A stretch of 64,000 nt of DNA from the NCBI RefSeq assembly GCF_004010195.1, contig NC_057718.1, forward strand, positions 95,916,354-95,980,353. Reading direction: 5' to 3'. Origin of the DNA: Chiloscyllium plagiosum (lineage: Eukaryota). Both the position numbers and the translations under genes were made by a program. The notes beneath the pieces are model-generated. The model saw only the letters and a list, made by a program, of their open reading frames with translations, made no database searches and was not told where the DNA came from. Positions 1 through 64,000 of the stretch are shown here, one piece after another (within the stretch, counting starts at the first letter, position 1; every line of letters starts with the position of its first letter).

Positions 1-222
1 ACCTGAGAGGCAAAGTTTTACATAGAGAGTGGTACACTTGTGGAATGAGCTGCCAGAGGAAATGGTTGGGGCAGCTACTTTCACAATATTTCAAAGGCAT
101 TTGGACAAATACACGGAAAGGCAAGGATTAGAAAGAGATGGGCCAAGTGCAGGGGAATGGGGTTAGCATGGGTGGACATTTTGGGCCAAAAGATCTGTCT
201 TTGTGCTGTAGGACTCTATGAC
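1..222 (+). mobile_element. CR1/HER1-like LINE 3' fragment
   Basis: Degenerate 'F.QRVV..WNELPEE' coding end and a 'tgctgtaggactctatgac' tail shared with other CR1 copies in the window. Confidence 0.85.
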
Positions 223-649
223 ACTTTTATTCCAACCCATTTGTGATAACGTCCATTAATATTTCTTAATTTCTCCTTCTACCTTTGCAGTGTGCTACAG
301 TGCATCACTTGGGAATGCTGAATTGCTGTGATAGCACACACAATGCAGTCTGGAGTTAAGGTTACTAATGTGGAGGCTCCAATATTCTGTCCTTTGCATA
401 ACTGAGTAGGGATCTCTCCTGTTGTTACCACTTACTGCGTGTACAAGGATTTACATGTTGGTACAGAAACCTTTCCACCACATTATGATCGTACCTTCCT
501 TAGTGACCAAGTCCTGGAGTGGGACTTGAACCCAGAGCATTTGGCTCAGAGGCAGAAATGCTGCCCACTGTGCCATAAGACCATCTTGTATTTTTGCACG
601 AGCAAACTGCCTTTGTTCCTAATGTGTAAGCGTTGAAGAAAATAAAGCT

Positions 650-975
650 GATTTGTTTTGATTGTCTCCAAGGTCAATTACCTCATACTGCCTCACATTG
701 ATCTCCATCATCCATCGAAAGTTCAAGGGCTCCAGACATCTGGGAGTTACCTCACTAGTAGTTTGTGCTCAAGTCATAAGACATTCTTACTTGGAATGAT
801 GCCATTGTTCCTTCATTGTTGTTGGATCAGAACCTGGAGTTCCCTCAAAAGCTGTAGAGTACGTTAACCTTGTTGACTTCAGTGATTCAAGAAAATGACA
901 CTTGACCATTTTCTCAAGGGGGATTAGGGATGGGCAATTAATGCTGACCCAACCAATGATACCCCACATCATAAA
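650..975 (+). mobile_element. 3' fragment of the single-ORF CR1-group LINE (same family as 15031-17985)
   Basis: Ends in ttagggatgggcaattaatgctgacccaaccaatgatacccc, homologous to the LINE tail at 15031-15140; an inverted tail fragment follows at ~985-1110. Confidence 0.7.
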
Positions 976-1289
976 AAATTATTTTTGTTTGTTCAATTCA
1001 TGGGGTGTGGGTTTTTCTCACTGGGCCAGTATTTATTACTTGTGTCTGTTAGCCCTTGGGAAGGTGGTCGTGAGCTGCCTACTTGAACTTCGGTGGTTCA
1101 GTCATAAACACTGTCAGGGAGACCTTTTTCAATGAGTTGCATTGTGAGAGGGATTGGAGACAAGGTGGAGTAGAGTTGCAAGTCCATGCACATGTGGTTT
1201 AAGAAATGTAGGCTTCTTTGGTCCCACTGTAGATCACCAAGTTGGAAATGGTAGATCATCTTGAAACCAATACCACTGAAATAAATCTC

Positions 1290-2070
1290 TTGGTATCAGT
1301 GTGTACCTGCACTTCCATAATTGAATTGCAGAAAGGTGCTGTGTGCAATGAGACCTGGGTGTTCTTGTGCATCAGTCGCTGAAGGTAGGTGTGCAAGTGC
1401 AGCAAGCAGTAAAGAAGGCAAACAATGTGTTGGCCTTCATTGCATGAGGTTTCGAGTACAGGATCAGGAATGTGTTGTTGCAGTTAGACAGGGTCTTGGT
1501 GAGGCCACCCTGAGATTATTGTGTGCAGTTTTGGTCTCCTTTTCTGAGGAAGGATGTTCTTGCTCTCGAGGAAGTGCAGCGAAGGTTTCCCAGGCTGGTT
1601 CGACGGATGGCGGGACTGACACATGAGGAGAGCTGGACTAGGTTAGGATTGTTTTCACTGGAGTTCAGACAAATGAAGGGGGACTCTCATAGAGACTAAC
1701 AAAATGCTAACTGGACTAGAAAGGGTAGATGCAGGGAGGATGTTCCTGGTGGTGGGTGTGTCCAGAACCAGGGGTCACAGTCTGAGGATTGAGGGTGGAC
1801 CATTTGGGACGGAGATGAGGAGACATCGCTTCACCCACAGAGTGGTGAGCCTGTAGAATTCATTACCACAGGAAATTGTTGATTCCAAAACATGGAATGT
1901 GTTCAAGGGGCAGCTAGATGTAGCAGTTGGGGCATTTGTGATCAAAGGTTATGGGGGGAAAGCAGGATGAGGCGACTGAGTTGGACAATCAGCCATGATC
2001 ATGATGAATGTAGGAGGTTACTGACAGGGCCAACTGGCCTCCTCTTGCTCCTATCTTCTGTGTTCGCATG
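1290..2070 (+). mobile_element. CR1 LINE ORF2 C-terminal and 3' UTR fragment
   Basis: Degenerate DLGVLVHQSLKV..QVQQAVKKA, LVRPP..Y.VQFWSP and FTHRVVSL motifs with frameshifts. Confidence 0.85.
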
Positions 2071-2159
2071 TTTGGTCCAGCAGAGAATTGTGCACTTGTT
2101 CATCAAACCCAACACTAAGAGGAAGTTTCAAATGGTAACCTGAATCAAGCCAAAGTAAC

Positions 2160-2297
2160 AACAGAAGGTGCTAGAGAAACTTAATCAGAAACTTTCCGAA
2201 GAATATCCATCTTGAACTGATTGTTTATTCTGTTTTTCTCTCTCCCCAGATGTTGCCAGACCTGCTGAGTTTCTCCAGCATTTTCTGTTTCTGTTTC
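2160..2297. mobile_element. Old, degenerate Penelope-derived inverted-repeat element (family C)
   Basis: cagatgttgccagacctgctgagtttctccagcattttctgtt tail with a partial inverted copy at 2160-2180. Confidence 0.55.
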
Positions 2298-2340
2298 ATT
2301 AACCCAGCATCCATTGTATGTTGTTTTCATCTGATGTGAG

Positions 2341-2555
2341 CTGAAAATGTGTTGCTGGAAAAGCGCAGCAGGTCAGGCAGCATCCAAGGAGGAGAATCGA
2401 CGTTTCTGGCATGAGCCCTTCTTCAGGAATCATGAAGAAGGGCTTATGCCCGAAATGTCGATTCTCCTCCTTGGATGCTGCCTGACCTGCTGCGCTTTTC
2501 CAGCAACACATTTTCAGCTCTGATCTCCAGCATCTGCAGTCCTCACTTTCTCCTC
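2341..2555 (+). mobile_element. Penelope-derived fold-back mini-element, family A, with hammerhead cores
   Basis: Inverted repeat centred ~2428; 13-bp TSD catctgatgtgag at 2328-2340 and 2556-2568; minus-strand core CTGAAGA-A-GGGCTCATGCCA-GAAACGTC. Confidence 0.9.
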
Positions 2556-2859
2556 CATCTGATGTGAGTTCATTGGCTGAGTTCCTAAATATTGGTCAAA
2601 TATATATTTCTTTTTGAAATGTGTAAAGATAACTCAGAGCATCCTCAATTTTCAAACAGGATGTGGCATTGCTGGTAAGATTTATTGCCTCCTTCCTAAT
2701 TTCTCAAAGGGCTGTTAAGTCAAGCACATTGCTATCGATCTCGAGTCACATGGTGGTGAGTAGATTTCTTTTGTTAAAGGGCATTAGGGAACCAGATGGG
2801 TATGTACAGCAGCCCCCTTTAAGCCTGCTCTCTATTCCAGATGTTATAAAGTCATGCCC

Positions 2860-3410
2860 AGCAACAAACCATTGGCCCCAACGCGCCCATGCTGACCTGG
2901 TTTCCTGAAGTGAATTAGTCTCGTTTGCCTGTGTTTGGCCCATTATCGCTTTAAATCTTTCCTATCCATGGACCTGTCCAAATGTCTTTGAAATATTACC
3001 ATTGTACGCACTTCTATTACTTCCTCTGGCAGTTCATTCCATATAGGCGCCACCCTCCATGTGAAAAAGATGCCCCTCAGGTCCCTTTTAAATCTTTTCC
3101 CCTCTCGCCTTAAACCTATACCTCTAGTTTTGGCCTCCCCTACCCTTGGGAAAAGACCTTGCCTGTTCCCTTTACCTATGCCCCTCATGATTGTATAAAC
3201 CTCTATAAAGTCACCCCACAGTCTCCTACGCTCCAGAGAAAAAAGTCCTAGCCTATCCAGCCTCTCATTATAACTCAAACATTCCAGTCTCATTGACATC
3301 CTTGTAAATCTTCTTTGCACCCTTTCCAGTTTAATAACATCCTTCCGGTAGAAAGCTGACCAGAATTGTATGCGGTAGTCCAAATGTGTCCATTACCAAT
3401 GTCTTGTACA
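2860..3410 (-). mobile_element. CR1 LINE 3' fragment (RT C-terminus)
   Basis: ORF 2943-3383: QFWSAFYRKDVIKLERVQRRFTRM...LGLFSLERRRLWGD...WNELPEEV. Confidence 0.92.
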
Positions 3411-3527
3411 GCACATTAGTTCACATTTTGGTGAACTCGAATATCCTCCATTGTGAGATTTCAAACTCAAATGCCCAGACTTCAGCCTCGGGTTCTGGAT
3501 TGCTCAATCAGTGATGTTACCATTACA

Positions 3528-3885
3528 GGCAGGTGATGGCATTGTGGTATTATCGCTAGACTTTTAATCCAGAGACCCAGGTGATGTTTTGTGGACCCAG
3601 GTTTGAATCCTATCATGGCAGATGGTGGAATTTGAGTGCAAATAAAAATCTGGAATTAAGAATATAATGATGACCATAAACCCATTGCTGATTGTCGGAA
3701 AAATCCATCTGGTTCACTAATTTCCTTTAGGGAAGAAAATTGCCATCCTTACCTGGTCTGGCCTACATGTGACTCCAGACCCACAGCAATATGGTTCACT
3801 CTTAACTGCCCTCTGGGAAATTAGGAATGGGCTTTAAGTGTTGGCCTAGCCAGAAATGCCCACATCCTGTAAATGAACAATGAAT
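3528..3885 (+). mobile_element. tRNA-derived SINE, family B
   Basis: A-box-like gtggtatt, B-box-like ggtttgaatcc, body ccatctggttcactaa...cctacatgtgactccagacccacagcaat and LINE-type tail. Confidence 0.85.
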
Positions 3886-5555
3886 GCTGCCATTTTCTTC
3901 CAATGTCCTGCTATTATTTATCACCATCAAGGTATCTGACCACACCTGACTGACAACATTGGTGTTTTTCTTTTAAGTCAAATTGCCAATTAAAATATCC
4001 TTTGTGGTTCAGTGTGTGCAATTTGATCTTCTTTGGTTGAATCCTGGTCTGCATCTGAGTCTTTAGCGTTCCACAACATCAATACTGTTTGTGGTCTTGG
4101 GAATGTCTCTCCCCTCCAATGAATTTGGCGGGATGGAGAACGTATGTTTCAGACATGCTGCTGGTCTCCTGCTGTGTAACTTTGGGTGAATGATAGGGCT
4201 GTTGGGGGGGAATTTACCTCAGTGGTTGCCTTGTGTGATTATAACTCCAGCTTGTAGTGACTGGGATCAAACCTGAACATTGGCTTCATGAGTAAACAAT
4301 TTCTGAAGCCAATAACCAAAAATATTCAAAGTCCAAGTGCACTGCTCCACTTACTGGGAAATGTTACTGTCTGGATTTGGCAAGCTGGTAATCATTCAGG
4401 TTATCCACTTATGACCAACAGCAACTTGGAATGATGGTGTTGGTAAACATTCCCAGGCAATTTGTGATAATGTAGGAAAGTATTAAAAGTTCCTTGCGTA
4501 ACTGTAATACCTTCTCTGCTTTTTAATACTTGCTTAAAATATCAATATTCTATAAGCTTTATCTAGATATAGGTTTTACTGAATAAATATTTGAGCCTCT
4601 CAGATAAGCTATCAGCTAACTGTGACCTCAGTGGCCATATGCCAATGTTCGGCTAGATGGGTGGAACCTGCAGAGCACAGGGACTGCTGCTTTGCCATCC
4701 TGCTGTCATGTGCAGCCTGACATGGGCACTGTATAAAATGAACTCAAAAGTCTGGCCTAAGCTAGTCTCAAGATATGAAGAACCCAGATTGGCCGTGGGA
4801 ACAGCGTTGGAGACATCAGTCCAAAGGAGATGGTGTTTTCCTGAGAGGAATCCAAAGAATGTGGAGATTAGACTAATTGACCAGGAGGAACCACGAGGAA
4901 GAGATCTTCAGAAGACTTTCTGAATAAAGCAAATGGAAGGCTTACCCAAAGTGAAGCAAGATAGAGCATGCTCCAAACAGACAATATATCCATGCCAACC
5001 AAGATGTCTTTGGCTTTCTGAAGGCCGTTGATGGTGTTGAAGTAACTGGAACAAGTAATTGAACTTGTAGAAGATGGCTTTCCACATGTACAGAACAGCC
5101 TTTGGTCTCCATTTGTAGCAGCGACCATCTTGGAAGTGGAAGTCAACGTTGCAATTGGTATGCCGATGCCTATTGCCATGGAGAGGTTGTGTGTGTGTGC
5201 AGCTTAGAGGGAATGTGATAGTGATGCCACTTTCCACGACTGACAGTGTTAATGGAGGAACACTCTGGGTGTCTGTGGAGGATGTGAACTTGCAGCTTCA
5301 GCGTTCACAATGATCTTTCAACTGGCAGCAAGTGTGTGTCCGATGTGATTGGTCAAAATGACAGCATTCAAGAAACTAAAGTGGAAGGAAAATACTTCAG
5401 CAATATAGAAGCATGAAATTAATGTTCTGCTTTTGTATGTGAGCCCAGAAAGTTCTCTGCCTTCAACTAATGACCTAGACACAGTGTTAGCAATAGCAGC
5501 AGTTGATGAAATTTGGTTTGTCTTGTCTGTTCGTCTGGAATATTTTGCAGTATCT

Positions 5556-5890
5556 GGGGCGGCACGGTGGCTCAGTGGTTAGCACTGCTGCCTCACAGCA
5601 CCAGGGACCTGGGTTTGATCGCACCCTCGGGTGACTGTGTGGGGTTTGCACATTCCCCCCGTGTCTGCATGGGTTTCCTTCGGGTGCTCTGGTTTCCTCC
5701 ACCAGTCCAAAGATTAGGTTAGGTGAATTGGCCATACTAAATTGCTCCATTGAGTTCAGGGATGTGTAGGTAAGGTGCTTTACATTTATTCCTGACTAGG
5801 GGAATGGGTCTGGGTGGGTTAGTCTTCGGAGGGTGGGTGTGAACTTGTTGGGCTGAAGGACCTGTTTCCACACTGTAGGGATTCTATTCT
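5556..5890 (+). mobile_element. HE1-type V-SINE
   Basis: ggcggcacggtggctcagtggttagcactgctgcctcacagc tRNA head, V-domain ggtttgcacattc...ggtttcctcc, CR1-derived tail. Confidence 0.93.
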
Positions 5891-6139
5891 ACCCACTGAT
5901 CAGTCTCAGCACTCCAACTGCTAAACTTTCAGTGTTGCCAGCAGTTTTTGAGGAGATTTTCATCGATCATACGCAGACCTTGTGCAAGTTTTTTGATTAA
6001 GTAAATTCTCACTTTGCAATCTTCCTGATCATTCGCTCTTGTCTCCATCTTAAACTTGAGAATACGATGCATCAACTGCAAGATGTCACTGCCCCCATCC
6101 TGCAGTTGATTGGTGATGCTCCTCAGCAGTTCTTCAATG

Positions 6140-6363
6140 CCAACAGATTCAAGAACAGCTTCTACTCGCTGTTATCAGACTTCTGAACATACCTCTCATA
6201 TATTAGAGTTGATCTTTCTATGCACCTTCTCTGTAGCTTTAACACTATATTATGTTCTACTAGCCTGATTTACTTATGTAAGGTATGATTTGTCTGGATA
6301 GCACACAAAACAATACTCTTCACTGTATCTCAGTACGTGTGACTGTAAGAAATCAAATCAAAT
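6140..6363 (+). mobile_element. Rex1/Babar LINE 3' fragment
   Basis: RFKNSFY..VIRLLN-like end followed by a 3' UTR ending in (aaatc)n; homologous to 24160-24770 and 50580-50985. Confidence 0.75.
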
Positions 6364-6712
6364 GTTGCAACTTCACCATTCACCAGTCTCTTATTGTCAG
6401 ATCTTCTCTTTAACAGAATGTGTGGTGAAAGAGATTAAGCTGATGGGTGTCCTGTCAAGTGGAAGTGGTACCCATCTATGAGCGCTGACCTGTCTTCATC
6501 CTCCCAATGGCCACTGGTCCTTTCAGTGCTATGAGCTTGCGTATACTGTCACCAATGCTATTTCTTTCATTTCAGCTGCTATAAGTAGGATTTCAGGGAT
6601 GTCTTCAGGACAACACCCTCCCGCATCATTTTGAATGACCAGAAGGGTTAAGGAGGATCCTGAGATTGTGGGATCGCTTGAATCTATGCGCAATAGACTT
6701 TGGCAGAGCAGG

Positions 6713-6990
6713 GACGCATGTAATGCTAATCTGAAAAGCCTATCTTCTCTGTTGAAATAATTACACAGCTTGAGTCAAATCCTGGAGGGTTTAGGTTCCA
6801 GTTAGGCCTTATCTACAGCTTGGTTTTCAGCATCTCATCCGAATGCTCAGCACTCACTGATCAATGGGGTTTCAAATGGCTATAGTCAGGAATCCATCAG
6901 CACGGGGGTGGGTCAAGGTGGGTTTTATTTTTGGGAATGGAAGGCATTCCTGGGGTAAGGAAGGCTTAAAGTTTACTTGTAGAGCCAGGA
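6713..6990 (+). repeat. Copy 1 of an old local duplication (copy 2 at ~8452-9335)
   Basis: Colinear blocks such as tgagtcaaatcctgga..tttaggttccagttaggccttatct and ttcaaatggcta.agtcaggaatccat occur in both places. Confidence 0.85.
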
Positions 6991-7664
6991 GGTGAGGCTG
7001 GCGATGCACTCAGCTAAGTGGGAGTGCTCTCCAGGTGAATGTTACAATCAATAATGTAAAGAAAATGCCTTTCGTCAATAATGTTAGGAAATGAGAAAGA
7101 ACTAGGGAGAGATACAGAGATAAGGTATGAGCCTCTGAGGCAAGATGGGATGCGCCTGTGCTCTCAGTTGACATGCTAGTACTCTGCTAGAAGTTTGGAA
7201 TGTGCACAGTGAAAAGCATGCTATTTTGTAGTCTTGCCATCATATATAATTTTTATTAATGTTGTTTAAAAGTAACTCTGAAGTCTAACCTGAGTTTGTC
7301 TAAGGATCCAAGAATAGTTAGAACCAGGGAACATAGCTTAAGGACAAGGGATAAAACTTTTAGAACTGAGATGAGGAGAAATTTCTTCACCTGGAGATTG
7401 GTGCGCATGTTGAATTCACTATTATCACAGAAAGTGGCGAGACCAAATCATTGAGTTTTCAAGACGGAGGTATATATAGCTCTTGTGGCTAAAGAGACCA
7501 AGGGATTAGGGTATTGAATTTGATGATCAGTCATCATCATATTGAATGGCAGAGCAACGTCTATGTTTCTATGTGAACCGAGTGGACCACATTGAGTCTT
7601 TGTTTAACCCGATGCTATCTCATGTTTGAAAATGTAATCCAGGCTGTTGTTAGATATTGACTTG

Positions 7665-7895
7665 TCATCATCATTGGCGGTCCCTCTCAGATGAGAATGA
7701 CTCTCTTCCACTCTCAGGGTGAGTCTGTAGGTATCTGTACAATCCGATGCAGCTACCTCAGGCTCTATTACACATGGGGCAGAAGGTGGTCACGGGAAGG
7801 GGTGGGTGGGGTGGGTGGGTGTGGCAGCACGCTCCTTTCCCTGTTTATGCTTGGTTTCCACTTTTTCCCAAAGGCAAGTCTCGAGCCCATCCACT
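7665..7895 (-). mobile_element. RTE-clade LINE 3' fragment
   Basis: Minus strand encodes ERAATPTHP...TTFCPMCNRA*GSCIGLYRYLQTH, resembling the RTE C-terminal C2H2-like motif; short (atg)n tail. Confidence 0.7.
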
Positions 7896-8104
7896 GAACA
7901 CAAAAAAATAGATCTGAGGATGAGAAGTAGGCCATTCAGCCCTTCACACCTGCCCTGCCACTCAATAAGCTCATGGCTGATCTGCTTTAGTTCTCAAATC
8001 TACTTTTGTGTCTGCGCTCTGTAACCCCTGAATCGCTTATCATTCAAAAATCTAGCTCAGCCTTAAATAAATTCAATGGTCCAGGCTGCACAGTTTATGG
8101 GGAA

Positions 8105-8326
8105 GGGAATGCCACAGAATAATGAAACTCTGAGAGAAAAGAAAATTCTTCCCATCGCTCTCTTGAAACATAGAAAATGTTGGGCGGCACGGTGGCACAG
8201 TGGTTAGCACTGTTGCCTCGCAGCGCCAGAGACCCGGGTTCAATTCCCGACGGGAATGCCACAGAATAATGAAACTCTGAGAGAAAAGAAAATTCTTCCC
8301 ATCGCTCCCTTGAAACATAGAAAATG
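8105..8326 (+). repeat. 75-bp direct duplication enclosing a 72-bp HE1 SINE tRNA head
   Basis: 8105-8179 matches 8252-8326 (1 mismatch); insert 8180-8251 = tgggcggcacggtggcacagtggttagc...gggttcaattcccg. Confidence 0.92.
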
Positions 8327-8713
8327 AGAACTTTTATTCTTACACTGTGTCCCCAGTTCTATAGAGAATGCTATATAAATTGAGGTGTAGTACTGAGTGA
8401 CTTCTATGTGCTGTGAGTAGACTTATTCTCTAATACCGTCATGTTCAGTATGGACATGTAATGTCAATTTGAAACACTGATCTCCTCTGTTGAAATTATA
8501 TATCAAACCATAAAAAAGACTTTGATCTTCAATCTTCACCTTCCTCTCATTTTCTTCACTTGATGATCCCTGTCACGAGGAGTGTGATTGTAATGGAAGA
8601 CAGGATTGGTGAGGGTTAAGCTTTCATCTGCAGATGTGAAACCTGCTTGGCACAGCGTGAGTCAAATCCTGGAAGATTTAGGTTCCAGTTAGGCCTTATC
8701 TCGGCTTTATCTT

Positions 8714-9062
8714 TGGGTGGCATGGTGGCTCAGTGGTTAGCACTGCTGCCTCACAGCGCCAGGGACCCAGGTCAATTCCAGCCTTGGGCGACTGTCTGTG
8801 TGGAGTTTGCACATTCTCCCCATGTCTGCGTGGGTTCCCTACAGGTGCTCTGGTTTCCTCCCACAATCCAAAAGATGTGCAGGCCAGGTGGATTGGCCAT
8901 GGTGAATTGACCAGTGTTCAGGGATGTGTAGGTTAGGTGCATTAGTTACGGGAAATGTAGAGTAATAGGGGAGGGGAGTGGGTCTGGGTGGGTTACTCTT
9001 TGCAGGGTCAGTGTGGACTTGTTGGGCCGACTGGCCTGTTTCCATACTGTAGCGATTCTGTG
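8714..9062 (+). mobile_element. HE1-type V-SINE
   Basis: Full head, V-domain and tail; inserted into duplication copy 2. Confidence 0.93.
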
Positions 9063-9719
9063 ATTATCATCCAAATACTAAGCACTTGCTGATTTTCAAA
9101 TGGCTACAGTCAGGAATCCATAAACATGGGGATGGGGCAAGATGGGCTTTGTTCTAAGAGCATAAGAACTAGGAGCAGGAGTAGGCCATGGCCCCTCGAG
9201 TCTGCTCTGCCATTCAATAAGATTATGGCTGATCTTTTCATGGACTCAGCTCCACTTACCCGCCTTCTCACTATAACCGTTCAGGAATGAAAAGAATTTG
9301 TGGGGTAGGGGAGGCTTAAAATTCACTTATAGAGCTCAGAGATGAAGGAATGTTTTTACTAGCCCAAATTGAAAGCTTAGAAAAAATATGAATTTAATGT
9401 TCTGGGTCTCCAGGCACCTTTTTCCATCATCTGAGAACACCATGGTTCTCTCTGAGAGGTTAAAATTGCACTGGCTCCCACCAGTGTCAGCGCAGCTCCA
9501 TTGACATATTGAAAGCTGAACCCTGTTGTATGAGGTGATGCCATTTGGATTCATCAGGAAGCCAGCTTTGGATCTCGGAGCAGTAAGGTCTAACAAAAGA
9601 ACAAAGAGCACAGAAAATATACAGCCCAGGAACAGGCCCTTCGGCCCTCCAAGCCTGAGCCGATCCAAATGTACTGTCTCAACCTGTCGGTCAATTCCTA
9701 AGCATCTGTATCTCTCTGC

Positions 9720-12700
9720 TGCCCAACTACTCATGCATCTGTCCAGACGCATCTTAAATGAATGTACCGTGCCTGCCTCTACCACCTCTGCTGGCAACGC
9801 GTTCCAAATGCCCACCACCCTCTGTGTGAAGTACTTGCTGCGTATATCCCCCTTAAACTTTCCACCTCTCACCTTGAAAGCGTGACCTCTCGTTATTGAA
9901 TCCTTCACCCTGGGAAAAAGCTTGTCTCTATCCACCCGGTCTATACCCTTCATGATTTTCTAAACCTCAATCAGGTCCCCCCTCAATCTCCTTTTTCCTA
10001 ATGAAAATAAATCTAACCTACTCAACCTCTCTTCATAGCTCGCACCTTCCATACCAGGCAACATCCTCGTAAACCTTCTCTGCAACNNNNNNNNNNNNNN
10101 NNNNNNNNNNNNNNNNNNNNNNNNNNNNNNNNNNNNNNNNNNNNNNNNNNNNNNNNNNNNNNNNNNNNNNNNNNNNNNNNNNNNNNNNNNNNNNNNNNNN
10201 NNNNNNNNNNNNNNNNNNNNNNNNNNNNNNNNNNNNNNNNNNNNNNNNNNNNNNNNNNNNNNNNNNNNNNNNNNNNNNNNNNNNNNNNNNNNNNNNNNNN
10301 NNNNNNNNNNNNNNNNNNNNNNNNNNNNNNNNNNNNNNNNNNNNNNNNNNNNNNNNNNNNNNNNNNNNNNNNNNNNNNNNNNNNNNNNNNNNNNNNNNNN
10401 NNNNNNNNNNNNNNNNNNNNNNNNNNNNNNNNNNNNNNNNNNNNNNNNNNNNNNNNNNNNNNNNNNNNNNNNNNNNNNNNNNNNNNNNNNNNNNNNNNNN
10501 NNNNNNNNNNNNNNNNNNNNNNNNNNNNNNNNNNNNNNNNNNNNNNNNNNNNNNNNNNNNNNNNNNNNNNNNNNNNNNNNNNNNNNNNNNNNNNNNNNNN
10601 NNNNNNNNNNNNNNNNNNNNNNNNNNNNNNNNNNNNNNNNNNNNNNNNNNNNNNNNNNNNNNNNNNNNNNNNNNNNNNNNNNNNNNNNNNNNNNNNNNNN
10701 NNNNNNNNNNNNNNNNNNNNNNNNNNNNNNNNNNNNNNNNNNNNNNNNNNNNNNNNNNNNNNNNNNNNNNNNNNNNNNNNNNNNNNNNNNNNNNNNNNNN
10801 NNNNNNNNNNNNNNNNNNNNNNNNNNNNNNNNNNNNNNNNNNNNNNNNNNNNNNNNNNNNNNNNNNNNNNNNNNNNNNNNNNNNNNNNNNNNNNNNNNNN
10901 NNNNNNNNNNNNNNNNNNNNNNNNNNNNNNNNNNNNNNNNNNNNNNNNNNNNNNNNNNNNNNNNNNNNNNNNNNNNNNNNNNNNNNNNNNNNNNNNNNNN
11001 NNNNNNNNNNNNNNNNNNNNNNNNNNNNNNNNNNNNACACCACTGGTCACCTTTCTCCATTTTGAGAAACTCCCTTCAACTACTACTCTCTGTCTCCTGT
11101 TGCTCAACCAGTTCTTTATCCACCTAGCTAGAACACCCTGCACATGTGACTTCACTTTGTCCATTAGTCTACAATGGGGAACCTTATCAAACACCTTACT
11201 AAAGTCCACGTATATGACATCAACAGCCCATCCTTCATCTATCAACTTGGTCACTTCCTCAAAGAACTCTATTAAGTTGGTAAGGCATGATCTCCCCTGC
11301 ACAAAACCATGTTGCCTATCACTGATAAGGCCATTCTTTTCTAAATCTAAATAGATCCTATCCCTCAGTACCTTCTCCAGCAACTTTCCCACCACTGACA
11401 ACAGGCTCACTGGTCTGTAGTTACCTGGAATATCCCTACTACCCTTCTTGTACAGGGGGACAACATGAGCAACCTTCCAGTCTCCTGGGGATTTGTCCAC
11501 CTTAATAACCTCTAGCCTACCCAACACATCTTCCCTACTTATGTCAACGTGATCCAGACTAATCAAACTTCTATCTCTAACCTCAAGATTCATCATGTTC
11601 CTCTTCTCAGTGAACACTGATGCAAAGTAATCATTCAGAATCTCACCCATTCTCTTAGGTTCGACACACGGCATTCCATTGTTATTCTTTAGTGGACCAA
11701 TCCTTTCTCTAGTTACCCACTTGCTTCTTGTATAAGAATAAAGTGCTTTGGGATTCTTCTTAATTCTGCTCGCTAAAGCTATTTCATGACCCCTTTTAGC
11801 CCCCTTGATTCTTCGTTTAAGACTTGTCCGACCCTTCTGATATTCCTCGGGGTCTGTTCTGTTCTTAGTTGCCTGGACCTTATGTATGCTTCCCTTTTCC
11901 TCCTGGCTATTTGTACAATTTCTCCTGTCATCCATGGTTCACGAATCTTGCCTTTCCTATCCTTTGCCTTCAACGGGACGTGCCTATCCTGCACTGCCGT
12001 TAACCTATCTTTGAAAGCCTCCCACATCTCAAATGTGGACTTCCCTTCAAATAGCTGTGTCCAATCCACATTTCCCAGCTCCTGCTTAATTTTGATATAA
12101 TTGGCCTTGGCCCAGTTTAGTACTCTTCCCTGAGGACCGTTCTCTTCTTTATCTACAAGTATTCTAAAATTTACAGAGTTGTGGTCACTGTTCCCAGAGA
12201 AATCCCCCACCACAACTTCTACCAACTGTCCTGGCTCGTTCCCCAGTACCAGGTCCAATATGGCCCCTTTCCTCATCGGACTGTTGACATACTGCTCGAG
12301 AAAACTCTCCTGGACGCTTCTTACAAATTCTACCCCATCCAGACCTCTGACGCTATGTGTATCCCAGTCGATGTTGGGAAAATTAAAATCTCTCATCACC
12401 ACTACCCTATTGCCTCTACATCTTTCTATAATCTATTTACCTATTTGTTCTTCTACCTCACACTCACTGTTGGGAGGCCTGTAATACAGCCCCAACAATG
12501 TAACTGCACCCTTCTTATTTCTCAGCTCCACCCATAATGCCTCACTACCCAAGACCACCATGGTGTGCTCCTTTAGCACAACCATGATATCGTCCCTGAC
12601 CAGCAATGCAACTCCTCCCCCCCCCTTTTTATTTCCCTCCCTGTCCTGTCTGAAGCATCTGTATCCTGGAACATTTAGTTGCCAATCATCACGCCCTTCC

Positions 12701-12812
12701 TTCAACTAAGTCTCTGTGATTGCAATAATGTCATACTCCCAGGCACTAACCCAAGCCCTAAGTTCATCTGCCTTACACACTATACTCCTTGCATTAAAGT
12801 AGATGCATTTCA
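9720..12812 (-). pseudogene. CR1 ORF2, apurinic endonuclease plus reverse transcriptase (disrupted)
   Basis: LKCIYFNARSI, PGYRCFRQDREG.K.GGGGVALLV, YYRPPNS, DFNFPNIDW, LDLVLGN, SDHN, NYRPVSLLSVVGKLLE, QHGFVQGRSCLTNL, VDVIYVDFSKVFDKVPH, FTQRVVGIWNALP. Confidence 0.95.
10087..11036. other. Assembly gap (950 N) inside the CR1 RT domain
   Basis: Run of N. Confidence 1.
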
Positions 12813-12829
12813 GGCCACCAGTTCTTTTG

Positions 12830-13900
12830 CGCTCACCTGCTGTCTGCCTACTCTTCCCTTTTTAATGCTAACTTCATAATTCTTACAGTCTCCAGTCTCC
12901 ACCTCGCTGCCCACTTGTTTTCTCTTCTGGTTCCTGGCCCCCTGCCACATTAGTTTAAAACCCCCCAACAGCTGTAGCAAAAACTCCCCCAAGGACATTG
13001 GTTCCAGTCTGGTTCGGGTGTAGACCGGCTCTTTTGTAATAGTCCCACCTTCCCCAGAACCGGCCCCAATGTCCGACAAATCTGAACCCCTCCCTCCTAC
13101 ATCATCTCTCAAGCCACGTGTTCATCCTGCCTATCTTTTATTTCTACGCTGGCTAGCACATGGCACTGGTAGTGATCCTGAGATCACTACCTTTGAGGTC
13201 CTCCCCTTTAACTTCTCTCCTATCTCCCTGAATTCTTCTTTCAGGACCTAATCTCATTTTCTACTTATATCGTTGGTGCCTATATGCACCAAGACAACTG
13301 GTTGTTCACCCTCCCCTTTTAGAATGCTCTGCAGCCGATTTGTAACATCCCTCACCTGAGCACCTGGGAGGCAACATTCCATCCGGGAATCCCTGTTTTC
13401 GGCCACAGAACCGCCTATCTACTCTCCTCACAATAGAATCCCCTATGACTATGGCCCTACGAGTCTTTTTACTGCCCTTCTGAACAGCAGTGCCCACCAC
13501 GGTGCCATGATCCTGCTAACTGCTTCCCTCCCCTGGTGAGCCATCTCCCCCAACAGTATCCAAAACAGTATGCCTGTTTTGGAGGGAGATGACCCACAGG
13601 GGACACCTGCACTGCCTTCCTATTCTCTCTTTTCCTGTCTTTTGGTCACCCATTCACTGTCTCCCTCAGCAATCCTAACCTGTGGTGTGACCAGTTCACT
13701 AAATGTGCTATCCACGACCTCCTCAGCATCGCGGGTGCTCCACAGTGAGTCCATCTGCAGCCCCAGAGCCGTCATGCGGTCAAACAACAGCTGCAGCTGG
13801 ACACTCTTCTTGCAAGTGTAAGAGTCAGGAAGGTCAGACAGGTTCTAAGCTCCCACATCAAGCAAGAGGCACATACCACGGCTTTGAGGTCCTCTGCCAT
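12830..13900 (-). pseudogene. CR1 ORF1 (N-terminal CxxC motif, SGNH/GDSL esterase-like domain), frameshifted
   Basis: MAEDLKAVVCASCLMWE at 13900; RRAIVIGDSIVRRVDRRFCGRK at ~13400-13460. Confidence 0.85.
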
Positions 13901-13918
13901 TGTAAGCTTAGCTTTATA

Positions 13919-14232
13919 TGGGTGGCACGGTGGCACAGTGGTTAGCACTGCTGCCTCACAGCGCCAGAGACCCGGGTTCAATTCCCGCCTCGGGCAACTG
14001 GCTGTGTGGCGTTTGCACATTCTCCCCGTGTCTGTGTGGGTTTCCTCCAGGTGCTCCAGTCTCCTCCCACAGTCCAAAAATGTACACATTAGGTGAATTG
14101 GTTGTGCTAAATTGCCCGTAGTGTTAGGTGAAGGGGTAAATGTAGGGGAATGGGTCTGGGTGGGTTGCTCTTCGGAGGGTCGGTGTGGACTTGTTGGGCC
14201 GAAGGACCTGTTTCCACGCTATAAGAAATCTA
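13919..14232 (+). mobile_element. HE1-type V-SINE nested in the CR1 5' UTR
   Basis: Canonical head, V-domain and tail, antisense to the LINE, just upstream of the ORF1 ATG. Confidence 0.93.
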
Positions 14233-15030
14233 ATATGAACTAACTAAAACCAAACAATGCACTTAAATGTATGATAAAGAAAACATAAAAGCCTTACCTT
14301 ACTGAGTCTTTTTCTTCCAGTTAGAGGAGGGGGGTGCTGGAGGGAGATACTAAACATGTAGTATCTCGGGCTTAGCCACTAACCAAATATAAATTAAGCC
14401 CTTACCTTCCCGGCAGCCCTCGCTTCACTCCTCCTTCTCTCCGTGACTCGCTGTAAAAATGGACATTGAGATCTCCTCATTGTCTCAGTAACAGCAGGTT
14501 GATCCTTCCCCAGTCCCTGACTTGAGCGATGGTGAGTCGGTTGGGAAAATGTGGTGAAGTCAGAAAAATTCTCGATGTTGAGGAGAAAAAAAGGTCTGAT
14601 TTCCAAACAGTGTGATGACAGTCTCACTTAATTAGCTTATGTCGTTAGCACATAATCTCACCCAATATATACACAATTCCCAACACAAAAGTGTATGACG
14701 TTTCCAGCTCACTACCTGGTTTCTTAGTTAGCATTCCCCAGTATCTCAGGACACGGCCCATGGGTAGCGACTGCCCTCACACCCAGTTCATGGATAGACA
14801 CACATCAGTTTGACTACATCATCAACACACATTTCCGACACCAGCTATAAAACACCTCACCACTTCATTGCTGCATTTTACAGCCCATTGACAACTTACA
14901 CTGCTGGGCCACTCTCTGGACAGGGACAGGGACTGACCCTATTATTGGAGCAGGCTACATCTCTGGGTTTTTCACTTGTTTTCTTTAGCAGTTTCTCATT
15001 TTGCACCTACTTGGATGCTAACAGCATCCC

Positions 15031-17985
15031 TTTTTTTGAATTCATTTGTGGGACTTGGCTGTCGCTGGCTGGCCAGCATTTATTGCCTGTCCCCTAGTTG
15101 CCCCCTTGAGAAGGTCGGGGGTGAGCTGCCTTCTTGAACTGCTGCAGTCCACCTGCTGTGGGTTGACCCACAATGCCCTTAGGGAGAGAACTCCAGGATT
15201 TTGACCCAATGACTGTGAAGGAACGGTGGTATATTTCCAGGTCAGATTGGTGAGTGGCTTGAAGGGGATCTCGCAGGAGGTGGTGTTCCCAAGTACCTAC
15301 TGCTCTTGTCCTTTCAGGTGGAAATGATCGTGCATTTGGAAGTTGCTGTCTAAGGATCTTTGGTGAATTTCTGCAATACTTTGCACCGGTAGTGAAGGGA
15401 TTGAATGTTTGTAGATGTGGTGCCGATCAAGTGGGTTGCTTTGTCCTGGATGGTGTTAAGCTTCTTGAGCGTTGTTGGAGCTGCACCCATCCAGGCAAGT
15501 GGGGAGTATTCCATCACACGCCTGACTTGTGCCTTGTAGATGGTGAATAGACTTTGGGGTGTCAGGAGGTGAGTTACTCGCCACAGTATCCCTAGTCTCT
15601 AACATGCTGTTGTAGCCACTGTGTTTATATGGTGAGTCCAGTTGAATTTCTGGTCAATGGTAACCCCAAGGATGTTGACAGTGGGGGAATTCAGTGATGG
15701 TAATACCATTGAATGTCAAAGGATAGTGGTTTAGAGTGTCTCTTATTGGTGATGGTCATTGTCTAGCATTTGTGTGGCGTGAATGTTACTCATCACTTGT
15801 CGACCCAAACCTGGATATTGTCTAGATCTTGTTGCATTTGAGCACGGACTGCTTCAATATCTAAGGAGTTGTGAATAGTGCTGAACACTGTGCAATCATT
15901 GGTGAACATCCCCACTTTGACCTTATGACAGAGGAAGGTCGTTGATGAAGCAGCTGAAGATTGTTGGGCCTAAGACACTACCCTGGGGGATTCCTGCAGA
16001 GATGTCCTGGAGCTGAGATGACTGACCCTCCACAACTGCAACCATCTTCCTTTGTGCCAGGTACGACTCTAACCAGTGGAGTGTTTGCCCCTGATACCTA
16101 TTGATTCCAGTTTTGCAGGGCTCCTTAATGCCATACTCCATCAAATGCGGCCTTGGTGTCAAGGGCTGTCACTCTCCCCTCCCCTCTGGAATTCAGCTCT
16201 TCTGTCCATGTTTTGAACGAAGACTGTAATGAGATCAGGAGTCGGGTGACCCTGGCGAAACCGAAACTGGGCATCACTGAGCAGGTTGTTGCTGAGCAGG
16301 TGCTGCTTGGTAGCACTATTGATGATACCTTCCATCACTTCACTGATGATCGAGAGTAGACTGATTGGGCGGTAATTGGCCGGGTAGGGTTTGTCCTGCT
16401 TCTTGTGTACAGGACATACCTGGGCAATTTTCCACATTGTTGGGTAGATGCCAGTGTTGTAACTGTACTGGAAGAGCTTGGCAAGGGGAGTGGCACATTT
16501 GGAGCACGCGTCCTCAGAACTATTGCCGGAATATTATCAGGGCCCATTGCTTTTGCAGAATCCAGTGTTTTTTGATATGACGTGGAGTGAGTTGAATTGC
16601 CTAGAGACTGGTATCTGTAATACTGGGGAGCACTGGAGGAGCCCGAGATGGATCATCCATTCAGAACTTCTGACTGAAGATTGTTGTGCATGTATCAGCC
16701 TTGTCTTTTGTACTGATGTGCTTGTCTCCTCCATCATTGAGGATGGGGATATTTGTAGAGCCCCCTTCCCCAGTGAGTTGTTTAATTGTCGACCATCATT
16801 CATGACTGGATATGGAAGTTCTGCAGAGCTTAGATCTGATTCATTGGTTGTGGGATCGCCTAGTTCTGTCTATCACTTGCTGTTTATACCATTTGGCATG
16901 CAAATTGCCCTGTTTGGTAGCTTCACCAGGTTGACACCTCATTTTTAGGTATGCCTAATGCTGCTGCTGGCATGCCCTCTTGCACTCTCCATTGAACCCG
17001 GGTTGAACCCCTGGCTTGATGGTAATGGTTCAGTGGGGGATATGCCAGACCATGGGGTTGTAGATTGTGCTGAAGTACAGTTCTGCTGCTGTTGATGGCC
17101 CACAGTACCTCATGGATGCCCCGTCTTGAGGTGCTAGATAGTGCCACGCAACACGATGGAGGTTATTCTCAATGTGAAGGCAGGACTTTGTCTCCACAAG
17201 GACAGTGCAGTGGTCGCTTATACTGATACTGTCTTGGACAGATCCTTCTGCAGCCGGCAGATTAGTAATGATGAGGTCAAGTATGTTTTCTCCTCTTGTT
17301 TGTTCCTTCACCACCTGCTGCAGACCCAGTCTAGCCGTTTATATCCTTTAGGACCCGACCAGTTCGATCAGTAATGCTGCTGCCAAGCCACTCTTCGTCA
17401 GCCGAAAGAGGGAGATACGTGGTAACCAGCAAGAGGTTTTCTTGCCCATGTTTAATCTGAAGCCATGAGACATCATGGGATCCAGAGTTGATGTCAAGGA
17501 CTCTCAGGGCAACTCCCTCCCAACTGTATCCCACTGTGCCGCCACCTCTGCTGGGTCTGTCCTGCCGGTGGGACAGATCATATCCAGGAATGGTAATGGT
17601 GGTGTCTGAGGTGTTATCTGTAAAGTATGACTCCATAAGAATGATTATGTCAGGCTGTTTCTTGACTAGTCTGTGAGACAGTCTCCTAAGTTTGGGCACT
17701 GGCCCCCAAATGTTAGTAAGGAGGACTTTGCATGGCCAGGAGGGCTGTTTGTGTTTTTGCTGTTGCCTTTTCCAGTTCCAATGTCGATGCCAGGTGGTCC
17801 ATTCAGTTTCATTCCTTTGTTATGACTTTCTAGCAGTTAATACAATTGACTGGATTGCTAGGCCATTTCAGAGGGCATTTGAGAGTCAACCACATTGCTG
17901 TGGCTCTGGAGTCATATCTAGGCCAGACCAGGTAAGGATGGCAGATTTCTTCTCTATAGGACTTTAGTGAATCAGATGGGTTTTA
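15031..17985 (-). mobile_element. ~2.9-kb single-ORF (APE-RT) non-LTR retrotransposon, CR1 group; disrupted
   Basis: LSHRLVKKQPDIIILMES, PGYDLSHRQDRPSRGGGT, TRGENILDLIITN, SDH, MGPDNIPAIVL, WKIAQVCPVHKKQDK..PANYRPISLLS, QFRFRQGH, GIPQGSVLGPTIFSCFINDL; A-rich 3' end at 15031. Confidence 0.92.
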
Positions 17986-18919
17986 ATGCCTTGCCTGCCA
18001 TTGTGCACTGTGCTGCCTTATTTGGACCTCCAAGGCTCAGTGTTTCTGTCTTGCCTTGCCTTTTAGAGCAGACGCAAAGCCAGGCAACTCATCATTGGTT
18101 GTCAGCAATAATCAGTCAAGGGGATGAATATGTTGCTGTCCATGCTACATCAATGTACGGGCTAGAACAGTGTCACACACCCACAGCCTGTGCCAGCACT
18201 GCATTGTGCATCAACTAAATTGCCACGCCTCAAAGTCTAAGAGGAATAATTCTTGGTCAGGACAAGGGGGCACTATGGTCAGTTAGGGGGTCCTGCTACA
18301 GTTGGACAAGGGCATCATCCAATCTCAATCCAGGCCTTGGGCATGGTCAGTTGACCCTTTGGGGCCATCAAGGTGAGGGGTGCTGTGTCATTTCAGTCTG
18401 GGGAGTGGGTCACAGTCAGTCAGACCATGAAGATCCAATACAGTCGGTCTGGGGATTAACAATAAGTCAGTCAGTCAGCTGTGCAGAGATCTGTCAGGGG
18501 TCTGGTCACTCACCAATCAGGGGTTGTCCTTCCAAGTCAGTTGGAGGGCTTGTTGTGAGTCTATTCACTGAAAATCACAGGGGTATTATCAGGGTATAAC
18601 TGCTATGGTCAGGAAGTCAATTGTGGTCATTCCAGGCATCCCACACTGGGTTGGAGAGGAGCAATTCTTGTACAGGGAACAACTCAACATATAAGGATGG
18701 GAACTGTTAATGCATTGGAGGGTACTATGGGAGAGGAACCATCAACAGTTACCACCAGCCTGGCTTTGATAGGGGATGTGGGAGCAGTACATCATGATAG
18801 TTGGCAAGGTTAAGCTACAGGCTTATGGCTTCAGGGCTAATAGTCATAGCTTCATCGAAGTTTTGAGGACAGAAGAGGGTCCTTCTGTCATTTAGGACCA
18901 TGCCATTGAAAGACCAGCA

Positions 18920-19217
18920 TCTTTTCCCCAGGATAGGGTAATGCAAAACTAAAAGGCATAGGTTTTAGGTAAGCAGGGAAAGATTTAAAAGGAACATGAG
19001 GAGCAACATTTCCACACAGAGGGTGGTGCACGTATGGAACCAACTGGTAGGGGCGAGTATATTTAAAAGGCATTTGGATCAGCATTTGGCTAGGAACAGG
19101 TTCGAGAGATATGTGCAAATGCAGACAAATGGGTCTAGTTCCGTTTGGAAAGCTTGGTCAGCTTAGATGAGTTGGACTGAAGGGTCTGTTTCTATGCTGT
19201 ATGGCTCTATGACTCTA
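18920..19217 (+). mobile_element. CR1 3' fragment
   Basis: acacagagggtggtgcacgtatggaac...gtttctatgctgtatggctctatgactcta tail. Confidence 0.85.
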
Positions 19218-19418
19218 CACTAATCACATTTTCCAGCACTTGGCCCATAGCTTTGAACGCTTTGGTGATATTGGGAGACGAAAACTTAAATGAAAGTTGG
19301 AGAAAGCTCATTATTGATGGCAGTGCAAAGATTAGAGGATCCAGCAAGATTTGGGGTGCCCTTAGATTGCCAGGCTACCCTCACTCACTCTGTGAAGCTC
19401 AACAAGTCTGATCCTCCA

Positions 19419-19509
19419 GTGTTTAGATCAGAGTGGTGCTGGAAAAGCACAGCAGGTCAGGCAGCATCCATTCGGGCAAAAGCCCTTCATCTGCAGTTCT
19501 CACTTTTGC
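19419..19509. mobile_element. Internally deleted family A Penelope mini-element
   Basis: Left arm fused to the 3' terminus catctgcagttctcactttt; 16-bp TSD caagtctgatcctcca at 19403-19418 and 19510-19525. Confidence 0.85.
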
Positions 19510-19689
19510 CAAGTCTGATCCTCCATCCTCATCTGAATTGGAGACACACGATGGAAATGGAAACTGCATGGCACCATACCTGGAGTAGGGGAAACAAATG
19601 GTTTTGTTTTTCTAACAGTGTAAGCTCTACCTCTGAGTGCTGTTTAGACCATTACATGGCAATTACATTAATCAATTACAGATTATTGT

Positions 19690-20170
19690 CATAGAGTCAT
19701 AGAGATGTACAGCATGGAAATAGATCCTTCGGTTCAACACGTCCATGCCGACCAGATATCCCAACCCAATCTAGTCCCACTTGCCAGCACCTGGCCCATA
19801 TCCCTCCAAACCCTTCCTATTCATATACCCATCCAAATGCCTCTTAAATGTTGCAATTGTACCAGCCTCCACCATCCAGGGAAAACAGCCCCAGCCTGTT
19901 CAGCCTCTCCCTATAGCTCAAATCCTTCAACCCTGGCAACATCCTTGTAAATCTTTTCTGAACCCTTTCAAGTTTCACAACATCTTTCCGATAGGAAGGA
20001 GACCAGAATTGCATGCAATATTCCTAACCAATGTCCTGTACAGCCGCAACATGACCTCCCAACTCCTGTACTCAATACTCTGACCAATAAAGGAAAGCAT
20101 ACCAAATGCCTTCTTCACCATCCTAGCTACCTGCGACTCCAGTTTCAAGAAGCTATGAACCTGTACTCCA
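19690..20170 (-). mobile_element. CR1 3' fragment with internal deletion
   Basis: VQVHSFLKLESQVARMVKKAFGMLSFIGQSIEYRSWEVMLRLYRTLVR; (atagagtc) tail. Confidence 0.9.
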
Positions 20171-20351
20171 ATAATCACAGGACTTTGCTTGTGAACCACA
20201 TATATGACCCAAATGCTGATCACAAGTAATTTTCAACATTTAATTCGTCATTGCAATTTGATTATGATCATCTCTGGGGCAGGTGAGATGGCAGGTGTGT
20301 GAGCTCAGTATGGGGACTGTTAAATAGTTACACAGGACTTATGTATTTAAT

Positions 20352-20559
20352 GGCCTAGATTTTCCTGGGCAACCATTTTACTTAATTTGGTCAGAACCCT
20401 CTGTGGTCTCTGATTTAAATGGAAGCTTTTGGAGGGTTCCAGGCGCAGAGGGATTACCTGACAGAAAATTCAATTTCCCAAGGGTTTGCACATATTTCCC
20501 ATGCTCACCTCCAATCTGCGCTGGAACAACAACAGCCCAACCAGTGGGAAATCTAAGCC
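20352..20559. mobile_element. Putative MITE (Harbinger-like terminal inverted repeats)
   Basis: ggcctagattttcc ... gggaaatctaagcc imperfect 14-bp TIR. Confidence 0.45.
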
Positions 20560-21187
20560 ATGATCTTCTATTTCAAATGAACAGTCACCCATGCCCTCAC
20601 CAGCTGCTGTTTCTCATTTCTCTCCCACTGCGTTTACTGTGGAGGGATATCCACGGCTGGCACAGTTTGTGTTAATTTTACTTTTCTTTGGTTATTGTGT
20701 ATGATTTCTGCCGTTGATGTAGGCATAGTGGCAGGGAGACTTTTCTCTGTATTTATCATGTAAAGCTACACGTGACAATAAATTTCTATTCTGTTCTATA
20801 TATGTTGACCTGGCACAAAGCTGGAATCATGGAGAAGGTCTCTGCAGTCGGAATACTCCAGCCACCAGTGAGCACAAGGTAATGAGAGTGCAGAGGAGTA
20901 GTGCAGACATAATGGGACATGGGATATCTGGTCGGCATGGACGAATTGGACCGAAGGGTCTGTTTCTGTGCAGTACATCTCTATGACTCTATGTAACGAA
21001 CACTTGGGTGTGAACTGTCTAGTGCTCATGGAGAAAAAGCCACCATGAGACTCCTCGAAACTGATGGTTAGCTGATTGGGCTGAATTTTACCAAAAACAA
21101 TGTCCATCGGACCAATGACTTAACACAGCAGGTTCTTCCCATTATATTGCCAAAGGTTTTCCTTTGCCACAATGCACCAATCAGATA

Positions 21188-21710
21188 TTGTACATCCCAG
21201 CAAGGAAAATCCAAAACTAGAGGACATAGGCTTAGGGTGATTGGGAAAAGTCGTAAAAGGGACCGAAGGAACAACTTTATCACGCAGAGGGTGGTGCGTG
21301 TATGGAATGAGCTGCCAGAGGAAGCGGTGGAGGCTGGTACAGTTACAACATTTAAATGGCATCTGGATGGGTATATGAATAGGAGAGGTTTGGAGTTGTA
21401 CATCCCAGCAAGGAAAACTAGAGGACATAGGCTTAGGGTGATTGGGAAAAGTCATAAAAGGGACCGAAGGAACAACTTTTTCATGCAGAGGGTGGTGCGT
21501 GTATGGAATGAGCTGCCAGAGGAAGTGGTGGAGGCTGGTACAGTTACAACATTTAAATGGCATCTGGATGGGTATATGAATAGGAGAGGTTTGGAGGGAT
21601 ATGGGCCAAGTCCTGGCAAATGGGACTAGATTGATTTATGATATCTGGTCAACATGGATAAGTTGGACCAAAGGGTCTGTTTCCATGCGGTACATCTCTA
21701 TGACTCTAAG
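21188..21710 (+). mobile_element. CR1 3' fragment with ~205-bp tandem duplication
   Basis: 21188-21395 repeated at 21396-21596 (KTRGHRLRV...WNELPEE twice in ORF 21147-21629). Confidence 0.92.
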
Positions 21711-22737
21711 AGGATGGTGGCAATAAATCTACACTTATGGTGCATCACCAGAGTGGGCTGTAGTGAAGATCTATCACACATTCTCTCTTATTGCCATCAG
21801 CTCCAAAATTCTGCACAAGCATTTTATTTTCTCTTCCACGTTTTTGTTCATTTTAAAGAGTTTTAAAGATTTTATTATTCTTTCTTCCAATTTATCTTAG
21901 AGATTTCATTGCTACAACGTATGTCCTGGATGTCAATAAACATGACCAATTTGTAATGGTTTTCAATCGTGAACTGGATAAGCTGTTGAAAGAAATAATT
22001 TCATAAACAGTACAGGGAAATCGCAAGCCAATTTGAATGTTGTCTGGACAGGAGAGGGTTAACTGTAACTGTAACTACTAAACACATGCATAAGGACCTA
22101 TGTTTGATGATTCCAGATTATATAGAGACTGAGACTGGAAGGAAGAATATATGACAGAAACCTTGGTCTACCATTTGTCTATATCAAGCATCATTATTAA
22201 TGTTACTAGGTTGTAAAAGTGTCTCTGTGTGTGTAGGATATAATGACAACTTCCTACGCTGTATAGTTTTCATGGAGCAATACCTTGACATAATTAAACA
22301 TTTAAAGCAACAAAACTAATCAGAAATTAAGTATTATGTCTGGTCACATTTTCTAGCTTCTTTGAAAGGTCAAGAGATGAAGGCCCAGTTGTGGATGGGT
22401 CTGGAAGGATCTGAAAGACATTGGATGCAAGAAGCACCACCCACAGTAATGTCACAAAGATTTGGTGGGATAATAAAGCAGGATCTGGTAGGAGACAGAG
22501 CTAAGTCTTGGTCTTCCCAACAGTCTGAACCTATTTTTATAATCTGTGAATAGTTCCAGAGACGCAATAAACAGCATCTTGTTTACTCCTCAAAATTCTT
22601 CCTGTTACACGAGAAAGTGACTACCTTAACTCACAGCAGACCACTTAAGCCCCTAAAGAATCCACACACTTAGAAGATAAGGATGGCAGCACACAAAGTA
22701 GCTAACATTTCCAAATTACACATATCTATGTCAATTG

Positions 22738-22788
22738 CAATTTCAAATAAACCTGTTGGACTATAACCTGGTGTTGTTTGATTTTTGA
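22738..22788 (+). mobile_element. Short family B Penelope mini-element remnant
   Basis: aataaacctgttggactataacctggtgttg; 11-bp flanking repeat ctatgtcaatt at 22727-22737 and 22789-22799. Confidence 0.75.
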
Positions 22789-23391
22789 CTATGTCAATTC
22801 GAATTAGCTGATCATGACTGAGGCAATGAAATAAGCATCTCCGTTTGAAAACTTACTAAAATCAGATTACGGTCAAAGGTAATAAATTGCCTTATGGAAT
22901 TGAATTTTCCTAGATGCCTTTGGATGCCAGACAAGTCAATGGGAGCAAATAGCTCTTTCTAACAGCTGATGGTGTTTTTTTTATTTCTGATGGTGGATGT
23001 TTACCCGCTAAACCACTGTGGGAATTCCGGGAGGGGATAGTCTTCATTATAACATTACAGCTGGCAGGAAGGTCAGAGTATTAACGAGACGGGAGAGATT
23101 GAAATGATTATTCATTTCTTCACACCAATTTACATGGAGGTGGTGAAGAATAAGTTAGGATTCGTTATTGTTTGCTGCTGCTGACTAGAAAGTGTTCCTT
23201 TTGGAGGTGAGAATCTCTTTGTTTTTCATTCATTATCAAACTCTCAGTTATGTTCCAGTTCATCACAAGGTTCCTTCAACACCTATATTTTTAACTTGTG
23301 GCATTGTGTTAGGAATTAGGGGTCCTCTTTAAATCTGTGCACTTTTAATATTCCATAATTTATGTTCCATAATAGAGAGGAGGCGGGGGGG

Positions 23392-23745
23392 GGGGGTTAT
23401 GCCCTAATGGTATTATTGCTGGACTGTTAATCCAGAGATACAGGTAATGTTCTGGGGACCTGAGTTCAAATCCCACCATGGCAGAAGGTGAAATTTGAAT
23501 TCAATAAATATCTAGAATTATGAATCTAATGATGACCACAAATCCATTGTCAATTGGCGGAAAAACCCATACGGTTCACTAATGTCCTTTAGGGAAGGAA
23601 ACTGCCATCTTTACTTGGTCTAGCTGACATGTGACACCAGACCCACAGTAATGTGGTTGGCTAAGAACTGCCTTCTGGGCAACTAGGGATGGGCAATAAA
23701 TGCTGCCCAGCCAGCGACACCTTCATCCTGTGAATGAAGAAAGAA
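23392..23745 (+). mobile_element. tRNA-derived SINE, family B
   Basis: Full-length homolog of 3528-3885 and 28488-28840. Confidence 0.88.
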
Positions 23746-24159
23746 AGAAATCAAAATATTTGGTAGTATGAAACCTCATTTAACTGTGTTACCAAATTAA
23801 GCAAGCTTTTACAAGCATAAACAAATGTTTTATTGGGCACCACACTAGTCTGTTCTGAATTTGGTGGTTTCTAAAATAAGAAGGTTTTGGTTTTGGAAGG
23901 AATGAAACCTAACCTTCAATTGAAAGTGGGCAAGGGACAATGATGGTCTGACATCATGAGTAACTAATCAATGGCCAAAAATGTTCAGACAATAGATTGA
24001 TGCAGCATAAGTTACCAGCTCCTAGAAATAGGGATGCATCAACAGATGCTCAGGGGCAGGGGTCAGTCCTCATCGAACGGTCTTCAAAGAGCCGTCTTCT
24101 CCAGTTGTAAAATGGACCAGAAGGAGAGAAGGAAGACTGACAGAAGAGTTCCCTAACAC

Positions 24160-24770
24160 TTCAGCTGGTTTGATTTATTGTTGTCACATGTGCCTGAGTA
24201 CAGTGATAAGTTTTGCTTTGTGAGTACCATCCCATACAAGGACATACAGATCATCGGGTGTTTAGACAGAGCAAAGCATACTGGGTTATGGCTGCAGAAG
24301 AGGTGCACAAAAGCAAGATCATCATTAGGTTTTAAGTTAGAGAGTTCCAATTGGCAGTCTAATAACAGTGGGGAAGAAACTGTTCTTGAAACTGTTGGTG
24401 CACATGTTCAAGTTTCTGTATCTGCTGCCTGATGGAAGAGAGTATTACCAGAGTGAGAGGGGTCTTTCATGATATTGGCTACCTTTCTGTGGCAATGAGA
24501 AATGTAGATGGAGTCCATGGATGGGAGGTTGGCTCCCGTGATGATCTGGGCTGATGATCAACTCCCTATAGTTTTTTCCTGGTTCTTGGCAGAGTAATTG
24601 CCATAACTAGCCATGACGCACTCAGAACACTTTCTATGGTGCATCTGTCAAAGTTGGTGAGGTGCATGCCAGATTCCCTAATCCTCCTGAGGGAGAAGTT
24701 GTTATGCCCTCTTGACCATCGCATCTACCTGGGAGGTCCAGGATAGAGTGTTGGTGGTTATCCATCTCGA
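24160..24770 (-). mobile_element. Rex1/Babar LINE 3' fragment
   Basis: Degenerate LTNF.RCTIESVL and FKNSFFPTVIRL motifs; 3' UTR ending gtgacaacaataaatcaa. Confidence 0.8.
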
Positions 24771-26294
24771 GAAAAGGATGCTGCCCCACAACTTTAACGA
24801 GACCAACATACTCCATGCTAACAGCCTGTTTGTCCTCTGATATCAGTGAACCATCCCCAATTGTCATAATTGTACACTTTGTTTATCTAATTAACAAATG
24901 TATCATATATAAACTGCTGCTTCTTAATAAACTGAACAAACTATCAGAAAATTGCTACAAATTATCGACTGTTTATATTAGACCACTGTGGTCATGAATC
25001 CCTCAAACTCAACAATACTGTCAGCAGTGGTATATCACCGAAGGCAAAGTTTAATTAGCTTTGAGTTTGAGAAGCTGGGAAGCAGCAATTTTAGATTGTA
25101 ACTAAATGCATGTTGAATAATTCTCAAAATAGAACATCAAGTCACTCTGGAGTGATTTAAAATGCATCTGATAGATAGTTTAATGGAAAAGTTAAGATCA
25201 TTGGTACTGGAAATATACAACAGTAATTACGAGTGTGTCCTTGACAAGATTTTGAAAGTGGTTGTGAAATTTAAAATTGAGTTAGAAACAGTCTGGAATG
25301 CGTTAGCTTACATTGCCCATTTGTGCATAAAATGAGGACAAGGCGACAGGTAGACCTAAGTTTGTGACTGAACAAACTGGATATTGATTTTGAAATGGAT
25401 CATGAATCAAATTCTCCCCTGACTTAGCTCAGATCAAAGCATGTCAAGCAGACATCTATGAACAGAGAGCAATTGTAACTGCTGGCTCACAAGCTAAGGC
25501 AGGTAACCTTAGGAAAATGGTCGGGAGTCCTTCCCCCATTGTTGTGCTTCTCCAATGTGTTGAGGTGAAACTGGACTACAATGTCAGTCAGGACAGGGCA
25601 AGGACAGAGGTGGAAGCAATGGATGAAGGACCCTTAGGCACAGTTAAGCGAGAGGTCACATTTCTGAACAAGTTCCTTTCTTCCAATGCAATTAAAGAAG
25701 CCCTGTGAACATTGGTTTGTGCTCACAGAGAGTTCCCATAACAGTTGCCATGAAAACATCATTACATTTGACTGAAATCCGCACTGAAACAGGGAGCAGT
25801 CCGCACGCATCATTGATTGAAATTGAGAAAGAAGTCACAAGTTTCGACAAAAGTTTAAAAAAAGGCGTGAACTCTACTTTTCAATTAACAATAATCCATG
25901 CTGTGAAAAGCTTGTTCTCAAAACATAAGGATAAGCTGCATTTTGGAAGATATCCAGTTTGAACTTAGAATTTGGAATGAGCAATACTTTTTCCTAATAC
26001 ATGTATTGTTTTCTGCAGGTGGTCTTAAAATAGATGGTTTTCTTTAAGACAATAAACCTGAAAGCTCAGTTTTAAATTATCAGAAGATTTTGACACTTCC
26101 TTAAAATAAAATATGTAAAATTATGACAGCATCACTTAGTGATCTGGCTCCCTCACTTCTCAGACCAACAAAGAGTTAACTCTTTCTACTAACACTTAAT
26201 TTTTAAATTTTATCATATGTATTCCATATGTATGTGACTGGATGTGTGACTTTGCACAGGGCTAAATTTTGGATTTCTAAGGTGAATTCCCCCC

Positions 26295-26615
26295 CCCCCT
26301 AGGGTGGGGGAATTCAAAACCAGTGGGCATATTTTAAAGGTGAGAACAGAAAGATTTAAAAAAGACAAGAGGGGCAAAATATTTACACAGAGAGTGGTTT
26401 GTGTGAGGAATGAACTGCCAGAGGAAGTCATAGATGCAGGTACAGTTACAATGTTTAAAAGACATTTGGATAAGTTCATAATTAGGAAAGGTTTGGAGAG
26501 ATATAGGCCAAGCACAGGCAGGTGGGACTAGTTTAGTTTCGGAACATGGTCGGCACAGACTGGTTGGAACAAAGGGTCTGTTTCCATGCTATAAGAATTA
26601 TGACTATGATTCTAA
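26295..26615 (+). mobile_element. CR1 3' fragment
   Basis: GEFKTSGHILKVRTERFKKD.RGKIFTQRVV...NELPEEV. Confidence 0.9.
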
Positions 26616-26960
26616 GATGAGTTGACTGCCAACTTTGCAAAGGCAAATGCAAGAGTTGGACAATAAATTTCCATACAGTATAACTCTGTGACTCTACACA
26701 TTTACAGGTGCATTTGGACATTATTAATCCATTGGGCGTCTTCCAGAGCTACAGCGGATTTTTGCTTTTGTTACTTTTGCAGGTTTCAAGAACCCAGCAA
26801 GAGACCCAGGTGTCTTGATGAGACAAAGTGTTTGCGAATAGAAGAACCTTAAACTAACTGTGATCACTGGTGCTTCCAATATAAAAGCAGTGTTTAAAAC
26901 ACCAAACCAGGAAATTATTGTGTCTGAAATTCTGAAATTGGGATTGACGAAATAACTAGA

Positions 26961-27180
26961 TACAGGCTGTCTCCAAGTTACAAGTGGTTCCATTCCTGAC
27001 TACATTTGTAAGTTGGCTTGCACGCAAATCTGAACACGGTACAGTAGAGTATAATATACCTATTTGTAAGTACAATAAGACCTCTGAGTGTTGCATCCTT
27101 AAAATTAACAGTAATATGGGATCTCAATCATAAGGATGAGCATTTGTAAATCAGACATCCGTTAAGTTGGGAATCACCTG
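26961..27180. mobile_element. Old Tc1/mariner (Tigger-like) MITE
   Basis: ta-caggctgtctccaagttac ... gttaagttgggaatcacctg degenerate TIRs. Confidence 0.5.
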
Positions 27181-27289
27181 CCCAAGTTGCTTGTTCAACC
27201 ACGCACTAAGAAATTCAATTGAAGTTAAAGGGGCAGATAAATTTAGACATTTAAATTTTAATTTAAAAAAACAGGCACTAGAAACAACC

Positions 27290-27468
27290 TAGGTGGTTTT
27301 AATTTTATCAAATAAAATGAGAAAGATTGTGTGGGAAGAAATTAATTAGCCATTAATGAAACCTATCAGCTCAACAACACTAAGACTGTATACAAAAAAG
27401 AAACCCTCAAGTCTATTGTTAGCACATTTGATTTTGAGATAATTTTAACAGAAAGAAACGTCAAGCAT
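27290..27468 (+). repeat. ~170-bp segment duplicated at ~28890-29065
   Basis: ataaaatgag.aagattgtgtgggaaga...gaaaccctcaagtctattgttagca.atttgattttgagataattttaacagaaagaaacgtcaa present twice. Confidence 0.9.
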
Positions 27469-28487
27469 AATTTAGCAAATCGCTTTTGAGAAAATTGTTT
27501 TTTTTGTAAGAAAGAACAAACAAGCAGAATTTGGCCATGCTCAAAAGTAATGTTTGATTTTTGTTTTAAGTCTTACAAAACACCATTTTAAACAGGATAG
27601 TAAAGTTTCTCCAGAGCTCCTGAATCAGAAACTATGGTAATGAGATGGCACATTTGGAATAAGAGAAAGGTTGGGAAATAAAACCTCAAAATTGAATGGG
27701 AATAACTCAACCTAGGTGTAGTTAAAAGAGGAAATGATAATTTTGGGTTCAGACAATTGAAAGCTAAGGAGGAAAGCAATTAAGTAGAAAATTCCAGAAG
27801 GTGTGTACAGGTGAAGGGAGAGCTGGTGAATTGTACCAACCATTCGCAATTTGTTGCTGCAATTAAATGTACCATAATCAGCTGAGGATGAGCCAAAGTG
27901 CTCATAGAATGATAGTATAGTTTCAATGTTGAATGAGGGAGAAGGATCAGAAAAATCCAAAACATGATGAAAGGACAAAGGAAAGCAAAAAAAACAGGGA
28001 AACCAAGTGGGTAGATATTTACCCCATTTGGAAGCTTACCCTCTGCTTCCAACCCACTGAAACAACAGTGTTAGAGAATCACTTCTTGGTTCACGTATCC
28101 ATACATAACATTAGACTGCTGAGAGTAAGCATCTCCACACACACACACTTGGTGCCTAAGACCAGCTCTCAATTTGGCTTCTTAATTCCCCATCCTCCAT
28201 TTATTTCTAAAACTCAAATCAATCCTACACAGGACCAGTACCTCAGAAAAAACACACGGTCAAAATGATCGAACCGAACAAAGAAATAGAAGAAATTCAA
28301 AAGCCAGGGGAATATGTCTGATCTGACGTACAGTCAGTCAGGCCCCTTGATTGAAGGTGTCAGCCTTCTGTTTAATAGCTGATAAAAGCTTGATGAAACA
28401 GCTTTATTATGTTATCTGTAATATACTTAAAGAAATTAGAGAACCAAACCTTCACCTTAGAAATAAATAGGTTAATTAAGAATAAGG

Positions 28488-28840
28488 GGAGGTAATAGCC
28501 TAAGTGGTATTAATGCTGGGCTATTAATCCAGAGACTGGGGTAATGTTCTGGAGACCCGGGTTGGAATCCCACCACAGTAGACGGTGAAATTTGAATTGA
28601 ATAAAAGTCTGGAATTAAGACCCTAATGATGACCATGAATCCATTGGCAGTTGTTAGAAACCCCATCTGGTTCAGTAATGTCCTTTAGGGAAGGAAACAG
28701 CCATCTGTACCTGGTCTGGCCTACATGTGACTCCAGACCTGCAGCAATGTGGTTGATGCTTAACTTGCCTCTGGGTAATTAGGGATGGGCAATAAATGTT
28801 GGCCTAGCCAGTGATACCCATATCTTGTGAATGAATAAAC
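28488..28840 (+). mobile_element. tRNA-derived SINE, family B
   Basis: Head (agtggtatt...gggttggaatccc), body and tail tagggatgggcaataaatgttggcctagccag. Confidence 0.88.
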
Positions 28841-29799
28841 AATGTTTTGAGAAGTCATTAAGGATGTTTCCATCTCAAAGAGGACACTAATGGAAATTTT
28901 AATTAGCATCAGATAAAATGAGTAAGATTGTGTGGGAAGACATTAATTGGCTATTCATGAAACCTATCAGTCCAACCACACTAAGATTATACACAAAGAG
29001 AAACCCTCAAGTCTATTGTTAGCATATTTGATTTTGAGATAATTTTAACAGAAAGAAACGTCAACATAAGGTCCCTTTTAAGCACTTGTGTGCTTTTAAT
29101 GCTCCATATTTGATATTTCCTGTGTAGTATGAGACCTTATTTAATTTTATCATATTGATAACTAGCCTTCTATGAGCAAAATATAAGTTTTGGCAGGTGG
29201 AAAACTATCTTATTTCAGTGTTTTCAGAAATAAGGTTTGTTCTTAAAAGGAGTGAAAGTTAGCTTTCAAATGGAACTGGGAAACAGGACAATAGTCATCT
29301 GCTGTCATGCATCACTATCTCATGGTCATTAATGAAAAGGATTCAGACAATTTATCGATACAGTGCAAGCTTCCAGCTCCGAGAAATAAGGTATCAACAA
29401 ATGCTCAGGGACACAGGGCAATGTCATTGGATGGTCCTCCTCAGCCAGTACTTGTAGGCAGTGGTCCTCATTAACTGGTCCTCAGAAAGCTGTTTTCTCC
29501 AGTTGGAAGATGGACCAGAAGAAGAGGACTTATGGAGGAGTTCCCGAACACCTTGCTTAGAGAGCAGGATGTTGCCTTTGCAACTTTAACAAGGCCAACA
29601 CATTCCAGACCAATAGCCTCTGTGCCCTCTAGTAACCATCCCCAATTGTCACAGTTACTTACTTTATTTATCTAATAAACAAATATGTCATATCTAATCT
29701 GCTACTTCTTAACAAACTCAATAAACCATCAGAAAATGACTGTAATTTTGCAATCATCTATATTAGCTAACTGAGATCACAAACTTCTAACAATTGTAA

Positions 29800-30140
29800 G
29801 GTGATACCTGTATCCTAACTCTGATCAAGTCCTTTTCACATCTATGTTTGCCGACCCAAATAACTCATGATCAAACAGCACCATCTTAAATTCGTTTCAG
29901 ATCCTTTATGCCCTCACTTCTTCGTATTTCTATAATCGCATCAGCTCCAGCCCCATAACCCAATTCTGGCATCCTGAGCAATCCTGAGTTACATCTCTCC
30001 ACCACCAGTCATCTGTCCAGGCCCTGAGTTCTGGAAAATCCTTCCTAAACCTTTCTACCTCACCTTTCTCCTTTAAGATGCTCCCATAAAAAAAACACAC
30101 GTGGCTGTGCAAAAAAGTGTTTCAACATCTGCCCTAATAT
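29800..30140 (+). mobile_element. Degenerate L2-like LINE 3' end
   Basis: ggccctgagttctggaaaatccttcctaaacct...tcctttaagatgctcc; antisense homologs at ~51710-52000 and ~62750-63260. Confidence 0.55.
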
Positions 30141-30153
30141 CTCCTTATATGGC

Positions 30154-30380
30154 AAAAGTAAAGAGCGACAGATGCTGGAAACCAGAGTTTAGATCAGAGT
30201 GGTGCTGGAAAAGCACATCAGGTCAGGCAGCATCCGAGGAGCAGGAAAATCAACGTTTCGGACAAAAGCCCTTCATCAGGAATAGAGCTCTATTCCTGAT
30301 GAAGGGCTTTTGCCCGAAGTGTTGATTTTCCTGCTCCTCGGATGCTGCCTGACCTGCTGTGCTTTTTCAGCACCACTCTC
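30154..30380 (-). mobile_element. Penelope-derived fold-back mini-element, family A
   Basis: Loopless palindrome centre ttcatcaggaatagag|ctctattcctgatgaa (30287/30288); 15-bp TSD atctccttatatggc at 30139-30153 and 30381-30395. Confidence 0.92.
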
Positions 30381-31608
30381 ATCTCCTTATATGGCTCAGT
30401 GTCAAATTTTGTTTTGGAATATTCTTCTGACTTGCCTTGTGTTAAAGATGCTCTGTAAAGACAAATGGTTGTCGTTGTTCTAGAACTTCAGGAAGACCAA
30501 TAGTGCATATTGAACTAACTGTGTGAAGAAGATGATGATGCAACCAACTTCCACAGCCCACCCTCAAAATCTCCAGCAACCACAGCTGCTGCCATAAAGC
30601 TATGCTTTAAAACAACATCTCAATTACTTTTGCAGTGTGGCCTGTTGACAAAGCTTAGGACAGATAATGGCATCTGTGAGAATTCACCGCAGCACTGAAC
30701 AACACGATTCCTATCAGAAGATGAAGGCTGGAAATTAAAAGAGGACAAATTTCTGAATGGTTGCTCCATTAGGAAAATTCAAAGGAGATTAACATTATCA
30801 CTTCAGCCCTGTCATTAGCAGTGTTCGTGCTTTCAAACATTTGGGCTTCAAAGCAGCCAACTATTTCTCCAGGGACATCCTGACGGTACCGTCCTCCAAC
30901 CACTTTCAAAAGGGGATCTTGCATAGATTGTCCTTTGCGCACTGTCTGTAATTGTCAGATTGAAAACACAACAAAATAAGAACAAAGATGCCTAGTACAA
31001 AGGCAAGCTAAAAGATGCTAGTAAAAGTACAGGATTCCATCATTTAAGATCATGTGGGAATTCAGTAGGATTCCCCCTTTAATCTTAAATCTGTACAACA
31101 TTTATTTGTAATTGTTGATGTATGGTTATAGTATGTGATTATATTAGTTCACTGCCTGAAATAGAACTTCTAAGGGATAGAATTACTTGGCCCTCATCAT
31201 CCTATTCCATGCTCTGCTGTGGAAATTCTACGTAATTGCACAGCGTTATAATTTTTACAATTGCTCTCCAAAGGTACTTAACCTCTTTGCTGAGAGTGCC
31301 TTTGTCAGCCTTGCTGGCATGCTCTACAATGAGATGTTGCATAAGACTGAGTCTCACTCGTACACGTACTCTCACTGCGAAAGAAAACATCGCCTTTATA
31401 ATTATTGCCTTTTTTTGAGAAAAAGACTTGATGAGAGAATGCTGGTCAGAGGCACCGTAGAAAGCATGCTGTATAGTTATCGAAAATATCTAGCTTAGTT
31501 TGTAGTAGGAGCTCTTTATCTGTTGGGAACAATGGAGACATTATTTTAATAATTCATTCATGGGATATGAGTGCCAGCATTTATTGCCCTTCCCTAATTA
31601 CCCAAAGG

Positions 31609-31740
31609 AGGAGAAAGTGAGGTCTGCAGATGCTGGAGATCAGAGCTGAAAATGTGTTGCTGGAAAAGTGCAGCAGGTCAGGCAGCATCCAAGGAACAGG
31701 AGAATCGACGTTTCGGGCATAAGCCCTTCTTCAGGAATCA
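31609..31740 (-). mobile_element. Single-arm family A Penelope mini-element
   Basis: 17-bp TSD ccctaattacccaaagg at 31592-31608 and 31741-31757. Confidence 0.92.
31705..31735 (-). ncRNA. Minimal type I hammerhead ribozyme core (intact)
   Basis: Minus strand c-CUGAAGA-A-GGGC-UUAU-GCCC-GAAA-CGUC-ga. Confidence 0.8.
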
Positions 31741-32154
31741 CCCTAATTACCCAAAGGGCAGTTAAGCGTCAACCACACTGCTATTGGTCTGGAGTCCCAT
31801 GTAAGCCAGACCAGATAAGGATGGCAATTTGCTCCCCTAAAGGACATTAGTGAACAAGATGGCTTTTTCCAACAGTGGATTCCTGGTCATCATGAGACTC
31901 ATAATGCCAGAATTTTATTGAATTCGATTTCCACCGTCTGCCGTGGTGGGATTTGAACCCAGGTCCCCATGAACGTTATCTGGATTAACAGTTCAATGAT
32001 AACACCAGGAGACCTTCACCTCTTCCCCCTAAATTATACAAAACCTTACATCTGTGACTCTTGCTCATTACATGCATTGCACTAATTCTGCTAACTGGGC
32101 AAAGATCGCTCAATACTCAGAGGTATGTTGAGACTAATTTGTTTTAGTTAACTT

Positions 32155-32482
32155 GATTAGATTACTTACAGCGTGGAAACAGGCCCTTCAACCCAACAAG
32201 ACCACACTGACCCGCTGAAGCGCAACCCACCCAGACCCAATCCCCTACATTTACTCTTTCACATAACACTACAAACAAATTAGCATGGCCAATTCACCTA
32301 ACCTGCCATTTTTTTTGGATTGTGGGAGAAAACCAGAGCGCTCAGAGGAAACCCACGCAGACACGGGGAGAATGTGCAATCTCCACCCAGAGAGTCGCCT
32401 GAGGTGGGAATTGAACCCAGGTCTCTGGCGCTGTGAGGCAGCAGTGCTAACCACTGTGCCACCCACTGCCACCGTGCTGCCC
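32155..32482 (-). mobile_element. HE1-type V-SINE
   Basis: Reverse-complement head, V-domain and (aatct)n tail. Confidence 0.93.
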
Positions 32483-33309
32483 ATTAATTATTAAGAAGCA
32501 ATTTGGAAATTGTAAACTGACAGCAATCACAGGATTAAAGCTGTGTTCCTCCAATGGGTAATAATGTAATGATACACAGTAAAGGCTTTGCCTGATGCAA
32601 TACTAACCCATTGAACTAAACAATTTCAGGTTTGATTATGAGACAGTGTTGATTTAAATGTTCTCAGTAGTTGTGGATGCTTTGTGCAAGGTAAATTAAT
32701 TTATTGAGATCTGGTTGCCTGTACGCTCATAGGGCTGGGGTCAGAATTAAATTTGAATTATTTTACAATGGACTAACTTACTGGCACTCACTGTATAGGT
32801 TTGACAAGTCACAAATTGGCCTTTGCAATATTAAGGAGGGCTTTTTATTCATATATGGGCTATGAACGTTACCGGCAATGCCAACGTTTATTGGCTTTTA
32901 TTGTGGGTCGGGTGACAAATGAAGATCAAATCAGCTAAGGAGGGAAGATTTCCTTCTCCATAGGATATTAGTAAACCAGATGGATTGCTACAAATATCAT
33001 CAGTGGTTATAGGGTTGCTATTAGACTCGCTTTATGTTACAAGTTTTCTTTAGAAACTCAAATTTCACTCTACTGGGATTTGAATTCAAGACCCAGGCCT
33101 GGGGGATTTGAAATATTAACCCCGCAATATATATGCGATGCTACCATCTCCCTTAATTGGTGCTCATTCATGAAAAGATGTATCTGTTTCTTGGGAGAAG
33201 GGAGTTGGAAATTGAAAGGAAGATGACGAATGGAAATTGGCTCATGGTTTCTCCCAATGGCCCTTTTGGTAACCCAACATGCAAGGAAGATATTGCGCCA
33301 AAGAAATAC

Positions 33310-33435
33310 CCCAAAGAACTGCAGATGCTGGAAATCAGAAACAAAAACAAAAATTGCTGGAAAAACTCAGCAGGTCTGATAGCAGCTGTGGAGAGAAAAC
33401 AGAGTTAACGATTTGGGTGCATTGCCCCTTCAGTG
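33310..33435 (-). mobile_element. Old Penelope-derived tail (family C)
   Basis: actgcagatgctggaaatc...tgctggaaaaactcagcaggtctg...cagagttaacg, related to family A termini. Confidence 0.65.
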
Positions 33436-33504
33436 GTCCAGACATTGAGCCACATCAATCAGTAAAATGCCAGCTTTGAACCATTCTATCCTGCATTATA
33501 AAGT

Positions 33505-33860
33505 AAGGGATTAGTTAACTCAGTTGGCTGGATAGCTGGTTTGCAATGTGTAATGATGAGAGCAGTGTGGGTTCAATTCCCTCACCAGCTGACGTTACTG
33601 AGTAGGACTCTCCTTCTCAATCTCTCCCATCACCTGAGGTGCAGTGACCCTCGGGTTAAACCATGCCCAGTCGTCTCTCTCTAACAAGAGAGCAGTCTGG
33701 TAAGACTATGGCTACTGCACCATAGCAGGTGATCTTGTGGTACAGTGGGTAGTGTACCTATCTCTGAGTGAGAAGACCTGGGTTTGAGTTTCGCCCCAGC
33801 CTTGATGTGAGAAGAGTAGGAATTATAACATGGTCAAGCTGGTTGACTGTCAAATCTTCA
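33505..33860 (+). mobile_element. Two adjacent old tRNA-derived SINE remnants
   Basis: A/B-box-like taactcagttgg...gggttcaattccc (33510-33580) and tggtacagtggg...gggtttgagtt (33738-33791). Confidence 0.55.
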
Positions 33861-34514
33861 CATTCTTCCAATAAGTTTATGGTTGGTGCTAAGAGAGGCC
33901 AAGACTTCTGGTCAGTCATGGTTGATGTGGAATGGTGCTGCTCAAACACTTCAGGCCAACAGCTTCTTCCAGTAAAAACAGACGAGTGAGAACAGATGTA
34001 AGCATTGTCTGCCCTCTGGATTTTACAACAATCCAGTAGTTTCACAATCATTATTAATGAGAGCAGCATTTTATTCCAGATTTACTTATTAATTGAATTT
34101 AAATTCCTCCTGCTGCTGTGGTGGGAGTTGAACTCATTCCTCTGGCACATTAGTGGAGGCCTCTGGATTATTAGTCCAGGACCTAAGCTATCCTTGGACT
34201 TTCCCTGAGTAAATGGGTGGTGCAATACTTAATGTAATCGAAAACCTATGGACTTTCCAACTAAATTCAAAAACCGTCCATTGTTTTGAAAGATTGGCCT
34301 CCATTCATCACATCATTAGCACCCAATCTTCAATAGTACAGAATAAGTTTATTGGCACATTTTGTATCGTACAGTGTACAGTGTTGGAGCAAAATGTCTG
34401 TGATCCAGCAGAGAACATAAGTAGCTGACAGCTGATGCTTTTGAGGCAATGCTAATAAGAGTTTTACCTCCTCTTCCATCGATAGTCTTCCTCCCAAGCC
34501 AGCCAGCATCGGTG

Positions 34515-34890
34515 GCTGAGGGGTCACCTTATTGAGGTTTATAAAATTCAGATGAATTGCCAAGTAAGTCTTTTTCCCAGGGTAGAGGTATCCAAAACTA
34601 GAGGGCATAGGTTTAAGGTGACGGGGGAAAGATTTAAAAGGAACCCAAGGGGCAACTGTTTCACTCAGAGGGTGGTACGTGTTTAGAATGAGCTGCTAGA
34701 GGAAGTGGTGGAGACTGGTAGAATGACAACATTTAAAAAACATTTGGTTGAGTACATAAATGAGAAGGGTTAAGAGGGATATGGGCCAAATGCTGGCAAA
34801 TGGGACTAGATTAATTTCGAATATCTGGTCAGCATGGATGATTTGGACCAAAAGGGTCTATTTCCATACTGTACATCTCTATGACTCATT
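34515..34890 (+). mobile_element. CR1 3' fragment
   Basis: aaaactagagggcataggtttaaggtg...ctgtacatctctatgactc. Confidence 0.88.
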
Positions 34891-35507
34891 AGGAAAACAA
34901 TTTAAAAATGGATTCCGTCAGAGCGCAGCTCTCTGCAGTAGATAGTGATTTGAAATTCAGAGGCTGACTCTTTAGGGTTGGGAGAGGTGTGGGAATGGGG
35001 GTGAGGAGGACAGTACAGAGAGAACCTTCCCACCCACATGTATCAATAAAGAAATCTGCAATACTTCATCCTGTATTGGGTTTCAAGTTTGACTCAATGT
35101 ACCAAATCTTTCTAATTAGTGTTTACATGCTATATCATCACCTGGGGAAAGAAGGCAGGTAACGTTGAAGTAGGCAGGTTTGTGTACCTGTAATATCACC
35201 TGCCCGATTGTCCATTTAAAGTAATAGATGTTTTATGTTGTGCTTTAAGCCAGTAATGCTACTTGTATGCTAGGATACTGGTCTGACATTATCCTTCGTG
35301 TCTGCACCTACATTGTCCCTGATGCTGCTTATCTCTAATTAAGACTCTTCAAATCCTTATATTTTGGAATGCTCCTTTTTTATTTACATCTGCACATTGT
35401 AGGTTACCAATTGGAGCTCTCTAGAACAGTGTTCAAGACCTCCCTCTTCCAACACTCATACAGATTCTACATATGTGCCTTCTCTCTGACTGACATTAGG
35501 GTCATGT

Positions 35508-36173
35508 TGTCATGACGAATTTGGTTGTACCACTGTGACAAAGCTGCTCCTTTAACAAGGTTATGTTGTCCTTAGGATTTTTTTTCAGAGAGATCGTGAA
35601 AGACACTGACTCCGAAGTGCCTAAGTTTAATGGTTTTAGGACCAGTTTGATAATAACTAACAGATACTGCCTCAGCCAAGAGGCTTTCAAGTTGTTTTGA
35701 AAAAAACCCACCTGTACAACAAAAGGGGAGTGGCCAGTTCTTCCAGCTCAGCTTTTCTCTGGTTTGGTTTGGGTTTTTTTTTAGCAGTAGTCTTATGAAA
35801 CTGCTGGGCCCAAAGAAGCAGGTCCAGGCTGGTCCTCTCTCCCTGACTTGTCTCCTGTAAGGCTCTGCATTTGATTTTACTTTTTGTGCTAATGGGTGTT
35901 TATGGGGATTGTTGCAAGTATTTGGAACAGCGTCATTAAGTTAGGATGATCTGTTGGGTTTTCGGAGAGGTTGTTATTCGGTATTATGTTCTCTTTTGTT
36001 TGTGTTTCATTCAGTAATCTTGTAAATAAGTTCTGTTTTGTTTGACAAAGTGGGTTGACCAGCAGCATCTCTCCTGGAATATCCACTATACACCTACTTA
36101 AAACAATGAGCAAAGTTCGGGTCTGGGCTACTTTCTTGAAATGAGTCGAGGGGGTCTGGCCTGTTCCATAACA
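35508..36173 (+). mobile_element. Solo LTR (probably Gypsy-type)
   Basis: TGTCATG...CATAACA termini; 3' half is reverse-complement homologous to 48421-48700; no matching TSD seen. Confidence 0.7.
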
Positions 36174-36422
36174 CCACAATGAATGGAAAATCAGCAGGGA
36201 TTCTATCCTGACATGAAATCTTCTGAGCCAGTTTTCCTCTTCTTTGTTCTGATCAGAAATTCAAATCCTGTCCAAGTAAAACTGAGGAAAATATGCCCTT
36301 CCTTAAGAGTGTGGCTAACTTAAAAGGAAAACTCTATTTGATGTTCTCGTTATCAGGTTTTGGAGGGGCAGCAGTCTGACTCCCTTAGCCTCTGTAAAGT
36401 GGCAAGGATATGAAAGTAGCCA

Positions 36423-36480
36423 GTTGAAACTTTATTGCTGGAACAGCACAGCAGGTCAGGCAGCAGGTCAGGCAGCATCC
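36423..36480 (-). mobile_element. Collapsed family A Penelope remnant
   Basis: gctggaacagcacagcaggtcaggcagc...atcc; 13-bp flanking repeat atgaaagtagcca at 36410-36422 and 36481-36493. Confidence 0.8.
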
Positions 36481-36669
36481 ATGAAAGTAGCCACTTGGGC
36501 AATATAGTTGAGTGCTCTCAGGAGGTGAGATATTCTATGCGGCTCAGATTTGTTGCAATTGGAAGAAGGAGGTTATGTAACCTGTCTGCACTGCATTCAC
36601 TTTGCTTCAACTCAAAAGTAAGTGGCCAGATAATATTCAGGTGCAGCATTCTTAATGGGAATAAAACGA

Positions 36670-37030
36670 TTTTGGGATTCAAGTCTCACTGAAACTTGAA
36701 CACAGAATTTAATTTGCAGTTTCAATACACTGCTTACAGAGTCCTTCAAACTACAAGTCAAACCAATCTGGGTTAATGTAAGAGATACAGTTGCACTATC
36801 GAAGGAAGACAAAGGTAATTAGTCCTGTTATTCCTGGCCAATATTTATCGCTCAAGCAACTTAATTCAAGCAAAATATATCACCTGATCATTATAAAATG
36901 CTGCTTAGTGTGTCTCACTAGATGCAGTTTGACTACCATGTTTATGACATTACAACAGCAAATAGTCTTTGAACATTTCCCGTGTACTGTATTAGGTTGT
37001 TTTGAGTTGATGTAAGGCATTTATAACTGT
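36670..37030 (+). mobile_element. Degenerate DeuSINE (SacSINE1/AmnSINE-like Deu domain)
   Basis: tcctggccaatatttatcgctcaa...acattacaacag resembles the Deu core; homolog at 50270-51085. Confidence 0.6.
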
Positions 37031-37454
37031 GTGCCAACCTCCCTACAGAAAAACTCCTTGACAGGTAAATGCAGGTCAGCATTCCCCCTGGTTGGCGAAT
37101 CTAGATCCAGGGGCATAATTTAAAAATAACTTAAAAACAGGAGAGAAGTCTGAGATGAGGAGAAATTATTTTACTCAGAGGATGGTGAAACGTTGGAATT
37201 CTCTACCACAGAGGGCTGTGGTAGCTTATGTAGAGATTGACAGATTTCTGAATACCAATAGCAAACAGAGTTATAGGGATGGGATACATTAAAAAAAACA
37301 TTGATGAACCAGGATAGTATTGAATGGCAAGGCCAGCTCAATGGGCTTTATGCCTCACTCCTGTTCCTGTGTCCTAAACATACTCAGCTCTCTCGCATTT
37401 GAATAGCTGTTGAGATCACAGTTACAAATAGTGTGACAAATAGAAGTCACACAG

Positions 37455-37792
37455 CATGGCATGGTGGCTCAGTGGTTAGCACTGCTGCCTCACAGCGCCA
37501 GGGATCTGGATTCAATTCCACCCTTGGGCGGCTGTCTGCGCGGAGTTTGCACATTCTCCCCGTGTAGCGTGTGTTTCCTCCAGGTGCTCTGGTTTCCTCC
37601 CACAATCCAAAGATATGCAGGTTAGGTGGATTGGCCAGGCTAAATTGCCCCATTGTGTTCAGGCATGTATAGGTTAGGTGCATTAGTCAGGGGTAAATGT
37701 ACAGCAATAGGGTAGGGGAATGGGTTACTTTCCGGAGAGTCAGTGTGGATTTGTTGGGCCAAATGGCCTGTTTCGCACTGTAGGGATTCTAT
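37455..37792 (+). mobile_element. HE1-type V-SINE
   Basis: Canonical head, V-domain and tail. Confidence 0.93.
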
Positions 37793-40419
37793 GTAACACT
37801 AGGGTATAGTCCAACATTAGACCTGCCCAAGTGTCCTAAAAGCTTGTGATTTCAACTAAACCCTGTAGCACTGTAACCGGATGTGGTGTGACTTCTGACT
37901 TTGTCCATCCCAGCGGCAGCTCCACATCATGCTAACAAACAGACACATCCAGCTAAATATTAAGAAAAGGGAGGTGACTCTGAGAATGGGGTCTTCTGAG
38001 CTCCAATGGGGGAGAAAGGAATTGGTTGACAGCGCACTCACTTCCAGAGCTATATGGTGGAACAATTTTACAAGGTTAATCTGCCTTACATTTATTTCAG
38101 CACATTTCCATTTTAAACTTGCACAAATGAATATCGACTCCAGTGGCGGTCTTGCGCCCATTTTAAAGAGAGGCCTGTGGTGAATGAGGCAAATGGGAAA
38201 CAGTGGCCGACACTTCGAGCAAACTTCGACCCAATATTGGAGCACTTTATAATTTTAGAAATAAAAGCAACACAATGGGCTGCTGTTTACGTTGCAAATA
38301 TTTTGTAAGATGTTCCATAAGCAGCAGTACACCATGCTGGTCAAAGTACAACCAGAATAAATAGTTCTCAAAGTAAAACAGTTTTACGATTATTAAATCC
38401 AGCTGATTCACTGCCTGGAAGCATTTCGAAGACAATATTGGGATCTGCATAAGCGGATGCTCCACATCTTGTTGCAAATTATACAGAATTAATCAGCTTA
38501 AGCCAAACGTTCTTGACAGACGATCTTATTTTCTGTGTTGTTAAACAGACCACTTCACTTGGTATGGTTGACATTTCATATCGTATATCATTTTATAAAA
38601 ATCTACAGCTTAAGTTTCTGTGGCATTTTTTTTTGCACTGAGTGAAAGGAAACAGGCTGTTTATGGGGTTTTAATTATACTCTCTGAAAACATGAGCAGC
38701 AGCAACTCTGCATGTGTCCTGTAACCCACTTGCAACATCCGACTTTTTGAAAATTAAAAGGTGCAGTGCCTTTTTTTTTATTACTGCTTTCTGGTAAAAC
38801 CTGTTTTGCTTTTACAAAAAAATAAGTAAGCATGATAGGATTTAGGAAATATTTGCCACACTGGAGCAAGGCAAACTAATACCACAGCAGGCCCTTGAAG
38901 CTGCCATAATCTCCTTTTGGGAAAATAAACATGACTCTGTGAATTAATGTTACCACCTAATTATGAATGTCATGAATGTCAATAAAAGTTCTCTAATTAG
39001 TTTGTTTTGGTTTTGTGCATGAGCTTGGGAGACTCAAAGAGAGGTGCACAAAATAGGTAACGATTGTAGAATAAGTGGATGTGTTCAATTTTTATGATTT
39101 GAAATGAAACAATTAAATTCAGAACAGCATATAAAGATGACTTAGAGGAACATAGATGAATAACACATCTTTCCCTTTTTTTAACCAATTTTTACAGAGA
39201 TGAGTGTTTACTTTACTTTAATCTGTTGAATAATTAGAAATGATACCTCTCCTGATTACAATTGTTCAATCGCTTGAGGTTCTTTCAGTTTATTTGGTTA
39301 AAAGTGAAAGCTGTGGGATAGATGAGCTAACTATTGAACTCTACAGATAACTTGGGAAGTTAGGAAAAGGTGAAGGGTTGCCTTTGTTAATTCATGATAG
39401 CATTATCACAAAATACACAAGTCCAGGAGTCTTGGACATGGATGGGATTTGGGTGGAGAAGAGACGTTATAAAGGCAAGAATTCACCTGTCAGAATGCTG
39501 TCAGGTCCCCTAAGAGAAACCACAAGGTTTGAGGAAGCATAAAGGATGAAATAATTGGTACTGTCAGAAAGCTGTGCCAATAATCAGAGGGAATTTGAAT
39601 CTATCTACCGCCTGGTATAAAGTCAGATGGGCAAAGATAGCACAGATGAGATGTTTTCGGGATTGTTTCCTGGAATAGCATGTTCTGGAGCCAACCAGAC
39701 AGCAGGGTATACAAATCCTGCTATGTTTCAATGAGATAAGATTAATTAATGACCGCCTAGTGAAGGTGCCACGTCATTGGCTCTGGAGGCTTGGTTGGGC
39801 AAATCTGGAGGCAGTTCTTGATTTTGCAGATGCATTAACATGAACGTCCAAGGGCTGGAGTGGGTAACACCCAAGTTTGAAGTGGAGAGCCCGGCGACCA
39901 GTGGAGTGTCCCGGGTGAAGACTTCTGAGGAACATGTGTTTGTGACTCCCCCTCCTTGGGTGCCTCCTAGCACCACTTTTCATAGTGAGGGATTTCAATA
40001 CTTGAGCAGGGAAGTCATTCTGCAATTATACAGGGCATTGCTAAAACCAGGTAGAGCCAATCATCATATGATTGAACTCTACAGTTCATTTGTGGGAGAT
40101 AAGAATGAGTCAGAGTATTTTTTAACCCCATAGGGCACTTATGGGGTCATGAAAGCAGAAAGTGAAGTGACAAATAAGGAATACATGAATAGAGATGCAG
40201 TGGCAGGCATTTATAGGGATATTTCAGGGTACACAGAATAGATATATTACAACATGAAATAAAAAAGACTCCAAAGAAAGGACTGATCATTCAGTTATTC
40301 AAAAATGTTAAAGATAGCATCAAGCTTAAAGAGAAAGCATGAATTTGTGCTAGTTTGGGTGAACAGGTCAGAGGAAGACACAAAATATAGAATGTAGCAG
40401 ATACAAATAAAAAAACTAT

Positions 40420-40715
40420 TTGATTAGATTACTTACAGTGTGGAAACAGGCCCTTCGGCCCAACAAGTCCACACCTACCCTCCGAAGAACAATCCACCCA
40501 GAACTATTCCCCTACATTTACCCCTTCACCTAACACTACAGGCAATGTAGCATGGCCAATTCACCTGACCTGCACATTTTTGGACTGTGGGAGGAAACCA
40601 ACGCAGACATGGGAAGAATGTGTAAACTCCACACAGGCAGTTGCCTGGGACGGGAATTGAACCCAGGTCTCTGGCGTTGTGAGGCAGCAGTGCTAACCAC
40701 TGTACCACCATGCAG
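40420..40715 (-). mobile_element. HE1-type V-SINE
   Basis: Reverse-complement canonical sequence. Confidence 0.93.
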
Positions 40716-41534
40716 CCCTTTGGGAGGGAAAAATTGAGTGAGAGAGAACAAAACTATTTTTATGACTTTTTAAAGTTGATTTTCAAAATAAAATAGCCAA
40801 CAAAATGAGCATGTCTTTTTTTTTACAGGAAATAAGTTTAGAAAATTAATAATGGAAAATAAGGGCATGTCAGATGAATTGAAAGGTACTGGAAGATTTG
40901 AGTGACAAGGAGAGGCAGGATAGGCTAAGGCCTATCCTGGGGCATAGGAGATTGAGGGATAAGCTTATAGAATTTTATAAAATCATGAGGCGCATAGATA
41001 AGGTGAATAACAAAGGTCTTTTCCCTCGGGTAGGGGAGTTCAAAACTGGAGGGCATAATTTTTATTGTGAGAGGATAAAGATTTGAAAGGGACCTCAAGG
41101 GCAACCTTTTCACACAGAAGGTGGTTCAGATGTGGAATGAGCTGCCAGAGAAAGTGGTAGATGCAAGTACAGTTACAACATTTAAAAGATTTGGTCAGAT
41201 CCATGAATAGGAAAGGTTTAGAGGGATATGGGCTAAATACAAGCAAATAGGACGAGTTTAGATTTGGAAATTTGGTTGTCATGGACGAGTTGGACTGAAG
41301 AGTCCGGTTCCCTGCTGAATGACTTTATGACTCTTTAACAGGTATTTTCAATGGTTGTCATGATAGAAGGAAACAAATAACATCCCAGCAATTGCTGTAA
41401 ATCAGAAAATGGAGAACAGGGAGGAACTCAGGAAAATTGTTCACCAGAAAAGTGTCACTCAGTAAATTCTTGGAGCTATGGCTGAACCAATCTTGGATCC
41501 TGATGGACCTCACCCGTGAATCTTAAACTAAGTG

Positions 41535-41890
41535 GACACTCTGGAGGCAGGAAACATGTTTCCGCTGATGGGTGAGTCCCGAACCAGAGGACACAGCTTA
41601 AAAATACAGGGTAGACCATTTAGGACAGAGATGAGTAGAAACTTCTTCACCCAGAGAGTGGTGACTGTATGGAATGCTCTGCCCCAGAAGGCAGTGGAGG
41701 CCCAGTCTCTGGATTCATTTAAGAAAGAGTTGGATAGAGCTCTCAAGGATAGTGGAATCAAGGGTTATGGAGATAAGGCAGGAACAGGATACTGATTGAG
41801 GAAGATCAGCCATGATCATAATGAATGGTGGTGCAGGCTCGAAGGGCAGAATGGCCTATTCCTGCACCCATTGTCTATTGTCTATTGTCT
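41535..41890 (+). mobile_element. Young CR1 3' fragment
   Basis: Open frame MFPLMGESRTRGHSLKIQGRPFRTEMSRNFFTQRVVTVWNALPQKAVEA; (attgtct)n tail. Confidence 0.92.
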
Positions 41891-42434
41891 AAGTGGCTTA
41901 TCAGATAGCTAATGTATTGGTTTTAATTTTGCAAAATTTCTGAGATTCCCATTTGATTGAAATTGTGAATGTAACTCCTTTGTTCATAAAGGGAGGGAGA
42001 CAGAAAGCAAGAAACTACAGGCCAGTTAGCTTAACATCTGTCATAGGGAAGATGTTAGCAGCTATTATTAAAGAAGTTACAGCAGAAGACCGAGACAAGC
42101 TCAAGATAATCTGGCAGAGTCAACATGGTTTATTGTAAAGGAAATCATGTTAAGTCTAGTTATTAGAGTTATTTTAGGAAGTAACATTATGGATTAAGGG
42201 GAACTGATAGAAGTACTGTATTTAAATGGAAGGTACTTAAAAAGGTGCCACATCAAAGGTCATGGTGGAGAATAGAAGCACTGGTGAAGACTGACAGAAG
42301 ATTAGCTAACTACAAGGAAACAGTGAGTCAGCTTAAATTGATCATTTTTTGGTTGACAAGATGTAACAAGTGGTGAGCCGCAGGGATCAATCTTTACGCA
42401 GAAAGAATTGAGGGTGAATTAAGAGAGAAAATCA

Positions 42435-42526
42435 CTGCTCCTCGGATGCTGCTGGAACTGCTGTGCTTTTGCAGCACCACTCTAATCTAGACTCTGGTTT
42501 CCAGCATCTTCTGTCCTTGATTTTAC
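42435..42526 (+). mobile_element. Family A Penelope mini-element 3' end
   Basis: 11-bp TSD agagaaaatca at 42424-42434 and 42527-42537. Confidence 0.8.
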
Positions 42527-42844
42527 AGAGAAAATCAGAAGTAAAAGCTTCAACAAATCAATTTGTTTCCTGAGGCACCTTGTTGTGTTATACTGCGATA
42601 GCCTGTAGAAAATTCAGCTGTGTTCATTGCAAGCTGCAAAATTGATTGTAAATAGAGGGCTACTTTATTCATGTACATGGCAAGTAAAGTGGGACATTGT
42701 AGATCTTTCACCCTTTACTATAAAATTTTTGATTATATATGAATTTGCAGTAAATTCCTTTAATTGTATGGTAGAGTGTCCAATATTAACATTTGCCCAA
42801 GCTGAACTGAACTGATTTGAATTGAATTAGCAAAAAAAAACGCA

Positions 42845-43050
42845 TAACTGTGGATGTTGTAAATCAGGGACAAAAGTAGAAATTGCTGGAAACGTTCAGC
42901 AGGTCTGGCAGCATCTGTGGAGAGAAATCAGAGTCAATGTTTCAGGTCGACTGAGGGAGTGTTTTGAGGAAGAGTAATTTGACCTGAAACGTTAACTCTG
43001 ATTTCTCTCCACAGGTGCTGAGCTTTTCCAGCAATTTCGATTTTTGTCTT
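42845..43050. mobile_element. Old Penelope-derived fold-back element (family C)
   Basis: tgtggagagaaatcagagtcaatgtttcaggtc ... gacctgaaacgttaactctgatttctctccaca inverted arms with decayed hammerhead core. Confidence 0.8.
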
Positions 43051-43849
43051 TAGCTTTATTGTCACATGTACTCACATGAGTACAGGGAAAGTTTGAAAGT
43101 AGACACTTAGAGCACCATCTTAGGTATAAAGTAAAGATTCTTGAGAACAAATTCTCAGGAAAAGAATTGGAAAAATAAGGAAATAAAAAGCCCAGCATTA
43201 TAGACCTTCAATAGTACAAAATCATAGTAATTAAATTGGATAAATAAAGAAATTAAAAGTTCTGAATCATAGTGCTTACATGACAATGTAATGAAAAAAA
43301 CAAGGAATTAAAAGAGAGAGGATTTAAGACAATGTCCATTTAGTCCAATTCACAGCTCTGGGCCGGAGGACCCAACCTCCCCTTTAGTGGAGGTGAATGG
43401 TCAAACGATGCTGGGGACACTCCTTCAGGATTGAGGGCTCCAACAGAATCTGTTCCTGGCCACCACTCAGGATGGTTCAGTGAGTGGACTGTCAGGTCAT
43501 CCATAAGTGAGGCACCAAAGATAAGATCTCCTAATCCTTTGGCTGACGAGGTTCCTAAGATGCCACAGATGTCAGTCATTCATTAATTTTATTTATTCTA
43601 CATGATATCAAGATATGGTTGGATGCAGTGCACGCATGAAAATCTGTGAGTCCCCACAGTATCTTGGTTGGAGGGTTTTGTGCTCAGATTGACTGCACCT
43701 TTTGGCACTGTTTGGAATGTGGCACCAGAAGGGCAATAAAACCCCCGTTAATGGGGATGGGAGAGCGATCGTGGTGAAGGCTCCCTTGTTGTTTGAGTCA
43801 CAGCTTAGCAGAAATTGTTGAAGGCTGATCATCTCAACTCCAGCATTTC

Positions 43850-44400
43850 ACAGAATCATTGAATTGTTATGACACAGAAGGGGGCCTTTTGGCTCATCAT
43901 GCCGGCATTGGATCTATTACCTAGTGCCAATCTCCTTCCTTTCCAACATGTCCCTGCATGCCATTTCTGTCTGAATAATCATCCAAAGCCCTCTCAAGTG
44001 CTTGAATTGGCCCGAGCTCCACCACATTTCCAGGAGGTGCATTCAACATTCTAACTGCAGCCTGTGTACTAAGTGTTTCCTCCCATCATCTTTGCTTCAT
44101 TTGGACATCATTTCAAATCTCTGTCCTCTCTTTCCCATTCCTTCCACAAGAGTGAACAGCTTCTCCATACCTATTCTGTCCAGCCAGTCCTGATTTAGAA
44201 AGGCTTCATCAAGTCTTCCCTCAGTCCTCTTCTCCCCAACGTGAGCAGTCTTCTTCAACCTATCCTCATTACTGAAGCTTTTCATTTCTGGAGCCATTCT
44301 TGCAAATCGCGCTCTCTCCAATGCATTCATGTCTTTCCTACAGTCTGGTCATAGCGTGGTGTCCAAAACTACACACAATACCACAAGGGTTCCTGTTAAC
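43850..44400 (-). mobile_element. Degenerate CR1 3' fragment
   Basis: MNALERARFARMAPEMKSFSNEDRLKK...EKLFTLVEG..KRGQRF. Confidence 0.75.
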
Positions 44401-44862
44401 AGTATCCCAGGTGCAATTTATCCATCGCTGCTCCATCAGTTCTTGTGCCTCCACCCTTGAGTCACATTCAGAATGGGGATGGAATGGTTTCCTATTGTCT
44501 CTGGGTGCTCCATTGAAATAGCACTGAAGAATTTCAGTACCACCCATTCTGTAGCAGTCCACTTCATTGGCACTTCATCCAAGAACATAAAGATTCATAT
44601 GCACCATAACTGGTCTCATGTGGCTATGGTTTTTATTTGCCAGGAAGACAATGGCACAGTGACAATCTAACTATATTAGTAATCCCCAGGTCCAAGCTAA
44701 TCAAGTGGGGTCACAGGTTCAAGTCTCACCTTTTATACTTTAAATTAATAATTTCAAAAATCAGGAATTGAAAACTAGCCTCAGTAATGGTGACCATGAA
44801 ATAAACAGCAAAGTTAGGCAGCGTTACTACTTTTCCATCTGTTAACCACAACAGTTAGATAT

Positions 44863-45165
44863 GGGCGGCATGGTGGCACAGTGGTTAGCACTGCTGCCTC
44901 ATAGCACCAGAGACCTGTGTTCAATTCCCGGCTCAGGCGACTCTCTGTGTGGAGTTTGCGCATTCTCCCTGTTTCTGCGTTGGTTTCCTCCGAGTGCTCC
45001 GGTTTCCTCCCACAGTCCAAAGATGTGCAGGTTGGGGGAATTGGCCATGCTAAATTGCCCGTAGTGTTAGGTGAAGGGGTAAATGTAGGGGAATGGGTCT
45101 GGGTGGGTTGTGCTTCGGAGGGTCGGTGTGGACTTGTAGGGCCGAAGGGCCTGTTTCCACACTGT
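44863..45165 (+). mobile_element. HE1-type V-SINE nested in a family B SINE (~44650-45260)
   Basis: Canonical HE1; family B head lies upstream and its body resumes at 45166. Confidence 0.9.
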
Positions 45166-45629
45166 AAGCCTAGCCTGCATGTGACTCCAGACCCACAGCA
45201 ACGTGGGTGGCTCTTAACCGTCCTCTGATATGGCCCTGGCAAGTCACTCAAGGGCATTTACTGATCAAATGTAGGAGTAGATCATTTATCCTTTGAACCT
45301 GCTTAGCCATTCAATAAAATCATTCCTTTTCCATACCCTTATCCAGCTTTCACCCCTACCTTTTAGACTTATATTTATCTCCTTGAAAGCTTTCAATGTT
45401 TTGGCCTCAGCCACTTTCTGTGGTGGAGAATTCCACAGGCTTACTACTCTCTGGGTGAAGACATTTCTCCTCATCCCTGTCCTAAATAGCCCACCCTGTA
45501 CCCATAAAACGTGTCACATGCTTCTGAAATCTCTGGATATCAGGAACATCCTTCCCAAGTTTACCCTGTGTATTTTTTTGAGAACTTTACAGGTTTAGTT
45601 CAGATTCACCCCCTCATCCTTCTTAGAAT

Positions 45630-46250
45630 GGGCAGCCATTACCTGCTGTATCCTGATTTGTGGCATCTGTTGCTCCTGAGTGGTCTCCTCTACATTGGAG
45701 AGACTGAATGCAGACTCAGGGACCAGTTCAGGGAACATCTATGATCCGCACGTTCCAACCAACCCCACCTTCCAGCTGCTAACCGTTTCAACTCCCCGTT
45801 CCACTCCCCCAACAACATGTCCATTCTGGGCCTCCTCCATCATCAACACAAGGCCACACTCAAGCTTGGAGAAAAACACCTCATCTTCCGCCTCGAAGGC
45901 TTGCGACCATATGGCCTCAACATAGAATTCACCAGCTTTCACATCTCCCCAACCCCCACCTCATCCCAGGCCTAGCCCTCCCTATCCATCCAACCCCCTT
46001 TACCTAGCCTTTCCTTTCTAACTACCCGCTTCACCCTTCCCACTGACCAATCACAGCCACCTCCTGCCTGCATCGACCTATCACCATCCCAGCTACCTAT
46101 TCCCCCAGCTCCACTCCCCACCCTCTGTTTATTTGGCAGCTGCCCCCTCCCCCTCCCTCAGTCCTGATGAAAGGTTCCGACCTGAAATGTTGACTCCCGT
46201 TCTCCTCTGATGCTGCTTGATCTGCTGTGCTGTTTCCAGCTCCACACTTT
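45630..46250 (+). mobile_element. Penelope-like element 3' fragment: GIY-YIG endonuclease remnant, 3' UTR and hammerhead
   Basis: GLLYIGETECRLRDQFREHL*...PAANRFNSPFHSPNNMSILGLLHH..KATLKLGEKHLIFRLEGLRPYGLNIEF; C-rich UTR; tail gatgctgcttgatctgctgtgctgtttccagc shared with family A. Confidence 0.9.
46160..46195 (+). ncRNA. Minimal type I hammerhead ribozyme motif in the Penelope 3' UTR
   Basis: AGUC-CUGAUGA-A-AGGU-UCCG-ACCU-GAAA-UGUU-GACU; stem I AGUC/GACU, stem II AGGU/ACCU; stem III probably CpG-decayed from CGUC or CGUU. Confidence 0.75.
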
Positions 46251-46287
46251 ATCAGCCATTACTGACCTGGTCAATTACTCCCACATG

Positions 46288-46603
46288 TCCGGCACGATGG
46301 CTCAGTGGTCAGCACTGCTGCATCACAGCGCCAGGGACCCAGGTTCGATGCCAATCTCCTGCGATTGTCTGTGTATGTTTCCTCCGGGTGCTCTGGTTAC
46401 CTCCCACAATCCAAAGGTGTGCAGGTTAGGGTGGTTTGGCCATGCTAAATTGCCCATAATGTTCAGGAATGTGCAGGTTAGGTACATAAGTCAGGGCTAA
46501 ATGTAGAGCAATAGGGTAGGGGAATGGGTCTGGGTGGGATCAGAGGGTCTGTGTGCACTTGTTGGGTCAAATGGGCTATTTCCACACTGTAGGAATTCTA
46601 TGA
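46288..46603 (+). mobile_element. HE1-type V-SINE (diverged)
   Basis: Head, partial V-domain and tail. Confidence 0.88.
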
Positions 46604-46614
46604 TCCCATGGAAG

Positions 46615-47700
46615 AATAGAAAACTAGCCATTTGGATACATGAATGACTCAAAGGTAGAAGACAGAGGATGGTGGTGGAGGATTGTTTTTCAGACTGAAG
46701 TCCTGTGACCAATGGAGTTCCACAAGGATTGGTGCTGGGTCCACTACTTTTCATCATTTATATAAATGATTTGGATGTGAGCATAAGAGGTATATTTAGT
46801 AAGTTTGTAGATAACATCAAAAGTGGAGGTGTAGTGGACAGCAAAGAAGGTTACCTCAGATTACAATGGGATCTTGATCAGATGGGCCAATGGACTGAGA
46901 GGTGTCAAATGGAGTTTAATTTAGATAAATGCGAGGTGCTGCATTTTGGGAAAGCAAATCTTAGCAAGACTTAATGGTAAGGTCCTAGGGAGTGTTGCTG
47001 AACAAAGAGACCTTGGAGTGCAGGTTCATAGCTCCTTGAAAGTAGAGTCGCAGGTAGATAGGATAGTGAAGAAGGTGTTTGGTATGCTTTCCTTTATTGG
47101 TCAAGTATTGAATAGAGGAGTTGGGAGGTCATGTTGTGGCTGTAAAGGACATTGGTTAGGCCACTGTTGGAAAATTGTGTGCAATTCTGGTCTTCTTCCT
47201 AGTGAAAGGATGTTGTGAAACTTGGAAGGGTTGAGAAAAGATTTACAAGGAGGTTTTGAGCTATAGGGAGAGGCTGAATAGGTTGGGGCAGTTTTCCCTG
47301 GAATATCAGAGGCTGAGGGGTGACCTTATAGAGGTTAACAAAATCATGAGGGGCATGGATAGGATAAATAGACAACGTCTCTTCTCTGGTGTGGGGAGTC
47401 CAGAACCATAGAGCAAAGATTTAGGGTGGGAGGGGAAAAATATAGAAGTGGCCTAAGGGGCAACTTTTTCATGCAGAGGGTGGTACATGTATGGAATGAG
47501 CTCCCTGAGGAAGTGGTTGAAGTTAATACAAATGCAACATTTAAAAGGCATTTGGATGGGTATATGAATAGGAAGGGTTTGGAGGGATATCGGCTGGGTG
47601 CTGGCAGGTGGGACTAGATTGGGTTGGGATATCTGGTCGGCATCTGGTTGGACCGAAGGGTCTGTTTCCATGCTGTACATCTCTATGACTCTATGACTCG
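46615..47700 (+). mobile_element. 5'-truncated CR1 LINE (RT C-terminal half and 3' UTR)
   Basis: TNGVPQGLVLGPLLFIIYINDLD...SKFVDN.K, WQMEFN-like QMEFNLDKCEVLHFG, QRDLGVQVHSSLKV, FFMQRVVHVWNELPEE; (ctatgact)n tail. Confidence 0.95.
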
Positions 47701-47949
47701 ATAATAGGGTTTGACAAAAAGTACCCACAGGAGCCCATGGAGGGTTCATCAGTGGCATGTTGTAAATGGGAGAACTCGACTACGTGGAAGGATACAGACA
47801 GCAGAGGCATGGAAACACCCCAGCCACCTCCAAATGCATATTAAGAAGGTAGCCTGCATCCTAACTTGCTCTTATCTTAAAGGTAAGTGGAAGGTGTTGC
47901 GTCCCAGTTGCAATTCAATTGGCCAAGCTTCTTGACATTAAGTAAAACA

Positions 47950-49066
47950 CACTTTGTTCATACACTGTCAGTCAAGTACAACAAAAGAAAAAAAAATTTA
48001 AAAAAAGAATTTGCTTAGCCGTAACTCTGTCGAAATGCTTAACAAAATAATATACACAGTAGCTATTACTAATTAACTGCTCCAGTATAGTAACAGCCCA
48101 TAAACACACCCTTGACAAAGGCAAATTCAGCAAGCTGGTTGTCTCAACTGTATCTCCAGCTGTAGGAAGACAATCAAGAGAAAACTCATGAGAAAGTGTA
48201 CCAGAAAAAGACATACTGTAGCTTCCAAATTCTGCTGAGACCACAGCAATGGCTGCTACTGCTGAAAAACTAAACTAAAAGTCCTGATTCTGTGGGAGCA
48301 TGACCACACCCATTCAGGCTGCTTATATTGTTCCAATTTTTAAAAGACCCTAAGGCCTCACAAGCTGTTTACTTTATGAGTTTTCAATAGACAACTCTGT
48401 ACCTCTGCCTTAACATCTTTTAGGGACCAGGCCCGATCTCTCAAAACATTTTTAAGCCTGCCATTCGGACCGCAACCTTGCTATTTGTTTTGGATAAGTG
48501 TATCGTGGATATTCCTGGAGTGAATCAGCTGGACCGACTGCCAAGTTTTAAACAAACAGAATTTATTTACAAAATTACAGAATGGAACAGGAAGAACAGA
48601 AAAAAGAACACTGGATAACTCATCCTATCCAACCCGACAAACTACCCTGACTTAATGATGCTATTCTGAAAATACTTTTAACAATCCCAATAAACACATC
48701 CCTTAACACAAAGAGTAAAAATGAAACAAAGAGCTTATAGGTTATGAAGTCAGAAGAGCAGCCTTGGTCACACATCCCCTGCAGCTAGCTCTAATCCAAA
48801 TGAAGGCTACCTACAGAGCTAGCTGGCCGGTCCCCTTTGATTATACCTTTTTTTTAAAAGCATGGAAATCTTAGGTTGGAGACATTAACTGTTAGGGGTA
48901 AACAAAAAGTCCCCAATGAACCATTCAAACTTCAGCCATGATGGAACTTCGGGTCATTTAGAACCTCCTTGGAAAAGACCTAACGTTGTCAAAGGAATAG
49001 GTTCATCACACACCTTTCTTCAAACCAGGAGAAAATGCACCTCTTAAAACCATAGTATTGCCACAA
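47950..49066 (-). mobile_element. LTR remnant with a second LTR (~48421-49010) nested inside
   Basis: 48421-48700 is reverse-complement homologous to the LTR at 35890-36170; minus-strand TG starts at 49010 (tgtgatgaacc) and 49066 (tgtggcaatac). Confidence 0.6.
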
Positions 49067-49661
49067 TGCTGTGCTGCTCAGATCCGAAATATCAATAAAC
49101 CAGACAGTCTTCATCCTGTCTGCCTTTGTCCTTTTGATTATACGTGAACACTTTCTACAAACTGTGACTTGCCTCCACACACCAAATTTTGGAACTCAGA
49201 ATGTCACCAGCTCCACATCAAATGCAAAACACTGGACGTATTTGGAAGCTGAAGTTAAGCAGAAAGCGCTCAGCAGTTCTGGCAGCGTCTGTGGGGAGAG
49301 AGAAATAGTTAATGCTGAGAGAAACAGCCAGTGATTGAACCAGAATTGGAAGGAGTTAGGTACTTCTCAGCTCACAAGTATTTCGGGTAAAATGGGCTAA
49401 GGTAAGGAGAGATGAGGGGAAGAAATAAATCGAGGAAAATCTCTTCTCGGATGGAGAGCAGGAGAGATTAAATGACAAAAAGGGGCGATGGTGTTACTAA
49501 AGCAAAAGTTGGTGGTAATGAAACTATCAAGGAAACATAAATCTACAGGAGGTCTAACAAATATCAGCAAAGCCATTAGGAATATGATGGACTGTATGAA
49601 GAGATGCAACATCTCACTGGAGTGACCTCGGTCTAATTTTAAATTATTCTCGACTCTTTAA

Positions 49662-49958
49662 GGGCAGCACAGAGGCTCAGTGGTAAGCACTGCTGCCTCA
49701 CGGTGCCAGGGACTCGCGTTAGATTCCAGCCTCGGGAAACTGTCTGTGTGGAGTACGCATGTTCTCCCCGTGTCCACATGGATTTCCTCCCACAGTCCAG
49801 AGATGTGCAGGTTAGGTGGATTGGCCATGCTAAATTATCCAGGGTGTGCAGGTTAGGTGGATTAGCCATTTGGAAATGAGGGGTGGGATGCTCTTCAGAG
49901 GGTCGGTGTGGACTCGATGGGCTGAACGTCCTGCTTTCACACAGCAGGGATTCTATGA
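49662..49958 (+). mobile_element. HE1-type V-SINE (diverged, internal duplication)
   Basis: Head and tail present; gtgcaggttaggtggatt.gccat duplicated. Confidence 0.88.
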
Positions 49959-50269
49959 TCCTTGCCAAAGGAAGCAATTTTCCTCGATAACTTCTTGTTG
50001 CTTCTCGGGGTCCACTCTGCTGGTCTACACATGCCTTGGAGGACCACTTTGAAGGCAGGGCTGTTGAAAATGCAACATCTTACTCATGTTCCTTCTACTG
50101 CAAAACCAGAACCCAGTTTTTGAATGTGGCTGCTTTTAAATATCAGCAGCAGCCTCTCAAAAATTATAGCCCTATCAGGTGACACTCTGAAGGAAATTCC
50201 TGCATGTAGGTCAGTATATTAAGAGATCCTATTGTATACATATAATATAAATTCAAGCATTTCTGTCTA

Positions 50270-51085
50270 TCACCAGCTGTTGCTCAGTTGATAACACTCA
50301 TAACCTCACAATCATAAGCTTCTGAGTTCAGGAGTTAGGTGCAAAAAATCAATCCAATCCTCAGCGCACCACTAACCGTGAAAATCCAATGTTGTTGGAG
50401 GCTAATCTTTTGCTTAACGCATTAAACTCAATCTTTATCTGCCCCAAACTGGGTATAAAAGATCTCATGGTACTTTTGTGAAGAAGAGTAGGGAAGATAT
50501 CCTGGCCAGTATTTATCCCACAAAAAAACAAACAGATTCTCTGGTCTTTATTACATTGCTGTGTATAGAAGCTTGCTGTGCACAGAGAGTTGTGAGCACA
50601 GCCCAGTCCATCACGCAAGCCAGCCTTCCATCTCCTGACTCCATCTACACTTCTCAATGCCTCAGGGAGGCTTCCATCGTCAAAGACCCCTCGTTATAAT
50701 GAGGCAGAAGATACAAAAGCTTAAACACACATACCAACAGATTCAAGAACAGCTTCTTCCCCGCTGTTATTAGACTTCTGACAGGAACTTTCAAATTTCA
50801 AATTTAACTTGGATCTCGCTCTCCGTGCATCTTTGCTGCAGCCATAACATTGTGTTCCTCGCTCTGTTCTATTACCCTGATGCATTTTGTATGACATGAT
50901 CTGTCCGTACTGCACTCAAAACAAAGCTCTTCACTGTACCTAGGTACATGTGACAATAACAAACCAAATCAAATTAAAAAATCAAATTGGCTGCCATATT
51001 TCCTACATTACAACATCAAAACTAATTAATTAGTTGTGAAACGCTTTGAGATGTCCTATGGTTGTAAAAAGTGGGGTGTAGAATC
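50270..51085 (+). mobile_element. DeuSINE-like element split by a Rex1 insertion (50580-50985)
   Basis: gatctcatggtacttttgtgaagaagag...tcctggccagtatttatccc...gcttgctgtg [Rex1: RVVSTAQSITQASLPS...TNRFKNSFFPAVIRLL] caaattggctgccatatttcctacattacaac. Confidence 0.72.
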
Positions 51086-51116
51086 TTTTCTTTAAATCAA
51101 TAAAAACATCCAAAAA

Positions 51117-51278
51117 CAGAGGAACCTCGATTATCCGAACAACATGGGCAGGAAGTATTTTGTTCAGATAATCGAATTCCAGATAACATAGTTTAGCCAA
51201 GCATCGGGACCTTGTGATCTTGTCCAGATAATCCGAAACTTGGATAATCGAATGTCTCGGATAATCGAGGTTCCTCTG
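51117..51278. mobile_element. Tigger/pogo-like MITE
   Basis: Perfect 22-bp TIR cagaggaacctcgattatccga / tcggataatcgaggttcctctg; TA on the right flank, AA on the left; internal gataatcg repeats. Confidence 0.9.
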
Positions 51279-52612
51279 TAACTAGTTCCAATGAGTTGCT
51301 GAAGCATGCCATCAACGTATCCGGAAAAATCATGGAAAAATCAATTTCTGGTCCCATTTCAGAGCAGTGCTCCTGATCTTTGACTCTGGAGGAGTCAATC
51401 AATGTCAGAGGATCTTCTTGGGCCTGTCCAAGGTGGCTGTAGTGGAGTGTGGGGGTGTGTTGAGATCGCTCTGGGTTGCCTTTTGTCGTGGAGATTTTCC
51501 CGGGGAAAGGGGGGGAGGTTTCTGGACAGTGAACACTCAACGTCCACCAGTAAGTTTGAGGATTTCTGTGACCAGGAGTCACACACAAGGAGCGAAGTAT
51601 TTAGTGAGTCACTGCTGTCATCTTGCATTCACCTAATTTTATCACGTTCCCTGAATGTGGTTCAGGCACTTTGTTACCAGTGCCCTCATTAACAGAGAAA
51701 GGGTGTAGCACAACAACAACTTCCATTTATATGGCACCTTTAATGTGTTGAAACATCCCAGGGCATTTCAGGCAAAATATGATTCCCACAAAGAGATATT
51801 GGGATGGGGTGGGGAGTGGGGTGGGGGGAGGTGGAGGTGAGGTGATTAAAAGCTTGTATGCTGAAGTGGGTTTTTAAAGAAAGAAGATGGAGAGGCAGAC
51901 AGACATAAGCAAGGAATGGAAAAGCTTGGGATTGAGGCAATTGTAGGTACAGCCACTAACAGGGAAGAGATTCAAAATGGTGGATGCTTAAGAACTGCAT
52001 TTAAAAATTGCAGCATCCATCGATGAAACTGGGGCAATCCCGGTATTTTGTTATTCACCCAGGAGAAGAGGCACTGCAACAAGACCAGGCGTTGATCTGA
52101 TGTGAATGTTGAATCTTATTTCCAAAGTCTGAAGAATGCCCACAGGGGAGCTGGCTAATTAAGTCGATTCGTATGGGTTAGTTGACACCATGAGCTGACT
52201 CTTACATTTGTTGGGGAAATGCGAGTTTCTCAAGTTTACTTGAAGGGATCCTTGCCACGAGGCCCAAATGTGCCTCACTAACCACCCACTCCATCCCCAT
52301 GACGTCTCTCACATCTCATTTGATCTCCATCTCACTTCGTGCTGTCCCCAGAACTGCTGCTCAGTGAGTATTCGCCGAAAGATGCACATGCCATCTTTAA
52401 AATCCTGTTTTGCACCCGACATATATTGTAAGTCACAAGCTGCCTGGCACAGTTCACAATCTTTGCCATGGATATGGCAGATGGGTGGAAGTTGGTGCCC
52501 TGCTTTGTGGGCCAGGACTTAATGGTTCTGTTGATTGGAGTGGTGCAAACAGGGGACTTGCTCTTCCCTCGGGGCACCAGGCCATGCCAACCTGATCTGT
52601 GATTGCCACCTG

Positions 52613-52885
52613 AGTCATGGAATCCCTACAATGTGAAAGCAGGCCATTTGGCCCATCAGGCTCACACCCACCCTCCGAAGAGCAGCCCACCCCTCCCATA
52701 GTCCTACACTTCTCTGGCCAATCCACCCTAACCTGCACATCTTTATACTGTGGGAGAAAGCCAGAGCACCCGGAGGAAACCCAGGACGAGTGTGCAAACT
52801 CCACACAGATAGTCACCCGAGGCTGGAATCGAAACCGTGTCCCTGGTGCTGTGAGGCAGCAGTGCTAACCACTGGGCCACCGTGG
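52613..52885 (-). mobile_element. HE1-type V-SINE inserted in the Myb/SANT remnant
   Basis: Reverse-complement HE1; tgagtca / tgggtca flanks. Confidence 0.9.
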
Positions 52886-53013
52886 GTCACTGCAGACTCA
52901 GCCATCTGGAGGAATGTCTAGTACTGTCAGGATAAAGGTCCATCTCCCTCTCCATTCCGTTAATGTAAGTGCCAATATGCCACCCTCGCCTGAGTTTTGC
53001 TACTGTACCCACC

Positions 53014-53282
53014 TTCTAGATTAAAGTGGTGCTGGAAAAGCACAGCAGTTCAGGCAGCATCCGAGGAGCAGGAGAGTCGACGTTTCGGGCAAAAGCCCTT
53101 CATCAGGAATAGAATGCTTTACTCCTGATGAAGGGCTTTTGCCCGAAATGTTGATTTTCCTGCTCCTCGGAGCCCGAAATGTTGATTTTCCTGCTCCTCG
53201 GATGCTGCCTGAACTGCTGTGCTTTTCCAGCACCATTCTATTCTAGAACCTGGTTTCCAGCATCTGCAGTCATTGTTTTTAC
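53014..53282 (+). mobile_element. Penelope-derived fold-back mini-element, family A
   Basis: Inverted arms around 53110-53122; 14-bp TSD ctactgtacccacc at 53000-53013 and 53283-53296; ~31-bp internal tandem duplication at 53141-53201. Confidence 0.92.
53077..53107 (-). ncRNA. Minimal type I hammerhead ribozyme core (intact)
   Basis: Minus strand c-CUGAUGA-A-GGGC-UUUU-GCCC-GAAA-CGUC-ga. Confidence 0.82.
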
Positions 53283-53743
53283 CTACTGTACCCACCACCT
53301 ATTGCTGAGAATCCCTGGCACCACCAATCCTGCACGCACTCTGTGCTGCCTCCTCACTCACTCTGGAACCACCTCTCCACGTGCACCAAAAGTAACTGCT
53401 GTGCCAAACTCCCTTCCCCTTACATCTCTCATAATAGTTGCTGCCCTCTCTCTCTCAGTCCAGGAGGGGAGTAGTCCTGAGTAAGACAGATAGACTGGGC
53501 AGATGGTGTACTGCCTGACATTCAGTTCCTCACCCGTTATGAGGAGAGTATCTTGACTCCAATAGCCCAGAGTGGACTGACTGACCATTTCAAAGCCCCT
53601 GGACTGGTATCGGAGGCTGCCCTTGATTTCCTGTGTCAGGACCACCTGAGCAAAGCCATTCGCCCTTGACCTAACTGAGGCTTGCTGATGACCATGACAA
53701 CCTTCCTGACTTGGCAAGACAGGAGTATGATGAGCCAAGAGCA

Positions 53744-53939
53744 TGCTGCTGGAAAAGCACAGCAGGTCAGGCAACATCCGAGAAGCAGGAGAGTCAATGT
53801 TTCAGGCAAAAGTCCTTCATCAAGGCTTATGCCCGAAACGTTGATTCTCCTGCTCCTCGGATGCTGCCTGACCTGCTGTGCTTTTCCAGCACCACATCCT
53901 CGACTTTGATCTCCAGCATCTGCAGTTCTCATTTTCTCC
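53744..53939 (+). mobile_element. Family A fold-back mini-element with centre deleted
   Basis: gctggaaaagcacagcaggtcaggca...tgcctgacctgctgtgcttttccagc arms; junction ccttcatca|aggcttatgcccgaaa. Confidence 0.88.
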
Positions 53940-54164
53940 AAAGGGCTCACTACATCAAAAGGTTTCTCCTCATGTTTGCATCTGGATCTTTGAACCAGAA
54001 ATCTATGTCCTCTGCTTCCTGACCATTGCTCCAATGAAAACTCTTTCCCTCTTATCTACCTTGTCCATTTTTAAGACAACCCTGAGCACTCAACAGCTTG
54101 AACTCAGTTCGTGTTATGTGCTTGGCTGTCTAAAATGGGTAAATAGACAATACTACACACCACC

Positions 54165-54445
54165 TTAGAAGGATAAGAGCGACAGGTACATGGGGACAGC
54201 ACCACCTTTCAGTTCCCCTCCAAGCAACCCCATCATCCTGAAAAGATGTCACCGCTGATCCTTCATTGTCACCGCATCAATACCCTGGAACTCAGTCCCA
54301 GCAGCATTTTGGGTCAATCCACAGCACATGGACTACAGCTGTCCAAGAAGGTAACTCCCCATCCCCTCCACAAGGGCAACTAGGGATGGACAAAAATGCT
54401 GGCTCAGTCAGTCAGTCAGCAATGCCCACATCCCATGAAGGAACA
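54165..54445 (+). mobile_element. 3' fragment of the single-ORF CR1-group LINE
   Basis: agaaggataagagcgacaggtacatgggga...caagggcaactagggatgga tail; further copies at ~58830-58930 and ~59450-59835. Confidence 0.7.
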
Positions 54446-56719
54446 AAGAAGAAAGAGGGCAGGAAGACAGCAAGTAGGTCCACGGTGAGGTAGATAATCC
54501 TGATCAAGGTTTCTTGATTCTTATCCAGTGATATTACGCAGTCCCACCCTCCCAATCAAACACCACTTGGAGATGCTTTTGCCTGGTCATTGGCAGAAAA
54601 TATAACCATCGGACCATAAGAAATAGGAATAGGAGTAGTCCACTCTGCCCCTTGAGCCTGGTCCTCTATTCAGTGGGATCATGGGTGATCCAACAATCCT
54701 CCCACATCCACTTTCCTATGTTTTCCTCATAATCCTTGATTCCCGTAATCAGATTTGGCAATGGTGATCCCGGCAATTGGTCTGCCAAGGAGTTGCAAAT
54801 TGAGTCATAACAAATGGCTAACTGGAGTAGATGTTGCAGGATCCCTGACACGTGTGGAAACAGGGATTCATTTATGAGCCAGCACCTTTGAGGAGATCAG
54901 GGGGTACAAACAACCATTGTAGAGCTTTGTCATGTAATCAATTTACAATTCTTTTTCCACAGTCGAACAACGCCAACAGCTTTTATGAGCACTAATGCAC
55001 CCAACACTTTGAGTTTGCTTTCTTCATAAAATGCCAGGTTGCCAACTGGCCTACCTGTGCCAAGAGAGAAAGTTCCAGACTCACTCCAGGCAAAAAGAAA
55101 ATGAGGGAGCAATGAATAATATTTTGTCAGTGTAGTGATTTTGTGTGCAGCTGTTCAGAAACACAATTATTGTGAGATTATTGTTGAGGTTAGACCTTAT
55201 AATTTGTAATATACCCAGTTGTAATATGTTGCGAGAGCATCTACTGCTTGTGATGCTTGGCATTGAAGCCAGTCTAAATGCCATGTAACTGGAGTAATGC
55301 TAAAGGAACATTTTAAGCTACCATGGTTCAAGTGCACGTCAAAGAATATGGATTAGGCACAGAACAGGAGCATATTTGGATAAAGTGGGTGGAGGTGCTA
55401 TGTCATATGTTAATAATCCAATAAAAATGAATGAAAACATTATGACTGACATCTATGACTTCATCTAAGACTGTGGGCACATTGGGTGACTAGTATGCTA
55501 ACTGATGAAATCAGCTTTGCTACAATTTCTTGTGCCAAGTTAGCATTGAAATTCAACATGGATTTTCTAATTAGGAACATTTTAAACTGTTCAAAGTAGC
55601 TAGGAGTAATTACAGGCTGCAGACAGAAATGCAAATTGGTAGGAGTGCGGGATTGAGCAATCCAGGATGAAATTGATATTTCCTTTGAAAATTAGTTCGG
55701 GCTTTTCATTTGTATCAAGTAATTAAAATGAACTGAAACATTAATTTTGAAGAGGGAAGTTTATCTGTAACTCCATGTCGTGAGGTTGGACTTCTAGTTT
55801 CAGCAGATATTGGATTTGCAATCAGGGTTAGATAGGAATGTGGAATTCGCAACATAAGGAGATCAGCTGTGGGCTTATTGAATGGGAATGCAGACTGGAA
55901 GGGCTGAACAGCTGACTTCACATTCTATTTCACACATTTGTATTTATCATGTGTAGGCTAATGGCAAGAGGCTGAAAACGAGAGGTCAGCTTTTTTGGAC
56001 TGACATAAGAAATTCCTTCACTCAATAGGTTGCGAATCTCTGGAATGTTTGATGTGAGAGAGCTGGGAATATTCAGTTGTGGCAAGTACAGAAAGCTAAG
56101 GGAATGAGAGAATATGGATAATGTGAGGGAAGGAAGTGGAGTTAAGGGAAATTCAGTCATAATCATATTAAATGGTGAAATAGACTTGAAGGGCTGAATG
56201 GCCTACTTCCCCTCCTATTTCTTATGATACATTTTCAGTAAAGTGGCCAGGCAATGTGACAACGAATTGTTGTAAAATAAACAAAAAGTGAACACTGGCT
56301 TCAAATGACAATGATGGAAAGATTATTCCAAGGATGTCCATCAGTTATCTGCAGTAGCTGGCATGAGCTTGTCTATCTTTAACTAGTCCTTAGGTAAGAT
56401 CCTTTACAATTGAAGATTCTGGATGGGATGGTCATACTCAACAAACCAGTCTGGGATACTATGTATAGATCCAACACCGTCAATCCTTCTTATTGGGACC
56501 TGCCTAAGTTGCTGATACCAAATGGGAAGGATGCCCAGTTGAAGTTTTTGTCAGAAGTATATACAGAGAAGGTTTATCACAGAGTACATGATGGCTGATT
56601 GCCTTACATCTGAGTTACTTGAGAGTTCATAGTAAAACCATTTGCCATCTTGAAGCTAAGTACGCATTACAACGATTGAAACATTCCAGTACACAACTAA
56701 GAGACAACTAACAACTGAT

Positions 56720-56996
56720 TACAAAATTAAAAATCACACAACACCAGGTTATAGTCCAACAAGTTTAATTGGAAGCACTAGCTTTCGGAACGCTGCTCCT
56801 ACATCAGGTGGTTGTCGAGTATAAGATTGTAAGACGCGGAATTTATAGCAAAAGTTTTCAGTGTGATCTACCACCTGATGAAGGAGCAGCATTCCGAAAG
56901 CTAGTGCTTCCAATTAAACCTGGTGGACTAAAACCCTGGTGTTGTGGGATTTTTAAATTTGTACGCTCCAACCCAACACTGGCGTCTCCAAATCAT
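56720..56996 (+). mobile_element. Penelope-derived fold-back mini-element, family B
   Basis: Arms aaaaatcacacaacaccagg...catcaggtgg / ccacctgatga...cctggtgttgtgggattttt; imperfect flanking repeat aacaactgatt / aacaaactggtt. Confidence 0.88.
56872..56906 (+). ncRNA. Minimal type I hammerhead ribozyme core (family B, intact)
   Basis: CAC-CUGAUGA-A-GGAG-CAGCA-UUCC-GAAA-GCUA-GUG; stem I CAC/GUG, palindromic AGCU stem III, CUA cleavage triplet. Confidence 0.82.
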
Positions 56997-57249
56997 AACA
57001 AACTGGTTAGTTCCTCTCAGGAATGGTTCCATATGAACTAATCGGCAGACCTTATCTCACGATGTCAATTAGCCCTTTGGGGTATTGATTGCCTTTACAG
57101 AACAGTGGAGAATTTCATCTTGAATTAGGGAAAAGGTAAACTCTGAAGGTCTTCCAAAATGGATACAGGAGGATAGTTCCCCATGCCATAATCTTCAAGC
57201 TAATTTGTCACTCTTTGTGGGATGTTGCTGATATGTACTTTCCCACACA

Positions 57250-57762
57250 ATATATCAAAGCAAGGATATTATTAATTTGGAGAGGGTTCAGAAGCGATTT
57301 ACCAGGATTATGCTGGGACTGGAGGGTTTAAGGATAGGCTGGATGAGCTGGGACTTTTTTCACTGGAGTGGAGAACGTCGAGGGGTGGTCTCATAGAGGT
57401 TTATAAAATCATGAGGGGCACGGATAAGATCAATAGCAAAGGTCATTTCCCTGGAGTGGGGGAGTTCAAAACTCGGGGGCATATTTTTAAGGTGACGGGA
57501 GAAAAAGTTAAAAAGGACATGAGGGGCAATTTGTTTACACAGCGAGTGGTTCCTATACAGAATGAACTGCCCGGGGCAGTGGTGGATGAAGGTACAGTTA
57601 CAAAATTTAAAAGATATTTGGACAGGTACATGAATAGGAAAGGTTTAGAGGGATATGGGCTAAACGCAGGTAAATGGGGCCAGTTTAGATCTGGAATCTT
57701 GGTCGGCATGGACAAGTTGGACTGAAGGGTCTGTTCCATGCTGTATGACTCAATAACTCTAT
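57250..57762 (+). mobile_element. CR1 3' fragment
   Basis: MRGTDKINSKGHFPGVGEFKTRGHIFKV...LFTQRVV...NELP. Confidence 0.9.
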
Positions 57763-57960
57763 ACAGTAATATATTACCTTAGGAGAGGATTAGCACAATA
57801 GTGAATTACCCCAATAACACTGGACCTGAATAGAAGCACTCAAACGAGAATGATGTCCTAGTATTGTTCCCTGCAAAGATGTCCTTTTCATTTCTGAAAC
57901 TTGCTTACAAGAACTTAAGAACCAGGAGCAGGTGTAGGTAATCCAGTCCACCGAGCCTGC

Positions 57961-58293
57961 TCCATCATTTGATATGATCATGGCTAATCTTGCCTTAGCC
58001 TCAACTCCACTCTCCTGTCCACGCCCTATAACCCTCCGACCCAATACAAAAATCTCTCTCCTCTTAGATTAATTCAATGTCACAGCAACCACCGCACTCT
58101 TCTCCTGTTCCCTAGATGCTGCCTGACCTGCTGCGCTTTTCCAGCAACACATTTCCATCATTTGATATGATCATGGCTAATCTTGCCTTCGCCTCAACTC
58201 CACTCTCCTGTCCACGCCCTATAACCCTCCGACCCAATACAAAAATCTCTCTCCTCTTAGATTAATTCAATGTCACAGCAACCACCGCACTCT
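57961..58293 (+). repeat. 140-bp direct duplication enclosing a 53-bp family A Penelope fragment
   Basis: 57961-58100 matches 58154-58293 (1 mismatch); insert 58101-58153 tctcctgttccctagatgctgcctgacctgctgcgcttttccagcaacaca. Confidence 0.92.
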
Positions 58294-58970
58294 AGGTCAG
58301 TGAATTCCACAGATTCATGACCCTTTGAATTTGGGTCTAGTTCAGTTTGGGAAACTTGTTCAGCATGGACAAGTTGGACCGAAGGGTCTCTTTCCATGCT
58401 GTATGATTCATTGATCACCAAGAATAACTAAAAATATGATCTGCTCCAAGGGTGTGGTATGAATTATGATCCTGACTTTGGATCCCAGTTAATCATTGAA
58501 ATACAGTAGATATGGTCATTATTCTGATGAAGTGCATGAACAGTAAAACCTGGTGTGTAGACAGACAGCTATTTACAGTGATGTGCACAAATATGTAAAG
58601 TTGTTAAAAAAAGACGCGCAGAAACCTTGGTTTTGCACTGAACCATAAAGCATATTTTCTTTTTGCCTTCTAGTATTTTCTTACAGATAGACAACTTATA
58701 TTTTAATAATCTGTCACCCAATGGTCACGAGAGACCCATTTTTTAATCGTCAACTGAGAATTCTGAACCAGTTGTAGTATCCCAACATGATTGTCATGTA
58801 CCTTGCTGTTAGGGTGTGCTTGTGCTATGTGGACTGCAGTGGTTCAAGAAGTTAGCTCACTTCCACTACCCTTCAAGATGGGTGACAAATGCTGGCTGAG
58901 CCAGCAATTCCCACATCCCATGGAAGAATTCTCAAAACTGTTGTGCTGGCACGAGTGAAATTCTACTCAC

Positions 58971-59185
58971 CTGTGGTCCACCCCTTAATGTTTAGCTCTG
59001 GCTCAACTCTTTCAAAGTGATGCCACTTTGAGAAAGAATGTGAAAGGATCCCAGGCTCAGGATACGTCCAATAGAAATCCAAGCCATTTCAATTGTCAGT
59101 GTCCACACTGTCTGATAACACAGCCCATTTGGGTGAGGTACCGGGTAAGACCAATGCACCCAGGAGAAGAGATGAGGAGGAAAAC
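58971..59185 (-). other. Candidate 215-nt spliced exon (non-coding, UTR or terminal-coding)
   Basis: Minus-strand acceptor ttagctttctctttgcag|G and donor CAG|gtgagt; stops in all three frames. Confidence 0.4.
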
Positions 59186-59519
59186 CTGCAAAGAGAAAGC
59201 TAAATAACTAAAAATGTTATTTTGCATTTTAAGTTTCTGACTGTTTCAATCCTGGGGTAATCCCAGGAACAATGGTTGCTTCCTCCAAATGTCTATAGGC
59301 AGAATTTTGATGTCAATATTGCATTATTGATGGATGGCTCATTAAGGGCTTGATTTTAACTGAGTTGAAAATCACATATAACAGGACTTCAATTGGCCAA
59401 ATCAGTTACACACTCAGGGAGCAATGAAGACAGTTAACCTGACTACAACTGGTATCTCTACCATCTAGAAGGGCAAGGGCAGCAGATACATGGGAACAGA
59501 ATCACCTTCAGGACAATCA

Positions 59520-59636
59520 GCTGATGAAGGTGAGGTGCTCCGAAAGCTAATACTTCCAATTAAACCTGTTGGACTGTAACCTGGTGTTGTGTGATTTTTG
59601 TACTTCCCAGTCCAACACCAGCATCTCCAAATCATG
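59520..59636 (+). mobile_element. Single-arm family B Penelope mini-element
   Basis: ctgatgaaggtgaggtgctccgaaagcta...aaacctgttggactgtaacctggtgttgtgtg...ccaaatcat. Confidence 0.8.
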
Positions 59637-59915
59637 ACCTTTCAAGACACCCACCATACTGATTTGGGATTGAAGTTCCTTCACTGTTGCTGGGTTAAAC
59701 CTTGGAATTCCTTCCCAAATGGCATCATGGATCAAATGGATTCCAATGGTTCAAGAAGGTGACTTACCATCACCTTCTCAACGGTATGTAGGGATGGACT
59801 GGCCTAGCCAGTAATACCTATGTCCAGTAAATTATTTTTTTAAAAAAGTGATAAATCTGGGAGCATTGTATAATCTTTCCCGATCAGAACAATGGTATTT
59901 AGCTGAGCTGTTTGT

Positions 59916-60148
59916 CTCTAGCTTTCGGAGCACTGCTCCTTCATCAGGTGGTAGTGGAGAACATGATGTAAGGCACCGAATTCATAGCAAAAGTTTACAG
60001 TGTACATCACACTGTAAGCTTTTGCTATAAATTCTGCGTCTTACAAACTTATACTCCAGAACCACCTGATGAAGGACCAGCGCTCCAAAAGCTAGTGTTT
60101 CCAAATAAACCTGGACTATAACCTGGTATTGTGTGATTTTTAACTTTG
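59916..60148 (+). mobile_element. Family B fold-back mini-element
   Basis: Inverted repeat centred ~60005 (atagcaaaagtttacagtgt / acactgtaagcttttgctat); intact minus-strand core at 59916-59950; plus-strand core has GAAA changed to AAAA. Confidence 0.88.
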
Positions 60149-60256
60149 ATGACTTATTAACTGTAATATCAGGAAATCAATTGCATGATGTAAACAAATG
60201 ATGTTCAGACTTCTTAAGATTGTTACTGATTAATTTTGACCAGATGGCGTGTGAGT

Positions 60257-60446
60257 GATTAGATTAGATTAGATTACATTACAGCGTGGAAACAGGCCCT
60301 TCGGTCCAACAAGTCCACACCGACCCGTCGAAGCGCAACCCACCCATGCCTCTACATTTACCCCTTCCATAACACTACGGGCACCGGGTCTCAGGCGCTG
60401 TGAGGCAGCAGTGCTAACCACTGTGCCACCGTGCCGCCCACCGTGC
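60257..60446 (-). mobile_element. Internally deleted HE1 SINE
   Basis: Head fused to tail with the V-domain missing; (gatta)n tail. Confidence 0.88.
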
Positions 60447-60617
60447 TCATGTTCCGGTCAAAGGTCAGTGCTTCGATTGGAGATTTCACAAACATTTAAT
60501 CAGAAAAACATTTTAATTAGAAAAACATTTCTCTAATTCATGTATTCTGTTGAGAATTGGTTATGGCTTGAAGTGCATTTCAATTAAGGATCTCAAACCA
60601 GGCTGAGATTTGTCTCA

Positions 60618-60755
60618 GTTGAACTTCCTGATGAAGTGCTTTTGCCCGAAATGTTGATTCTCCTGCTCCTCGGATGCTGCCTGACCAGCTGTGTTTTTCT
60701 AGCATCACACTCTTTGACTCTGATCTCCAGCATCTGCAGTCCTCACTTTCTCCAA
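60618..60755 (+). mobile_element. Single-arm family A Penelope mini-element
   Basis: cctgatgaagtgcttttgcccgaaatgttga...; 10-bp TSD atttgtctca at 60608-60617 and 60756-60765. Confidence 0.88.
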
Positions 60756-60879
60756 ATTTGTCTCACCCTCAGAAATGCCTGATTAGTTCTCTTTGCAAGT
60801 CTGTCTTAAGGAATTGAATGTCATTTAGATTAGCTTTATTTCAAATGTCAAAATTTCACTTTGTTAATCTGGAAGTTAA

Positions 60880-61210
60880 TGAGATCATGAAGTGTATAGA
60901 TAGGGTTAATGGTCTTTTCCTGAGGATGGGGGATTTCAAGACTAGGGTGCATGTCTTTAAGGTGGGAGGAAGGAGATTTAAAAATGACGTGAGGGGCAAA
61001 TTTTTATACAGAGGGTGGTTTGTGTGTGGAATGAACTTCCTGAGGAAGTGGTGGATGTGGGTACAATTACAGCATTTAAAAGACATTTGGATAAGTATAC
61101 GAATAGAAAAGGTGTGGACGGATATGGGCCAGGACCAGGTAGGAGGGACTAGTTTAGTTTGGGATTATGGTCAGCGTGGGCCATTTCTGTGCTGTATGAC
61201 TCTGTGACTC
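60880..61210 (+). mobile_element. CR1 3' fragment
   Basis: IMKCIDRVNGLFLRMGDFKTRVHVFKVGGRRFKND; tail tgctgtatgactctgtgactct. Confidence 0.88.
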
Positions 61211-61599
61211 TGTGGTGATTATCCTCTCATGATGGAACTCCCCAAATGGTTTTACTCTCTAATAGTGTGCAGTGTTACTGTGTAATAGTTATTAAAAAAA
61301 TTTTCATGGGATGTGAACATCATGGGTAAAGTCAGCATTTGTTGCCCATCCCTAACTACCATTGGAATGTGCAGCTTACAAGACCATTTGAGACAGTAGG
61401 AGAGAGTCAACCCCATTGATATAACTCTGGGGTCACCGGTCCTTCCCCAAAGGTCATTTGTGAACCAGATGGATTTTTTACAACTGTCTATGATTATTTC
61501 ATTATAACCATTCCAGAGGTTCTCCAGTCTAGATTAATTACTACCTAAATCCCACCAACTGGTGAGGTGGGATTTGAACCTATGTCTCTAGAGTACTAG

Positions 61600-61803
61600 G
61601 AGAAAGTGAGGACTGCAGATGCTGGAGATCAGAGCTGAAAAATGTGTTGCTGGAAAAGCGCAGCAAGTCAGGCATCCAAGGAGTAGGAGAATCGACGCTT
61701 CGGGCATAAGCCCTGAAGAAGGGCTTATGCCCGAAACGTTGATTCTCCTGCTCCTTGGATGCTGCCTGACCTGCTGCGCTTTTCCAGCAACACATTTTTC
61801 AGT
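61600..61803 (-). mobile_element. Family A fold-back mini-element inserted in a family B SINE (~61300-61840)
   Basis: 13-bp TSD tctagagtactag at 61587-61599 and 61804-61816; plus-strand core CTGAAGA-A-GGGCTTATGCCC-GAAACGTT at 61713-61740. Confidence 0.92.
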
Positions 61804-61857
61804 TCTAGAGTACTAGTCCAGTACCATTACCCATCCATCATCCAGTGTTACACTGTT

Positions 61858-62121
61858 ACCTCACAGCGCCAGGGACCCGGGTTCGATTCTGGCCTCGGGC
61901 GACTGTCTGTGTGGAGTTTTCACATTCTCCCCATGTCTGCATGGGTCTCCTCCCACAGGCCAGGTGAATTGGCCATGCTAAATTGCCCATACCCATAGTG
62001 TTAGGTGCATTAGTCAGGGGTAAATATAGGGTAGGGGAATGGCTCCAGGTGGGTTACACTTTGGAGGGTCAGTGTGGACTTGCTGGGAGTAAGGGCCTGT
62101 TTCCATACTGCAGAGAATCTA
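61858..62121 (+). mobile_element. 5'-truncated HE1 V-SINE
   Basis: cctcacagcgccagggacccgggttcgatt...V-domain...tail. Confidence 0.9.
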
Positions 62122-62859
62122 ACCAATACTTCTACAAACCGTTGGCCTTTCCTTTTGGGTGCCAGTTTTCTTCATGTTTCATGAAATATTTCTATGGCTA
62201 ACATTTCATCACTAACATGATTATCACCTTAGCTCCACTGATATGCCATTAAGAAAGATGAAAGAACAGAATTATCTATACAACACATTTTAAACTCAGA
62301 GTAAAAGTCAGCCCATGATGTTCTCATCTTGTTGAGATGATACAATTGGAACAAAATGCAATTCAGTCTTGACTTCATATCTTTCTGAGTGAATTCAGCT
62401 TTACTTAAGGATTTGATTTCCGGTTCAGTGGTGCTTCCAGGTTTGAGATGCCATTGCCAACAAAATCCAAGGGTGCGCATCATGTTAGGAAAAACAACAA
62501 CAACTTATAAAGCCCTTTTAGCATATTAAACACCCCAAAAGGTATGCAGGGGTATTAGGAAACAAGCCATCATAACATAATGTGATACTGGACCAGTTGG
62601 CCAATAGTTTGGTCAAAGAAAATAAAAGCCATGATCTGCGGATGCTGGAACTCTGAAATAAAAGGGGAAAATGCTGTAGAAACTCATCAGATCATGCAGC
62701 ATCAGTTAACATTTCGATCCAATATAACCCTTCTTGTGAACTCTGAAGTTTGGTCAAGGAATTAGGTTCAATGAGTGGCTCAAACGTGAAAAGTGAGGTG
62801 AGAGGTGCAAGGAGGATTTTCCAGAGCTTGGAGACATGGCAGCTTTATACAATCCCCAG

Positions 62860-63059
62860 TGGGGTGCTGGAAAAGCACAGCAGGTCAGGCAGCATCCAAG
62901 GAGGAGGAAAATTGACATTTTGGGTAAGAGCCCTTCATCAGGAAAGGGCTCAGGGCCAAAACGTCGATTCTCCTGCTCCTCGGATGCTGCCTGGCCTTCT
63001 GTGCTTTTCCAGAACCACACTCACGACTGTATCCAGCATCTGCAATCCTCACTTTCTCC
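62860..63059 (+). mobile_element. Family A fold-back mini-element
   Basis: 12-bp TSD tacaatccccag at 62848-62859 and 63060-63071; inverted arms with truncated centre. Confidence 0.9.
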
Positions 63060-63299
63060 TACAATCCCCAGCGATGAATTGGCAATGCTCAAGACATCAG
63101 AATTAGATGCGTGCAGATGATTGGAAGATTGTGGGGCTGGAGTGAATCAACCGATAGGGTATGGCAAGGCCATTGAAGTATTTAAGAACAAGGGATGAAA
63201 GTTTCACAATTAAGATATTGCTTGATTTGGAGCTGATGTAAATCACTGAGCATATGGGTTGATAAGTGAAAGGGACCTGGGCAGAGTGCCAACATTTTT

Positions 63300-63635
63300 C
63301 TTCATTCATTGGATGAGGACTTCACTGGCTAGGCCAGCATTTATTACCCAGGGGGCAGTTTAGAGTCAGACACATGGCTGTGGGTCTGGAGTCACGTTTA
63401 GGCCAGACTAGGTAAGGACAGCAGTTTCCTTCCCTGAAGGACAATAGTGGACTAGATGGGTTTTTCCAACAATTGGTAATGGGTTCATGGTCTTCAGTAG
63501 ACTCTTAATTCCAGATTCTTGTTAGATTCAAATTCCACCATTTGCCGTGGCAGGATTCAAACCCGGGTCCCCAGAACTTGACCTGGGTCTCTGGATTAAC
63601 AGTTCAGCCATAATGCCACTCGGCCATCACCATCC
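63300..63635 (-). mobile_element. tRNA-derived SINE, family B
   Basis: Reverse complement of the family B consensus, head to tail. Confidence 0.87.
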
Positions 63636-63902
63636 CCTGAATGTGGGCAGTGAGATTTTGAATGACTTTAACTTTATTGACTTTCACCTGTGGGAGACTG
63701 GTATACTTGACTGTATCCTGCCATTCCCAATGCCCAAAAAGCCTAAACCTACCTCAATGGACAGTGGGTTCTGGCTAACTTTGTAAAATAGTTCAGTCCA
63801 ACAAAAGCCCTCAAGCTCTTCTATAATGTAACTCCGAGTACTTGTGCACTCATCTCACCTTCATCTGCTCAGATCCCACGTTCTGGAATACCCTCTCTTA
63901 AA

Positions 63903-64000
63903 TCATAGAATCCCTACAGTGTGGAAGCATGCTGTTCAGCCCACCGAATCCACACCAACTTTCCAGAGCACCTCTCACCCTGACCCACCCTACCACACTG
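63903..64000 (-). mobile_element. HE1 SINE 3' tail (runs off the window)
   Basis: tcatagaatccctacagtgtggaa...cccaccgaatccacacc. Confidence 0.8.

Follow-up and report, generated by a model that had tools for sequence, protein, structure and literature searches.

Short hammerhead-bearing inserts in Chiloscyllium plagiosum as probable insertion products of a Penelope-like element

Inserts in the window and their target sites

The window is a 64,000-nucleotide stretch of DNA in which an initial annotation had noticed at least 11 related short elements, ten of them with exact flanking repeats. All 11 proved to be real, each being homologous to 2341-2555 in BLASTN and nhmmer searches, and a 12th copy at 58100 and a GIY-YIG-bearing relative at 45643 had been missed (Table 1). 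The single module, a pLTR plus a "tail", is 85-130 bp long, and modules related to these inserts cover 3.9% of the window (2471 of 63,050 bases). The copies had been grouped as one family, family A, and they are indeed related, but they fall into at least three subfamilies. A full arm joined to a shorter inverted arm, given as the family's structure, is present in six of the 11 copies (2341, 30154, 53014, 53744, 61600 and 62860); 31609, 60618, 42435 and 36423 each have a single arm, whereas 19419 appears to be a two-armed copy that collapsed when its deleted short arm was fused to the tail across a short word common to both. The tail sequence at the arm end was found as described, and the reported lack of an ORF also holds, the longest ATG frame per copy being 14-71 aa with no coding sequence in the 11 stubs.

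Table 1. Positions of the inserts and related features
Feature	Coordinates	Strand	Flanks and remarks
Two-armed, subfamily A1	2341..2555	+	TSD 13 bp (2328-2340 / 2556-2568); short arm 2341-~2431 (minus), tailed arm ~2432-2555
Apparently collapsed two-armed remnant, A2	19419..19509	.	TSD 16 bp (19403-19418 / 19510-19525)
Two-armed, A2	30154..30380	-	TSD 15 bp (30139-30153 / 30381-30395)
Single tailed arm, A1	31609..31740	-	TSD 17 bp (31592-31608 / 31741-31757), inside older repeat
Short-end fragment, 58 bp	36423..36480	-	TSD 13 bp; no hammerhead; small internal duplication
Single tailed arm, A2	42435..42526	+	TSD 11 bp; starts downstream of hammerhead, no hammerhead
5'-truncated Penelope-like element, 610 bp	45643..46252	+	Likely TSD 10 bp (45633-45642 / 46253-46262)
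Broken C-terminal GIY-YIG frame	45643..45972	+	One in-frame stop, read as X
Two-armed, A2	53014..53282	+	TSD 14 bp (53000-53013 / 53283-53296)
Two-armed, A3-like, decayed (copy 53744)	53731..53939	+	No TSD found
A1 fragment, 58 bp, 12th copy	58100..58157	+	No hammerhead
Single tailed arm, A3	60618..60755	+	TSD 10 bp
Two-armed, A1	61600..61803	-	TSD 13 bp (61587-61599 / 61804-61816)
Two-armed, A3-like, decayed	62860..63059	+	TSD 12 bp (62848-62859 / 63060-63071)

Exact target-site duplications (TSDs) flank ten of the 11 listed copies, as had been claimed. They are 10-17 bp long, and a variable TSD length is a mark of EN+ Penelope-like elements (PLEs); in a control, repeats of at least 10 bp turned up in 7 of 300 size-matched random spans. 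The host repeat interrupted at 31609 has four paralogous copies in the window that carry the target once and no insert, while no paralogous empty site was found in the window for the other ten inserts tried. In an orthologous comparison at this host repeat, the contigs of related species end inside the repeat. The fragment at 58100 has a 141-bp duplication on both sides (57960-58100 / 58153-58293) with 2 mismatches. A pol III SINE with a tRNA, 5S or 7SL head was rejected, in agreement with the initial annotation: neither an A nor a B box was found on either strand in any of the 11 copies, whereas a tRNA-SINE positive control yielded one of each.

Arms, centres and the minimal hammerhead

When up to 3 mismatches are allowed, six of the 11 copies contain a hammerhead motif (nine arms, against 0 expected by shuffling), and the window holds eight strict motifs compared with 0-1 in each of 20 shuffles. 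The minimal type I hammerhead is intact in its core, stem II and ACGU-H in four copies, namely 30154 (tailed arm, C3 at 30279, minus), 31609 (C3 at 31734), 53014 (short arm, C3 at 53106, minus) and 61600 (short arm, plus, C3 at 61713). Stem II is mismatched in 60618 (C3 at 60628) and the hammerhead is absent from 36423 and 42435, which corrects the initial label "hammerhead-bearing". An Rfam search returned no family at its gathering score, and the 14 matches at E<=1 include no hammerhead model. As far as the sections of Cervera and de la Pena 2014 (PMC4209133) used here describe them, the minimal hammerheads of metazoan PLEs have the same bulged base between positions 9 and 10.1, G10.1-C11.1 pair, palindromic 15.2-16.2 and absent helix III, and are likewise mostly dispersed single motifs from truncated PLEs. 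The window motifs differ from them in a stem II of 4 bp and a weak stem I of 4 pairs plus a U-U mismatch, and motif pairs on opposite strands, which lie about 100-700 bp apart there, abut directly here. Those sections do not name sharks.

With offsets counted from C3 of the core, the fold-back point that had been placed just 5' of the core is instead a zone from about -9 to +7, and the six two-armed copies have five different centres. The sister A1 copies 2341 and 61600 differ in their centres and 31609 has none, while 53744 and 61600 have a centre in common apart from one base; those of 30154 (about -8) and 53014 are near-symmetric. The tailed arm starts inside the ribozyme, without CUGANGA, in 53744 (about +7), 61600 (minus strand, +7, with 3-nt microhomology at the centre) and 62860 (about +7, its short arm reaching -3), and 2341 is ambiguous. 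In three of the six, each arm has something that its partner lacks: the short arm has extra 5' bases and the long arm has the tail. Both arms have private indels in common in 2341 (a 3-bp deletion) and in 61600, and only in 2341 is the partner arm the unique nearest neighbour. The arms of 53744 differ at 10 positions, and the tailed arm of 53014 carries a 31-bp tandem duplication.

These features bear on whether the inserts could be MITEs, that is, derivatives of a DNA transposon with long terminal inverted repeats, which would also be short, palindromic, abundant and flanked by TSDs. A fold-back master or MITE would show one centre, symmetric ends and a fixed TSD, whereas the window shows five centres in six copies, ends made asymmetric by the tail, variable TSDs that flank single arms as well, and a module tied to a PLE endonuclease. 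This reading is refuted, and we give it a negligible probability.

In predicted folding, stem II has a pairing probability of 0.00 in the four two-armed copies folded compared with 0.97-1.00 in a single arm, and the ribozyme of a hairpin transcript is expected to be buried. The predicted cut site (in 31609, between 31707 and 31706) is not the start of any of the 12 window copies, and the main 5' end retains sequence that cleavage would remove. The hammerhead in these stubs is likely a passenger.

The Penelope link and the ends of the module in three species

The relative at 45643-46252 provides the connection to a protein-coding element. It has, in order, a GIY-YIG remnant, a pyrimidine-rich spacer, a minimal hammerhead (C3 at 46164) and a pLTR that is 72-90% like family A over aligned stretches and ends at +88, the short 3' site; with 13-18 substitutions over 69 columns, it belongs to a sister subfamily, in which the GIY-YIG sequence lies upstream of the pLTR as in EN+ PLEs. 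The remnant's own Pfam GIY-YIG match is weak (E 0.16), and it is 60% identical (58/96 aa, E 3e-36) to P0003, a whale-shark RT/GIY-YIG protein whose GIY-YIG match is above the Pfam cut-off and whose RVT_1 match is below it. The CX2-5CxxC RT-EN linker of the Neptune clade is present in the relatives P0001, P0003 (as CX4CxxC) and P0004, and the window remnant starts downstream of the linker; by this analogy the partner element is likely a Neptune. No PLE ORF was found in the 300 of 390 window frames scanned, pattern scans of viral and metagenome contigs gave no match, and no full-length element with the exact family A pLTR turned up in the sequences covered. Together, the TSDs, the minimal hammerhead and the related module behind a GIY-YIG remnant support the Penelope origin proposed at the outset.

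We searched the contigs of three DNA runs, one for each of three species, and found 73,273-105,075 contigs with the module per run, which bears out the suggested high copy number; the figures for run X2 are under-counted and are lower bounds. Within the window, six short 3' ends fall at +81..+92 and four tail ends at +123..+127, two sites about 35-45 nt apart, and the largest piles of loose ends among those listed are at +124..+126, +81 and -4 in all three runs, with an additional indel-rich divergence pile at +89. The main 5' end is 4 nt before the ribozyme core in all three species, close to the 5' ends of 31609 (4-6 nt before C3) and 60618 (at most 10 nt before C3), and the pile at -4 is not what random 5' truncation would leave. 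The 612 loose ends at -4 in run X2 have a median length of 255 and a consensus agreement of 0.33-0.35, and so mostly lead into unrelated flanks. Some of the -4 ends share upstream sequence, and thus longer copies of this subfamily appear to exist.

In the model built on the initial annotation, the mobile form would be a hammerhead-processed hairpin or circular RNA of a distinct, retrozyme-like fold-back element. The hammerhead motif is real, as noted, and the 130-nt unit also occurs joined head to tail in tandem, the main joint being seen in 24, 14 and 14 contigs in the three runs. A small number of head-to-head joints coincide exactly with the position at which the hammerhead is predicted to cut: the joint 31706 to 31738 links the -4 end without microhomology to +28, the base that immediately follows this cut, in 5, 2 and 0 contigs, and the joint 31706 to 31739 is seen in 1, 2 and 2. 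However, the centres vary, only six of 11 copies are two-armed and only four have an intact hammerhead, the ribozyme is predicted to be buried, no copy starts at the cut site, and tandems amount to a few percent of the -4 ends (24 vs 612 in X2). No dominant head-to-head joint appears among the best 15 of 197 joint entries across the three species, and the best supported of these, 31706 to 31738, has 5 contigs against 612 loose -4 ends in the same run; a common fold-back joint could be missed, because unitigs represent palindromes poorly, these are the best 15 of 197 entries and X2 is under-counted. Hammerhead cleavage was moreover dispensable for insertion in vitro, with no reads at the cut site, in the portion of Frangieh 2024 (PMC11167929) drawn on here. 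We consider this reading very unlikely, and its hairpin form is largely refuted. The varying centres, the lack of a dominant joint among those listed and the predicted burial of the ribozyme make it likely that the palindromes arose as products of insertion and are not a propagating fold-back retrozyme.

Metazoan non-LTR retrozymes, thought to be mobilised by PLEs and reported from one chondrichthyan genome, are similarly non-coding and related to PLE pLTRs with a type I hammerhead (PMC7761336; Li, Clavereau and Pollet 2026, preprint 10.64898/2026.07.22.740005). They form head-to-tail tandem arrays with a hammerhead per unit and circular RNA, in contrast to the dispersed monomers or head-to-head pairs seen here, where tandems make up only a small share: head-to-tail units that each carry a hammerhead were found in 0 of the 12 window copies, the minority of tandem joints lying elsewhere in the genomes.

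Formation of the inserts and comparison with known elements

Insertions of PLEs typically combine an inverted, 5'-truncated copy with a tail on one end (Craig 2021, PMC8557442), and such units have been described with TSDs of 8-10 bp in Adineta (Arkhipova 2013, PMC3846280). Like the published EN+ insertion unit, the window inserts have a tail at one end only (about 35-45 nt, compared with a tail of 30-40 bp next to the inverted pLTR in PMC3846280, PMC8557442 and the Goubert guide, PMC8969392), a variable TSD, 5' truncation, a hammerhead in the pLTR and a head-to-head truncated arm that is shorter than its partner. They depart from it in having only the pLTR module between TSDs, in TSDs of 10-17 bp, in their sharply clustered 5' ends and in their very high abundance. 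We do not regard them as a new element class, because their structure is the published PLE insertion unit at its minimum; likely they are a real and mostly ordinary case of a described pattern, with no new hairpin ribozyme element.

Our preferred explanation, which we consider probable, is that the inserts are the last 85-130 bases of a PLE, flanked by TSDs and likely placed by the element's own RT/GIY-YIG protein, with the mirror arm likely made at each insertion. The protein would nick both target strands 10-17 bp apart, and reverse transcription would begin at one of two internal RNA sites, giving the short end or the tail end. It would likely run off the 5' end of the RNA just upstream of the hammerhead, leaving a cDNA of about 90-130 nt; judged by the DNA ends alone, that RNA would start at -4. 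Extension of one nick would give a single arm, while extension of both, one per start site, would bring two cDNA 3' ends together head to head, in many cases through microhomology of a few bases, to form a palindrome that is tailed on one side. Longer truncated copies such as 45643-46252 would arise if a longer transcript were primed at its downstream pLTR. Two-strand priming is an extrapolation from the Poseidon of Anolis (PAc), which cuts and extends both target strands in vitro, to what is likely a Neptune by the P0003 linker. In the portion of Frangieh 2024 considered here, PAc also has two internal RT start sites that bracket a 30-40 nt tail, which the two 3' sites fit, and a hammerhead at the pLTR head; inverted copies and 5' run-off stubs are not explained there.

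Alternatively, the first cDNA may fold near the hammerhead and copy itself, with an endonuclease trimming one arm so that the tail is left on one side, a model put forward in Arkhipova 2013 and Craig 2021. Such self-priming departs from the preferred explanation only in the origin of the second arm. It would account for the near-symmetric centres of 30154 and 53014, for the common centre of 53744 and 61600, expected from a 3-bp hairpin at the cDNA end, and for the private indels in both arms of 2341 and 61600, which fit fold-back as well as twin priming. Against it, extra trimming is needed to place the tail on the core-less arm in three of six copies, the arms of 53014 and 53744 differ where other copies vary, which weakly hints at two templates, and PAc extends both nicked strands in vitro. 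We regard self-priming as possible though somewhat unlikely.

The sharp ends, the abundance and the subfamilies would also suit a SINE-like, single-arm, non-autonomous family of 130 nt with an internal pol II promoter and an RT landing site, whose own copies are transcribed and then re-mobilised in trans. Such a family would keep the palindromes as by-products. pLTR sequences are enough for trans-mobilisation in Adineta (PMC3846280), and non-autonomous PLE derivatives are on record (PMC8557442; preprint 10.64898/2026.07.22.740005). Yet run-off copies from the 5' pLTR of an autonomous mRNA predict identical ends, longer copies appear to exist, and the RNA reads look passive: in a poly(A) single-cell run, 3157 of 12,955,460 records match, on both strands, 96% continue into unlike sequence, and no pile-up of beginnings or ends was found. 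This reading seems rather unlikely to us.

The coverage of 3.9% of the window and the tens of thousands of sharp-ended contigs per species make two questions countable, namely by what route inverted pLTRs arise and whether the minimal hammerheads of PLEs, whose role a 2020 review called a mystery (de la Pena, PMC7761336), ever cut in vivo. In an extended version of the preferred explanation, which we hold to be unlikely, a dimeric PLE protein would carry out two-ended target priming on two RNAs, with the palindromes as its fossils, and a minority of these RNAs would have been cut by their own hammerhead in the germ line, as the head-to-head joints at the predicted cut site would reflect. If this were true, the many copies in shark genomes would settle how inverted pLTRs form and would be the first place where PLE hammerhead activity is read out in vivo. 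The palindromes, if transcribed, are predicted to yield 75-100 bp of near-perfect double-stranded RNA.

Family A as probable ends of a Penelope-like element

The 11 inserts of 60-270 bp initially annotated as family A, named here by their start positions in the window, are all homologous to one another, and alignment separates them into at least three subfamilies. Exact flanking direct repeats of 10-17 bp were confirmed in ten of them, with only 7 of 300 random control spans reaching 10 bp; no clean target-site duplication (TSD) was found at 53744. Insertion at 31609 is seen directly: its host repeat has four further copies within the window, each with a single target and no insert. Contigs of the related species end within this repeat. 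For the other ten inserts tried the window offered no paralogous empty site to test. It also holds that the copies have neither meaningful reading frames nor pol III boxes. The two-armed build, a short arm and a tailed arm placed head to head, applies to six of the 11 copies but not to four single arms and one collapsed remnant. Single arms could have been re-mobilised as a SINE-like lineage, a reading that we regard as rather unlikely.

The single fold-back point proposed for these copies did not survive comparison, since the six two-armed copies give five junctions, spread from about -9 to +7 (offsets counted from C3 of the hammerhead = 0). One centre is common to 53744 and 61600 because of a 3-nt microhomology. 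Among sister A1 copies, the centres of 2341 and 61600 differ and 31609 has no second arm. The hammerhead core lies on the short arm, and not on the tailed arm, of 53744, 61600 and 62860; therefore, neither arm simply copies the other. Copies 30154 and 53014 come close to symmetry; the case of 2341 is ambiguous.

We consider it probable that family A consists of end-stubs of a Penelope-like element (PLE) whose mirror arm was made at insertion. This reading draws on the TSDs, the fixed 3' ends, the clustered 5' end, the variable centres and the GIY-YIG link of a sister copy. In such a process, the target would be nicked in staggered positions, RT would start internally on the RNA and run off its 5' end near -4, and two cDNAs would then join head to head. 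Within the end-stub reading we favour this twin priming over the published proposal, in which self-priming plus trimming makes the second arm (Arkhipova 2013, PMC3846280; Craig 2021, PMC8557442); private indels common to both arms of 2341 and of 61600 are compatible with either route. In a nearest-neighbour comparison of the arms, 2341 alone had its partner arm as unique nearest neighbour; for old copies the comparison says little. Those two papers and a curation guide (PMC8969392) present an inverted 5'-truncated copy, tailed at one end, as the typical PLE form, and a 2014 paper (PMC4209133) reported dispersed minimal hammerheads of truncated PLEs, both single and paired on opposite strands. 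The family A stubs are real, abundant and well formed, yet of an already described type of PLE insertion. The literature searched, which took in few subscription papers and lay outside Repbase and Dfam, yielded no description of family A in sharks; a whale shark genome preprint notes PLE expansion.

Some side observations concern duplications. A twelfth copy, the 58-bp family A fragment at 58100-58157, sits between the two units of a 141-bp duplication (57960-58293). These units differ by 2 mismatches and far exceed the usual TSD of 10-17 bp. Small tandem duplications occur within 53014 (31 bp, 53141-53202) and 36423 (about 13 bp, 36423-36480), possibly from RT slippage or re-priming.

Arm ends and joints in three species

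Contigs from three DNA runs, one per species, and records from one RNA run were aligned to the single-arm copy 31609. The module (minimal hammerhead, pLTR and optional tail) drew 79,458, 73,273 and 105,075 contigs in the DNA runs; depth over flank of about 1.5 million-fold (47,000 if divided by 31) is not a copy number. Among the six loose-end piles listed per run (1200 more rows exist), the largest lies at +124..+126 (1704, 2125 and 2501 contigs), with others at +81 (325, 324 and 383), at +89 (541-588, median length about 15 letters) and at -4 (612, 583 and 690). Arms in the window have their 3' ends at +81..+92 or +123..+127. The two 3' piles fit the tail, which in Frangieh 2024 (PMC11167929) spans from one internal RT start site to the other; that study also reports that the enzyme cleaved the target on both strands and extended both, and that hammerhead mutants still inserted. 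The +89 pile is consistent with subfamily divergence. Loose ends at -4 continue for 255 letters at the median, and their consensus agreement is only 0.33-0.35; they therefore mostly adjoin unrelated DNA. The faint consensus shared beyond -4 suggests that longer copies are also present.

In the 15 joint rows listed, out of 197, no head-to-head joint exceeds 5 contigs, a scarcity that is supportive rather than conclusive because unitigs represent palindromes badly. The main head-to-tail tandem joint in the rows listed has 24, 14 and 14 contigs plus 2 RNA reads, and tail-to-tail joints, linking a tail end to a short end on opposite strands, reach 17, 12 and 25 contigs. Both classes match flexible template joining, as expected. 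Tandems of 130-nt and 95-nt units, like tail-to-tail joints, are present in each of the three species. Such tandems would satisfy the formal definition of a retrozyme if both ribozymes were intact.

On the RNA side, 3157 of 12,955,460 records, a sample of about 2% from a poly(A) single-cell run, fall on the module; the unique flank has none. No RNA data set was listed as containing sequence of 27000-36800, which says nothing about expression. Both strands are represented and 96% of the module records continue into unlike sequence, which fits passive read-through from many loci. No pile-up of beginnings or ends was reported in this library, which is blind to circular, small and uncapped RNA.

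The minimal hammerhead

The family A motif runs from CUGA(U/A)GA through a bulged A and a stem II of 4 bp to GAAA and CG-U-H and lacks helix III, the same design as the metazoan PLE minimal hammerhead in Cervera and de la Pena 2014 (PMC4209133). The window contains eight strict motifs, belonging to three PLE-like families, and 20 shuffles gave 0-1 each. The initial annotation was right that family A carries hammerheads (nine pattern matches in six copies, none expected); the motif is intact in four of the 11 copies. Rfam returned no match at gathering score and left the hammerhead undetected. Of its 14 matches at E<=1, 13 are microRNA hairpin models that score below gathering and one is a tmRNA fragment; we rejected them as chance or generic hairpin similarity. 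A 25-nt hammerhead pattern had no match in metagenome or viral contigs, and an upstream motif of 10 nt was not matched exactly anywhere in the window.

A single arm is predicted to form stems I and II and to leave the core open, with an ordinary folding energy (z = 0.0). Predicted stem II probability is 0.97-1.00 in single-arm 31609 versus 0.00 in four two-armed copies, from which the ribozyme of a hairpin transcript would be expected to be buried. Non-LTR retrozymes, as portrayed in a preprint (Li 2026, 10.64898/2026.07.22.740005) and a 2020 review (PMC7761336), are tandem arrays, which is not the form of the family A copies. With the variable centres, these points make the fold-back, non-autonomous retrozyme first envisaged very improbable.

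The best-supported head-to-head joint listed links the -4 end to 31706 with no common letters (7 contigs over three runs; 5 for a neighbouring-base version). The match to the motif runs as far as 31707, and 31706 is the first base past the predicted cut; several further joint rows fall at +29 to +31. A minority of template RNAs may thus be cut by their own minimal hammerhead, the palindromes reflecting two-ended target priming on two RNAs. However, contig numbers are tiny, +28 is absent from the loose-end piles listed, no copy among the 12 in the window begins at that position (58100 begins near +30), and both joined places carry the stem I word. Joints closer to the centre may be under-detected. 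We consider such cutting unlikely.

A Penelope protein and neighbouring repeats

Reading upstream of the strict motif at 46164 located a 610-bp insert, 45643-46252, whose pLTR aligns with family A at 72-90% over matched stretches. Its likely TSD of 10 bp would arise by chance with a probability of about 0.09 across the entire search space but is placed at the expected 3' end, +88. The 5' part is a broken frame with 60% identity over 96 aa (E 3e-36) to P0003, a protein with GIY-YIG above and RVT_1 below the Pfam cut-off. Four of five long protein relatives scanned carry both domains, and the relatives come from whale shark and Mobula; together with the window's other repeats they indicate a cartilaginous fish. 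The insert belongs to a sister subfamily rather than to family A proper. P0003 carries a CX4CxxC linker, a type that marks Neptune/Nematis (Craig 2021, PMC8557442), and in vertebrates the Li 2026 preprint found only Neptune and Poseidon. The linker of this relative thus points indirectly to Neptune as the probable clade of the partner.

Of 390 stop-to-stop frames of at least 55 aa, the longest 300 were scanned with Pfam and gave only LINE-type RVT_1/endonuclease pieces and weak chance matches; GIY-YIG was missed because the one frame at 45680 is the wrong frame. A second GIY-YIG remnant was not found by tblastn. No clean TSD was found for any of the five family B/C stretches, where the best candidates had 8-9 bp and usually included a mismatch.

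Other repeats in the window
Feature	Coordinates	Strand	Remarks
Second PLE-end family, more distant module relatives	2241-2311, 33314-33431, 42838-43034, 62627-62735, 49261-49296		42838-43034 two-armed, decayed; three stretches tested gave no clean TSD
Third PLE-like family	~56725-56990, 59917-59947		Different minimal hammerhead, GAAAGCUA; 56.8-kb copy head-to-head, one arm extending at least ~55 nt upstream of the core, unlike family A
Decayed LINE-type coding piece (RVT_1, endonuclease domains)	9339-12432	minus	Broken by a 950-base N gap, ~10086-11035
Decayed LINE-type coding piece (same domains)	15926-17819	minus	
Decayed LINE-type coding piece (same domains)	46699-46971		
tRNA-headed SINEs, abundant	13916-14234, 44859-45176, ~7 more		pol III boxes in the 13916 copy
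LINE 3' ends, abundant	21213-21675, ~8 more		21213 copy with a 201-bp internal tandem repeat

Follow-up and report, generated by a model that had tools for sequence, protein, structure and literature searches.

Minimal type I hammerhead cores in short fold-back and solo insertions, probably of Penelope-like origin, in a 64-kb window of Chiloscyllium plagiosum DNA

Two minimal hammerhead cores lie on the minus strand of a 64,000-nucleotide stretch of Chiloscyllium plagiosum DNA (the window). It is very probable that they are minimal type I hammerheads carried by short, target-site-duplicated insertions, likely derived from the terminal repeat (pLTR) of a Penelope-like element (PLE), and that they are likely inert passengers decaying neutrally. 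Both motifs likely do not cut host RNA. This explanation is supported by target-site duplications at 11 of 14 insertions, a single tailed arm in six of six two-armed elements, a truncated PLE copy (C1), and decay of the cores equal to that of their flanks.

Both cores read as type I, with a C3-A9 box, one extra A, a 4-bp stem II (GGGC/GCCC), GAA, an A15.1-C-G-U16.1 palindrome, and C17.

53079..53106, minus strand: minimal type I hammerhead core, 28 nt (CUGAUGA, extra A, GGGC-UUUU-GCCC, GAA, ACGU, C17)
31707..31734, minus strand: minimal hammerhead core, 28 nt (CUGAAGA, extra A, GGGC-UUAU-GCCC, GAA, ACGU, C17)

The core strings reported by the first-pass annotation are both present on the minus strand exactly as given. 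Its ranges (53077-53107 and 31705-31735) do contain the cores, but overshoot them by 2 nt on the low-coordinate side and by 1 nt on the other. The predicted scissile bond of the 53079 core lies between 53079 and 53078. The catalytic boxes CUGANGA and GAAA...UH are present in both cores, as is the palindrome ACGU at 15.2/16.2 without a stem III loop. Stem I, a required helix, is weak in both: 2 bp, a mismatch, and 1 bp at 53079, and GAUUC/GAUUC (2 bp, a central U.U mismatch, and 2 bp) at 31707. Two further family cores (30252-30279, minus, and 61713-61740, plus) retain the box, stem II, GAAA, and ACGU, but carry U17; 53079 and 31707 are the only family cores in the window to combine a Watson-Crick stem II, C17, and an upstream stem I strand.

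The pattern CTGANGAN{6,16}GAAACGTH matches five times in the window versus 0.00 times in 100 shuffles, and a wider pattern, with either palindrome allowed, eight times versus 0.05 in shuffles. When the copies are aligned, the G10.1-C11.1 pair is G-C in 10 of the 13 rows with letters, and the extra base after position 9 is present. Two contiguous helix I pairs are kept in 9/9 and 9/10 rows, with a mismatch interrupting their extension, and are weakest at 53079. In helix II, two of six pairs are changed on both sides, a count as high as that reached by 20 of 500 shuffles, and both changes come from the single C1 row. A covariance-model check suggested earlier gave no confirmation, as no hammerhead family was among the 20 Rfam matches at E up to 5, which is plausible for a core without stem III. 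Rfam matches to microRNA precursors were rejected; they fall below their own cut-offs and reflect the fold-back hairpins. Exact matches to the motif numbered zero in metagenome, viral, and prokaryote-genome collections.

The cores belong to a family represented by 12 insertions with 18 arms; copy number and junction statistics refer to the 64-kb window only.

53014..53282, both strands: E5, fold-back insertion of 269 bp, with a tail-less arm (53017-53113, sense minus) head to head with a tailed arm (53117-53280, sense plus)
53000..53013 (left) and 53283-53296 (right), plus strand: 14-bp target-site duplication of E5
53125..53152, plus strand: decayed partner core of E5, with palindrome AUGU and U17
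53141-53171/53172-53202: 31-nt tandem duplication in the tailed arm of E5, after the partner core
31609..31740, minus strand: E4, solo tailed insertion of 132 bp, inside another dispersed repeat
31592-31608 and 31741-31757: 17-bp target-site duplication of E4
2339..2555, both strands: E1, fold-back with a 3-nt deletion common to both arms
19419..19509, both strands: E2, collapsed fold-back with a 16-bp duplication
30154..30380, both strands: E3, fold-back with a 15-bp duplication and cores at 30252-30279 (minus) and 30296-30323 (plus)
53730..53945, both strands: E6, fold-back; a duplication was looked for and none was found
60618..60753, plus strand: E9, solo tailed insertion with a decayed core at 60628-60655
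61600..61803, both strands: E7, fold-back with a 13-bp duplication; core 61713-61740 (plus) intact with U17, its stem I strand lost at the junction
62860..63059, both strands: E8, fold-back with a 12-bp duplication and decayed cores
42435..42524, plus strand: E10, shorter stub without a hammerhead
58100-58165, plus strand: E11, stub similar to E10
36425-36465, minus strand: E12, stub similar to E10

The first-pass annotation had reasoned from two cores in a fold-back element. This is correct for 53079, which sits in E5, but not for 31707; because the latter lies in a solo insertion, the fold-back argument is valid for one core only.

Target-site duplications of 10-17 bp are found at 11 of the 14 insertions examined, two of the 14 being from related families; none is present at E6 or at a 42.9-kb fold-back of a related family, and that of E11 is unconvincing. 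Every two-armed element (6/6) has exactly one tailed arm, reaching +123 to +125 from C3, the other arm ending at +78 to +90. The fold-back apices lie at or inside the motif in all six, with a different junction in every fold-back, and motif-bearing arms start about -10 to +17 of C3, with E4 beginning 6 nt upstream. Tandem same-strand units are absent from the window, every copy being solo or inverted. This architecture resembles the insertion unit of endonuclease-bearing (EN+) PLEs, described as a 5'-truncated pLTR with an adjacent inverted copy and a 30-40 bp tail at one end (Arkhipova 2013, PMC3846280; Craig 2021, PMC8557442). Head-to-head arms, palindromic or microhomologous junctions, a tail on one arm, and a target-site duplication are shared. 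In contrast to those units, the ones in the window are only about 130-270 bp long and without a coding region, and their duplications of 10-17 bp compare with the 8-10 bp quoted for rotifer copies.

Several individual copies have features of their own. E2 (19419-19509) collapsed by internal deletions, apparently at CATC microhomology, and retained its 16-bp duplication. In E6 one arm has a stem II loop of the UUUU type and the other one of the UUAU type, which could reflect two templates or a single mutation. Two independent insertions of one subfamily (31740, E4; 2432, E1-left) start at -6 from C3, one base beyond the 5-nt stem I strand. Private variants common to both arms are the 3-nt deletion of E1 and an A for C in E5, the A for C being found also in E10.

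Two other minimal-hammerhead families, missed by the first-pass annotation, are present in the window.

56720-56963, 59512-59638, 59918-60148, and 22741-22794: second family, with stem II start GGAGC, palindrome AGCU, and A17; also fold-backs
56875 (plus), 59521 (plus), and 59919 (minus): second-family cores
42850-43045 and 33310-33440: third family, a more degraded relative of C1, with stem II side ACCU

At 42.9 kb the third family forms a fold-back whose arms are separated at the apex by some 30 nt of unrelated spacer.

The family's own coding region is absent from the window, and its link to PLEs goes via the sister copy C1.

45643..46252, plus strand: C1, 5'-truncated PLE copy with a 10-bp target-site duplication
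45682-45939, plus strand: broken C terminus of a GIY-YIG endonuclease in C1
46164-46191, plus strand: minimal hammerhead of C1, with a perfect 4-bp stem I and a decayed palindrome

C1 runs from the GIY-YIG remnant through a C-rich UTR to the hammerhead, 225 nt downstream of the remnant, and then to a segment homologous to the family, with 72-83% identity to its arms over 64-91 nt. The C1 frame is 64% identical to a relative, P0002 (E 3.8e-25), which is above the Pfam GIY-YIG cut-off; the C1 frame by itself reaches only E 0.18. Five of six P0002 relatives longer than 700 aa match both reverse transcriptase (RT) and GIY-YIG, and one aligns to the C1 frame at E 2e-11. A metagenome scan with the endonuclease alignment gave 285 pattern matches and no confirmed one. 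Since C1 joins a GIY-YIG remnant to a homologous motif, the motif is tied to PLEs. The Penelope association proposed earlier is thereby upheld, the extra base and the palindromic stem III being published hallmarks as well. A C-X4-C-X2-C linker precedes the endonuclease in nine of nine relatives checked, C1 itself beginning after the linker. A CX2-5CxxC linker is given as a mark of the Neptune/Nematis type (PMC8557442), and the sequences of these relatives point to that type rather than Poseidon as the putative clade.

Alternatively, the short units could form a SINE- or retrozyme-like non-autonomous family with its own transcription and copying, and not be truncated by-products of full-length PLE RNA. 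All motif-bearing arms do start within about -10 to +17 of C3 (E4 and E1-left both at -6), only one window copy, C1, reaches into coding sequence, and PLE-derived retrozymes have been described (bioRxiv 10.64898/2026.07.22.740005). The non-LTR retrozymes of that preprint are likewise non-coding, pLTR-related, and equipped with a type I hammerhead. However, they are defined as same-strand tandem repeats of at least two consecutive units, and the window holds no such array, its copies being dispersed as solo or inverted units that fall outside this definition. Junctions also differ between all fold-backs, and in C1 the motif is joined to a coding region. We regard this origin as unlikely.

Under the preferred explanation, by-products of PLE insertion, a GIY-YIG endonuclease would nick both DNA strands 10-17 bp apart. 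Reverse transcriptase would then copy uncleaved element RNA, beginning at two internal sites some 90 and 125 nt 3' of C3 and halting near the 5' edge of the hammerhead. The product would be a solo tailed stub in cases such as 31609-31740 or, as at 53014-53282, two arms joined head to head, of which one is tailed. Two reverse-transcription start sites in the green anole Poseidon element PAc account for its tailed and tail-less ends (Frangieh 2024, PMC11167929). The second arm could have come from either a second RNA or snap-back; the 3-nt deletion shared by the arms of E1 fits one donor locus or one template.

That the templates were uncleaved is suggested by the arms themselves. Among the 18 arms, 14 span the scissile bond, one has it deleted internally, and three start beyond it, at +30, +35, and +47. 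None of the 18 starts at the cleavage site (+28). Because most arms span the bond and none begins at the cut, we infer that the copied RNAs were uncleaved at the predicted site. By analogy, this agrees with the anole element, for which uncleaved RNA is reported as the main substrate and RNA-seq reads ending at the site as absent (PMC11167929). PAc likewise has a hammerhead in its pLTR, two internal RT starts, and an uncleaved RNA template; it differs in that the relatives of the window remnant carry the C-X4-C-X2-C linker, and in that the present family is known from sequence alone.

These observations also bear on a different role, in which the hammerhead would be an uncleaved template-pairing or stop signal: two RNAs would pair via ACGU and stem I, a dimeric PLE protein would copy one from each staggered nick, and the cDNAs would join at the hammerhead. 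Apices at or within the motif in six of six two-armed elements, uncleaved templates, and a tail on one arm are as expected, and the anole protein, a predicted dimer, nicks and extends both strands (PMC11167929). On the other hand, Naiad PLEs are described as forming inverted copies without canonical hammerheads (PMC8557442), the cores in fold-backs of the second family are about 65 and 118 nt apart, and private variants common to both arms fit snap-back on one template as well. Moreover, catalytic hammerhead mutants left in vitro insertion unchanged, although these mutants address catalysis and not pairing (PMC11167929). Such a role seems to us quite unlikely. If true, the palindrome, the placing of fold-back apices at the motif, and the presence of one tail only would all follow from one mechanism, and the purpose of PLE hammerheads would be known.

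The cores are no better conserved than their flanks. We compared 13 arms with a subfamily majority-rule reference, leaving out E8-right and C1, and excluded position 17 from the CpG test because U17 may be native. Non-CpG differences amount to 9/282 in the motif versus 19/540 downstream (P = 1.0; 13 arms), and CpG differences to 9/52 versus 3/31 (P = 0.52; 13 arms). The box, stem II, GAAA, and ACGU are all kept in 4 of the 10 arms that cover the whole core, with a neutral expectation of 0.35 per arm (P = 0.48 for four or more). As this matches neutral decay, the intact cores are what young neutral copies give. By this test, which is small and blind to selection on a single copy, the cores decay at the rate of the flanking element DNA.

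Folding was assessed by nearest-neighbour prediction, which takes no account of Mg2+, tertiary contacts, or proteins and had no calibrating control. Whichever strand of E5 is transcribed, the antisense arm emerges before the sense arm, and the 241-nt minus-strand RNA is predicted to form one hairpin of -172.1 kcal/mol (z -23.4). In this RNA, and also in one ending just past the core, the predicted probability of the 53079 stem II is 0.0000 and that of an unpaired catalytic box 0.000. E1 and E3 give a similar picture, with stem II missing from the predicted folds of their minus-strand cores. For the 53079 core, the prediction is a long hairpin in which the upstream antisense arm of the same element sequesters it. 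In contrast, stem II of the 31707 core has a predicted probability of 0.99, and a 48-nt piece with this core is predicted to fold stems I and II and leave the palindrome open. For these reasons only the 31707 copy is a serious candidate. Of all the copies it alone is predicted to pre-fold for dimerisation; it has no free same-strand partner in the window, so that its partner would have to come from another transcript.

In a double hammerhead, stem I and stem III are both intermolecular. Forced dimers have energies of -17.5 kcal/mol for 31707 twice (versus -23.0 for two monomers), -13.2 for the mixed 53079/31707 dimer (versus -22.9), and -8.9 for 53079 twice (versus about -23), all uncalibrated. 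These values are weak evidence since Mg2+ and tertiary contacts are ignored and an active-dimer control is absent. The prediction of the first-pass annotation that such cores cleave only as dimers is the published behaviour of the minimal hammerhead class, with low in vitro rates even as dimers (PMC4209133), and an anole PLE motif is reported to be cleaved only with the element's protein (PMC11167929). By analogy with this class, full-length tandem elements may use the motif as a ribozyme that works slowly and with help from dimerisation or a protein.

The window is repeat-rich animal DNA, 31% of it repeated within the window, with LINE reverse-transcriptase fragments. Two further features fall within LINE sequence: a run of 950 N (10087-11036) in a LINE copy whose long open frames lie at 11.0-12.4 kb, and a 201-bp tandem duplication (21213-21675) inside a LINE 3' fragment. 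A Pfam search covered 291 ORFs, namely 148 of the 173 repeat-poor ORFs of at least 60 aa (the other 25 being located at 9.5-19.7 kb and for the most part within LINE copies) and 143 ORFs of 42-59 aa starting at 19 kb. None of them had a host-gene domain that reached its cut-off, only LINE RT/endonuclease matches passing. An NDUF_B7 match was rejected at 17.5 bits versus a cut-off of 26. As no host exon was found, a long pre-mRNA is without support; the window may still be intronic, since short or domain-less exons would escape the Pfam search.

The first-pass annotation had gone further and suggested intronic self-cleavage, in which intact cores in a long pre-mRNA would form dimers, either in trans or in cis across 21 kb, and cut the intron. 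The two cores do share a strand and are both intact, the 31707 copy, folded by itself, is predicted to form stems I and II with an open palindrome, and with 12 insertions in 64 kb the family is dense, so trans partners may be many. If true, a very dense repeat family could cut introns genome-wide. Nevertheless, locking is predicted for the 53079 core and also for the minus-strand E1 and E3 cores, and the forced double-hammerhead energies, though uncalibrated, lie above those of two monomers. The cores show no selection, the 291 ORFs gave no host-gene domain, published dimers cleave poorly (PMC4209133), and read ends at the anole site are reported as absent from RNA-seq (PMC11167929). The suggestion is not supported, and we consider such cleavage highly improbable.

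The cores closely resemble the minimal hammerheads of PLEs described by Cervera and de la Pena (2014, PMC4209133), with the same CUGANGA box, one extra base before stem II, G10.1-C11.1, GAAA, palindromic 15.2/16.2 without loop III, and short helix I. Those motifs, too, are mostly single and sometimes occur as opposite-strand pairs, and number thousands per genome in coelacanth and frog. Within the range given there, the 4-bp stem II is at the short end, and helix I has only two contiguous pairs, 2-bp cases existing in the published alignment (range 2-6 bp). Every feature flagged by the first-pass annotation, opposite-strand pairs included, is already in that paper. A full-text literature search gave no description for sharks, one supplement file of PMC4209133 contains no shark or chimaera term, and the tables of the bioRxiv preprint may hold its one cartilaginous-fish family.

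The finding is ordinary, adding a further family with a motif that has been known since 2014, and the sole gap that it concerns is taxonomic (sharks). Abundant fold-back junctions make the role of the PLE hammerhead testable from genome data.

Follow-up and report, generated by a model that had tools for sequence, protein, structure and literature searches.

Hammerhead-bearing fold-back repeats in a shark genome read as insertion scars of a Penelope-like retroelement

The hammerhead-bearing repeats of family B are almost certainly the pLTR of a Penelope-like retroelement (PLE) with a known minimal hammerhead, and we read their fold-backs, with a probability of roughly two in three, as scars of single insertions in which RT was primed twice on one RNA and ran off at that RNA's transcription start. 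The repeats lie in a 64,000-nucleotide stretch of Chiloscyllium plagiosum DNA, the whole of which is referred to here as the window, and at many loci elsewhere. The original prediction placed three family B elements and two remnants in the window, and all are present at those positions, the two remnants having lost the ribozyme mostly or entirely. It described the three elements as fold-backs, which holds for 56720-56996 and 59916-60148 but not for 59520-59636, a solo arm; fold-back formation does recur, as proposed, in both family B and a second family, A.

The association of family B with a coding element is seen at several levels. The best 30 matches in the genome all stop at one fixed 3' end and differ in the extent of their 5' truncation. 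At one locus (L003) the end of a GIY-YIG domain lies upstream of the ribozyme, and 19 of the 20 loci fetched for this GIY-YIG DNA carry the family B tail, so that the autonomous-type Penelope whose existence had been left as a check was sought and found. In a second locus, L078, some 710 codons are retained, and they encode RT motifs, the C-x4-CxxC linker CHGGRCKTC and the YIGET, RxxxH and GEHF motifs, interrupted by one stop and ending 725 nt before the ribozyme; intact ORFs of 881 aa (about 880 aa) are 57-59% identical to it. The Pfam RVT_1 match of the L078 fragment is weak (E 0.012), full-length homologues contain both RVT_1 and GIY-YIG, and the named entries most similar to the protein of the element are chimeric gene models from sharks. 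Among 25 loci selected by the 5' portion of this ORF, five have the tandem order pLTR-tail-ATG-ORF, with the tail ending at the ATG. RT and, at the C terminus, GIY-YIG in one ORF, a partial-tandem pLTR ahead of it, a tail of 30-40 nt at one end and an inverted 5'-truncated copy are attributes of EN+ PLEs, and all of these are found here. No intact family B ORF was seen in 45 loci, which were too short or too biased to exclude one, and the longest open piece is 500 aa.

Families A and B had been described as unrelated in sequence. Their flanks are indeed dissimilar as DNA, blastn with B queries matching no family A copy in the window, but the ORFs are related as proteins: family A ORF fragments, from which alone the A ORF is known, are 25-38% identical to B and have the same linker. 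On this common linker both families appear to be Neptune-type (PMC8557442), a candidate clade assignment made from the motif, since the CX2-5CxxC linker is also common to Nematis.

With positions counted from ribozyme base C3 as 0, the unit runs from the ORF stop through a 3' UTR of about 725 nt, a TATAAA (-40), an Inr-like TCCACA (A at -8), the minimal hammerhead (-3 to +31, cut at +28), an A(A/T)TAAA, a poly(A) site at about +56 to +58, a GU-rich element and the tail-less end at about +87, and thence through the tail to the ORF ATG at +121. The copies in the window are listed below. The genome around the window is 3.56 Gb in size and contains many LINE fragments.

Table 1. Family B features in the window (pLTR positions relative to ribozyme C3 = 0).
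Feature	Position	Strand	Remarks
Fold-back arm, inverted, tail-less	56720..56870	-	pLTR about -65 to +89
TATAAA on inverted tail-less arm	56842-56847	-	
Hammerhead motif, A9 changed	56776-56810	-	within inverted arm 56720..56870
Fold-back arm, forward, tailed	56868..56996	+	-7 to +122; start adjoins predicted transcription start
Minimal type-I hammerhead	56872..56906	+	every core base present; cut predicted after CUA, 56903
Poly(A) signal ATTAAA	56913-56918	+	from sequence
Poly(A) addition site	~56930	+	poly(A) loose ends of run X19 reads
GU/U-rich downstream element	56938-56954	+	from sequence
PLE tail, 33 nt	56964..56996	+	between two fixed 3' ends; terminates at the element's ORF ATG
Possible target-site duplication	56709..56717 and 56996-57005	+	taacaactg vs taacaaactg; one indel, judged by eye
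Solo tailed arm	59513..59636	+	begins exactly at Inr-like A (-8); no fold-back
Hammerhead motif, stems I and II broken	59518-59552		within solo arm 59513..59636
Inverted arm	59918..60003	-	-58 to +29; hammerhead core intact
Forward tail-less arm	59995..60148	+	-67 to +87
TATAAA on forward tail-less arm	60026-60031	+	
Hammerhead motif, G12 to A	60063-60097	+	within arm 59995..60148
Tail-less stub without ribozyme	22741..22794	+	+35 to +88; duplication CTATGTCAATT on flanks
Old diverged copy	37795..37931	+	inverted piece 37795-37816 and tailed arm 37833-37931; ribozyme mostly lost

A minimal-hammerhead descriptor gave 111 matches in 1.60 Mb of position-chosen sequence, compared with 0, 1 and 1 in three shuffles. 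The string CTGATGA alone shows no enrichment (20 occurrences, shuffle mean 15.1), and an Rfam scan of the window called no hammerhead family at E<=1, returning only miRNA models that match the palindromes. A conserved core, a bulge at 9/10.1, a G10.1-C11.1 pair and a palindromic helix III are all present in the family, and within the window they occur together solely at 56872-56906, where stem I is CAC/GUG, an A is bulged, stem II is GGAG/UUCC and the helix III palindrome is AGCU. The ribozyme motif originally quoted for all copies is thus seen on the forward strand at this site, with the predicted cut triplet CUA ending at 56903, but not in the other four of the five window motifs.

The quoted stems themselves all exist, in family B (GGAGC/GCUCC, AGCU, CAC/GUG), in family A (GGGC/GCCC, ACGU) and in the lineage at 46164 (AGGU/ACCU, AGUC/GACU), and helix III reads CG in A and GC in B. 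Covariation of these stems was expected to reflect selection on RNA structure. Between lineages there are signs of it: stem I, the pairing of which is not demanded by the descriptor, has 12 of 15 Watson-Crick pairs over five lineages, a level matched by 3 of 120 permutations, the lineages being related and some represented by two copies. Within family B it is weak. In an alignment of 46 copies (six of 52 extracted were dropped for indels, and the window copy at 60063 is among those added) 89.5% of cells pair and the covariation score is reached by 4 of 500 shuffles, a level attainable through relatedness alone; the only clear two-sided change, from C-G to U-A at the outer stem I pair in four cells, apparently marks one older subfamily. 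Selection would act on the master element, only 20 of the 46 copies retaining all core bases, and the covariation between lineages, already reported in 2014 (PMC4209133), agrees with this. Window monomers do not fold as hammerheads (z 0.07 at 56872-56906), and the RNA of 56720-56996 forms a single long hairpin (z -15.8) in which the ribozyme pairs with its own antisense, so that the fold-back is not a functional RNA. Dimer cleavage is treated by Lunse et al. (as summarized in the review PMC6765202).

It is very improbable that family B instead represents a non-autonomous retrozyme or SINE in its own right, with selection on the fold-back RNA of every copy. Its copies do resemble such an element in being mostly short and non-coding, in number (about 150,000 insertions, extrapolated from 57 in 1.35 Mb) and in that reads of the family occur in RNA. 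Yet they are nested 5' truncations of a coding element, at least one core base is lost in 26 of 46 copies (with G12 changed in 14 of 46), and the ribozyme is buried in the fold-back duplex. Non-LTR retrozymes, moreover, are tandem arrays of non-coding repeats that each contain a hammerhead (bioRxiv 10.64898/2026.07.22.740005), whereas all 103 family B arms are dispersed solos or members of inverted pairs.

Insertions of family B have a bimodal distribution of 3' ends, at two fixed points, together with variable 5' ends and target-site duplications. Of the 103 arms, from 1.60 Mb, 37 stand alone as solos and the others form 33 inverted pairs. In 28 of the 33 pairs one arm has the tail and the other lacks it, which is every pair that can be classified (28/28); a broken arm accounts for the other five, and none of the 33 has two tails or two tail-less arms. 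Target duplications were scored in 18 of 33 pairs compared with 1 of 194 mismatched controls, the candidate at 56709..56717 standing outside the count of the ungapped scoring script. The tail-less arm is the longer at its 5' end in 15 of the 28 pairs, the tailed arm in seven, and the two are equal in six; at L078 the tail-less arm extends about 3 kb further. At locus L286 each of the two arms, within one duplication, has the 3' end of U6 fused to the base directly after the cut, the U6 pieces being identical at 31/34 and 25/27 positions to a U6 copy (L269), and the tail-less arm is longer by 7 nt of U6.

These lengths bear on a snap-back route, in which a tail-primed cDNA folds on itself and templates its own DNA copy, an endonuclease cut at the tail boundary making the second end. 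Such a route likewise predicts one tailed and one tail-less arm, and features common to both such as the L286 junction, but under it the tailed arm should never be shorter at the 5' side than its partner, contrary to the 15 of 28 pairs and to the excesses at L078 and L286; we consider it improbable, and as the sole route it is largely refuted, surviving at most for pairs with the longer arm tailed. Since the tail-less arm often extends further 5', it is in general no DNA copy of the tailed arm, and both arms would therefore be RT products from two start sites. Since U6 chimeras are rare and the junction is present in both L286 arms, these arms most likely came from one RNA; that both arms of a fold-back are copied from a single RNA is likely, the same-RNA argument being drawn from this one locus.

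The 5' ends of the arms pile up near the ribozyme. Of the 74 family B arms that reach +3, 44 end within -14..+3, compared with 8.2 expected from the rate further upstream (two arms with short 3' ends were excluded from these counts); the corresponding figures are 13 of 30 and 2.1 for solo arms, and 142 of 209 arms and 20 for the 5' peak of family A, with significance overstated because the peak windows were picked after the data were seen. In 11 of 33 B pairs both arms end in the peak. Its upstream edge tracks an Inr-like A in each family, at about -8 in B and -4/-5 in A, where the edge at -5 lies beside CTCATT. In long B copies a TATAAA stands 32 nt before this A, which we take, by general TATA/Inr spacing rules, to be the transcription start. 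Copies in the pile-up are accordingly read as run-off from the RNA's 5' end at the predicted start, jointly with one-RNA double priming and at the probability given at the outset.

Stalling of RT, or microhomology joining of the arms, in the self-complementary ribozyme region might produce such a pile-up with no transcription start. The B peak is broad, smeared over about 18 nt, and many arm junctions overlap by a few bases (negative gaps), as this alternative would have it. An extra G, as a cap mark, is present in 6 of 8 cases in B, five of these with other explanations or duplicates, and the extra base at family A 5' ends is G in eight and A in eight. The Poseidon-type lineage with the clearest TATA/Inr spacing has no pile-up at its predicted start, near which 2 of 45 arms end, in a profile built from only four copies of mixed subfamilies. 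We nevertheless regard this alternative as unlikely, because the peak persists in solo arms, because in either family the upstream edge of the peak keeps to the Inr-like A, with TATAAA at the expected place in B, and because the upstream sequence has no stable structure (z 0.46). Telling against a start there, the poly(A)-primed reads of run X19 reveal no starts of RNA molecules, and the Penelope promoter of D. virilis is described as TATA-less and internal (PMC2377424). The 3' splice site at stem I found in that species has no conserved AG counterpart in B or A. The 5' ends of arms are only slightly enriched just past the cut (9 vs 2 in B, 21 vs 15 in A). Copies ending at the cut site were considered and rejected as a class: the outer end of the 59918 arm, one base beyond the cut so that stem I is incomplete, is the sole such end among 103 arms and probably arose by chance or through a later deletion.

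A poly(A) site lies downstream of the ribozyme. Run X19 consists of raw poly(A)-primed single-cell reads from an organism (organism B) not shown to be the window's species, and its reads show lengthy runs of A 12-13 nt downstream of A(A/T)TAAA, at a place where the DNA contains no such tract. Poly(A) loose ends number 350 and 421 reads on one locus (L017) and, on the window element, 444 at 56930 and 360 and 257 at 56749/56752 of the inverted arm, the two sets coming from one run and so being non-independent; run X20 gave 0 reads. A working poly(A) site therefore stands between the ribozyme and the two RT start sites, with an element promoter or host transcripts as the source of the RNA. Since processed RNA ends before both start sites, copying would begin on the 5' pLTR or on read-through RNA.

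Exact patterns, which miss diverged copies, identified three junctions of U6 with family B, all at the base after CUA, with at least 23 nt of U6 context at two and only 12 nt at C30:18156235. Wide-gap control patterns, spanning about -8 to +46, returned no further U6 junction save one look-alike, C29:2224716, which we rejected as an apparent AT-rich chance match. The short U6 pieces in L286 are not called by Rfam. For family A, among 20 dispersed U6 copies out of the 48 listed, two form junctions, both precisely at the cut. These junctions may be an indirect record of hammerhead cutting. RtcB ligates U6 to 5'-OH RNA, as shown for L1 (PMC6789731), and an RtcB-like route could account for U6 ligation in family B.

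The mechanism that we favor, of one insertion primed twice on one RNA, would proceed as follows. The two nicked target strands would serve as primers for RT, one at the end of the tail and the other about 35 nt deeper inside the RNA. The transcript would start at about -8, placing both start sites near its 5' end, so that, of the cDNAs extending beyond the ribozyme, about half would run off at that end; this would yield the abundant stubs of 90-130 nt and the near-symmetric palindromes, and longer copies would need a template that continues upstream, whether read-through, circular or switched. The ribozyme would be maintained by selection on the master element and cut as a dimer or with protein help, some RNA being cut in the germ line and its 5'-OH end occasionally ligated to U6 before copying, and genomic copies would decay neutrally. 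We put about even odds on the more general proposal that in Neptune-type PLEs a dimer primes both nicked strands about 35 nt apart on the same RNA, that the pLTR is U3-R-U5-like with the whole hammerhead inside R between the TATA/Inr start and a working poly(A) site, that short stubs are strong-stop run-off, and that U6 fusions record germ-line cutting. The one-tail rule, the two-arm U6 junction and the order of start, ribozyme, poly(A) site and priming sites together give a specific and testable insertion model. If the general proposal is true, the many short stubs with ribozymes that populate animal genomes would represent strong-stop run-off DNA, and minimal hammerheads cutting in the germ line would have left their record in U6 fusions.

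A retroviral LTR consists of U3, R and U5, and minus-strand strong-stop DNA is a short run-off product. The family B pLTR would resemble it in that promoter, start, poly(A) site and priming site follow one another in this order and in its proposed short run-off product, but would employ no tRNA primer or integrase, priming instead on nicked target DNA.

The minimal hammerhead, covariation between lineages, inverted copies and the tail are already published PLE features (PMC4209133, PMC8557442). The literature covered, which did not extend to the supplements of PMC4209133 and PMC11167929, subscription papers or repeat databases, does not describe Neptune pLTRs from sharks, poly(A) sites in pLTRs, twin or one-RNA double priming, strong-stop copies or U6-hammerhead PLE fusions. 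The pLTR hammerheads of Cervera and De la Pena (2014, PMC4209133) share with family B the type I form, short stem I, 9/10.1 bulge, G10.1-C11.1 pair, palindromic 15.2-16.2, covarying families within one genome, and copies that are mostly single and truncated with pairs on opposite strands. Family B differs in its cut triplet CUA and helix III AGCU; the available text of that report names no shark lineage and offers no in vivo evidence, whereas the family B U6 junctions are an indirect record of cutting and bear on whether minimal hammerheads cut in animals.

The EN+ PLE insertions of Craig et al. (2021, PMC8557442) are, like family B, truncated at the 5' end and arranged in partial tandems, with a neighboring copy that is inverted and itself 5'-truncated, a tail of 30-40 bp that is frequently confined to one end, and, ahead of the C-terminal GIY-YIG, a linker of the form CX2-5CxxC; what differs in family B is that the one-tail rule is counted, over all 28 pairs that can be classified, and linked to a single RNA template. 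The PAc Poseidon of Anolis, studied in vitro (Frangieh et al. 2024, PMC11167929), likewise has two internal RT start sites that bound the tail, cutting and extension of both target strands, a predicted dimer and a ribozyme at the pLTR-ORF junction. Against our model, in PAc the RT start site showed no difference between strands and ribozyme cleavage was dispensable in vitro. The PAc ribozyme contains the beginning of the ORF, with RT starting 111-118 nt inside that ORF (PMC11167929), whereas in family B the tail runs up to the ATG and the ribozyme is separated from the start sites by a poly(A) site. Our model bears on how PLEs make inverted copies and one-sided tails (PMC8557442, PMC11167929). 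Finally, in the U6/LINE-1 chimeras of Moldovan et al. (2019, PMC6789731), as proposed for family B, reverse transcription follows the joining of the 3' end of U6 to retroelement RNA with a 5'-OH; the joined positions vary in LINE-1, whereas in family B the 5'-OH lies at one fixed bond, that of the hammerhead cut.

In the fold-back insertion at locus L286, the 3' end of U6 meets the family B end repeat at the predicted hammerhead cleavage bond in each of the two arms, one of which carries the Penelope-like element (PLE) tail and the other of which lacks it, and a TGCAAAA duplication is present. Two further U6 copies are joined to family A, an end repeat unrelated to B as DNA.

Positions of U6 junctions with families A and B and of additional hammerhead sequences
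Feature	Position	Orientation	Description
L286 fold-back insertion	L286:1400-1625 (G000:C11:83644382)		U6 3' end and family B in both arms
U6 copy and family A	L266:109-220	oriented	Junction exactly at family A cut, after GUC
U6 copy and family A	L279:102-208	oriented	Junction exactly at family A cut, after GUC
Additional PLE lineages	window:46164-46248, 42869-43048		Stem II AGGU/ACCU and others

Elsewhere, at G000:C31:9507364-9507615, three matches to U6 overlap one another in opposite orientations and are possibly another fold-back carrying U6 in both arms. Ten of 20 dispersed U6 copies (L270, L271, L273, L277, L280-L285) continue directly into an apparently single tRNA-derived SINE family, entering at or near the SINE 5' end, and the L267 copy continues into tRNA-like sequence.

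At least six hammerhead lineages are present in 1.6 Mb. Poseidon-type hammerheads (L085, L131, L158, L194, L197, L204) show no 5' pile-up of arm ends, despite having TATAAATAG and TCAGT/TCACT immediately upstream at a spacing of ~31 nt.

Stretches of ~95 aa from the family B element ORF lie within two isoforms among the shark gene models, one of a PPP1R12A-like protein (P0023) and one of XRCC5 (P0040), at 92% and 72% identity, respectively; these pieces are either exonised fragments or annotation artefacts.

A local direct duplication of ~140-170 nt (window:58000-58310) surrounds a family A fragment at 58100-58153. The family A subfamily at L101:8836-9070 is very young, with 99-100% identity in 40 of 40 among the matches listed, and has a perfect hammerhead stem I (AUUC/GAAU); it is the most promising locus in which to seek an intact element.
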